39,566 nt of DNA from Planctomycetaceae bacterium. GTDB taxonomy: Bacteria > Planctomycetota > Planctomycetia > Pirellulales > Thermoguttaceae. The stretch's first letter is position 1. Each line of letters begins with the position of its first letter. The notes under the pieces were generated by a model, which worked only from the letters and a program-made list of their open reading frames with translations, did not search any database and was not told the origin of the DNA. Where the stretch lies: positions 729-40,294 of the forward strand of contig DOMV01000119.1 in assembly GCA_003509805.1 (NCBI GenBank), written 5' to 3'. Positions 1 to 39,566 of this stretch are shown here, piece by piece. The translations under genes and the position numbers were made by a program.

Positions 1-60
1 TTTCCGGTGGGCAGGCTCCTAAATCGTCGGCTTCGGGAAATGTCAATGGCTTTCAATATA
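1..60 (+). repeat. family B inverted-repeat element, 3' portion (cut by window start)
   Basis: TTTCCGGTGGGCAGGCTCCTAAATCGTCGGCTTCGGGAAATGTCAATGGCTTTCAATATA aligns with 10051-10111 and, in reverse complement, with 25639-25700. Confidence 0.75.
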
Positions 61-72
61 CCTGTGGGAAGT

Positions 73-129
73 CGTTTACACGGGAAGAATGCCGAAGAAT
101 TCCGCCGTATTTCAACCGCGTTCCGCATA
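73..129 (+). repeat. family B-related partial copy
   Basis: GTTTACACGG...CCGCCGTATTTCAACCGCGTTCCGCATA resembles the B internal GTTTAC box plus the B/short-form 3' end (compare ...AAATTTCAACGGCTTTCAGCATA at 9226-9248). Degenerate. Confidence 0.45.
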
Positions 130-392
130 CCGTGCATCGCATAAAAATAAGCCAAGGGGCCTTCCCGAGCGAGGTGTTTCCCGAGCACGGTGTTGAAAGC
201 CATGTTGACCGCGCAGGTTGACTCCGAAGCCAAGATTCCCATTTTTCGCGAAGAGCACTATTTTCCCCGCCCGGAACAAATTCCTCTTGTACCGCATTTG
301 CGTTTCGGGTACGATTGGCGACCCGATTCGTTTCACCGGATCACACGTTTTCCCTTACCGTGCAAGGTTACTAAAACAATTTCGACATCACG

Positions 393-857
393 TTGGATAT
401 CCCGCGATTTACACGGATTTGCAGTATCACACAACGTTCTCTCGTACCGGGAGAGGCGTTTTATTCGATGTTGTTCGACGAGGAACAACTCCGACGGGTT
501 GATTTTTGCGCCGAAGTCTGGATGAGTGAACGGGATAAACAAACTCAAAACCGAATCGGATGGTGGAAATCGCGTGTTCCCCCGCCGAATGAAAAAAAGC
601 TGAAACTCGCCCCGAACGATGTATTGCTCGCCCTGTTCGACCAATTGAGCGAACGGCTCGATCAGCCGGAATTGCGATACGTACTTACCTTGCTCCTGAT
701 ACGGAGACGTTTGTTTCGAATTGAAAAGGAACAGGACGGCACCTTGACCGTTTACTGCGGCAAACGGGACACGGTTTACGACATCCCCGCCGTTCTTCCC
801 GAGGGCGAAGAAATTGATGCGGTTCAAAACTATTTGTCCGAAATGCTTTACGCTTGA
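393..857 (+). CDS. hypothetical protein (154 aa as tracked)
   Basis: Long ORF in the track, compositionally like its neighbours. No family recognised. The tracked start at 393 is TTG and the first ATG is at 468, so the N-terminus is uncertain. Confidence 0.5.
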   Translation: MDIPRFTRICSITQRSLVPGEAFYSMLFDEEQLRRVDFCAEVWMSERDKQTQNRIGWWKSRVPPPNEKKLKLAPNDVLLALFDQLSERLDQPELRYVLTLLLIRRRLFRIEKEQDGTLTVYCGKRDTVYDIPAVLPEGEEIDAVQNYLSEMLYA

Positions 858-898
858 TCCACCGCCGGATTCACGAGACCATCCACGATCATTCGCAC

Positions 899-2026
899 AT
901 GTTCCATCCGCAACACTATCCGCAACACTTTCTTCGTCGCCCTCTCCGCCGAAAAACGCAACGGAGCCTCCGCCTTGCCGTCATGGTCGCCGTCTTCGCG
1001 ACGCTCCCCTTTCATTCGGGATGCCAATGGTTGAATCCCGGAAGAAAAACCGTGTTGCCGTCCATGTTTTCGACGACGCCGACGCTGGATCAACTGACTT
1101 CGGCGATTTATCGTAACAGCACGGCGATGCGGTCGCTTTCGGACCATGAGGCGACCCTCCGGATTCCCGATGTCATGATCCCACTTAAAGCCTCTATCCT
1201 GCTTGAACGTCCGAGACGGGTCCGTATCCGCGGCGAAGCCTCCGCCGTGACGGGAAAAGAGATTGACTTGGGAAGCAACGACGATCACTTTTGGATCTGG
1301 GCGAAACGGATCCCGGAACGACATGTCTATTATTGTCGCCACGATCAGTTCGTGAACTGTCCCGTTCGGCAAATGGTTCCGATCGACCCGGCATGGATCC
1401 TTGAGGCAATGGGCATGATCGACTTTCAGGCCGACGAAACCCACAACGGCCCTTTCCCGGTCGAGGGCGACAAACTGATGTTCGAAACGTTGCGTCCCAC
1501 CCCGGCCGGAACGGTTCGCAAACGGACCACGGTCGACCCGAAATCGGGCTGCATTCTCCGGCAGGAAATGTATTCTCCGAACGGAACTCTTGCCGCCGTT
1601 GCCGTTTCGAGCAATCATGAATACGACAGCGTGAGCGGCATTCTTTACGCCCGGCATGTTGAAGTCCAATGCCAGGGGGCGAGCGGAAGTATCAGTATCG
1701 ATCTGAAGCGCCCGAAGTTCAATCTTCCGATCAGTTCGAATGAATTCACGAAACCGAGTTTTCCGGGTTATACCGAGATCGACATTTGCAGTCCGCAGTT
1801 TATCAACATGCTCGGAACCGTCCCGCCGACGGCCTCCGTGACCTATCAACCGCCTGCGGCATCACCGTACCAAACACCGCACCAACCATCGGGTTCCAAT
1901 CCGACTGCGGATACCTACGCCCGGCAGAATGCGTACCAGCGGCAAACGGCGATTCCCTACCAGGGAACGAACGGCAACACGCCCGCCCCGATCATGGGCG
2001 CATCGACTCAACTAACGGTACGATAA
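899..2026 (+). CDS. putative secreted lipoprotein with P/Q/T-rich C-terminal tail
   Basis: ORF 854..2026. The ATG at 899 gives a basic N-terminus, the hydrophobic stretch LAVMVAVFATLPF and a lipobox-like FHSGC. The C-terminus is low-complexity PQ-rich. Family not recognised and start uncertain (854 TTG, 899 ATG or 983 ATG). Confidence 0.6.
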   Translation: MFHPQHYPQHFLRRPLRRKTQRSLRLAVMVAVFATLPFHSGCQWLNPGRKTVLPSMFSTTPTLDQLTSAIYRNSTAMRSLSDHEATLRIPDVMIPLKASILLERPRRVRIRGEASAVTGKEIDLGSNDDHFWIWAKRIPERHVYYCRHDQFVNCPVRQMVPIDPAWILEAMGMIDFQADETHNGPFPVEGDKLMFETLRPTPAGTVRKRTTVDPKSGCILRQEMYSPNGTLAAVAVSSNHEYDSVSGILYARHVEVQCQGASGSISIDLKRPKFNLPISSNEFTKPSFPGYTEIDICSPQFINMLGTVPPTASVTYQPPAASPYQTPHQPSGSNPTADTYARQNAYQRQTAIPYQGTNGNTPAPIMGASTQLTVR

Positions 2027-2159
2027 AGACATCCGACCGAAGAGCGGGAATCGCGATTCGACGTTGATTCCTGTCAACGATGATGCGCGGGCGACTGCCG
2101 AGTCCACACGGCTGGGAGGTCTGCGGCGGACACCGACAACCGCACGGGCGTCGGCTGCG

Positions 2160-4037
2160 TCATGCAGAATAACGCCGCCAATCCTTCAATTGCAATTCGA
2201 CGGCGTTGTTGAATTTACTTCGACCGATATGGAATACGGCGTCGATGGCCTGACCGGCATCGGCTATTTCACGCAATTCGGGAAGCCAATCGGCCGACTG
2301 AAAAGCGAAAGCGCGTTTGACGACGTTATCCTGACGCAATTCCATGCAGATATGATGTTCGCCGACCCCCATGAATCGCGGATTGGTCGGAAACAGCCGG
2401 CTCGCACAGAACAACGGCTTGGGATTCCCGGCCCCGAACGGGGCGAGATGTTCGACCAGGTCGGCAAAACCGCTCGTTTTTTCGTCAAGTAATCCGAAGG
2501 GACATTCCGCATCGATCATCAATTGGCCGGAAACGTCTTCGTGAGACACGTTGGAACGAACATATTCGCAAAACGCTTTCCGGAACGCTCCGATATTCCG
2601 ACTTTCAATCCGGAGCCCCGCCGCGGCGGCGTGTCCACCGAACCGCACGAGGTATTCCGAACAGGTTTCTAGGGCGTCGACAAGATTGATCCCCCGGGCT
2701 CCTCGGCCGGAACCGCTTCCGGGCTTGAGATTCATGGTATCCTCGGCAATGAGGATGCAGGGACGATGAAAACGTTCGGCAAGCCGTCCGGCCACGATCC
2801 CGATGACGCCGGGATGCCAGCCGGAATCGGACAACACCAGCGCCGGATCGCCGGAAAACCGCTCTTCGACCTGCCGGGTCGCCTGGATCAAAATACTGCG
2901 CTCTATCGATTGCCGGGTTTCGTTGTATTCGCGTACTTCCGCTGCCAGGGAAGCCGCTTCGCCGGGATCATCGCTCAAAAGGAGCCGGACTCCGCGGTCC
3001 GCTTTGTTCAACCGACCGGCGGCATTGAGAAGCGGTCCGAGCGAAAAACCGAGGTCTTCCGCGGAAAGACGGCGTTTTCGGGCATCGAGTTGAGCGGTTT
3101 TCATCAGCGCCTCCAACCCGGGTACGGGGAATCGCACGAGCGAAACATGGAGACCGAAACGCACGAGGGCCCTGTTTTCATCGAGAAGCGGAACCACGTC
3201 GGCCACCGTCCCGATCGCCGCAAGTCCGACCGCCCGGCAGAGCAAGGTTCGGTAGCCTTCGGAAACCTTCTCGCCGACCGGATCTCCGCCCGGCATCAAT
3301 GTCCCGAGTCGCCAAGCGACTTTGAATGCCACGCCTGCGCCGCTGAGACCGAGAAAGGGATAGCGTTTTTCTTCGGAAAACGTTTTTCGTTCTTCTTCGG
3401 AAATTCCATAAGGAGAGGACCAACGATCGTTTCCCGTGGCGTCGATCGCGGAACGTTTGACCAACTGGGGATGAACGATCGGCACTTCCGGCAGTTCCCG
3501 AGCGACCGTATGGTGGTCGGTAATCAGGAGTTCGACCCCCAATTCGGTCGCAAGACGCGCCTCGTCGCAACTGTTGATGCCACAATCGACTGTGATGATG
3601 ACCTGTGTCCCGTTGCCCGCAAGCGCCCGGATCGCCTCCGCGTTCAGGCCGTAGCCTTCCTCCATTCGATCGGGAACGTAGAAATCGACCGTACCGCCGA
3701 AAAAACGAATCGCCCGGCACAAAATCGCCGTCGCCGTCATGCCGTCGGCATCGTAATCGCCGTAAACGACAATCTTCCGCTTTTCGAGAATGGCCCGGGA
3801 AAGCCGATCGGCGACCTCAACGCATCCCGGTAACAAAGAGGGAGACCGCAACATGTTGAGCGACGGAGGTTGACCGATTCTCTCACCGAAAAACCGGACC
3901 ATCTCCTCGGGCGTACCGATTTCCCGGGCGAGAAGCAACTGCGCAAGAACTGCATGAACCTTCGCGCTTTTGGCCAGCGAAAGTATCCGATCGCGATCAA
4001 AAGGACGGAAAAGCCATGATTTTGCCGTATGGGACAT
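2160..4037 (-). CDS. recJ: single-stranded-DNA-specific exonuclease RecJ
   Basis: 625-aa ORF with DHH-family motifs (VVYGDYDADGMTATAIL, ITVDCG, LITDHHTV) and a DHHA1-type GGHAAAAG motif. Length is typical of RecJ. Confidence 0.95.
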   Translation of the reverse strand: MSHTAKSWLFRPFDRDRILSLAKSAKVHAVLAQLLLAREIGTPEEMVRFFGERIGQPPSLNMLRSPSLLPGCVEVADRLSRAILEKRKIVVYGDYDADGMTATAILCRAIRFFGGTVDFYVPDRMEEGYGLNAEAIRALAGNGTQVIITVDCGINSCDEARLATELGVELLITDHHTVARELPEVPIVHPQLVKRSAIDATGNDRWSSPYGISEEERKTFSEEKRYPFLGLSGAGVAFKVAWRLGTLMPGGDPVGEKVSEGYRTLLCRAVGLAAIGTVADVVPLLDENRALVRFGLHVSLVRFPVPGLEALMKTAQLDARKRRLSAEDLGFSLGPLLNAAGRLNKADRGVRLLLSDDPGEAASLAAEVREYNETRQSIERSILIQATRQVEERFSGDPALVLSDSGWHPGVIGIVAGRLAERFHRPCILIAEDTMNLKPGSGSGRGARGINLVDALETCSEYLVRFGGHAAAAGLRIESRNIGAFRKAFCEYVRSNVSHEDVSGQLMIDAECPFGLLDEKTSGFADLVEHLAPFGAGNPKPLFCASRLFPTNPRFMGVGEHHICMELRQDNVVKRAFAFQSADWLPELREIADAGQAIDAVFHIGRSKFNNAVELQLKDWRRYSA

Positions 4038-4054
4038 CGGGGGATAATCCCGGA

Positions 4055-4225
4055 TTATTTCTTCTTCTCGTTATGTACCGTGTGCTTGCGCAAACGAGGG
4101 CAGAATTTGGATAATTTGAGTTTTTCACCACCCGGTTTGCGGCGAACGGCATAATTATAATCGCCGCACTCTTCGCAAACCAAGAAAACCGTCTCCGCCT
4201 TTTTTTTGCTCTTTTTGCTTGCCAT
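4055..4225 (-). CDS. rpmG: 50S ribosomal protein L33
   Basis: Below the ORF-track length cutoff. My own reverse-strand translation is [56 protein letters not shown] (56 aa), which aligns with bacterial L33 (C-x2-C ... KLxLxKxCPxxRKHTxH). It ends 17 nt upstream of the recJ start. Confidence 0.9.
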
Positions 4226-4296
4226 TGAGAAACTCCTGCTTCAACCGGTCGGTCACTTAAAGCTCCGACCGCCCGACCTTCGTTGCAACCTGTTTG

Positions 4297-4316
4297 TTTC
4301 CAGAGACTTCTGGAAA
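4297..4316. other. perfect 8-bp palindrome TTTCCAGA-GACT-TCTGGAAA in the rpmG upstream region
   Basis: Read directly from the sequence, about 75 nt upstream of the rpmG ATG on the minus strand. Function unknown. Confidence 0.5.
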
Positions 4317-4527
4317 GGTTACGTAAAAATCGCTTTTTTCAACAATTCCCGGATAAATAACTGGAAATCCACGGTCCCCCCCATTATAATAGGAAGCGTT
4401 ACCGAGAGGAACCGGGACCCCGAATTTATTTTTCGGGGCCCTGCCCGGCTTGGTTCGACTCGACGTGGTTGCTCGACTGCGTTGATCGGCTGCGTTTTCC
4501 CCATCACTTCGCAACAGGAGCCTGTTC

Positions 4528-6087
4528 ATGTCCGATCCCACCCTTCCAGTCGACGATGTCCGCTTGGATGCCTCCATTCCCGTTGCGGAAGATGTGGATC
4601 ATTACGACCCCGTCCTGGAGAACATTCGAAGTCAAACGCCGATCAAAGATTTGATTCGTTCCGTTCCGGGCGTTTTTGTCAGTATTGCCGTCCACCTGCT
4701 TATCATCCTGGTTTTGGGGGCGGTCTATCTACCTCAAGTGATCGATTTCCAGCAGCAAATCGAATCGGGCATGGAGGAACTGGAAGAAGTCGAAGATTTG
4801 GATGAATTGTTCGAGCAGGACGAGGTCAAGGAAATCGACCTGAGCGAGATGAATGATGTAACCGATTTTACGGAAGACATCGTTTCCGATACGCCGGATG
4901 TCGATTTTTCCGAGGCCCCTCCGCAACTGGAAGTCGCGACGGTCACGGTCGGTGATCCGACGATGTTCGAGAGCCTGATTTCCAAACCGGGCGCGAAGAC
5001 AGGCGATTTGGACGGTCGAAAAAACCGGGGCGACAATGTCGCCCGCTACGGCGGCAACGAACACAGCGAAAGAGCGGTCGCCGCGGCATTGGCCTGGCTC
5101 GCCGCCCATCAACTTCCGGACGGTTCCTGGTGCTACAATCATGCGATCGCTCCGGATTGTCGTGGACAATGCCGTAACCCCTCCGACAGACCGGATATCA
5201 TCGCGGCACGCAACTCGGCGACAGCGATGGCCGTCCTGCCCTTTCTGGGAGCGGGAATCACTCCGAAAGCCGGCGAAAAATACCGCCCCGTCGTTCGGGA
5301 CGGCATCAATTTTCTGAAAAACAACGCCATTCGCTCCAAAGAAGGTATTCGTTTTTATGAACAGAACGTCAATTCCTACCAGATGTACCACCAGGGCATT
5401 TGCTCCATTACTGTCTGCGAAGCGGCTGCCATGACCCGCGACAAAGAACTGGAAGACTTGGCCCAAGGCGCCATCCGTTTCATTTGTTATGCCCAACACG
5501 AGCAGGGAGGTTGGCGTTACGCACCGAAACAAGCCGGCGACACTTCCGCTTTCGGCTGGGTGTTCATGGCGCTGAAAAGCGGTCAAATGGCCTACCTGCA
5601 AGTGCCGCCGGTCACGGTCAAAAAGGCGAAATCGTTTTTGGACACCGTTGTCGGGTACGAAGGGGGCGCCCGGTACGGATATGACAGGAACAACGGCGGT
5701 TCGGCGGCCGTAACGGCGATCGGTTTGCTTTCCCAGATGTACATGGGCTGGAAAGCCGACAACTCCTCACTCCAGAAAGGCGCGGATTTCCTCTCGGCGA
5801 CCGGTCCCCGAGCAAACGACCTTTACTACTGCTACTACGCCACACAGGTTTTGCACCATCTCGGCGGGGAACGCTGGGAAAAATGGAACCGGGCGATGCG
5901 GGACGCCCTCGTCAAATCGCAGGCGACGGAAGGCCATGAAAAAGGGAGCTGGGTCGACGGCGGCCACGCGACCGTCGGCGGACGCATCGTCGGCACTTCT
6001 TTCGGGGCAATGATTCTCGAAGTGTACTACCGCCATTTACCGATCTACACCAAATCGACCACGGCAAGCGAATTTCCGCTGGACTGA
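4528..6087 (+). CDS. membrane-anchored prenyltransferase/squalene-oxidase-repeat (terpenoid-cyclase-fold) protein
   Basis: 519-aa ORF with a GGAG-like RBS before the ATG. It has an acidic N-terminal region with one TM helix (VFVSIAVHLLIILVLGAVYL). After that come repeats of the type AVAAALAWLAAHQLPDGSWCY / EQGGWRY, typical of this repeat family in planctomycete-like genomes. Confidence 0.75.
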   Translation: MSDPTLPVDDVRLDASIPVAEDVDHYDPVLENIRSQTPIKDLIRSVPGVFVSIAVHLLIILVLGAVYLPQVIDFQQQIESGMEELEEVEDLDELFEQDEVKEIDLSEMNDVTDFTEDIVSDTPDVDFSEAPPQLEVATVTVGDPTMFESLISKPGAKTGDLDGRKNRGDNVARYGGNEHSERAVAAALAWLAAHQLPDGSWCYNHAIAPDCRGQCRNPSDRPDIIAARNSATAMAVLPFLGAGITPKAGEKYRPVVRDGINFLKNNAIRSKEGIRFYEQNVNSYQMYHQGICSITVCEAAAMTRDKELEDLAQGAIRFICYAQHEQGGWRYAPKQAGDTSAFGWVFMALKSGQMAYLQVPPVTVKKAKSFLDTVVGYEGGARYGYDRNNGGSAAVTAIGLLSQMYMGWKADNSSLQKGADFLSATGPRANDLYYCYYATQVLHHLGGERWEKWNRAMRDALVKSQATEGHEKGSWVDGGHATVGGRIVGTSFGAMILEVYYRHLPIYTKSTTASEFPLD

Positions 6088-6091
6088 CAAT

Positions 6092-6136
6092 GTCGTCGAT
6101 GGCACGTCGTCGATGGCATGTCGTCGTCGATGGCAC
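6092..6136. repeat. 14-nt tandem repeat x3 (GTCGTCGATGGCAY) in convergent intergenic spacer
   Basis: GTCGTCGATGGCAC GTCGTCGATGGCAT GTCGTCGTCGATGGCAC, between the stop at 6087 (+) and the trpD stop at 6138 (-). Confidence 0.85.
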
Positions 6137-6137
6137 G

Positions 6138-7184
6138 TTATCGACGTGAAAAGGCGATCATGCTTTCGAGTTTTTCGAGCGCGAAGCCCGATTTGATGGA
6201 GTGTCGGGCCATCGCCACGCCTTCACGCCAATCGGCCGCTTTTCCCGCCGCGACGATTGCCGCCGCCGCATTGAGAAGCACGATATTCCGGGCCGGGCCG
6301 CCGATGGAACCGTCGAGAATGCCACGAAGCAATGTTGCGTTTTCCTGGGGGCCGCCGCCGCGAAGATCCTCGGGCTCCGCCTTCTTTTCACCGGGAAAAT
6401 ACACCTCGGGCCGGAGATTATAGGTGCGAATCTCATCATTGCGGAGTTCCGTAATCCTGGTCGGAGCCGTGACGGTGATCTCATCCATGCCGTCGTGACC
6501 GTAAACGACCATCGCCGAGGTGACACCGAGCGTACGCAACGCCCTGGCAAACATTTCCGTCAGTTCACCGGCAAAAACGCCGACGATCATACAGTCGGCA
6601 CCCGCGGGATTGACAAGCGGTCCGAGCATGTTGAAAATCGTCCTGATTCCGAGCCGGCGCCGCAACGCATAGGTCCGTTGAAATGCGGTATGAAATTTCG
6701 GGGCACACATGAAACCGATTCCGACGGCCGCGATGCATTCCTCGACGACTTTCGGCTCGGCATCGAGATTGAACCCGCAGGCGGCAAGCACATCGGCGCT
6801 TCCGCATTGGCCGCCGATGGTGACATTGCCATGCTTGGCGACCACGCAACCGGCCCCCGCGACAACAAAAGACGCCGTCGTCGAAATATTGAAGGTGTGG
6901 TACGTGCCGCCGCCGGTTCCGCAAAGATCGACGACGGGGGAATCGGCGACATGAATTTTCGCCGCCTGAGCCCGGAGCGCCTTGGCTGCACCGGCCAGTT
7001 CCTCGAACGTCTCCCCTTTCACGGCCAAACCGGCCAACAAACCGGCAACGAGTGTCTCCGGAGTCGTTTCACTGATCGTTTGCTGAAACAGTACGTATGA
7101 TTCCGCTTCAGTCAGATTCTTGCGGCGAACAATCTTGACGAGCGCCTCGGTGAAAACGTCGTGGACGGTGGGGGATATCGACAT
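6138..7184 (-). CDS. trpD: anthranilate phosphoribosyltransferase
   Basis: TrpD signatures DLCGTGGGTYHTFNISTTASFVVAGAG, KHGN and GPLVNP. The tracked ORF extends to 7226 (GTG), but that extension runs into a repeat element. The ATG at 7184 (MSISPTV...) is preferred. Confidence 0.92.
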   Translation of the reverse strand: MSISPTVHDVFTEALVKIVRRKNLTEAESYVLFQQTISETTPETLVAGLLAGLAVKGETFEELAGAAKALRAQAAKIHVADSPVVDLCGTGGGTYHTFNISTTASFVVAGAGCVVAKHGNVTIGGQCGSADVLAACGFNLDAEPKVVEECIAAVGIGFMCAPKFHTAFQRTYALRRRLGIRTIFNMLGPLVNPAGADCMIVGVFAGELTEMFARALRTLGVTSAMVVYGHDGMDEITVTAPTRITELRNDEIRTYNLRPEVYFPGEKKAEPEDLRGGGPQENATLLRGILDGSIGGPARNIVLLNAAAAIVAAGKAADWREGVAMARHSIKSGFALEKLESMIAFSRR

Positions 7185-7214
7185 GAATTCGCTCGGTTGG
7201 CTGAAACCGGAAAA

Positions 7215-7295
7215 TGTACCGGACACGACGGAAACGAGCTCCCCGAAAACCGGCTTCGGAATGAACTTCGCCGTACCCCAACACCCTCCAGTATA
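7215..7295 (+). repeat. short-form element (81 nt) with A-like left end and B-like right end
   Basis: TGTACCGGACACGACGGAAACGAGCTCCCCGAAAACCGGCTTCGGAATGAAC...CACCCTCCAGTATA. It aligns closely with the 9188-9248 copy. It lies between the yggS stop and the trpD start. Confidence 0.7.
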
Positions 7296-7355
7296 ACAGA
7301 TTTGTGAGACGGAAGAAATGGTTCGCCAAAAAAACGGGCGAGGCCGCAGGCGCCT

Positions 7356-8066
7356 CTAAACATAGAGAACCGATCCGAGACGTAGAAGGGTCGCCCCCTC
7401 TTCCACCGCGATTTCAAAATCATCGCTCATTCCCATCGACAGTTCACGCATCGCAACCGTATCCGACTCCGGGATCAAGGCGGCAAGGCGGCGAATCGCC
7501 GCGAACTCGGCCCGAACCTGGTCCGGATCGGAATACAGCCCGCCCATTCCCATCAGGCCGTCGATTTTCAGATGGCGCAAATTCCGCAACGGCTCAATCA
7601 CTTTTCCAATCGCGTCCGGCATAAAGCCGTGCTTCGTAACATCTCCGGAGATATTGACTTCCAATAATCCGTGCACTGTTTCGATCCGCTCTTCTTCGGC
7701 AATGCGATCGATTGCTTCGGCAAGCGAAAGGGAATCGATCGAATGGATCAACGCAATACGGGGCAGGATTTTCCGGATTTTGTTTTTTTGCAGTGATCCG
7801 ATCAGATGCCAGCAAACCTCATCGGGATGCGAGCGATCGAATAAACGCGATTTCTCCAGAAGAGCCTGCGGCCTGCTTTCACCGAGATCCCGGCAACCGG
7901 CGGCAAGCAAGGCTTCAATCATTCCGTCCGCGGGAATCGCGTATTTCGTGACGGCAACCAACCGAACCGACTCCGGCAAACGCCCGGCACGAACGGCGGC
8001 CACATCGATTCGTCCCCGAACTTCCGCCAAACGCCGGGCAACCTGTTCCTGGAGATGGTTTACCAT
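7356..8066 (-). CDS. yggS: YggS-family pyridoxal-phosphate homeostasis protein
   Basis: 236 aa with an alanine-racemase-N-like fold. Motifs: RLVAVTKY (PLP lysine), WHLIGSLQKNK, LSMGMSDDFEIAVEEGAT. Confidence 0.9.
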   Translation of the reverse strand: MVNHLQEQVARRLAEVRGRIDVAAVRAGRLPESVRLVAVTKYAIPADGMIEALLAAGCRDLGESRPQALLEKSRLFDRSHPDEVCWHLIGSLQKNKIRKILPRIALIHSIDSLSLAEAIDRIAEEERIETVHGLLEVNISGDVTKHGFMPDAIGKVIEPLRNLRHLKIDGLMGMGGLYSDPDQVRAEFAAIRRLAALIPESDTVAMRELSMGMSDDFEIAVEEGATLLRLGSVLYV

Positions 8067-8069
8067 TTT

Positions 8070-9176
8070 TCAAAAACCGACCGGATTCGCAATGAATTCC
8101 TCGATCCGGTCAACGCAGCGATCGGTTTGTTCGTCGGTTCCGACGCTGATCCGCAGGCCGTCCCCCCAACCGGGGTAATCCATGTATCGAACAAGAATAC
8201 CATTATTTTTCAAATACTCGTAGATCGGCCTGAGCGGAACTTCCGGGTGCGTATTCCAGGTAAAATTCGCATGGGATTCGGGAACGCTGAAGCCGAGGGC
8301 GCGCATCCGTCGCGTCAGCCGTTCACGGGTCGCGAGAATCGCCGTCCGGTTTCGGGCAAGCCACTCGACATCCGCGATGGCTGCCGTCGCCGCCGCGATC
8401 GAGAGCGAATCGCAGTTGTAGGAATCCTTGACCTTCAGCATCTGCTCGATCAACTCCGGTTGCGCAACCACATACCCGAAACGCAGCCCGGCCAGCGAAT
8501 GCGATTTGCTGAGCGTCCGGCAAACCATGATCTTCGGGCTTTTCTTAACCAGATCGAGACAATTGAATTCGGAAAAAGTCGCATACGCTTCATCGACGAC
8601 GAGCGGACACGGAAGCGATTCGGCAATTTCCAGAATCTCCTCGCGGGAAATCACGGTTCCCGAAGGTGAATTCGGGTTGGGCAAAAAGACGAGACGAAGC
8701 CGGTTACCGGCCCGGAGCGCCGCGGAATCATCCGGATCGTTGTGAAATTCGACACGAAAACGGTGCGGAAGCGTCCAGTCGTCGTTGAATCGAACTTCTT
8801 CGCTTCGCGCCCCTTGGATTTCGGCAAGCGATCTGTAGAGAATATAACTGGGGCTCGGCAACCGCAACAATTCACCGTGCCCCACGAACGTCCGTGTCAG
8901 AATCGTCAAAATATCGTCGCTGCCGTTCCCGCACAGAATCCAATTCGGACTTACCCCGAACTGCCTGGCCGCTTCCTCACGAAAAGCGCCGGCAACCGGA
9001 TCGGGATAACGCGAAAGCCCCTTGGTACAGACTGCGCATATCGTCTCGTAAACCGATTCGCTTGCCCTGTAAGGGTTTTCGTTCGTGTTGAGCTTGACCG
9101 CTTCGCCTTCCTGCGGCTGCTCACCCGGAACATACCCCTTCATCGACACGACTTCGGGCCGAATATGTCGCTTCAT
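8070..9176 (-). CDS. hisC: histidinol-phosphate aminotransferase
   Basis: 368 aa class-II aminotransferase. Motifs: LNTNENP, YPDP, PNPNSPSG, RTLSKSHSLAGLRFGY (PLP lysine). Confidence 0.93.
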   Translation of the reverse strand: MKRHIRPEVVSMKGYVPGEQPQEGEAVKLNTNENPYRASESVYETICAVCTKGLSRYPDPVAGAFREEAARQFGVSPNWILCGNGSDDILTILTRTFVGHGELLRLPSPSYILYRSLAEIQGARSEEVRFNDDWTLPHRFRVEFHNDPDDSAALRAGNRLRLVFLPNPNSPSGTVISREEILEIAESLPCPLVVDEAYATFSEFNCLDLVKKSPKIMVCRTLSKSHSLAGLRFGYVVAQPELIEQMLKVKDSYNCDSLSIAAATAAIADVEWLARNRTAILATRERLTRRMRALGFSVPESHANFTWNTHPEVPLRPIYEYLKNNGILVRYMDYPGWGDGLRISVGTDEQTDRCVDRIEEFIANPVGF

Positions 9177-9187
9177 GGCTCCACGAT

Positions 9188-9248
9188 TGTAACGGAAAAC
9201 AGGTTCCCGAAAAACCGGCCTCGGGAAATTTCAACGGCTTTCAGCATA
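9188..9248 (+). repeat. short-form element (61 nt)
   Basis: TGTAACGGAAAACAGGTTCCCGAAAAACCGGCCTCGGGAAATTTCAACGGCTTTCAGCATA. It contains a CCCGA/TCGGG hairpin and shares its 3' end with family B. It lies between the cheY-like stop and the hisC start. Confidence 0.7.
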
Positions 9249-9252
9249 CCGA

Positions 9253-9609
9253 TCAGCAGCCGTGTTTTTCCAATTTTTCACGAAGCGTATCCGGCGTAAA
9301 GGGTTTGACAAGATAATCCGTGACTCCGGCCTGAATCGCCTCAAGTACGCGGGATTTCTCGGCTTCGGTCGTCACCATGATAATCGGAATATTTTTGTCC
9401 TGCTCCCTGATTGCTTTGAGGACTTCCAAGCCAGTCATTCCGGGCATGTTCCAGTCGGTGAGAACCATATCGTATTTACCGGGAGCGAAAAGCGAAACCG
9501 CTTCGGCACCATCGCATGCCTCGGCCGTATCCGTAACGCCGACCGCCTGGAGCGAACGGAGGATAATCTTGCGCATCGTACTGGAATCGTCGGCAACGAG
9601 AACTCGCAT
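9253..9609 (-). CDS. single-domain CheY-like response regulator
   Basis: 118 aa. MRVLVADDS..., TDWNMPGMTGLE (phospho-acceptor Asp) and LVKPF. There is no output domain. Confidence 0.9.
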   Translation of the reverse strand: MRVLVADDSSTMRKIILRSLQAVGVTDTAEACDGAEAVSLFAPGKYDMVLTDWNMPGMTGLEVLKAIREQDKNIPIIMVTTEAEKSRVLEAIQAGVTDYLVKPFTPDTLREKLEKHGC

Positions 9610-9680
9610 GGTATTTACCTCACAAAATCGGGGTTGATATGCTCAATAGGGCCGAAACTTCCCGAAGTTCGTCCGGCCGA

Positions 9681-9830
9681 TATACTGGAAACGCGATGAA
9701 AACGGACATTTGGTCAAGCCTGCTTGCCGCACTCACTCGCCATAACGTAACGGTAAATAACAGGTTACACGTTGCGTTCGAGCGGCAAACGATTGTTCGC
9801 GGGAGCATTTTCGGGCCGTTCGAAGGATAC
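9681..9830 (-). repeat. family A inverted-repeat element, full copy (A1)
   Basis: Begins TATACTGGAAACGCGATGAAAACGGACAT. Inner inverted repeat is TTGCCGC...GCGGCAA. Ends ...GGCCGTTCGAAGGATAC. The reverse complement aligns end-to-end with 27892-28040. Strand is given relative to a consensus ending ...GCGTTTCCAGTATA. Confidence 0.85.
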
Positions 9831-9992
9831 ATCGAAGACGCCCGTGCCCCGACCGACTTCGGCATAAAACTATCGTGGAAGACAACTTCCCAATAAAGAT
9901 AATCGATAATCGGTAAGTTGTCAAACGGCAGGAATAGAATTTCCCCGTGTTTTTCCACCGAAGCGCGTTGAAGCCGGTTGAGTTTCCCGTTT

Positions 9993-10111
9993 TATACCGA
10001 AGCCGGTTGAGTTTTCCGTTCAACCGCCTGTTTACTCTTCGGGCAGAGTTGTTTCCGGTGGGCAGACCCCCGAATCGTCGGCTTTGGGAAATTTCAAAGG
10101 TCTTCAGTATA
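9993..10111 (+). repeat. family B inverted-repeat element, full copy (119 nt)
   Basis: TATACCGAAGCCGGTTGAGTTTTCCGTT...GTTTACTCTTCGGGCAGAGTTGTTTCCGGTGGGCAGACCCCCGAATCGTCGGCTTTGGGAAATTTCAAAGGTCTTCAGTATA. A partial direct duplicate of its 5' arm precedes it at 9966-9992. Confidence 0.8.
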
Positions 10112-10117
10112 ACCGTT

Positions 10118-10151
10118 CGTTTACCCTCCGTGCGGTGTTGTTTCGGGAAAC
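10118..10151 (+). repeat. family B internal fragment
   Basis: GTTTACCCTCCGTGCGGTGTTGTTT matches 25706-25730 (reverse complement) exactly over 25 nt. It abuts the stop of the PHA-like gene. Confidence 0.6.
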
Positions 10152-10152
10152 A

Positions 10153-10458
10153 TCAGGCCAAAACGGCCTTGAGCTCGCTCTTGACCTGGCTTTCAATCAT
10201 TCCCCGGATCACCATGGCGGCAAACGGGAGATCGAGGTCCATCCGAACTTCGCCCGGCTTCGACTCGCAAATACCGCTTACACCGAAACCGAAAGCCTTG
10301 AAGGAAAATTTCAAGGTATGCGGATCGGGCCGGGTTTCGATGAGATCGCGAACCTCGTATTGATGCTTTTCCTTGATTTCGAGAAGCTTTTTATTCAATC
10401 GCGCCGTCGCTTCCTCCTGGTCGAGCGGGTGCGATACCGAAACGATCATCTGCGGCAT
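10153..10458 (-). CDS. polyhydroxyalkanoic-acid-system (PHA_gran_rgn-like) small protein
   Basis: The ATG at 10458 gives a 101-aa protein, MPQMIVSVSHPLDQEEATARL...GEVRMDLDLPFAAMVIRGMIESQVKSELKAVL. Its layout matches my recollection of the approximately 90-aa PHA system family. The tracked ORF extends further upstream without support. Confidence 0.65.
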   Translation of the reverse strand: MPQMIVSVSHPLDQEEATARLNKKLLEIKEKHQYEVRDLIETRPDPHTLKFSFKAFGFGVSGICESKPGEVRMDLDLPFAAMVIRGMIESQVKSELKAVLA

Positions 10459-10566
10459 GGCTTCTGGTGAAAAGTTGAAAAGGGGTGAAGGTCTCGCCGT
10501 TTTATTCGAACGACATCGAATCAACCGCGGGCAGTATATCACAATGCTCATCCCACCGCAATATCA

Positions 10567-11763
10567 TCATGCAAGGTCATCGCGTGGAGCCTGTTTTTCA
10601 CGGTCCCAATAGGGCGAGGCGGTACGCAGTCGGGCAATCATTTCCGGAAAAACGGCGAGAACCCGGTCGACTTCCGCCTCCGTGGTGTACCGACTCAGGC
10701 TCATCCGGATGCTTCCATGTTTTGCCGTAAACGGAACATTCATTGCCGTAAGAACATGGGATGGCTTAAGGGAACCGGAGGTGCAGGCGGAACCGCTTGA
10801 GGCACAAATCCCCTCTTTGTCGAGCAAATAGAGGATCGATTCGCCTTCGATGCAGTGAAACGCGAAATTCAGCGTGTTCGGTATCCGCTCGGCACCGTGC
10901 CCGTTGACCTCGACATGAGAAACCAGTCGAAGCATCCCTGTTTCCAGTTTGTCCCGCAATCGCTCGATACGCTTCATGTCTTCGTCATGGGTCGCAGCCG
11001 CAATCTCCATCGCCTTGGCAATCCCGGCAATGTAGGGGGCATTTTCCGTTCCGCCGCGACGTCCCGCCTCTTGGTGACCACCGATCAGGAGAGCCCGGCA
11101 CGGCGTTCCGCGACGCAAATAAAGAACGCCTATACCCTTTGGGGCGTGAAACTTATGTCCGGAAAACGAAAGCATGTCGACGTTTCGGAAATTTCCCGAC
11201 ATGGAAATCGGCAACTTCGTGAGCGATTGCGTCGCATCGCAATGAAAGAGAATGCCCGGATCGGTTTCTTTCGCGATCCGGGCAAGCCGTTCGATCGGGA
11301 AAATCACGCCCGTCTCGTTATTCGCGTGCATGAGGGACACCATGAGCGTATCCGACCTCAACGCGCGAACGTATTCGGCGATGTCAAGGTTGCCTTGCCG
11401 ATCGACGCCGACAAACGAAACCTCATATCCGTTGCGGGAAAAATCCCGGCTCAATTCCAGCACGGCCGGGTGTTCGACTGCCGACGTAATGATGTGCCGC
11501 CGCTGCGGAACCGCCGACGCCGCTCCCCGCATGGCCGCGTTGATACTTTCCGTCGCGCAACCGGTAAAGACGATTTCCCTGCTCGAAGCGGCCCCGATTC
11601 CTTCCGCAACGACCTTTCGGGCCGTATCGATGGCCGTCCTGGCCGGTTTGGCCGCCTCATACATCGAACCGGCATTGAAATAAACATCGTGAAAATACGG
11701 CAACATCGCTTCCAGCACCTCGGTTGCCACCTGCGTCGTCGCGTTATTATCGAGATAAATCAT
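10567..11763 (-). CDS. nifS: cysteine desulfurase, NifS/IscS class-V aminotransferase
   Basis: 398 aa. MIYLDNNATTQ, SFSGHKFHAPKGIGVLY (PLP lysine) and the catalytic loop SSGSACTSG. Confidence 0.9.
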   Translation of the reverse strand: MIYLDNNATTQVATEVLEAMLPYFHDVYFNAGSMYEAAKPARTAIDTARKVVAEGIGAASSREIVFTGCATESINAAMRGAASAVPQRRHIITSAVEHPAVLELSRDFSRNGYEVSFVGVDRQGNLDIAEYVRALRSDTLMVSLMHANNETGVIFPIERLARIAKETDPGILFHCDATQSLTKLPISMSGNFRNVDMLSFSGHKFHAPKGIGVLYLRRGTPCRALLIGGHQEAGRRGGTENAPYIAGIAKAMEIAAATHDEDMKRIERLRDKLETGMLRLVSHVEVNGHGAERIPNTLNFAFHCIEGESILYLLDKEGICASSGSACTSGSLKPSHVLTAMNVPFTAKHGSIRMSLSRYTTEAEVDRVLAVFPEMIARLRTASPYWDREKQAPRDDLA

Positions 11764-11811
11764 GATCGAAAGAAGTTTTACTGAACACCGTCAGGATTTC
11801 CTGAAATCGGT

Positions 11812-14800
11812 TCACGGCGTCGACTCCGGCGGTTCCGGCGCTGCTTTTTTCTCTTTCCCGTTCGGTTTCGGCTCTTGCGGCGGCGCTGGAACACGACCGA
11901 ACAACTGGGCCAAATCACCGAATCCGCGAAGCGGTTCCTTACCGGTTTTCATCGCTTCGGAAATCGGCTTCACCTCTTTTCCCTTCGCCTTGAATTCATA
12001 CACTTTAGGTTGTTGCGGGCCACGATCCCTGTTGCGATCACGATCCCGGCCACGCCCGGGGCCGTTTCGCCGGGAAGATTCCTCGTGGCGTTGACCCTCC
12101 CGTGAAGTCGGCGCCTGCGAACGCGGAGCCCGCTGTTCGCGGGGTTGCTGTTCGCGCGAATCACGGGAAGTTCGTGCCCCGGATGTTTCCTCGCGATGGT
12201 CGCGTCGTTCCGATTTCGTTCCGTGTTCCGGGCGTCGGCGCGTCGCTTCCGGCGGAAAGAGCGTCAACGAAATCCGGTGCCGTTCCTTATCGACTTCGAG
12301 CACCCAGACGCGGACGATATCACCGACGGAGACCACTTCATGCGCATCGCGGATATACCGGTCGGCCAAGTGGGAAATGTGGATCAGGCCGGAATCATGG
12401 AGACCGATGTCAACGAAGGCCCCGAAATCGACCACGTTCAAAATCGTTCCCGTCAGTTCCATCCCGACGACCAGGTCGTCGAGTTTGAGAACGCCCTTTT
12501 TGAAGATCGGCGGCGGGAGCGATTCGCGCGGATCCCGTCCCGGCTTGGCAAGTTGTGTCAGGACGTCGCGAACCGTATGGACACCGGCGCCGAGTTCTTC
12601 GGCAAGCGCGACCACGTTGGTCGCCAACCGTTTTTCCGCGATTTCCCTGACTTTCTCCGGTTGCCGGAGATCGTCCGGCTGAAAGCCGAGCTTGGCGAGA
12701 ATCGTGGCGGCAAGCTCATAGGATTCGGGGTGAATCCACGTCGCGTCAAGCGGATTTTCACCGTCGATGATCTTCAGGAAGCCGGCCGCGTGGGTAAAAG
12801 CGGCCTGACCGAAACCCGGTACGTTGAGCAGTTCCTGCCGGGACTTGAACGGGCCGTTGGTCTGTCGGTAATCGTAAATCCGCCGGGCCGTGAGTTGATT
12901 GAGGCCCGCGACATAACGCAGAATCGCAGGGGTCGCCGTATTCAGGTCGACACCCACGAAATTCACGCAGGATTCGACGACTTCATTCAGCGCATCCTTG
13001 AGCGGCTTCGTTTTGATGTCGTGCTGATACATGCCGACGCCGAGGCTCGCCGGGTCGATCTTGACCAATTCGTTCAGCGGATCCTGTAAACGCCGCCCGA
13101 TGGAAATCGTGCCGCGCACAAGCGGATCAAACTCGGGAAACTCCTCTTTCGCCTGCGGAGAAACGGAGTACACACTCGCGCCCGACTCGTTGACGATCAC
13201 GTAGGAAACGTCCTGCCCCGCGAGCGGTTCGGATGCGAGAAGCCCGCTGACAAACGATTCCGTTTCCCGGCAGGCGGTTCCGTTGCCGATCGCAATCGCG
13301 GGAATCCGGTACTTTTCAACCAGCTCGGTCAAAACCTGTTTCGCTTTTTCTTTTTTCTCGGCGCCTCCCGTGAGATAAACGGTGGTGTGCTCCAACACGT
13401 TTCCAAACTCGTCGAGCGCGACGATCTTGCAACCGTGCTTGAAACCGGGGTCGATCGCGAGAACGCGCTTGCGATGGAGCGGCGGCTGGAGCAAGAGGTT
13501 GCGCAAATTTTTGGCGAAAACCCGGATCGACTGGTTTTCCGCCTGCTCGGTCAAGTCGTTTCTCAGTTCCCGTTCGATGGAAGGCACCAACAGGCGCGCA
13601 AGCGCATCCCGGGCGACGCCGGCCAAAAAAACCGCGTGGGGATGTTCCGCGGCGACACACAGCGATTCCGCGGCTCTATTCAAGGTTTCCATGTCGTTTT
13701 GAATCCTGACCCGGATCGCCTTGATTTTCTCGCCCCGGTTGATCGCCATGATGCGGTGCGGGGGCAATCTCCGAATGTCGGAGGTGAAATCGAAATAATC
13801 GTGATAATGCCGGTCAAGACCTTCCTGCCGCTTGAGTTTGGCTTCCTCTCGCTGCTTTTTCTTCTCTTTCGCCTTCTTCTTCTTGATCTGATTTTGGGAA
13901 CGGACAACCGGAATCCCTTTTTCCTTCTGCTGCTCTTTCCACTCGCGGAATTTTTGATCGATTTCCTCGGTTTCCGACGGCGTTTTTCCCCCGGCTTCAC
14001 CGGTTTCATCGGCTTCCCGGGCTTCCAGAGTTCCCGGGGGTTCCTCCGCCACGCCGCCGCCGTCCTCCTTCATCAATCCATGCGATTCTTCATCGGCCGG
14101 TCGCGCATCGTTCGGTCGCGCATCGTTCGCGTCCGTCTCTTTTTCCTTTTCTTCGTCAACGGCCGAAGCGGATTCCGGAGCCGAATCGGGAACCGGCCTT
14201 TCCGATACGACGGGACCATCGACACGCCCATCAACATCGGCCTCGCCTCCGCCGCTCCCGCTGTCGGAAACCGCCTCGCCCGTCTCTTCCCGGACGTCAT
14301 CCGTAGCGTTCACTTCCGCCGTCTCCGTGTTGCCGGGTTCCGTCTTGTCCGGCAGTTCTCCGGATTGCGATTCGGCAGCGACCGGCTCAGCCCCATGATC
14401 CCCGGCGGGTTCGAGGCTCGTTTCCCTGTCGGCCGGCTCCGCGGCTCCGGTCGATTCAATGGGTTTATCGGTCTCGGTTTTGTCGGTTTCAGGTTTGTCG
14501 GTTTCAGGTTGAATTTCCCCGGCGTTTCCAAGCGAGTTCCCGGCGATGTTCCCGGTGTTCTTGCTGTTTTTCGTTTCCGCCTCCCTTGCGGGCTCTTTTG
14601 CGACGCGAACGGTCGCGAGCTTGCTGCTTCGATGGATGATTTCACGCACTTCGTGACGCAGTTCGATTTTTTCGACGAATAATTCTCCGATGATGTGTCC
14701 CGCCCCGAGAAGAGCCTCGGCCGCGGAAAGAACCTTCTTGTCCGGATCGACGAAAGCGAGAGCGCGTTTGTCCAGATCGGCGGCAAGGTCATCGGCTTCG

Positions 14801-15198
14801 AGAATATTCATCGCAAACGGCTCCAGCCCTTTTTCCCGGGCCTCGGAAGCGAGTGTTTTTTTCTTCGGCTTGAACGGCAGGTAAATATCCTCAAGTCGTT
14901 TGGCCGATTTGGCTTCGCGTATCTTTTTATCAAGTTCCGGCGTCAACTGGCCGAGCGATTCGATGGAACGCAAGATGGTCTGTTTCCGCTCCGCCAAGGT
15001 CCGGAGAGACGCGAGTTCCGCCTGAACGCGACGTATCTGTTCTTCATCCAGATTTCCCGTCCGATCCTTTCGATATCGGGCGATAAACGGGACGGGATGT
15101 CCCTCGTCAAGGAGCTCGACGACGTTGTGAACTTGCTCAGGCGGGAGATTCAAATCCCGGGCCATAAAACGAAGGTTGATCGTTACGGGTTCGCTCAT
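11812..15198 (-). CDS. tex: Tex-like transcription accessory protein (S1 domain) with large low-complexity insertion and basic tail
   Basis: The ATG at 15198 (MSEPVTINL...). The N-terminus has the Tex motif VPFIARYRKDRTGNLDEEQI, followed by YqgF/HhH-like regions. An S1 domain is present (GMELTGTILNVVDFGAFVDIGLHDSGLIHIS...RISLTL). An extra acidic/lysine-rich insert of about 270 aa and an R/E-rich tail of about 170 aa are also present. Confidence 0.9.
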   Translation of the reverse strand: MSEPVTINLRFMARDLNLPPEQVHNVVELLDEGHPVPFIARYRKDRTGNLDEEQIRRVQAELASLRTLAERKQTILRSIESLGQLTPELDKKIREAKSAKRLEDIYLPFKPKKKTLASEAREKGLEPFAMNILEADDLAADLDKRALAFVDPDKKVLSAAEALLGAGHIIGELFVEKIELRHEVREIIHRSSKLATVRVAKEPAREAETKNSKNTGNIAGNSLGNAGEIQPETDKPETDKTETDKPIESTGAAEPADRETSLEPAGDHGAEPVAAESQSGELPDKTEPGNTETAEVNATDDVREETGEAVSDSGSGGGEADVDGRVDGPVVSERPVPDSAPESASAVDEEKEKETDANDARPNDARPADEESHGLMKEDGGGVAEEPPGTLEAREADETGEAGGKTPSETEEIDQKFREWKEQQKEKGIPVVRSQNQIKKKKAKEKKKQREEAKLKRQEGLDRHYHDYFDFTSDIRRLPPHRIMAINRGEKIKAIRVRIQNDMETLNRAAESLCVAAEHPHAVFLAGVARDALARLLVPSIERELRNDLTEQAENQSIRVFAKNLRNLLLQPPLHRKRVLAIDPGFKHGCKIVALDEFGNVLEHTTVYLTGGAEKKEKAKQVLTELVEKYRIPAIAIGNGTACRETESFVSGLLASEPLAGQDVSYVIVNESGASVYSVSPQAKEEFPEFDPLVRGTISIGRRLQDPLNELVKIDPASLGVGMYQHDIKTKPLKDALNEVVESCVNFVGVDLNTATPAILRYVAGLNQLTARRIYDYRQTNGPFKSRQELLNVPGFGQAAFTHAAGFLKIIDGENPLDATWIHPESYELAATILAKLGFQPDDLRQPEKVREIAEKRLATNVVALAEELGAGVHTVRDVLTQLAKPGRDPRESLPPPIFKKGVLKLDDLVVGMELTGTILNVVDFGAFVDIGLHDSGLIHISHLADRYIRDAHEVVSVGDIVRVWVLEVDKERHRISLTLFPPEATRRRPEHGTKSERRDHREETSGARTSRDSREQQPREQRAPRSQAPTSREGQRHEESSRRNGPGRGRDRDRNRDRGPQQPKVYEFKAKGKEVKPISEAMKTGKEPLRGFGDLAQLFGRVPAPPQEPKPNGKEKKAAPEPPESTP

Positions 15199-15293
15199 GA
15201 TCACATTACAGCCTTTTGTCATGCGCAAAAGGAACAAAAAGTGAGGGACAATCGACCGCCGACATCCCGGCGGTAACAAAAATACACTTATGC

Positions 15294-15322
15294 AATCTAA
15301 AAAAAGCGGGACAGATTGTCAA
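15294..15322 (-). promoter_or_regulatory. sigma70-type promoter for tex (TTGACA-17-TAGATT)
   Basis: The reverse strand reads TTGACAatctgtcccgcttttttTAGATT, about 95 nt upstream of the tex ATG. Confidence 0.5.
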
Positions 15323-15434
15323 GGACTATGGATCGAGATTGTCCCCGAAACGGAACGTCTGCAAGCCGGGAACGAAGCGTAGCGCAGTGACCGGAGTCAT
15401 TCTTGCATTTCCCCTCGGGGCCTTCGGTACACGC

Positions 15435-17174
15435 TCATATCCAGCGATCGGTATAACGTTGAAACTGTTTGATTGCGGAGTCGCGTTCTCCGGCGGAATC
15501 GAGGTATTTTCGCATTTCATCGGACCGGGCTTCCAGGCGTTTTCGAAGCAAGGCGTCGGACCATTGAAAGGCCGTCCAGCGGTAAGACCGGAACGACGAG
15601 CCCGAATCGTCCGACAGGGTGGTCGGCTCCCCTTCGGCCCACAACCGCAATAATGCTTGCGCAAAAAACGCCCTCGCACCGTCGCGAATGATTTCATCCT
15701 TCGAATCAAGCAGCGGCAACGAGGCTAAAAGCTCTTCCTCGCTGTTGTTCCGGAGAAGAAATATCGAAGGAGCCAAATCTCCGCCCGCGACCCTCGTGGT
15801 ATTGTAATGCCCGATGTACCAATCGACCGGGAGAACCATACCGAGGAAAACCATGGAAAACACGCACCAGGCGAATCGATGCAGGAGCCAGGAAAGCCTT
15901 TTTTCCATGGCGATCTTGCGCATCACCATGACAAACCCCAGCACGACCGCCGCCGTGCCGAGCAGTCCGATGATGCGCAGGCGGGACAAACCGTTCAAGT
16001 CGATGTAAATGAACAAGCGGTTGAAGACCGCGATCGCGAGCAGGAAGTTCAAGGCGGACCATATCCAGGCGAGGCGTTTCAGCTTGCCGATCCGGGAATC
16101 CCGCAGCAGCCGGCCCTGAAAAACGACGGACAGCACGAAGGTGCTGACCGCCAGGGCGAACGTCAGGAAGGCCGCCCCGTTGTGCATGTGCCGGGAATAA
16201 TCGAACCCTTTCGGAAAATCGCGCGTCAGGTTGGTTTTATACTCGAATACGAGGTAAAGGGCGAATAACGCGATCACGGCCCACAGCATATTACGGCACG
16301 GTGCGTAAAACGGGGAAGAATGATCCTGTGCCGACGAAACGGACTCCTGCCGTTCCTCGCCCGTCTTAGCGGCGACATCCCTGTGGTGTTCGTTGGCGAG
16401 AATGCCGCGGATTTCGTTGCCGGCGGCGGCGATTTTCCTGGCGCCGTCGATGCCCGCGTCCACGACCATCGCGATGCCGGTCGGGCGAGGCCGTAAAAAT
16501 CCGGCCGTGAAATATGCGATCACGATCCAAAAAAAGATTTGAGAGGGAAACGGGACCCACCGGGAAATACGCGCCAACTCGTCGAGGAAACGATTCCAGA
16601 TTTGGGCCGTCCGTTCGATCAGGTCCGGGTTGGCCAAAATGAATATCGTGCCGAAGATGAAAACGGCCAGGACCGGAAACAGGACGGACATCCAGGTGAA
16701 AAACCCCGGAAAACGAAGGGTGTTACGGCAACGGCACATGTAGGACCGGAAAACCGCCGGCGCGGAAACAAGCGATTGAAAAAGATAGATCATGGCTTCC
16801 GGGCACTCCAGCCGCCGTCCCGCCTGGATCGCGGCGAGACAGAAAAGGACGAGGCCGCCGAGAATCACGAGAACGACGTTGCCGCACCAAAGGAGCTTGA
16901 CCGCGAGCAACAAGAGGAGCACGAAAAAAAACGCCGTGGAGAGAAGGGATCGCCGCCCCGTCGCGGCAAAAGGAAACAGGATACCCAATCCGGCGAACAA
17001 CGCGGCTATGCCGGCATACCCCGCTCCGTGATAGAGCGTCGCATCGGCAAGGACGACGGCGAGGACGATCGCCATCGGCTCACGTCGGCGAAAAGTCCCA
17101 TCCCGTACGACAACCGGATCGTTTCGCGGATTATTCTGCGTCTCGTTCTGACTGGCTTCCATCGATTTTACCAC
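15435..17174 (-). CDS. polytopic membrane protein (DUF4153/DUF4173-like; assignment tentative)
   Basis: 579-aa ORF with at least 10 hydrophobic helices over the first approximately 430 aa and a soluble C-terminal domain. The family name is from memory only. Confidence 0.65.
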   Translation of the reverse strand: MVKSMEASQNETQNNPRNDPVVVRDGTFRRREPMAIVLAVVLADATLYHGAGYAGIAALFAGLGILFPFAATGRRSLLSTAFFFVLLLLLAVKLLWCGNVVLVILGGLVLFCLAAIQAGRRLECPEAMIYLFQSLVSAPAVFRSYMCRCRNTLRFPGFFTWMSVLFPVLAVFIFGTIFILANPDLIERTAQIWNRFLDELARISRWVPFPSQIFFWIVIAYFTAGFLRPRPTGIAMVVDAGIDGARKIAAAGNEIRGILANEHHRDVAAKTGEERQESVSSAQDHSSPFYAPCRNMLWAVIALFALYLVFEYKTNLTRDFPKGFDYSRHMHNGAAFLTFALAVSTFVLSVVFQGRLLRDSRIGKLKRLAWIWSALNFLLAIAVFNRLFIYIDLNGLSRLRIIGLLGTAAVVLGFVMVMRKIAMEKRLSWLLHRFAWCVFSMVFLGMVLPVDWYIGHYNTTRVAGGDLAPSIFLLRNNSEEELLASLPLLDSKDEIIRDGARAFFAQALLRLWAEGEPTTLSDDSGSSFRSYRWTAFQWSDALLRKRLEARSDEMRKYLDSAGERDSAIKQFQRYTDRWI

Positions 17175-17350
17175 ATTCCACTTTCCGGTTCAAAATGCAA
17201 ACTCACGGTATCCTGCGCCTTCGTTCCACCATCGTCATTCTACACCGTCTTCCGCGATTCTTCCATCCGTCCGGCGATTTTTCATCGACCTGCCGACCTT
17301 CAGCCGGTGTGTCAATACCGTGTCGGGCGCCGTGGGCGCCGGTTTTCCCC

Positions 17351-17378
17351 TTGACGCTTCGGGAGCGGGAAGTATACT
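17351..17378 (+). promoter_or_regulatory. sigma70-type promoter for trkA (TTGACG-16-TATACT)
   Basis: Near-consensus hexamers immediately upstream of trkA. Confidence 0.5.
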
Positions 17379-17434
17379 TGTATCATATCATTTGAATGGC
17401 GCGTATTCAACCGGCATCGGCGCATTACGATCTC

Positions 17435-18772
17435 ATGCGAATCCTGATTCTCGGCGGCGGAACGGTCGGCTCTTCGGTTGCCGAGATGCTTTGCGGCCAG
17501 CAACATGAAGTGACCCTCGTCGAGAAAGACCCGGACCTGGTCGCGGCCCTCGACGACCGCCTCGAAGCGAACGTGCTTCGCGGGAGCGCGTCCCAGGCGA
17601 GCGCGATTTTCCAGGCCATGCCGATCGATCTCGTCCTTGCTCTGACGGGTGTGGACGAGGTCAACATACTCGCGGCAAGTATGGCCAAGGCAATGGGCGC
17701 CCGGCGCGTCGCGGCCCGGGTCTACACGGACGTGTTTTTCGACCAGAGTTCATTCGATTACCAGGATCATTTCCGGATCGACCGCCTTTTGAGCGTCGAA
17801 CGTTTCACCGCCATGGAACTGGTGCGACACATTCGCGAACCCGGGGCGATGCTCATCGATAATTTCGCCCGGGGGGAATTGGAAATGGAGGATCTTTTCA
17901 TCACGAAGGATTCGCCCGTGACCGATAAACCGCTCATGGAGATGCGATTGCCGTCCGAAGTCCGTATCGCGGCGATCAACCGGGGCGGAAACGTTTCCAT
18001 CGCCACGGCGCAGGATCGGATCGTGCCCGGCGACCGGATCACGTTGCTCGGAAAACGCGAAGACGTGGAAAAAGTCAAAAAACTGTTTCACACGCAGTCG
18101 TTCAAACCGCAAACGGTCGTCATCGGCGGGTGCGGCGAAACGGGCTTTCACCTCGCCCTGATCCTGCAAAATCGCGGCTACAAGGTCATCGTCCTCGAAA
18201 ACGACCGGGATCGTTGCGATGCCGTCATGAACGCCCTGAGAAAATCGACGGTGATCTGCCATGATGCCCGGAAACGAATTCACCTTGAGGAGGACCATGT
18301 CGGGGAAGCCGACGTGTTCATCGCCTGCACTCCGGAGGATGAAGACAACATCCTTGCCTGCGTCGAGGCCGCCTCGATCGGAACGAAAAACATCATGGCC
18401 GTCGTGAATCGCCCCGATTACGCGAACATCATCGACCGGCTCGGGATCACCTGTTCGGTCAGTTCGCGAAACGTCGTCGCGAAGCAGGTACAGGCCATGA
18501 TGAACACCGGAGCCGTCATTTCCCGGAATTCGCAGATTTTCGGGCGGGGAATCGACGTGATCGAGTTGGAGGTGCTGGAAGGAGCCCCGATTACCGGGGA
18601 TATGCTCCGTAATGTTCCCCTGCCCGCCAAAAGCATTATCGGGGCCGTCATCCGGAGCGGTAGCGCCCAGGTCCCGACGGCCGATTTTCAATTTCGCGCC
18701 GGGGATATCGCGATCGTTCTCGCCCAAAGCGATACGGTGAGCGAACTCCTCAAGGCGTTCCAGTCGGGTTGA
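17435..18772 (+). CDS. trkA: Trk potassium-uptake system NAD-binding subunit TrkA
   Basis: Two Rossmann motifs (MRILILGGGTVGSS and VVIGGCGETGFHLA), each followed by a TrkA-C-like domain. The tracked ATG at 17396 is an alternative start 13 codons upstream. Confidence 0.9.
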   Translation: MRILILGGGTVGSSVAEMLCGQQHEVTLVEKDPDLVAALDDRLEANVLRGSASQASAIFQAMPIDLVLALTGVDEVNILAASMAKAMGARRVAARVYTDVFFDQSSFDYQDHFRIDRLLSVERFTAMELVRHIREPGAMLIDNFARGELEMEDLFITKDSPVTDKPLMEMRLPSEVRIAAINRGGNVSIATAQDRIVPGDRITLLGKREDVEKVKKLFHTQSFKPQTVVIGGCGETGFHLALILQNRGYKVIVLENDRDRCDAVMNALRKSTVICHDARKRIHLEEDHVGEADVFIACTPEDEDNILACVEAASIGTKNIMAVVNRPDYANIIDRLGITCSVSSRNVVAKQVQAMMNTGAVISRNSQIFGRGIDVIELEVLEGAPITGDMLRNVPLPAKSIIGAVIRSGSAQVPTADFQFRAGDIAIVLAQSDTVSELLKAFQSG

Positions 18773-18876
18773 TCGCGTCGATAGCCGGGGCGATAAATTC
18801 GGAACCGCCGCCATCAGGAAAACGGTTCTTCACGAGCCGGGAATCGTATTTCCGGACGGCTTACCCGTGCCCACTC

Positions 18877-19974
18877 ATGACCATCGTTTTCGTTCCCGCT
18901 TTTTTTTGTGCCTTCCTGATTGCCTGCTTCGTTTGTTTCGGGGTCCGTCGCGTTCCCATTCTCGACGATGCCGCCGCCGAATCGCATAAGACGCATTCGG
19001 GAACCATGCCGACCGGCGGAGGGCTCGGCATCTGGCTCGGGGTCGTCGGGACGTTCGTGATCGCGACGGTCGGCCTGTTGCTCGTTGACCGGTTTCCCGG
19101 ATCAAGATTGTTGCCGGGTGACGTTGCGGTCCACATCCCGGGCCTGCTTTCAAAACTGGGGCAACTCTGGACGCTGCTCGGTTTGGGAAGTGTCCTGTTC
19201 GTTCTCGGGACGTTCGACGACCGCTATAAACTCAGTTGGAAAATCCGTCTTCTCGTGCAATTCATGGTTGCGATTGCCGTCGTTTCCCTGGGATTCCGGA
19301 TCACGGCGTTTATCGATATCCCCTTGCTGACCGCGGCGCTGAGCGTCCTGTGGATCGTGGCACTGACGAATTCCTTCAACATGCTCGACAACATGGATGG
19401 TCTTTCCGCGGGCGTCGCGGTTATCTGCTCCGTTTTTCTCGCCGTCGTCATGTTTCTCACTCCGAACGCGACGGGGCCTCAATTGTTCATCTGCGGATTC
19501 CTGGTCGTCCTGCTCGGATCGCTCTGCGGGTTCCTTGTGCATAACAATCCTTTCCGGACCCGCTTGTTCATGGGGGACGGCGGCGCCTATTTTATCGGTT
19601 TCCTGTTGGCATGTGCGACGCTGACGGCGACTTTTACCGGTTACGGCAATGAACATCGGCCGCAAACCTTGTTCGTCCCGCTGTTGATTCTCGCCGTCCC
19701 GCTTTACGACACCACGACCGTGGTCCTGATTCGGTTTCGCGAAGGTCGCAGCCCGTTTTCGGGTGATAAAAATCACTTTTCGCATCGTTTGGTCGACCTC
19801 GGCCTTTCACGTCGTCATGCGGTGCTTACGATCTATTTGACAACGGCGACCTGTTGCATCGGCGCGTTACTTCTTTACCAGGTCGATATCGTCGGGGCGA
19901 GCCTGATCGTTCTTCAGACTGGGTTGACCCTTGCGATCATTGCCGTCCTGGAAAGTCGTCGTAAAAGGCACTGA
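18877..19974 (+). CDS. glycosyltransferase family 4 (WecA/MraY-type polyprenyl-phosphate sugar-phosphate transferase)
   Basis: Polytopic membrane protein with the motifs NSFNMLDNMDGLSAG and MGDGGAYFIGF. The ATG at 18877 is preferred because the protein then begins with a TM helix. The tracked start at 18769 is non-ATG. Confidence 0.88.
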   Translation: MTIVFVPAFFCAFLIACFVCFGVRRVPILDDAAAESHKTHSGTMPTGGGLGIWLGVVGTFVIATVGLLLVDRFPGSRLLPGDVAVHIPGLLSKLGQLWTLLGLGSVLFVLGTFDDRYKLSWKIRLLVQFMVAIAVVSLGFRITAFIDIPLLTAALSVLWIVALTNSFNMLDNMDGLSAGVAVICSVFLAVVMFLTPNATGPQLFICGFLVVLLGSLCGFLVHNNPFRTRLFMGDGGAYFIGFLLACATLTATFTGYGNEHRPQTLFVPLLILAVPLYDTTTVVLIRFREGRSPFSGDKNHFSHRLVDLGLSRRHAVLTIYLTTATCCIGALLLYQVDIVGASLIVLQTGLTLAIIAVLESRRKRH

Positions 19975-19993
19975 CCTGACGATAAAAACGAAA

Positions 19994-20019
19994 CGAAGAC
20001 ACACTGCGAAGACACACTG
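19994..20019. repeat. 13-nt tandem duplication CGAAGACACACTG x2
   Basis: Read directly from the sequence, 20 nt after the stop of the glycosyltransferase gene. Confidence 0.85.
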
Positions 20020-20116
20020 CCGGGCTAACCGGATGGCGGCCCTCTGTGCCGTTTCGTACGGCGACCAAGGGAAACTTGACTGGAATCAGGCAAAATGATC
20101 GCCCGCAAAACTTTAC

Positions 20117-20277
20117 TATACTGTAAACGGCATGAAACTACGGCATGTTTTTTCCCTCGCACAATCGCCTGCCGCTCGAACGATCCGTATAAGTAATTAC
20201 ATTAACAAAAGTTAGAAGCGTGCGAGTGCGGCAGGCAGACTTGACCGAATGTCCGTTTTCATCGCGTTTCCAGTATA
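20117..20277 (+). repeat. family A element, full copy (A2)
   Basis: TATACTGTAAACGGCATGAAACTACGGCATG...CACAATCGCCTGCCGCTCGAACGATCCG...GCGAGTGCGGCAGGCAGACTTGACCGAATGTCCGTTTTCATCGCGTTTCCAGTATA. TA lies on both flanks, and there is a small internal ACGGCATG duplication. Confidence 0.88.
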
Positions 20278-20318
20278 CACCCTACCGGCATACCGGTATG
20301 AAAGCTCCGCGGCGGGGA

Positions 20319-20347
20319 TTGACATGTTGACCGGAAGCATATATAAT
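20319..20347 (+). promoter_or_regulatory. sigma70-type promoter for fabF (TTGACA-17-TATAAT)
   Basis: Perfect consensus hexamers with a 17-nt spacer, about 55 nt upstream of the fabF ATG. Confidence 0.65.
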
Positions 20348-20399
20348 CCAGATTGACATTTTTAGTGATTTTGTCAAGCACCAAGAAAGAAAGGTTGCC

Positions 20400-21644
20400 A
20401 TGCGTCGTGTCGTCGTATCGGGAATGGGAGCGATTACCCCGATCGGAAAAACGCTGGAGGAATTTTGGGAAGGACTTCGAAACGGTCGTTGCGGTGTCGG
20501 CCCGATTACGCGCTTCGATGCTTCGGCGCTTCCGTGCCGTGTTGCCGCGGAGGTCAAGAATTTCGACGCGTCCGACTACATCGACAAGCGTGAAGTGCAG
20601 CGTACCGCGCTCTTCAGTCAATTTGCGATGATCGCCGCCGATGAAGCCTGGACCCATGCCGGATTGCGGGGAAATACCGCGATCGACCCGGACAAGGTGT
20701 GCATCCTGCTCGGAAACGGGATCGGCGGACTCGAAGTCGATACGGAATCCCAGCGTAAACTGGTCGAAAAGGGGCCGTCGAAAATTCCCGCGATGACCAT
20801 TCCCCGAATGCTGTGCAATGAAGCGCCGGGAAACGTGTCGATGCGGCTGGGGCTCAGGGGTTCGGCGCATGCGGTGGTAACCGCCTGTGCGAGCGGGACG
20901 GACGCCTTGGGGTTTTCCCTCGATCTCATTCGGAGCGGCCGCAGCGACGTCGTCTTGACCGGCGGTTGCGAAGGAACGATCAACGTCTACGGGATCGGCG
21001 GCTTTTGCTCCCTGAAAGCGCTCAGTACCGCCTTCAACGACACCCCGGAAAAAGCGAGTCGGCCGTTCGATGTCCGTCGGGACGGTTTCGTCATGGGAGA
21101 AGGGGCCGGCGTTCTGGTGTTCGAGGAATATGAGCACGCGAAGGCGAGGAACGCGACCATTTACGCGGAAATCGCCGGGTTCGGCTCCACGGCCGACGCA
21201 TACCACCTGACCGCCCCGGACCCGGAAGGCAACGGGGCGATGCGGGCCATCCGGCTCGCTCTCAAGGATGCCGGGCTGGAACCGGAAATGATCGATTACG
21301 TCAACGCGCACGGGACGTCGACGCCGACCAACGATCCTGTCGAAACGAAAGGGATCAAGGCGGCGTTCGGCGAACATGCGTACAAGCTGAAAGTCTCTTC
21401 CACGAAAGGAATGACCGGGCATTGCCTCGGGGCCGCCGGAGCGATCGAGGCGCTGGCCTGCGTTCTGGCCGTTCACGAGAATTTCATACCGCCGACGATC
21501 AACCTTGAGGAACCGGATCCCGAGTGTGATCTCGATTATGTGCCCAACCGGGGCATTGCCCTTCCCGTGCGTGCGGCCGTTTCGACCTCGCTCGGTTTCG
21601 GAGGGCATAATTCGGTCGTCGTCGTGAAAAAATGCACCGGCTGA
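20400..21644 (+). CDS. fabF: 3-oxoacyl-ACP synthase II
   Basis: 414 aa. MRRVVVSGMGAITPIG, active-site ACASG, NAHGTSTP and SLGFGGHN. A perfect sigma70 promoter lies upstream. Confidence 0.95.
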   Translation: MRRVVVSGMGAITPIGKTLEEFWEGLRNGRCGVGPITRFDASALPCRVAAEVKNFDASDYIDKREVQRTALFSQFAMIAADEAWTHAGLRGNTAIDPDKVCILLGNGIGGLEVDTESQRKLVEKGPSKIPAMTIPRMLCNEAPGNVSMRLGLRGSAHAVVTACASGTDALGFSLDLIRSGRSDVVLTGGCEGTINVYGIGGFCSLKALSTAFNDTPEKASRPFDVRRDGFVMGEGAGVLVFEEYEHAKARNATIYAEIAGFGSTADAYHLTAPDPEGNGAMRAIRLALKDAGLEPEMIDYVNAHGTSTPTNDPVETKGIKAAFGEHAYKLKVSSTKGMTGHCLGAAGAIEALACVLAVHENFIPPTINLEEPDPECDLDYVPNRGIALPVRAAVSTSLGFGGHNSVVVVKKCTG

Positions 21645-21735
21645 AAGTGTTCGGTTCCCGTACAATCGCTACTCTCCCCGGCAGGTTGAATATCTCCGCT
21701 CTCACGGCCGATAGCGCCGGTTGGAGGTGGATCGT

Positions 21736-22821
21736 ATGAAGGCTGAAACATGTTTGTTGAGCGACCTGATTCCGCAACGACACGGGACATACTGGTTTTT
21801 CGGGCTCCTGAGCGTCGGCGGCATGGCCGTGCTGAGCTACGGCTACATGAAAATGCCGCAATTGGCCGAAAAATGCGGACTCGAACGGCTCGGGCCGCTT
21901 GATCTGGAGACGCCGGGCTCGCTGTTCTCGTGGTGGATGGCGGTGCTGTGGCTCCTTGCCGCCGTGACCGCCTGGTTCATTTTCCAACACTCGCGGACAC
22001 CGGCCTTTCAGGAGATCGTCAATACGAAAAACGAAACCGTCGGTGGCGAAAACTCCCACCCGGGCGGCGACGCCGCAAATCGCGGCGGTTCCCGGCTGGC
22101 CGACATCTGGCTCTGGGCGGGATTGGGTTGCCTGTTTCTCAGTATCGATGAAACGGTTCGTTTTCGGGAATTGCTGCGGGAACTGCTCCTGATGCACGGC
22201 GGGGCTCGTTTCAACGACGGCGGCGACTTCTGGTGGATCGGAATCTATTTCCTCTTCTTTTTCGGGCTGATCGGAACCCGCCTGGTCGTTGAAATGCGCC
22301 GATTTTTCCCGGCAATGAACTTTTTTCTGGCGGCCATGCTCTTCTTTGTCGCCGCCTCGGCCGTCCAACTCGGAGCGTTCGATGAGAATGACCGTTTTTC
22401 GCCGGAGGAACTTCTCATGCTCTGCTGTTCGGCTGAGATGGGCGCGATTTTGTTGCTCCTGATTTCTTTTGCCGTGTACGCCCGGTTCCTGGTTTTGCTC
22501 GATCCGGAAATGACTCTGCGGTGGCTCGGCGAACGTTGGAACGAGAACAAGGAAACCGGGTTTTCCCGGGGAGTAGGCAGCGCATCCACGCCGGCGACGA
22601 AAGACGATGGCGGAATCGGCGCGAAAAACGGCGGTAAAAACGATCATGACGCCCAAAAGGGACCCGCGGTTCCATCCGAGCCGGAATCCGACGATTTCGA
22701 GGTCGCGACGTCGCCGAAAAAAATCCGGGTCACGCCCATCGGCAATCAATCGCGGAATCACGAAACCACCTCGGCGGAAGAATTGGCCCGCCTGCGCCAC
22801 GCCGCCGAGGAGGATTCGTAA
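21736..22821 (+). CDS. hypothetical integral membrane protein
   Basis: The ORF has about 7 hydrophobic segments and a hydrophilic C-terminal tail of about 90 aa. No family recognised. The ATG at 21736 is preferred over the tracked TTG at 21721. Confidence 0.6.
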   Translation: MKAETCLLSDLIPQRHGTYWFFGLLSVGGMAVLSYGYMKMPQLAEKCGLERLGPLDLETPGSLFSWWMAVLWLLAAVTAWFIFQHSRTPAFQEIVNTKNETVGGENSHPGGDAANRGGSRLADIWLWAGLGCLFLSIDETVRFRELLRELLLMHGGARFNDGGDFWWIGIYFLFFFGLIGTRLVVEMRRFFPAMNFFLAAMLFFVAASAVQLGAFDENDRFSPEELLMLCCSAEMGAILLLLISFAVYARFLVLLDPEMTLRWLGERWNENKETGFSRGVGSASTPATKDDGGIGAKNGGKNDHDAQKGPAVPSEPESDDFEVATSPKKIRVTPIGNQSRNHETTSAEELARLRHAAEEDS

Positions 22822-23347
22822 TGGAGAATTGAGAATGCATTTCGCCTCCTCGCCAAAATCTGTGGGTGCATCCCGGTTCCTCTACTTTTTACCCACACGT
22901 CTTGGTGGGGAACCTCACTTTTGAGGAATTGAATGCGTCCACTCGCACGACGATATCCTGTGCGCCCGGATATTTATAGACCTGCGAATAAATTTTGACC
23001 AGTCGGTCGAGCCGCTCCTACGCGCCGTATGGTTGGAATACGGCGCGGCTTCCTTCGGCGCCGCCACGTTCAAACTTTCTTGTCCCATTCTGGGATATAA
23101 AAACCCTCGCCTTGAGGCGATACTTTTGTTACACTGGGTTGTATGGGCAATTATCGCCGCACATCCCATACGAAGTTTGACATCAAATTGCATTTCGTTT
23201 GCCCCGTTCGATTGGCAGGGCGAAATTTCGCAAAAAATTGCTGATCGGTTCGGTCGCGACGCGGGCTCGTGATCGGATCCGACAGATTATAACGATTGAC
23301 GGCAAACTATGGGATAAGGATTTTGCTTTATGAGGAAAATGCGTACA

Positions 23348-23433
23348 TATACTGTTTATATTTTTTTCTTTTTGTTGTTCGTTATCCTCTTGCATATTGT
23401 GCGCGGGAACAATTTCAGGCCGTTTACGGTATA
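23348..23433. repeat. mini element (86 nt): A-type termini around an AT-rich filler
   Basis: TATACTGTTTATATTTTTTTC...TTGTGCGCGGGAACAATTTCAGGCCGTTTACGGTATA. The right half is the reverse complement of the A 5' arm, in the subtype seen at 36571-36786. TA lies on both flanks. Confidence 0.6.
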
Positions 23434-23567
23434 TCTAATTTCGGGAATGGGTGACAGGGCCTAGTCAAAACCACTCTTTTTCGATAGAATGGAGCTGTTT
23501 GTCGGAAAACAGATTGTTATGATTCCGGCCATCAGTATTACTCTTTCTCATGAAAGGGCGATTGTTC

Positions 23568-25217
23568 ATGTACCAGGAATTTGACCTGAGTTCGTACGGT
23601 ATCCACGTTGAGAAGGTGCTCAGAAATCCCGCTCCGGCGAGTTTGTATGAAGACGCGATCACCAGGGAGCATGCCGCGATCACTTCGACAGGGGCGTTGA
23701 TCAACAGCTCCGGAGCAAAAACGGGCCGCAGCCCCAGAGATAAACGTATTGTCGATAACCCGGTCAGTTCTGAAGATATTTGGTGGGGACCGGTCAATAT
23801 CAAACTTCCGGAAGAACTGTTCGACCAGAATCGTCGCCGCGCGGTCGATTATCTCAATACCCGGGAATTGCTCTATGTCATTGACGGATATGCCGGTTGG
23901 GATCCGGAACATCGCCTGAAAATCCGGATTATCTGCTGTCGGGCCTACCATGCGTTGTTCATGTACAACATGCTGGTACGACCGACGCCTGAAGATCTGC
24001 TCGACTTCGGGACGCCTGATTTCGTCGTGTTCAACGCCGGGCAGTTTCCCGCCAACCCTGTTCCGCCGTACATTCCGGGAACGACGAGTGTCGCGCTTTC
24101 GTTCGAGAAAAAGGAGTTCGTCATTCTCGGCACCCAGTACGCCGGCGAAATGAAAAAGGGTGTTTTCACGATCATGAACTACCTCATGCCCAAGCAGGGC
24201 ATGGTTTCCATGCACTGCTCGGCCAACGAGGGACCCGAAGGGGATGTTTCGCTCTTTTTCGGTCTTTCCGGGACGGGCAAAACGACACTTTCGACCGAGC
24301 CGAACCGGAAATTGATCGGCGACGACGAACATTTCTGGACGAAGGACGGGATCGTCAACATTGAGGGGGGATGTTATGCCAAGTGCATCAATCTTTCCCC
24401 CGAAAGCGAACCGGAGATTTACAATGCGATCCGCTTCGGAACCGTGCTGGAAAACACGGTTTACGACGCCGTTACCCGGGAAGTCGATTTCGCGGACAAA
24501 ACAATTACCGAGAACACCAGGTCTTCCTACCCGATCGAGTTTATCCCGAACATCAAAAAGCCGTGTGTGGGCGGTCATCCGAGAAATATCGTCTTCCTTT
24601 CCTGTGACGCTTTCGGTGTGTTGCCACCGGTGAGCCGCCTGACGCCCGAGCAGGCGATGTATCACTTCATGAGCGGTTATACCGCCAAAGTCGCGGGAAC
24701 GGAAATGGGTGTCGTGGAACCCCAGGCCACTTTCTCGGCGTGTTTCGGAGCGGCGTTTCTCGTCTGGCACCCCGTCAAATACGCGGAACTGTTGGCGCAA
24801 CAAATGCAACAACACGGTTCGGCGGCCTGGCTGGTGAACACCGGGTGGAGCGGCGGTCAATACGGTGTCGGACAACGCCTCTCGATCAAGTATACCCGTG
24901 CCATCATCGACGGTATTCACAGCGGGGAACTTGCCAAAAGCCCGATGGAACGCGATCCGGTTTTCGGACTTGCGACGCCGACCAAATGTTCCGGTGTGCC
25001 CCAGGAAATCCTGAATCCGCGAAACACTTGGAAAGACAAGGCGGAATACGACCGTTTGGCGATGTATCTAGCCGGTTTGTTCAAACTTAACTTTGCCAAA
25101 TACGAGGAAGGAGCCAATGCGTTCGGCGAATCCGGAAAGGCCGTTTTCAACGCGGGTCCGCTGAAATTCGAGGATCTTTCGCAATCCGGTATCAATTTCG
25201 ACGCACTGGGTGGTTGA
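23568..25217 (+). CDS. pckA: phosphoenolpyruvate carboxykinase (ATP)
   Basis: Kinase-1a motif GLSGTGKTTLS plus IGDDEH and NIEGGCYAKC. An in-frame ATG at 23550 is an alternative start. Confidence 0.95.
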   Translation: MYQEFDLSSYGIHVEKVLRNPAPASLYEDAITREHAAITSTGALINSSGAKTGRSPRDKRIVDNPVSSEDIWWGPVNIKLPEELFDQNRRRAVDYLNTRELLYVIDGYAGWDPEHRLKIRIICCRAYHALFMYNMLVRPTPEDLLDFGTPDFVVFNAGQFPANPVPPYIPGTTSVALSFEKKEFVILGTQYAGEMKKGVFTIMNYLMPKQGMVSMHCSANEGPEGDVSLFFGLSGTGKTTLSTEPNRKLIGDDEHFWTKDGIVNIEGGCYAKCINLSPESEPEIYNAIRFGTVLENTVYDAVTREVDFADKTITENTRSSYPIEFIPNIKKPCVGGHPRNIVFLSCDAFGVLPPVSRLTPEQAMYHFMSGYTAKVAGTEMGVVEPQATFSACFGAAFLVWHPVKYAELLAQQMQQHGSAAWLVNTGWSGGQYGVGQRLSIKYTRAIIDGIHSGELAKSPMERDPVFGLATPTKCSGVPQEILNPRNTWKDKAEYDRLAMYLAGLFKLNFAKYEEGANAFGESGKAVFNAGPLKFEDLSQSGINFDALGG

Positions 25218-25279
25218 GTTCGCCGCGACCGGCGGCGGGGTGAAATGGTCTCAGCCCTGGAAAATCCGTTCTTGCGCCG

Positions 25280-25307
25280 TTGCACGATAAAAAAAAGCCC
25301 CTATAAT
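25280..25307 (+). promoter_or_regulatory. sigma70-type promoter for tRNA-Ser (TTGCAC-16-TATAAT)
   Basis: The -10 hexamer ends 16 nt before the mature tRNA 5' end. Confidence 0.55.
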
Positions 25308-25323
25308 GTACGTTGTCGTCCTT

Positions 25324-25405
25324 GGAGGGTAAGCGAATGGCTAGCGGCCTCATTGGAAATGAGGTGCCCCGAAAGGGGTTGCGGGTTCGAGTCCCGTGCC
25401 CTCCG
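25324..25405 (+). tRNA. tRNA-Ser (anticodon GGA), class II with long variable arm
   Basis: 7-bp acceptor stem (GGAGGGT/GCCCTCC) with discriminator G. Anticodon arm is CCTCA-TTGGAAA-TGAGG, variable arm CCCC-GAAA-GGGG, T arm GCGGG-TTCGAGT-CCCGT. No CCA is encoded. I could not draw a clean D stem by eye, so tRNAscan-SE should confirm. Confidence 0.8.
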
Positions 25406-25638
25406 CTTTGGCTGTGTGTCGATCGGTCCGCATCGGTCGGTCTCTTGGCTGAAAGTTGGACGTAAGGCGGCGTTGCATGAAAAGCACCCCGAGGGCGGAC
25501 GGGCGAGCCGCTCGGAAGAGCCGTTTCGGCTTCGAACCCCTCGATCGTATGCCGCTTACACTTTCTTCGACGTCGGTCAGTCTTGTTGCCGAAACGATCG
25601 AGGTCGTCGCGCGTATCAAGGAGGATGCCGGCCGGGAA

Positions 25639-25758
25639 TATACTGGAGGCTGTTGAGATTTCCCGAAGCCGACTTTCGAGAAGCCCGCCCTCGAAAAACA
25701 ACACCGCACGGAGGGTAAACGGGCGGACCAAACGGAAAACTCAACCGGCTTCGGACTA
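25639..25758 (-). repeat. family B element, full copy (120 nt)
   Basis: TATACTGGAGGCTGTTGAGATTTCCCGAAGCCGACTTTCGAGAAGCCCGCCCTCGAAAAACAACACCGCACGGAGGGTAAAC...AACGGAAAACTCAACCGGCTTCGGACTA. The reverse complement aligns along its whole length with 9993-10111. Confidence 0.8.
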
Positions 25759-25811
25759 CGATTCCCGGCTCGTAAAGAACCGTTCCCTGATGGTCGCGGC
25801 TCCGATTTGAT

Positions 25812-25971
25812 TATACCGGAAACGCGATGAAAACGGACATTCGGTCAAGTCCGCCTGTCGCACTCGCCCACTCTACCTTTGTCAATGCAGGTATTTACGC
25901 GGATCGTTCGAGCGGCAGGCGGTTATGCGCGGGACTGTTCGCGGGAGGATCGTCATGCCGTTTACGGTCGA
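25812..25971 (-). repeat. family A element, full copy (A3)
   Basis: TATACCGGAAACGCGATGAAAACGGACATTCGGTCAAGTCCGCCTGTCGCACTCGCC...CGTTCGAGCGGCAGGCGG...GGGAGGATCGTCATGCCGTTTACGGTCG. Confidence 0.85.
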
Positions 25972-25986
25972 AGTGCCCGGAAATCG

Positions 25987-27792
25987 CTAAACGATTTCCG
26001 CTTTGAATTCCGCTTCCAATAATTTTTTGCCTTTCGCTCCTTGGGCGTCGTCGACGGTGACGCTCACGCACACTTCGCTAGTGGCAATCAGGCTGACATT
26101 GATGCCGCCGTCGGCGAGCGTGCGGAACATGCGGTAGGCAAGCCCGGTGTGGCTGCGGAGTCCCGTACCCCGCAGGATCAGTTTCGCGACCGTCGGGTTG
26201 TGCGTCACGACGTCGCATTGGAGATGTTTCCGCAATTTTTCGCAAACGGCGAGTGTCTTTTTCAAGTCATCGCGGGCAACCGTGAAACTGAAACTCGCGA
26301 CGCCGTCGACGCCGTTGCTTTGAACGATCATGTCGACGACGACTCCCTCGGCGGCAATCCGGTCGAACACGGTCGCCGCGATTCCCGGAGTATCGGGCAT
26401 CCCGGCAAGCGTGATCCGCGACTGGGTCCGGTCGAGCGAAACCTCCTCGATAAGGATGTCCTCCATGCCGAGATTGGAAACGCTCTGATGCTTGGCGAAC
26501 ACGTCGGCAGGGCTCTGCTTCGCGATCTTCCGTCGCGGCGAACAGACCGACGCTCCTTTTTTCCCTTTCGGCGCAACGAGCGGTCTTTCCAGTTGAAACT
26601 CGCGATGCAAGGATCGCAGCGCCTCCTGGGCCTGGGCTTTTTCGATCAGCGCCGAAATTTTGATTTCGCTCGTGGAAATCATTTTGATGTTGATTCCGCT
26701 TTCGGACAGGGCGTGGAACATCCGCCGGGCGACGCCGTGCTGGTTTTCCATGCCGAGTCCGACCACGGAAACCTTGGCGACATCGTCTTCGTATTCGACA
26801 CCGACGGCGCCGACTTCCTGGGCGGCCAGCCGGAGCACCTCGATCGCCGCCGGGCGGTCGATCGCGGGGACGGTGAAGGAAATGTCGGCAAGACCGTCGC
26901 CGCCCACGTTCTGGACGATCATGTCAACCGCGATTTTCGCTTCGGCCATCCGGGAGAAAATGCGCACGGCATTGCCCGGCCGGTCGGGCACATCGACGAT
27001 GGTCAACCGGGATTCTTTCGCCGCGAGGGCGACCCCGCTCACCGGGGCGCAATCCGATTCCGGTTCGGCGAGGATCAACGACCCGGTCGTATCGCTGAAA
27101 CTGCTGCGAACATGGATCGCGACGCCGAATTTTTTGGCGAATTCGATCGACCGGCTGTGCATGACGCCGGCCCCGAGGCTGGCCAGTTCGAGCATTTCAT
27201 CGTAGGCGATCCGCTCCACCTTCCTCGCTTCCGGGAGCAATCGCGGATCGGTCGTGTAGACGCCGTCAACATCCGTATAGATTTCGCATTCATGCGCTCC
27301 CAATGCCGCGGCAAGCGCCACCGCCGTCGTATCGCTTCCGCCCCGGCCGAGCGTGGTGATGTTACCTTCGTCGTCAATCCCCTGGAAACCGGCGGCAATG
27401 ACGATCTTCCCGGAATCGAGCGCTTTCCTCATGCGCTCCGTCGAAATCGATTTGATCCGTGCCCGCATGAACGCGTTGTCCGTCTTGATCCCGAGCTGCG
27501 CCGCCGTCATGCTGACCGCGTCTTCACCGAGCGATTTGAGGGCGATCGCCATCAGGGCCACCGTCACCTGCTCGCCGCTCGACATCAGCATGTCCATTTC
27601 CCGGGAATCGGGACGTTCCATGATTTCATGGGCCAGCGCGATCAGGTGGTCGGTCGTTTTTCCCATCGCGCTGAGCACCATAACCACTTGGTGGCCCTGC
27701 TGTTTCGCCCGGATTGCCTTCCGGGCCGCTTCACAAATTTTCCGGGTGTCGGCAACGCTCGTGCCGCCGAATTTCTGGACGAGAATGGTCAT
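25987..27792 (-). CDS. lysC: aspartate kinase with duplicated (4x) ACT regulatory domains
   Basis: The ATG at 27792 (MTILVQKFGGTSV...). Motifs: VVMVLSAMGKTTD, GRGGSDTTAVALAA. After the usual ACT pair and a linker, a second ACT pair follows. Total length is 601 aa. Confidence 0.93.
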   Translation of the reverse strand: MTILVQKFGGTSVADTRKICEAARKAIRAKQQGHQVVMVLSAMGKTTDHLIALAHEIMERPDSREMDMLMSSGEQVTVALMAIALKSLGEDAVSMTAAQLGIKTDNAFMRARIKSISTERMRKALDSGKIVIAAGFQGIDDEGNITTLGRGGSDTTAVALAAALGAHECEIYTDVDGVYTTDPRLLPEARKVERIAYDEMLELASLGAGVMHSRSIEFAKKFGVAIHVRSSFSDTTGSLILAEPESDCAPVSGVALAAKESRLTIVDVPDRPGNAVRIFSRMAEAKIAVDMIVQNVGGDGLADISFTVPAIDRPAAIEVLRLAAQEVGAVGVEYEDDVAKVSVVGLGMENQHGVARRMFHALSESGINIKMISTSEIKISALIEKAQAQEALRSLHREFQLERPLVAPKGKKGASVCSPRRKIAKQSPADVFAKHQSVSNLGMEDILIEEVSLDRTQSRITLAGMPDTPGIAATVFDRIAAEGVVVDMIVQSNGVDGVASFSFTVARDDLKKTLAVCEKLRKHLQCDVVTHNPTVAKLILRGTGLRSHTGLAYRMFRTLADGGINVSLIATSEVCVSVTVDDAQGAKGKKLLEAEFKAEIV

Positions 27793-27817
27793 GGGTGATA
27801 GACGGAATGGGGTTGAA

Positions 27818-27861
27818 ATACAGTGAAAATACAGTGAAAATACGGTGAGAATACGGTGAGA
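27818..27861. repeat. 11-nt tandem repeat x4 in lysC upstream leader
   Basis: ATACAGTGAAA ATACAGTGAAA ATACGGTGAGA ATACGGTGAGA, with no gaps. It lies 26-69 nt upstream of the lysC ATG (27792, minus strand). Confidence 0.9.
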
Positions 27862-27891
27862 ATTCCGGGAAAAGTCCAGCGGTTTTCGGGA

Positions 27892-28040
27892 TATACTGCG
27901 AACGGCAAGAAAATCCTCCCGCGAACAATCACCTGCCGCTCGAACACAACGTGTAACCTGATGCTTCAAAACAAGTTAGAGCTGGCGAGTGCGGCAGGCA
28001 GGCTTGACCAAATGTGCGTTTTCATCGCGTTTCCAGTATC
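27892..28040 (+). repeat. family A element, full copy (A4)
   Basis: TATACTGCGAACGGCAAGAAAATCCTCCCGCGAACAATCACCTGCCGCTCGAAC...GGCGAGTGCGGCAGGCAGGCTTGACCAAATGTGCGTTTTCATCGCGTTTCCAGTATC. It lies between the DUF1080 gene stop and the lysC start. Confidence 0.88.
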
Positions 28041-28072
28041 GCTCGTCGATTATGAACTCAAACGGAATTTTG

Positions 28073-29230
28073 TCAATGAGGTGTCCCCGGCGATACGGAT
28101 TCGACGATACGGATGTTGCGAAACAGGATTTTCGTGGCCGGATCGTGCCCTTGGAGTTGGATCGTGCCCGGTTTGAGACGCAGGCCGTTGCGAGGATTTT
28201 CATTTTCGGCCCGGGTGTCGGTCCAATCGACCACCTGGATACCGTTGACCCAGGTTGCGACGCGAGGTCCGCCCACGGCAACGGTCAAAAAATTCCACTG
28301 GCCGTCTTTCGGTCCGACATTACGGCCCACGCAACGGCGGAAAATGCCTCCGGTATCGGTCCCGATGTATTTCCTGTAATCATCAGCGGGCGGATTGTTG
28401 AAAATCTGGCATTCGTAGCCGTTCATCGTTTCGCCCGGGATGCAACGGAAAAAGACGCCGCTGTTGACCGGACCGTCCGTTTTGTATTCCAATTGCAGCA
28501 CGAAATCACCGTATTCGGCGACGCTTTCGACCATGCCGCTCCCGCCGGTCAATTCCAGCACGCCGTCGGTCCAAACAGATTTCGCCGGTTCCGTTGCCGC
28601 TTTCCAGTCGTTTTCCCCGAGCGGCCGCATATTGAGCGGCTTGGCCTGAATCGCCGTGAATCCCGAGAACGGTTTTGTCGTGATCGTCATGTCGCCCGGG
28701 TTTTGCTGGGTGATGAAAGACGGCGTCGTGGAGACGCTTGTCCGACCGGCGTCGGCGTTTTTGCTGGTGGACAAGCATTCGGCAATGGAATCGAACTCAC
28801 ATTCGGGAAGCCAGTGGAACGAGTTGGTCGTTTCCTCCATCTTTTCCCGCATGACGGAAACGAGAATCGGTTGACCGCCTGCGCGAAGTTTTTTCACGGT
28901 CAGCTTGGCGGCCTGGGAATTATTGACGCTGTCCCAACCGAAGGTCGAAACGCCGTCGAAAAGCTGGAGCCGGCCCTCTTGGAGCTGTTCCTCGGTAAGC
29001 GGCAGGAAACCGGTCAACACGGGCGGTCGCGTTCCCGGCTCCTGGGACGGATACGCGGCGGCGTGATCGACCGCGACATCTGTCAACGCATCGTTTGAAC
29101 CATCCCCGAACATGGCGGCGACTTCTTCATCGCTCAAGGGGACGGGAAAGAAATCGCAACCGCAGCAAAGAAACGCCAAAACTATCGGAAAAAATCGCGG
29201 CATCATCTTTTCAGCCCTCATCCTTTTCAT
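28073..29230 (-). CDS. DUF1080 (3-keto-disaccharide hydrolase-like) domain lipoprotein
   Basis: The C-terminal half has DUF1080 hallmarks (GDFVLQLEYKTDGPVNSGVFFR, WNFLTVAVGGPRVATWVNG, GTIQLQGHD..ILFRNIRI). The N-terminus is signal/lipobox-like (MMPRFFPIVLAFLCCGC). The start is uncertain, somewhere within 29203-29263. Confidence 0.85.
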   Translation of the reverse strand: MKRMRAEKMMPRFFPIVLAFLCCGCDFFPVPLSDEEVAAMFGDGSNDALTDVAVDHAAAYPSQEPGTRPPVLTGFLPLTEEQLQEGRLQLFDGVSTFGWDSVNNSQAAKLTVKKLRAGGQPILVSVMREKMEETTNSFHWLPECEFDSIAECLSTSKNADAGRTSVSTTPSFITQQNPGDMTITTKPFSGFTAIQAKPLNMRPLGENDWKAATEPAKSVWTDGVLELTGGSGMVESVAEYGDFVLQLEYKTDGPVNSGVFFRCIPGETMNGYECQIFNNPPADDYRKYIGTDTGGIFRRCVGRNVGPKDGQWNFLTVAVGGPRVATWVNGIQVVDWTDTRAENENPRNGLRLKPGTIQLQGHDPATKILFRNIRIVESVSPGTPH

Positions 29231-29259
29231 TCCCAAATTGCCGTGAAAACGCGGACAAG

Positions 29260-30255
29260 TCACGCCGATTCATCATCGTGTCGGGCTTCGACATCGTGTC
29301 GGGCGGGATCCGGCGCCACACGTGAGGCACAACCGAGGCATAACCAAAGGGCGGCCATGCGGACGGCGACCCCGTTCGAAACCTGGTCGAGAATCGCGCT
29401 GTGCGAACCGTCGGCGACATCCGGCGTCAACTCCAATCCCCGATTGATCGGCCCCGGCGCGAGAATGAGAACGTCTTTCTTGCACCGGGCGAGCCGTTCG
29501 GCGTTCATGCCGTAAAGGTAGGCGTATTCGCGGATCGAGGGAAACGGTCGAACAACCTGCCGTTCGAATTGGATTCGCAACAGGTTAAACACATCCGCGC
29601 GATCGAGAATTGCGTCGAGCGAATACGAGACCTCGACGCCGAACTTTTCCCATTCCGCCGAAACGAGGGTCGACGGTCCGCAGACGATGACGTTGGCCCC
29701 CAGTGTTTGAAGTCCCTGGATATTCGATCGGGCGGTCCGGCTGTGCGCGATGTCGCCGATCAGGGCGACCGTAAGCCCCTTGACATCTCCAAGACGTTGC
29801 CGGATCGTCAGGATATCGAGCAGGGCCTGTGTCGGGTGCTCATGGGGGCCGTCGCCCGCGTTCAGCACGCAACAACGGAGGTTTTCGGAAAGCAGTTTCG
29901 GCGAACCCGGGCAGGAATGGCGGACAATCACGGCGTCAATACCCATGGCCTCGATATTCCGTGCCGTATCGATAAGGGTTTCGCCCTTGGAGACACTGCT
30001 GCCCGCGGCGGAGAAATCGACCACGTCGGCCCCCAACCGTCGGGCGGCCAGTCCGAAGCTGAGCCGTGTTCGCGTTGAATTTTCGAAGAACAGGTTGGCG
30101 CAGGTTTTGCCCGCCAGGAGCGGACGTTTACGGCCCGGTTCGTCCAGGATGCGGCGAAATTCCACGGCGGCGTCCAGCAAGGTGATGATTTCCGTCGCGG
30201 AAACACCCTCAAGCCCGAGAAGATGCCGTCGTTGCCAATGACCGGGATAATCCAT
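29260..30255 (-). CDS. pyrB: aspartate carbamoyltransferase catalytic subunit
   Basis: Motifs [13 protein letters not shown] and LAPGPINRG. The ATG at 30255 is preferred over the tracked start at 30294. Confidence 0.93.
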
Positions 30256-30292
30256 GAAAATACGGGAATGATGAAGGAATGGGAAGCGAGAC

Positions 30293-30340
30293 AAAACGGG
30301 CGATTGTGCGAGGGAGGATTATCATGCCGTTTACGGTATC
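30293..30340 (-). repeat. family A 5'-arm fragment
   Basis: AAAACGGGCGATTGTGCGAGGGAGGATTATCATGCCGTTTACGGTATC is the reverse complement of TATACCGTAAACGGCATGATAATCCTCCCTCGCACAATCGCC. The rest of the element is absent. It lies between the glyA stop and the pyrB start. Confidence 0.65.
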
Positions 30341-30351
30341 ACACGCGTTTC

Positions 30352-31647
30352 CTATCGAATTCCCGGAATGGTGAATTGACCGCACAACTCGGCGATTTCG
30401 GCACGGATTTTCGGGGCCTCTTCGTCGATCCGGTTGACCTTGTTGCGAACACGGTCGATCCAAGCGGCGACCTTTTCCATTTCCGGCTCTTTCATTCCCA
30501 TGCTCGTCAGGGCCGGGGTTCCGAGCCGGACGCCGCTCGTTACGAACGGACTGCGATGATCCCCGGGAACCAGGTTGAAATTGGCAATAATCCCGGCTTT
30601 GGCCAAAGCCTGCGACATGTCTTTCCCGGTAAACTCTTCCTTGCGGAAATCGAGCAAGAGCAAATGGGTATCGGTTCCCCCTCCGGCCAGTTCAATTCCG
30701 CGATTTTGCAGCGCCGCGGCCAAATGTTTGGCGTTTTTGACGATCTGGCGCCCGTAATCGCGGAAGGATTCCGTGTCGGCTTCCTTGAACGCAACGGCCA
30801 TGGCGGCGATAATACTCAGGTGCGGCCCCCCCTGGAGCCCGGGAAAAACAGTACGGTCGATTCGTTGAGCAAGGTTCAGCTTGCTTTCCGGATAGTATTT
30901 CGGTCGCAGGCGGTCCTCGATTTTCGAGAGGATGAACCCGGCCCGCGGCCCCCGAAGCATTTTATGGGCGGTACTGGTGACGATGTCACAATACGGGACC
31001 GGATCGGGATGGACTCCGGCGATGATTAACCCGTTAATATGGGCAATATCGGCAACGAGATAAGCGTCGATTTCGCGGGCAATTTCGGCAAATGCTTTGT
31101 AATCAAGCTGATGCGGATAGGCCGTCGTACCGGCCCAGATCATTCTCGGCCGTTCTTTTTTTGCGATTTCACGAACCTGATCCATGTCGATCCGACCGGT
31201 TTGCGGATCGGGAGTGTAAGGGACTTGGACGTAATCTTTACCGGAAAAGTTGACTTTCCAGCCGTGTGTCAGGTGTCCCCCGTCCGTCACGGGTATTCCC
31301 ATGACTTTGTCGCCGTGGTTCATCACGGCCCGGCTGGCCGCTTGATTGGCCGGGGAACCGCTACAAGGCTGGACGTTCACATGTTCACAACCGAACAGCT
31401 TTCGAGCCCGCGCGATGGCGAGGCTCTCCACGTCATCGACGATCTCGTTGCCTTCATAATACCGGGCTCCCGGATAACCTTCCGCGTACTTATTGGTCAG
31501 GGTCGAACCGCAGGCTTCAAGCACGCTGAAGGAAGCGAAGCTCTCGCTGGCGATCATTTTGAGGGTGGTCGCTTCGTAATCCGTTTGTTTTTGGATCAAT
31601 GCGTAAACGTCCGGATCGGATTCTTTCAAATGCGGGTAACGTTCCAT
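30352..31647 (-). CDS. glyA: serine hydroxymethyltransferase
   Basis: 431 aa. IASESF, NKYAEGYPGARYY and STAHKMLRGPRAG (PLP lysine). Confidence 0.96.
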   Translation of the reverse strand: MERYPHLKESDPDVYALIQKQTDYEATTLKMIASESFASFSVLEACGSTLTNKYAEGYPGARYYEGNEIVDDVESLAIARARKLFGCEHVNVQPCSGSPANQAASRAVMNHGDKVMGIPVTDGGHLTHGWKVNFSGKDYVQVPYTPDPQTGRIDMDQVREIAKKERPRMIWAGTTAYPHQLDYKAFAEIAREIDAYLVADIAHINGLIIAGVHPDPVPYCDIVTSTAHKMLRGPRAGFILSKIEDRLRPKYYPESKLNLAQRIDRTVFPGLQGGPHLSIIAAMAVAFKEADTESFRDYGRQIVKNAKHLAAALQNRGIELAGGGTDTHLLLLDFRKEEFTGKDMSQALAKAGIIANFNLVPGDHRSPFVTSGVRLGTPALTSMGMKEPEMEKVAAWIDRVRNKVNRIDEEAPKIRAEIAELCGQFTIPGIR

Positions 31648-31719
31648 CGGTTCAGTAGTGCGTTTGGGTAAATTTGGTGACTTCGGGGAATCCCGATGGT
31701 CGTCCTATACAACACCCGT

Positions 31720-31747
31720 ATTCTACCGTTTATCCGGAAAACGTCAA
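31720..31747 (-). promoter_or_regulatory. sigma70-type promoter for glyA (TTGACG-16-TAGAAT)
   Basis: The reverse strand reads TTGACGttttccggataaacggTAGAAT, about 70 nt upstream of the glyA ATG. Confidence 0.5.
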
Positions 31748-31765
31748 TGCTCCATGTTTTTCCTC

Positions 31766-31799
31766 CATGTCGGGTAATTTTCAACCGCTTCCCGACATG
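31766..31799. promoter_or_regulatory. 9-bp perfect inverted repeat CATGTCGGG-N16-CCCGACATG between divergent glyA and MMPL promoters
   Basis: Read directly from the sequence. A third CATGTCGGG sits at 31883-31891, at the predicted MMPL transcription start. Confidence 0.6.
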
Positions 31800-31847
31800 C
31801 ACCCGGCATACGCCCGAGACATACTATCGTGTTTCGGAAAACTTCTC

Positions 31848-31876
31848 TTGCTTCAAATGGCGAAAATTGATAGACT
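31848..31876 (+). promoter_or_regulatory. sigma70-type promoter for MMPL transporter (TTGCTT-17-TAGACT)
   Basis: Hexamers and spacing fit the consensus. The predicted start point near 31883 coincides with a CATGTCGGG motif. Confidence 0.45.
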
Positions 31877-31959
31877 TCGAACCATGTCGGGGCGCAGGGA
31901 GTGCGCACCGGAATCGTAAGGGTCCGAGGACCATACACCTTAAAGTCGAAAAATGAACC

Positions 31960-34900
31960 ATGCCCACGGAACGGAAGCCGCAGGCGCAGCAGGAACAGGA
32001 ATTTTCACCGCTTTCGGCCCCCTTGGTCGTCCTGGCACGGTTTTGCACCAAACGACCGGTCAGTGTTCTCGCCATCGGGGTCGCGTTTTCCGTTCTGGGC
32101 TTGTTTTATGCCTATTCGCATCTCGGCTTCAAGACGAGCCGGGTCGATCTAATCAATCCGAACAGCGCATTCAATCGTCTTTGGCTCGAATATCTTGAAG
32201 AGTTCGGCGACAACGACGAGATGGTCGTCGTCGTGGAAGGCAAAAACAGTACCGAGGTCATTCCGATTCTCGAATCGCTTTCGGAAAAAATCGCGGCCCA
32301 TCCGACCCTGTTCAAAGGCGTGATTCACGGGGTGGACATCTCGAAAATCCGCGCCAAAGGGTTGCATTACGTTCCGGAAAAAGAACTTGCGACGATTGAA
32401 GGATTCGTGCAGGAAACCCGGCCGATCATCGACGGAAACTGGGCGCACCTGAGCCTCGGATATTTGCTGGAAAACATGGCGATGCGGCTCCAATTGCAGC
32501 GTCAACTCGCCGCCGTGCCGCCCGGGACCGCTGAACTGTCGGAGATGCCGCCGCCGGAAATGCTCCCGCCGGAATTCCGGGGAATCGACTTGAGGGGCGT
32601 TGATTTGAGGGGCATCGACTTGAAAAGCAAGGTGGAATCGACCCGGAGCGAACTGGAGCAGCTCACCTTGAGTTTGGAGCAATCCCTGATTTCGCCCAAC
32701 GCCTCCTACGGTTCTCCCTGGCCGCAAATCCAGGCGGGATCAATGCACCAAATGCCCGACGTCGTCGCCGCCTGTTCCCAGGGAGATACCGGCTATTTCG
32801 TGATTCCGACCAAAAACGGCGTATTCGGTTTCGTCATGCTCCGTATCGCGGATGCGAACAAGCAGTCGTTCACCTACGGTTCCGGGGCGATCGACCAATT
32901 GCGTTCGATCGTCGCGGAGGAACGGGGACGTTTTCCGGAAGTCGACATCGGGATCACGGGCATGATCGTGATTGAAAACGACGAAATGCGGGGCAGCGGC
33001 GAAGCGATGACCCTCGCCTCGATCCTTTCGTTGATCGGTGTGGCCGCGGTCTTCATCGCCGGTCTCGGCGGATTTCGACATCCGATGATGGGCGTCTGCG
33101 CAATGCTGATCGCCTTCGGCTGGACCATCGGCTTCATTACGTTGACGATCGGGCACCTGAACATCCTGAGCGTCGCCTTCGGTTCGATCCTGATCGGCCT
33201 CGGCATTGATTTCGGGACACATTATGTTTCCAGATATTTGCAGGTACGCAAGACGGTCCGCAGCCCTGCCGAGGCGATCGTCCGGGCGGCCGGGATCATC
33301 GGGCCGGGCGTCGTTACCGGCGCGATAACGACGGCAGCCGCGTTTTTCATGGCCGGTTTCGCCGAATTTACCGGGATTGCGGAACTGGGAATCATTTCCG
33401 GCGGCGGGATCCTCTGTTGCTGTCTCGGAGCCGTCACGCTGGTTCCCGCGATGATCGTGCTCAGCGATGCCAACCGGCCGATGCGCCGATTGCCGGAACC
33501 GCTCGACGTTCACGGTTGGATAGCGCCGATTTTCCGCTTTCCCAGGACTTTGATCGCGCTTGCGCTGATCGCGTCCGTACTGATTTGTTTCGGAGTGCCG
33601 AAAGTCTGGTATGACCACAACTTGCTGCACCTCCAGGCGGACGGGGAAGAAAGCGTCGAATGGGAGCGGCGGATGATGGACATTGAAAACGGCGGCCAAA
33701 ACGCCTGGTACGCCCTTTCCATTGCCGAAAGTCGCGAACAGCTTTTACGGCGCAAGGCGGAATTCGAGGAGCGCTACCCGGAATTGAGGGTCGATGAAAT
33801 CGTCTCCTGGTTCCCGGAAACCGATCCGCAACGGACCCCTTACATCAACCGTATTGCCGAGCGGCTTGCCGTACTCCCGGAACGTCCGTCGGAAATCCCG
33901 GTGTCCGATCCCGATGTGGTTGGTCGCACGTTGCACCGGCTCCAGCTCTTGATCGCTTCCGATCCGGGCGCCGCACCGACCGTCAAACGCCTGGAAAACA
34001 TTCGTAACTGGCTTCGTGGCACGGGTCGCGACGAATGTCTTCGCCGGCTTTCGCAGTACCAAAGCTCGATGGCAGGCGACCTGCTTTCCCGGCTGCTCAT
34101 GCTGAAATCGATGTCGAATCCCGAAGCGCCGACGATGAACGACCTGCCGGAATCGTTTTTAACCCGGTTCGTGAGCAAAAACGGCAAGCACCTGATGAAA
34201 ATTTACACCGACGTCGACATCTGGAACATGGAGGAAATGGAGCGTTTCGTCAACAAGGTGCGCAGCGTCGACGCCAATGCGACCGGAACGCCGCTCCAAA
34301 CCTACGAAGCCTCGAAGCAGATGCAACAGGGGTATGTCACCGCCGCGATTTACGCTTTCATCGCCGTGTTCGTCCTGTTGTTCATCGATTTCCGCTGCCT
34401 GAAAGAAACCTTGCTCTCGCTCGCCCCCATGTTGTTGGGGCTTTTGCTGACATTCGGGATATTGGGACTGCTCGACATTCCGCTCAATCCGGCGAACATG
34501 ATCGTCCTGCCCTTGATTCTCGGCGTCGGGATCGATTACGGTGTCCACGTCATTCACGATTTCCGGCTGCAAAAAGGACGGTATAGGATGAGTCCCTCGA
34601 CCGCCGGTTCCGTGTTGATTACGGGGCTGACGACGATGATCGGTTTCGGCTCGCTCATGATCGCTTCCCACAAGGGCCTGCAAAGCCTGGGCCGCGTGCT
34701 CGTGATCGGAATCACCTGTTGCCTGTTCACGTCGCTGATCGTTTTGCCCGCCGTGTTGATCGTATGGAGTGAATTACGCATGAAAAACGGGAGGAAATCG
34801 GAGACGGGCGAATCGGAGACGGGCGACAAAACCGGCCCTCTCGCGGCGGACGTGCCCGGCGAACCGGCTTTTCCGCGGAATGAGGAAACCTCTCCCGATG

Positions 34901-34980
34901 ACGCCGTGATTATTGTTCCGAAACCGCCCGGGAATCCCGAAGAAAACGGTGTGCGTCGCTTGCGACGCCGTGTGGGATGA
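31960..34980 (+). CDS. MMPL/RND-superfamily transporter (HpnN-like architecture)
   Basis: 1006 aa with two blocks of about 6 TM helices separated by large soluble domains, as in MMPL/sterol-sensing-type RND proteins. The C-terminal tail is low-complexity (SETGESETGDKTG). Confidence 0.85.
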   Translation: MPTERKPQAQQEQEFSPLSAPLVVLARFCTKRPVSVLAIGVAFSVLGLFYAYSHLGFKTSRVDLINPNSAFNRLWLEYLEEFGDNDEMVVVVEGKNSTEVIPILESLSEKIAAHPTLFKGVIHGVDISKIRAKGLHYVPEKELATIEGFVQETRPIIDGNWAHLSLGYLLENMAMRLQLQRQLAAVPPGTAELSEMPPPEMLPPEFRGIDLRGVDLRGIDLKSKVESTRSELEQLTLSLEQSLISPNASYGSPWPQIQAGSMHQMPDVVAACSQGDTGYFVIPTKNGVFGFVMLRIADANKQSFTYGSGAIDQLRSIVAEERGRFPEVDIGITGMIVIENDEMRGSGEAMTLASILSLIGVAAVFIAGLGGFRHPMMGVCAMLIAFGWTIGFITLTIGHLNILSVAFGSILIGLGIDFGTHYVSRYLQVRKTVRSPAEAIVRAAGIIGPGVVTGAITTAAAFFMAGFAEFTGIAELGIISGGGILCCCLGAVTLVPAMIVLSDANRPMRRLPEPLDVHGWIAPIFRFPRTLIALALIASVLICFGVPKVWYDHNLLHLQADGEESVEWERRMMDIENGGQNAWYALSIAESREQLLRRKAEFEERYPELRVDEIVSWFPETDPQRTPYINRIAERLAVLPERPSEIPVSDPDVVGRTLHRLQLLIASDPGAAPTVKRLENIRNWLRGTGRDECLRRLSQYQSSMAGDLLSRLLMLKSMSNPEAPTMNDLPESFLTRFVSKNGKHLMKIYTDVDIWNMEEMERFVNKVRSVDANATGTPLQTYEASKQMQQGYVTAAIYAFIAVFVLLFIDFRCLKETLLSLAPMLLGLLLTFGILGLLDIPLNPANMIVLPLILGVGIDYGVHVIHDFRLQKGRYRMSPSTAGSVLITGLTTMIGFGSLMIASHKGLQSLGRVLVIGITCCLFTSLIVLPAVLIVWSELRMKNGRKSETGESETGDKTGPLAADVPGEPAFPRNEETSPDDAVIIVPKPPGNPEENGVRRLRRRVG

Positions 34981-35035
34981 TCCCGGTGACGCCTGTCCGC
35001 TCGCATTCCGGGTGCGAAACGGTCGTGATTTTGTG

Positions 35036-35073
35036 GCCCCGACATGATAGCCCCGACATGATGGCCCCGACAT
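35036..35073. repeat. 14-nt tandem repeat (2 full units plus 1 partial) upstream of sigma54 activator
   Basis: GCCCCGACATGATA GCCCCGACATGATG GCCCCGACAT. Each unit carries CCCGACAT(G), the reverse complement of the CATGTCGGG motif found upstream of the MMPL gene. Confidence 0.9.
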
Positions 35074-35104
35074 TTTGGGGAATGATTTTGGAAGGAATGA
35101 ACCG

Positions 35105-36553
35105 ATGAAAATACTCTTTGCCGACGACGAAAGGTCGCTCCAGGAACTGATGCGGCTGGAATTGCCACAGATGGGACATTCGGTCGTCGTTTGCCCCGAC
35201 GGCGCGACCGCGATCTCTGCCCTGCAAAAAGAATCGTTCGATTGCCTGCTGGTCGATCTCGACATGCCCGGCGCGACGGGACTTGAAGTGATCGCGGCCG
35301 CCAGGGAGCTTTCTCCCGGAGCCGATGCCGTGATCATGACCGGTAAGGGAACGCTCGATACCGCCGTCGAAGCGATCCGGCAAGGTGTGGCCGACTATTT
35401 GACCAAACCGACGAAATTGCAGGATATCGCCCTCCTCCTCAACCGGATCGTCGAAAAACGGGCCCTGATGAACCAGTATCTCGCCGTCAAGACGCAACTC
35501 CAGCGCATCGAAGGGGGAATGCGGCTCGTCGGCGAATCGGAACCGATGCAACGGGTGTACCACGTCCTGGATCGGATCGCCCCGACCGAGTCGACGGTCG
35601 TGATTCTCGGCGACACCGGCACGGGCAAGGAATTGGTCGCCCGGGCCATCCATGACCGCAGTCCGCGGAAAGACAAGCCGTTCGTCGCCGTCAACTGCGG
35701 GGCGCTCCCGGAAACCCTGATCGAAAGCGAACTGTTCGGCCACCGCAAGGGAAGTTTCACAGGGGCCGACGAACATCGGACCGGCCTGTTCGAGGTGGCC
35801 CACGGCGGAACGCTTTTCCTCGACGAAATCGGAGAACTCCCGAAAGGCGTCCAAGCCAAGCTGTTACGTTTTCTCGAATCGGGCGAAGTGCGGAAAATCG
35901 GGGAAAACTCCTCGATTCACTGCGATGTCCGTGTCGTCTGCGCAACGCTCAAAGATCTGGAGGAAATGGTTCATTCCGGTGATTTCCGTGAAGATCTCTG
36001 GTTCCGGATCAACACGTTTGAAATCCATTTGCCGCCCCTCAAGGAACGTATCGACGATTTGCCGGACCTGATCCTGCACCTGGCGAAACGCTACCAGGTC
36101 GGGATCAATCTCCGGGACGGGGAGAAATTGTTCACCCGCGACGCCTACGAGTTGCTTCTGGCCTACGAATGGCCGGGAAACGTGCGCCAATTGGCCAACG
36201 TGATCGAGCATGCGCTGATTCTCGCGGACAAGTTGCCCATCGACGTCGGGGAACTGCCTCACGCCCTCAAACCCCGGATCGAAACGGTTCCGATCAACCA
36301 GGACCGGATTACGGAACAGCGGCCGCAGCGACCGATTACGAAGAAGGAAACCGTTCTGAACGGTCCGATGGCCGAGCTGATGTCCTTCGAACCCGAGCCG
36401 GGCCGAACACTCCGGGACATGGAAATGGATGCGATCCAATCGGCCATGCGGCGGCACGACGGCAACAAGGCCAAAGTTGCCGAAGAACTCGGTATCAGCC
36501 TGAAAACGTTGTACAACAAGCTCAACCAGAACGAGACCCGGCGGACTGCATGA
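35105..36553 (+). CDS. sigma54-dependent response regulator (NtrC/Fis family enhancer-binding protein)
   Basis: REC domain (MKILFADDE...DLDMPG...KP). AAA+ sigma54-interaction domain (GDTGTGKELVARAIH, GSFTGA, ESELFGH-type motifs, GTLFLDEIGEL). C-terminal Fis-type HTH (KAKVAEELGISLKTLYNKL). Confidence 0.92.
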   Translation: MKILFADDERSLQELMRLELPQMGHSVVVCPDGATAISALQKESFDCLLVDLDMPGATGLEVIAAARELSPGADAVIMTGKGTLDTAVEAIRQGVADYLTKPTKLQDIALLLNRIVEKRALMNQYLAVKTQLQRIEGGMRLVGESEPMQRVYHVLDRIAPTESTVVILGDTGTGKELVARAIHDRSPRKDKPFVAVNCGALPETLIESELFGHRKGSFTGADEHRTGLFEVAHGGTLFLDEIGELPKGVQAKLLRFLESGEVRKIGENSSIHCDVRVVCATLKDLEEMVHSGDFREDLWFRINTFEIHLPPLKERIDDLPDLILHLAKRYQVGINLRDGEKLFTRDAYELLLAYEWPGNVRQLANVIEHALILADKLPIDVGELPHALKPRIETVPINQDRITEQRPQRPITKKETVLNGPMAELMSFEPEPGRTLRDMEMDAIQSAMRRHDGNKAKVAEELGISLKTLYNKLNQNETRRTA

Positions 36554-36570
36554 TCCGGGTCCTTCAGACG

Positions 36571-36786
36571 TATACCGGCAACGCGGTGAAAGTGGTTGTT
36601 TGGTGAAGACGGCTTGTTGCACTCACTCGCCGCAACATATTTGCAAATATCTTGTTGTAACGATCTCTTTGTAAATAGCCTTGCAAATGTCCGGTTGCAC
36701 GTTTCATTCGAGCAACAGGCGATTGTTCACGGGAACAATTTCAGGCCGTTTGTTTCATCCGTTTGTTTCAGGCCGTTTGCGGTATA
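36571..36786 (-). repeat. family A element, diverged long copy (A6, 216 nt)
   Basis: TATACCGGCAACGCGGTGAAAGTGG...GCTTGTTGCACTCACTCGCC...CATTCGAGCAACAGGCGATTGTTCACGGGAACAATTTCAGGCCGTTTG(TTTCATCCGTTTGTTTCAGGCCGTTTG)CGGTATA. It has an internal duplication and TA on both flanks. It starts 18 nt after the activator stop. Confidence 0.8.
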
Positions 36787-36877
36787 AACAGTCCGTAATT
36801 CGGTCCGGCCGGGCGGCGCAGACGCCTGCTTTTCCGCGCATTCCGCCCGATCTCCGCCAAACGCGCTTCGCCCAACG

Positions 36878-37546
36878 TTATTCAAATGAATACGACGCTC
36901 CGGTCGCCGCGATTTGCAGCGTAAACCGGTTTTCACCGCCTTTATCCGTCGAAATGTTCTGCTGTTGGTAGGCGGCGATCGGCGAATGAGCTCCGCCCGA
37001 CCCGGTTGCGACCGCCCTGGATTCGGCGTCGAGTTGCCCGATACCGCGGACAAGGGAGGCGAGATTGGCCAATTCCTTGAACTGGCCGGCAAGTTCCGGA
37101 TCGTTTTGGAGTAAATGCCGAATTTTCGCCGCATCCGGATGGTTCCCGGAAAGCAGGAGTTCCGTCTCGTCGCCTTCTTGCAACGTCGCCGGCCGGCCCG
37201 TGTCGATGCCGTTGGATTTCATCGAACGCATCATCTGCTGTTGAAAGGTGTTGAGCTTCATTTGGAGCACGTTGGCCATCATATCGCCACGCTTTTTGAG
37301 GCTGTCCAAACCTTCCATCGGGGAAAGTGATATCCCTTCCCCATCGGCGCCGTCGAGGCCCATTTCCATATTGAGCAAATCAATTTGTTTCGAAAGCTGC
37401 GACAGAATCAGTTGATCTTCGACCGCTTTTTTATCGGCTTTTCCGCCTGACACGTTGGCGGCAAGATCGGAAATGCCCGAGGTGAACGATTGAAGGGCCG
37501 CATTTCCTTTTTGGAAGATACCGGACAGGGAGGAGGAGTTTATCAT
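36878..37546 (-). CDS. hypothetical soluble protein (222 aa)
   Basis: The ATG at 37546 (MINSSSLSGIF...) is chosen. The tracked N-terminal extension to 37753 is a read-through of a repeat element. No TM segment and no family recognised. Confidence 0.5.
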   Translation of the reverse strand: MINSSSLSGIFQKGNAALQSFTSGISDLAANVSGGKADKKAVEDQLILSQLSKQIDLLNMEMGLDGADGEGISLSPMEGLDSLKKRGDMMANVLQMKLNTFQQQMMRSMKSNGIDTGRPATLQEGDETELLLSGNHPDAAKIRHLLQNDPELAGQFKELANLASLVRGIGQLDAESRAVATGSGGAHSPIAAYQQQNISTDKGGENRFTLQIAATGASYSFE

Positions 37547-37647
37547 GGGATTTGTTGGCCTGAAAATGAAGGAGAAAAAGGGATCATCCAGGCGAACGAT
37601 ACGAAAATCGACATTTTCCGTCCAGAGCAGAAATGGAAATTTTTGGG

Positions 37648-37729
37648 TATCCCCGAAGCCGGTCGCGTGCCGCGATGGGCGGCAGGCGGACTTGACCAAA
37701 ATGGTCGTTTTCATCGCGTTTCCGGTACA
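37648..37729 (+). repeat. hybrid element: B-type 5' terminus fused to A-type 3' arm
   Basis: TATCCCCGAAGCCGGT (B 5' end), then ...GGGCGGCAGGCGGACTTGACCAAAATGGTCGTTTTCATCGCGTTTCCGGTACA (A 3' arm). Confidence 0.65.
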
Positions 37730-37760
37730 CTTGTACTCAACCGGCTTCGACATGATACGA

Positions 37761-38072
37761 CTATGGTTTTTCTTCGTCGGGACAGATGCAGGCGTATTCT
37801 CCGCACCCTGGACAGCCGGTCCCGTATTTTTCGGCGATTGCTTCGGTCAAGTCGCACTCGACGACATTGGCAATGGTCGTAAGCCAGGCGAGGACGTCGG
37901 CAAATTCCAACCGGATTTCATCCGGTCTGCCGTTTCGCAACGCGGCGGCAAGCTCCCCGATTTCCTCCATCAGCCACATGAATGTCCCGTCGACGCCGCG
38001 CTGTCGATCCTTTTCATAGTACATTTTGCGAATAAGCCGCTGGAAATCCCGTATTGAAATCTCGTTTTTCAT
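37761..38072 (-). CDS. MazG-like nucleotide pyrophosphohydrolase domain protein
   Basis: 103 aa. The E-x2-E-x12-ish-E-x2-D pattern (MEEIGELAAAL...EFADVLAWL) is typical of small MazG-type proteins. The tail is Cys-rich (GCPGCGEYACICP). Confidence 0.8.
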   Translation of the reverse strand: MKNEISIRDFQRLIRKMYYEKDRQRGVDGTFMWLMEEIGELAAALRNGRPDEIRLEFADVLAWLTTIANVVECDLTEAIAEKYGTGCPGCGEYACICPDEEKP

Positions 38073-38225
38073 AGTTTTACCGTCACAAATGGTTTTTTTG
38101 ACAGAATAGGGCAGGATATTCTTAATCCACCGAAGCCGACTTTCAACCGACTGTCGCTATAAACCGCAAAGATTACCATATTTCCAATAAAAAAGCATCA
38201 TTTCCTTGAAAAAATAAAAAGAGGT

Positions 38226-38253
38226 TTGACATGACTGTGAGAGTTGCTAAAAT
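38226..38253 (+). promoter_or_regulatory. sigma70-type promoter (TTGACA-16-TAAAAT) reading into repeat A5 and tatA
   Basis: An A-rich UP-like tract (AAAAATAAAAAGAGG) precedes the -35 hexamer. The next ORF on this strand is tatA at 38583. Confidence 0.55.
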
Positions 38254-38272
38254 GGCACGCAGAGGGTTGTTG

Positions 38273-38422
38273 TGTACTGCGAACGGCATGACGATCCTCC
38301 CGCGAACAATCACCTGCCGCTCGAACGATCCGTTTAAGCACTTGTCTGAAAAGACGTTAAAGGAGAGTGAGTGCGGTAGGCAAACTTGACCGCATGTCCG
38401 TTTTCATCGCGTTTCCAGTATA
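38273..38422 (+). repeat. family A element, full copy (A5)
   Basis: TGTACTGCGAACGGCATGACGATCCTCCCGCGAACAATCACCTGCCGCTCGAACGATCCG...GAGTGAGTGCGGTAGGCAAACTTGACCGCATGTCCGTTTTCATCGCGTTTCCAGTATA. It begins about 13 nt downstream of the predicted start point of a strong sigma70-like promoter. Confidence 0.88.
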
Positions 38423-38481
38423 GTTTCCCTGAGCCGACTTTGGGGGGCCTGTCCGCCGGAAATAACACCGCCTGTGGAGCG
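38423..38481 (-). repeat. family B partial copy abutting A5
   Basis: GTTTCCCTGAGCCGACTTTGGGGGGCCTGTCCGCCGGAAATAACACCGCCTGTGGAGCG aligns with 25666-25724 (GATTTCCCGAAGCCGACTTTCGAG...AACACCGCACGGAGGG). The terminal TATA is shared with A5. Confidence 0.6.
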
Positions 38482-38582
38482 ATGTTGTTTTTCGGGGGAG
38501 GATGCGGATTGACCGGAAAACAGGGTCGGCTTCGGTATGAGAAGGTTTGCGACTTGGGACATTCACCAAAAGGAAGAACGCT

Positions 38583-38795
38583 ATGTTTACCTTCAGCCCA
38601 ATCAATATTTTGTTTCTTGCAGTCGTTTTGCTGCTGGTTTTCGGTAACCGCCTCCCGTATGTGATGCGTTCTTTGGGGCGGAGCGTCGTGGAATTTAAGA
38701 AGGGTGTGAATGGGATCGAAGATGACTTGGATTCCGCGATGAAAGGCGTTGACGAGAAAGCAAAAGAAGGCGCGAAGCAGGACACCGGTCTTTAG
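38583..38795 (+). CDS. tatA: twin-arginine translocase subunit TatA/E (copy 1)
   Basis: The ATG at 38583 gives 70 aa. N-terminal TM helix, then the FG hinge and an amphipathic helix (ILFLAVVLLLVFGNRLPYVMRSLGRSVVEFKKG). Confidence 0.85.
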   Translation: MFTFSPINILFLAVVLLLVFGNRLPYVMRSLGRSVVEFKKGVNGIEDDLDSAMKGVDEKAKEGAKQDTGL

Positions 38796-38926
38796 AGTCT
38801 GCCGTAAGGGAGTTCAGTGGACGGGTTTACAGCGAACATCGCCTGTTTCAGTCCGCTTTGGTATCCGATCGGTCTGCTTGGTTTTTTTCGGAAAACGGGG
38901 CCGCTTCGGTCTTGGAGGGTGTGTGC

Positions 38927-39190
38927 ATGGCGATTTTGGCTTTTTTCACTCCAAGCCCCCAGGCTCTGCTCATCCTTATGGTGGTCGGTGTTATTCTTTT
39001 TGGAAGCCGTCTTCCGGAGGTGGCCCGTCAAATCGGACGCGGCCTGATGGAGTTTAAGAAAGGGATGGGCGGATTAAGCCGGATTGGCGACCAAGAGAAG
39101 ACCTCAACCGCGTTGCAAGAACCCCTGAACGCGGGAGTTCAGGAAACTTCGCACAAACGTTTTGAGTTGCCGATGGAAGAGGAGATTTGA
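38927..39190 (+). CDS. tatA: twin-arginine translocase subunit TatA/E (copy 2)
   Basis: The ATG at 38927 follows GGAGGG. 87 aa, with LLILMVVGVILFGSRLPEVARQIGRGLMEFKKG. Confidence 0.85.
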   Translation: MAILAFFTPSPQALLILMVVGVILFGSRLPEVARQIGRGLMEFKKGMGGLSRIGDQEKTSTALQEPLNAGVQETSHKRFELPMEEEI

Positions 39191-39544
39191 GCGTTTTTGT
39201 TTTTCGGGCGTGTTGTTTTGATTTTCTTCGGCTTTGTCGGGATTGGTTCTGTAAAAGAGCGGATATGCCGAATGTCGTTGCAATTTCCCAAAACTTAGGG
39301 CGTGTTGACACTAGCAATTTGGGATATTTGGTGGCGGGAATGGCAAAAACAGGCAGTTTTCAAGCCACCCAACGATCCTCAATTATGTTTCCTAAAACAT
39401 GTTTTGGTGGCGATTTGCCCCCTGAAAAGCCATAGTGTCAATAGGCCCGGGTTGCAACTTCAGATACTGAGCGACCGCCCTGTGTCAGCGGTTTGTTAGC
39501 AGATAAATTTCCTTTTATTCAAAAAACAGTAACATATTAAAACA

Positions 39545-39566
39545 GGGCGACTAGCTCAGTTGGTTA
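39545..39566 (+). tRNA. 5' end of a tRNA gene (truncated by window edge; identity undeterminable)
   Basis: GGGCGAC-TA-GCTC-AGTTGGTTA is a typical acceptor stem plus D arm start. The anticodon is outside the window. Confidence 0.6.

Follow-up and report, generated by a model that had tools for sequence, protein, structure and literature searches.

The intergenic spacers of a 39,566-nt stretch of planctomycete DNA (hereafter the window) are repeatedly occupied by a short sequence, family A, and the question that this locus raises is what such a sequence might be: an element that once moved, an RNA or regulatory leader in many copies, or a palindromic repeat of the REP/BIME type. The initial annotation, made from the letters of the window, had favored non-autonomous MITEs with a TA duplication and had offered REP/BIME-like repeats as the alternative.

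Copies in the Window

An nhmmer profile was built from the six full-length copies, all alignable end to end, and run over the window, where it recovered 6/6 with E values from 1e-38 to 1e-46 and revealed three solo arms in addition to the copies described earlier (Table 1). The six full-length copies and their occurrence in both orientations were thus upheld. Every copy had also been called intergenic, which holds for all six after proper gene calling: the ORF overlapping c4 (25987..27969, −) is an aspartate kinase with its kinase domain beginning at residue 62, and a codon model places its start at 27792. The reported lack of a transposase agrees with the Pfam comparison of 30 window ORFs, in which no transposase domain was found. 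Family A covers ~2.8% of the window and all repeats together 4.6%.

Table 1. Family A copies, solo arms and full family B copies in the window.
Feature	Position	Strand	nhmmer bounds	nhmmer match	Site	Remarks
Family A c1, full length	9681..9830	−	9681-9831	E 1.3e-46	543-nt spacer, PHA_gran_rgn gene (10153-10458, −) to response-regulator gene (9253-9609, −)	5′ terminus TATCC (degenerate); at same position in three other assemblies
Family A c2, 161-nt length class	20117..20277	+	20117-20277	E 8.6e-45	Spacer between glycosyltransferase-4 gene and fabF	11-12-nt duplication close to 5′ arm; sequence identical in ERZ922776
Family A c3	25812..25971	−	25812-25967	E 9.9e-41, model positions 8-152	15 nt 3′ of aspartate kinase stop codon, adjoining family B copy	5′ terminus degenerate, without first TAT
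Family A c4	27892..28040	+	27891-28040	E 1.4e-46	Upstream of aspartate kinase	Outer 3′ TA mutated to TC
Family A c5, diverged	36571..36786	−	36571-36759/86	E 2.3e-38	Convergent spacer	AAACGGCCTGAAAC duplicated at 5′ end; ~40-nt internal insertion
Family A c6	38273..38422	+	38271-38422	E 2.3e-46	Divergent spacer, MazG / tatA	5′ terminus starts TG; 3′ TATA adjoins truncated family B copy (B-profile match 38419-38540)
Family A solo 3′ arm	37679..37729	+		E 3.9e-11, model positions 103-152	Intergenic	
Family A solo 5′ arm	30297..30340	−		E 8.5e-08, model positions 4-47	Between SHMT and carbamoyltransferase genes	Identical in two other assemblies
Family A solo 5′ arm	23396..23433	−		E 4.9e-07, model positions 4-41	Upstream of pckA	
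Family B, full copy	9992..10111	+		B profile, 87.9 bits		Empty site for the family A insertion at L133:3035-3201
Family B, full copy	25639..25757	−		B profile, 86.0 bits	Adjoining c3	

Abundance and Range

An exact 23-mer taken from the 3′ end of family A is present in at least 118 metagenome contigs; among the matches listed, all came from two termite-gut assemblies, one of which includes a contig that matches part of the window at 99.9% identity. In the listed contigs (955 kb) the profile found 275 matches, 213 of them further full-length copies, and the check for further copies that the initial annotation had proposed was thereby answered with hundreds. The 23-mer itself is carried by only 16 of the 78 copies in an ascertainment-corrected subset, and the scan therefore caught roughly one fifth of the family. 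No copy was found in ~65 kb from related planctomycetes. Family A has thus far been multiplied to hundreds of copies within a single lineage of uncultured termite-gut planctomycete near Thermoguttaceae.

Syntenic leaders of orthologous genes, the refuting case named in the initial annotation, were ruled out: copies face either way, each of the four spacer types is occupied, and some copies interrupt other repeats.

Architecture and Folding

The consensus is 150 nt long, the lengths of the copies peaking near 150 and 161 nt, and has 49% G+C vs ~57% for the window; the ORFs that overlap the copies are all short and spurious, and the element is non-coding. The element proper reads 5′-TAC[C/T]G[T/G]AAACG...CGCGTTTCC[A/G]GTA-3′, with one target TA on each side. 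At its ends lie imperfect 22-nt terminal inverted repeats, in which 72% of cells are paired and three mismatches are fixed, and the arms hold an inner 9-bp palindrome (GCCTGCCGC / GCGGCAGGC). Conservation is 0.85-0.91 in the arms vs 0.72 in the core, the central ~40 nt being variable. The three-part layout with an imperfect terminal inverted repeat, proposed from the window, is upheld.

The 5′ end lies outside the selection imposed by the 23-mer scan, and in 153 unique copies it reads TATAC[C/T]G[T/C]AAACGGC, with the conservation T92 A92 T91 A92 C98 Y G83 N A86 A96 A96 C98 G97 G94 C97. The outer T and A of this end (92%/92%) support the earlier statement that most copies are bounded by TA; individual termini are degenerate in c1, c3, c4 and c6. 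The flanks are not palindromic: they are T-rich on both sides, on the same strand.

That family A might be a structured non-coding RNA or cis-regulatory leader in many paralogous copies is suggested by its conserved sequence, its intergenic position and the small conserved inner stem, and is nonetheless highly improbable. Rfam gave no match over the window at gathering thresholds and none for c4 at E up to 1. On either strand the element folds no better than shuffled sequence (z −0.02, −1.19 and −1.27, no significant gain), and the consensus structure of the alignment amounts to just −4.98 kcal/mol and 7 pairs. The three fixed mismatches in the inverted repeat are typical of the left and right ends of an IS, unlike an RNA stem. 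Copies lie in both orientations relative to genes, and they have been inserted inside other repeats with duplication of the target, as described next.

Nested Insertions and the Target Site

A sister family, B, has the tip TA|TACYG and the TA duplication in common with family A, and the two interrupt one another. Eight family A copies lie within family B, and excising the A element together with one TA restores a full-length B match (model positions 1-104); three family B copies lie within family A, each at a position where the A consensus has TA. The scheme TA → TA[TAC...GTA]TA fits 11/11 nested insertions, and a 3-bp duplication is ruled out by the L079/L082 case. The empty sites in this comparison are all paralogous, i.e., uninterrupted copies of the host repeat family; an orthologous empty site was not obtained because the nearest relatives lack synteny. 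The empty-site check that had been proposed has in this way returned an exact TA duplication at every nested insertion. Family A inserted at TA dinucleotides and duplicated that TA; it landed in intergenic spacers and repeatedly in family B, and family B landed in family A. The nested insertions are co-oriented in 10/11 cases (p 0.012), and five of the eight A-in-B insertions occupy a single B site, GTT|TA|CC.

Bacterial MITEs are described as elements of <200 bp whose terminal inverted repeats have TA at the tips and which produce target-site duplications (PMC2229807). Family A is small, well below a limit of ~200-300 bp, and non-coding, ends in terminal inverted repeats, has filled and empty sites that differ by the duplication, and is dispersed in both orientations over four gene-context classes; A+T richness and a long stable stem-loop, traits that are common in MITEs and do not define them, are absent. 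In keeping with the initial annotation, the copy number, the ends and the nested insertions make it very likely that family A is a MITE, the non-coding remnant of a DNA transposon, which duplicates its TA target.

A palindromic repeat of the REP/BIME type, which a RAYT tyrosine (HUH) transposase would have dispersed, shares with family A its high copy number, intergenic position and some dyad symmetry. This alternative found no support, and we consider it extremely unlikely. The family A unit measures 150 nt vs 20-40 bp, ends in true terminal inverted repeats, duplicates TA and has no GTAG or CGTC head in its consensus; regularly alternating clusters are absent, and no RAYT-like multi-copy ORF was seen in ~1 Mb. 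REP/BIME with RAYT are high-copy intergenic repeats like family A, and differ from it in size, terminal inverted repeats, TA duplication and the GTAG/CGTC head (PMC3733652, PMC2817692).

The Presumed Mobilising Enzyme

If family A is a MITE, it would have been moved in trans by a DDE transposase making a 2-bp staggered cut at TA, with the 22-nt terminal inverted repeats as the presumed sites of binding and cleavage. Elements of the IS630/Tc1-mariner superfamily choose TA for nearly all insertions and duplicate this dinucleotide (PMC2170065); insertion at TA with a 2-bp duplication is seen in family A too. Because the known enzymes with a 2-bp TA signature belong to this superfamily, it is the somewhat favored source of the mobilising enzyme, and the same enzyme probably served both families. 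The transposase with matching termini that the initial annotation had suggested searching for was not found in ~1 Mb of fragmented contigs: no multi-copy transposase-like ORF was present, and approximate IS630 and Mos1 probes gave no match in this incomplete genome. Long ORFs lying where the gene model had made no call were low-complexity secreted proteins, and no transposase domain occurred in the 20 genes whose codon usage is most atypical.

The absence of an IS630-like ORF from ~1 Mb is one reason to think of a different mobiliser, such as an IS5-group enzyme producing short TA-containing duplications or a member of an undescribed family. To our knowledge, the tip TA|TACYG matches no Tc1, mariner or IS630 ends. 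The flanking preference is asymmetric, and co-orientation of the nested insertions is not what a palindromic TA target usually gives; a purely palindromic target predicts neither this nor the T-rich same-strand flanks. Against such a mobiliser, the exact 2-bp TA duplication at all eleven sites is the signature of IS630/Tc1-mariner (PMC2170065), and a partner missing from fragmented contigs is weak evidence; a non-IS630 enzyme is thus a possible though less probable source. More speculative still, and on balance improbable, is that A, B and perhaps more families were driven by one unseen transposase that reads mainly TA|TACYG and chooses its target and orientation asymmetrically, a reading that is entertained because of the 10/11 co-orientation, the 5/8 recurrence at GTT|TA|CC and the T-rich flanks on one strand. 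Such asymmetry is not predicted by the palindromic-TA mechanism of IS630/Tc1-mariner. If true, this would mean either a new type of transposase in Planctomycetota or host selection on orientation, the 3′ end pointing towards a gene start in 61% of cases.

Comparison with Known Elements

When the family A consensus was inspected against the Correia terminus, TATAGTGGATTAA, its start, TATACCGTAAACGG, shared TATA alone. Nezha is a cyanobacterial IS630-derived MITE, ISY100-like. The likeness to Correia elements drawn in the initial annotation stands in architecture and not in sequence, which shows no relationship past the TATA start. Correia/NEMIS of Neisseria are, like family A, non-coding (~105-155 bp), with ~24-bp terminal inverted repeats starting TATA, a duplicated TA target, hundreds of intergenic copies, internal-segment length variants and a cognate transposase that has not been identified (PMC2229807). 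They belong to a different phylum, and Correia transcripts are described as folding into a long stable stem-loop, which family A does not form.

The IS630-derived MITE RUP (Streptococcus pneumoniae, IS630-Spn1) and Nezha likewise duplicate a TA target, end in short imperfect terminal inverted repeats and measure close to 100-150 bp, and RUP inserts into ISs as families A and B insert into each other (PMC2229807, PMC2170065). For both of these elements the partner IS is known through matching inverted repeats, whereas ~1 Mb yielded none for family A. ERIC/IRU of enterobacteria are also intergenic, ~127 bp long, with TA at the termini and a target-site duplication (PMC2229807). ERIC, however, amounts in essence to a single long imperfect palindrome whose inverted repeats are only 7 bp, in contrast to the 22-nt terminal repeats and unstructured core of family A.

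Age, Gene Context and Possible Host Function

The mean pairwise identity of family A copies is 76%, and no paralogous pair is >98% identical. The proposed search for presence/absence polymorphism revealed none: 28/28 copies were in place in assemblies 99.4-100% identical over 141 kb, i.e., fixed between near-identical strains. Family A looks old and now quiescent.

Among 148 copies, 140 are intergenic, and all four kinds of spacer are used. Between co-directional genes, sense and antisense copies number 51 vs 40, a difference that is not significant. The 3′ end points towards a gene start in 83 vs 53 cases (61%, p 0.013, uncorrected for multiple tests), and the inner palindrome is 94% paired, with double changes in 23 cells vs 13.2 in shuffles (0/500 shuffles). 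Strong sigma-70-like promoters are predicted just outside c4 and c6, at a distance of 10-20 nt, and transcription from them would run through these copies; no promoter-like or terminator-like site was found inside any window copy.

It could be argued from these data that the copies, although MITEs by origin, are now kept for a host function, e.g., as a protein-binding site, a promoter/UTR module or a nucleoid/recombination signal. The fixation of all compared copies, arms 85-91% conserved despite the low mean identity, the pairing and excess double changes of the palindrome, the orientation towards gene starts and the neighboring promoters would all fit. The orientation bias is weak, however, the palindrome signal could reflect shared descent within subfamilies, the window copies lack internal signals, and relatives are, in the ~65 kb compared, entirely without the element, which therefore has no conserved function older than its expansion. 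Such retention is accordingly doubtful.

Significance

A literature search found no account of family A or of MITEs in termite-gut planctomycetes. Family A is a real TA-duplicating MITE and therefore adds one more example to a well-known class of elements, not a new kind of biology, and the understanding of MITE function is unchanged. It documents a heavy MITE load in a housekeeping window, and TA-specific transposition has left a clean natural record in the mutually nesting families. A model of family A would aid the binning, scaffolding and annotation of termite-gut planctomycete genomes. The element breaks short-read assemblies of this organism, and several contigs of other assemblies terminate within a family A copy.

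Nested insertions and the target site

The initial annotation had read family A as a non-autonomous MITE with a TA duplication, and this reading was supported by insertions of family A and its sister family B into one another. The nesting is reciprocal, with eight cases of A inside B and three of B inside A. Where A lies inside B, taking out A together with one TA gives an uninterrupted B copy (B profile positions 1 to 104), and each of the three B copies inside A has entered at a TA belonging to the A consensus. The lone target TA is present on both flanks of the insert in all 11 events, and in the L079/L082 contig case a 3-bp duplication is ruled out by the sequences. The element proper thus reads TAC...GTA, with the target-site duplication supplying the outer TA on either side. 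The empty sites in this comparison are paralogous. Orthologous ones were sought within the species, where all sites were filled in assemblies 99.4-100% identical, and in relatives at 70-90% amino-acid identity, where neither synteny nor alignable spacers were found.

One TA of family B (GTT/TA/CC, in the context CCGCCTGTT/TA/CCTTCGG) was used in five of the eight A-in-B events, and the five look independent. Nested insertions are co-oriented with the host element in 10 of 11 cases (p 0.012), which is unpredicted by a palindromic TA target; the flanks are T-rich on both sides on the same strand and non-palindromic. The alternative first offered, that the copies are REP/BIME-like repeats, fails on size, inverted repeats and target-site duplication alike. 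Families A and B are a previously uncatalogued MITE family and sister family of an uncultured termite-gut planctomycete, and family A does not represent a novel kind of system.

Anatomy of the two families

The family A consensus from 153 unique copies is 150 nt long with 49% G+C (TATACCGTAAACGGCCTGAAACTCTTCCCGCGCACAATCGCCTGCCGCTCGAACGATCCGTTTAAGTCATTATATAAACAGAAGTTAGGGGCGAGTGAGTGCGGCAGGCAGACTTGACCAAATGTCCGTTTTCATCGCGTTTCCAGTATA), and in a second length class, of ~161 nt, 11-12 nt are duplicated close to the 5′ arm. Together the ends make an imperfect inverted repeat of 22 nt; three of its positions are unpaired in every copy, as would be expected for the left and right ends of a transposon but not for an RNA helix. 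The inner 9-bp palindrome (GCCTGCCGC / GCGGCAGGC) is 94% paired, with double changes somewhat above shuffles. After an ascertainment correction that left out one pattern-bearing copy per contig, identity to the consensus was 0.85 at the 5′ end (1-22), 0.88 in the 5′ sub-terminal part (23-52), 0.72 in the core (53-95), 0.83 in the 3′ sub-terminal part (96-126) and 0.91 at the 3′ end (127-150). Four 5′-truncated copies start at the inner palindrome (...GCCG/CTCGAAC) with unrelated upstream sequence in each, which suggests that the palindrome is a recurrent breakpoint. A fifth apparent truncation, in contig L100, was an internal duplication and not a break.

Family B is MITE-like and ~103-120 nt long (consensus TATACCGAAGCCGGTTGAG...GGGAAATTTCAACGGCTTTCAGTATA), had 151 profile matches in the related contigs, and has the tip TA/TACYG...CAGTA/TA and the TA duplication in common with A. 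A short tandem duplication, GAAGCCGGTTGAGTTT(C/T)CCGTT, lies at window 9947-10020, at the 5′ end of a B copy in the c1/PHA_gran_rgn spacer.

Copies in the window and abundance

The six full-length family A copies originally proposed (c1 to c6) align end to end, and a profile built from them regained each one in the window with E values of 1e-38 to 1e-46, along with three solo arms. A repeat-depth scan of the window versus related contigs picked out exactly these sites and the second family; family A occupies ~2.8% of the window and all repeats combined 4.6%. Two more short segments, window 22973-23072 and 15360-15396, with 7-8 repeats in related contigs, are probably other low-copy repeat families.

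All copies are intergenic, as had been claimed, since the single apparent overlap, between c4 and ORF 25987..27969(-), vanishes because this ORF is an aspartate kinase whose kinase domain starts at residue 62 and whose start is called by the codon model at 27792. No coding signal was detected in ORF 25245..25718, which contains a tRNA gene; the 770-nt spacer around that gene also houses a family B copy and c3.

Repeat copies and associated features in the window and in related metagenome contigs (L numbers)
Feature	Location	Strand	Remark
Family A, c1	9681-9830	-	
Family A, c2	20117-20277	+	
Family A, c3	25812-25971	-	degenerate terminus, without first TAT
Family A, c4	27892-28040	+	degenerate terminus, 3′ end TC
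Family A, c5	36571-36786	-	5′ duplication and ~40 nt internal insertion
Family A, c6	38273-38422	+	degenerate terminus, 5′ end TG
Family A solo arm	37679-37729	+	profile match, absent from initial annotation
Family A solo arm	30297-30340	-	profile match, absent from initial annotation
Family A solo arm	23396-23433	-	profile match, absent from initial annotation
Family B	3-61		
Family B	9193-9248		
Family B	9992-10111	+	
Family B	25639-25757	-	
Family B	38419-38540	-	
tRNA-Ser(GGA)	25324-25406	+	inside mechanical ORF 25245..25718; pckA/aspartate kinase spacer
Sigma-70-type promoter near c2	20319-20347	+	12/12 matches
Sigma-70-type promoter near c4	28076-28049	-	11/12 matches; would transcribe antisense through c4
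Sigma-70-type promoter near c6	38226-38253	+	11/12 matches; would transcribe sense through c6
A insertions at the shared TA of B	L101:1086-1236, L050:810-959, L133:3035-3201, L116:7106-7254, L098:1566-1715		
5′-truncated A copies	L101:3593-3706, L150:11272-11381, L146:9990-10095, L126:1436-1546		
Non-tandem strain deletion	L097:1686-1777 vs L151		92 nt
Non-tandem strain deletion	L077:1585-1641 vs L118		~57 nt
Contig ends inside A copies	L172, L174, L177, L178		other assemblies, same organism

Further copies occur outside the window. The exact 23-mer of the 3′ end (CGTTTTCATCGCGTTTCCRGTAT) was found in at least 118 contigs, all from the termite-gut assemblies QMCD01 or QMCE01, and over 955 kb of contigs among the 23-mer matches listed the profile gave 275 matches, 213 of them full length. 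Following the ascertainment correction the exact 23-mer was present in just 16 of the 78 remaining copies, so that the scan will have covered roughly one fifth of the family. In overlapping stretches, QMCD and QMCE contigs share 99.4-99.8% identity and represent two strains of one species, which gives a rough figure of several hundred family A copies per genome. Contigs of other assemblies frequently start or terminate within family A copies; these repeats evidently fragment short-read assemblies of the organism. Family A is useful when assembling and annotating, and would hold modest interest for specialists on transposons.

RNA structure and host function

Within the reach of the tools used, the copies are not a structured RNA or leader: there was no Rfam match, folding does not surpass that of shuffles on either strand, as RNA or as DNA, the alignment fold gives a consensus structure of just 7 pairs, pair counts gave at most a weak signal, and orientation relative to co-directional genes (51 vs 40, counted, like the gene-facing ends below, on 148 family A copies in contigs L050-L167 and the window) has no significant bias. 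Family A copies may also, with low probability, have been co-opted for a host function: the 3′ end points toward a gene start in 83 vs 53 cases (p 0.013, uncorrected), and strong sigma-70-like promoters just outside c4 and c6 would read through both; within the window copies themselves, however, no promoter-like or terminator-like sites were found. The 148 copies use divergent spacers more than convergent ones (32 vs 13).

The proposed mobilising enzyme

Exact targeting of TA, with a 2-bp TA duplication, marks out the IS630/Tc1-mariner transposases, whose binding sites are imperfect inverted repeats of ~24 bp and which require no further sequence in cis (PMC2170065). Bacterial MITEs, Correia, RUP and ERIC among them, also have TA termini and produce target-site duplications (PMC2229807). 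From its TA target and 2-bp duplication, family A is very probably a MITE, and an enzyme of the IS630/Tc1-mariner type is the moderately favoured candidate for having moved it. Such a transposase would have acted in trans and, because B carries the same tip, a single enzyme probably served both families.

ORF clustering over ~1 Mb of fragmented contigs found no multi-copy transposase-like ORF and yielded only DUF1559 and other host families; jackhmmer searches with approximate IS630 and Mos1 queries gave no match. Long ORFs in uncalled regions are low-complexity secreted proteins with no transposase among them, nor is there a transposase domain in the 20 genes whose codon usage is most atypical. 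In ~1 Mb of such fragmented sequence, the lack of a partner counts for little. End-motif pairs spaced 0.8-2.6 kb, considered as an autonomous partner, bracket ordinary genes; with the motif so common in spacers, they carry no information.

Host, range and activity

Window proteins have exact matches in the termite-gut metagenome assemblies ERZ922776, ERZ922779, Logan SRR6485831 and QMCE01, and contig QMCE01004338.1 shares 99.9% identity with window 6347-12609. Among named homologues of PEPCK, the best are "Thermoguttaceae bacterium" proteins (78-79% identity), and no paralogous family in the related contigs is larger than that of the DUF1559/prepilin-type proteins. These results place the host among the uncultured termite-gut Planctomycetota, near Thermoguttaceae. 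Phylogenetic range was sampled through protein look-ups, and no copies of A or B were present in ~65 kb of sequence from relatives with 70-90% amino-acid identity. A 17-mer scan of genome contigs gave single chance matches in unrelated taxa only, none of them family A by profile, and viral contigs, plasmids and phages gave no match. Literature searches yielded no description of family A or of MITEs in termite-gut planctomycetes.

Mean pairwise identity in family A is 76%, with a median nearest-neighbour identity of 90% and no paralogous pair above 98%. In 141 kb of alignment between near-identical contigs from different assemblies, 28 of 28 copies occupy the same place; this fixation, together with the empty ~65 kb of relatives, indicates that family A spread in a narrow lineage and has since become quiet or extinct. 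Indels between the QMCD01 and QMCE01 strains comprise deletions at microhomology plus a single difference in a tandem duplication; none is an insertion. Both non-tandem deletions have 2-3 nt of microhomology at their bounds and removed the end of a B copy, and the repeats are thus being eroded rather than gained.
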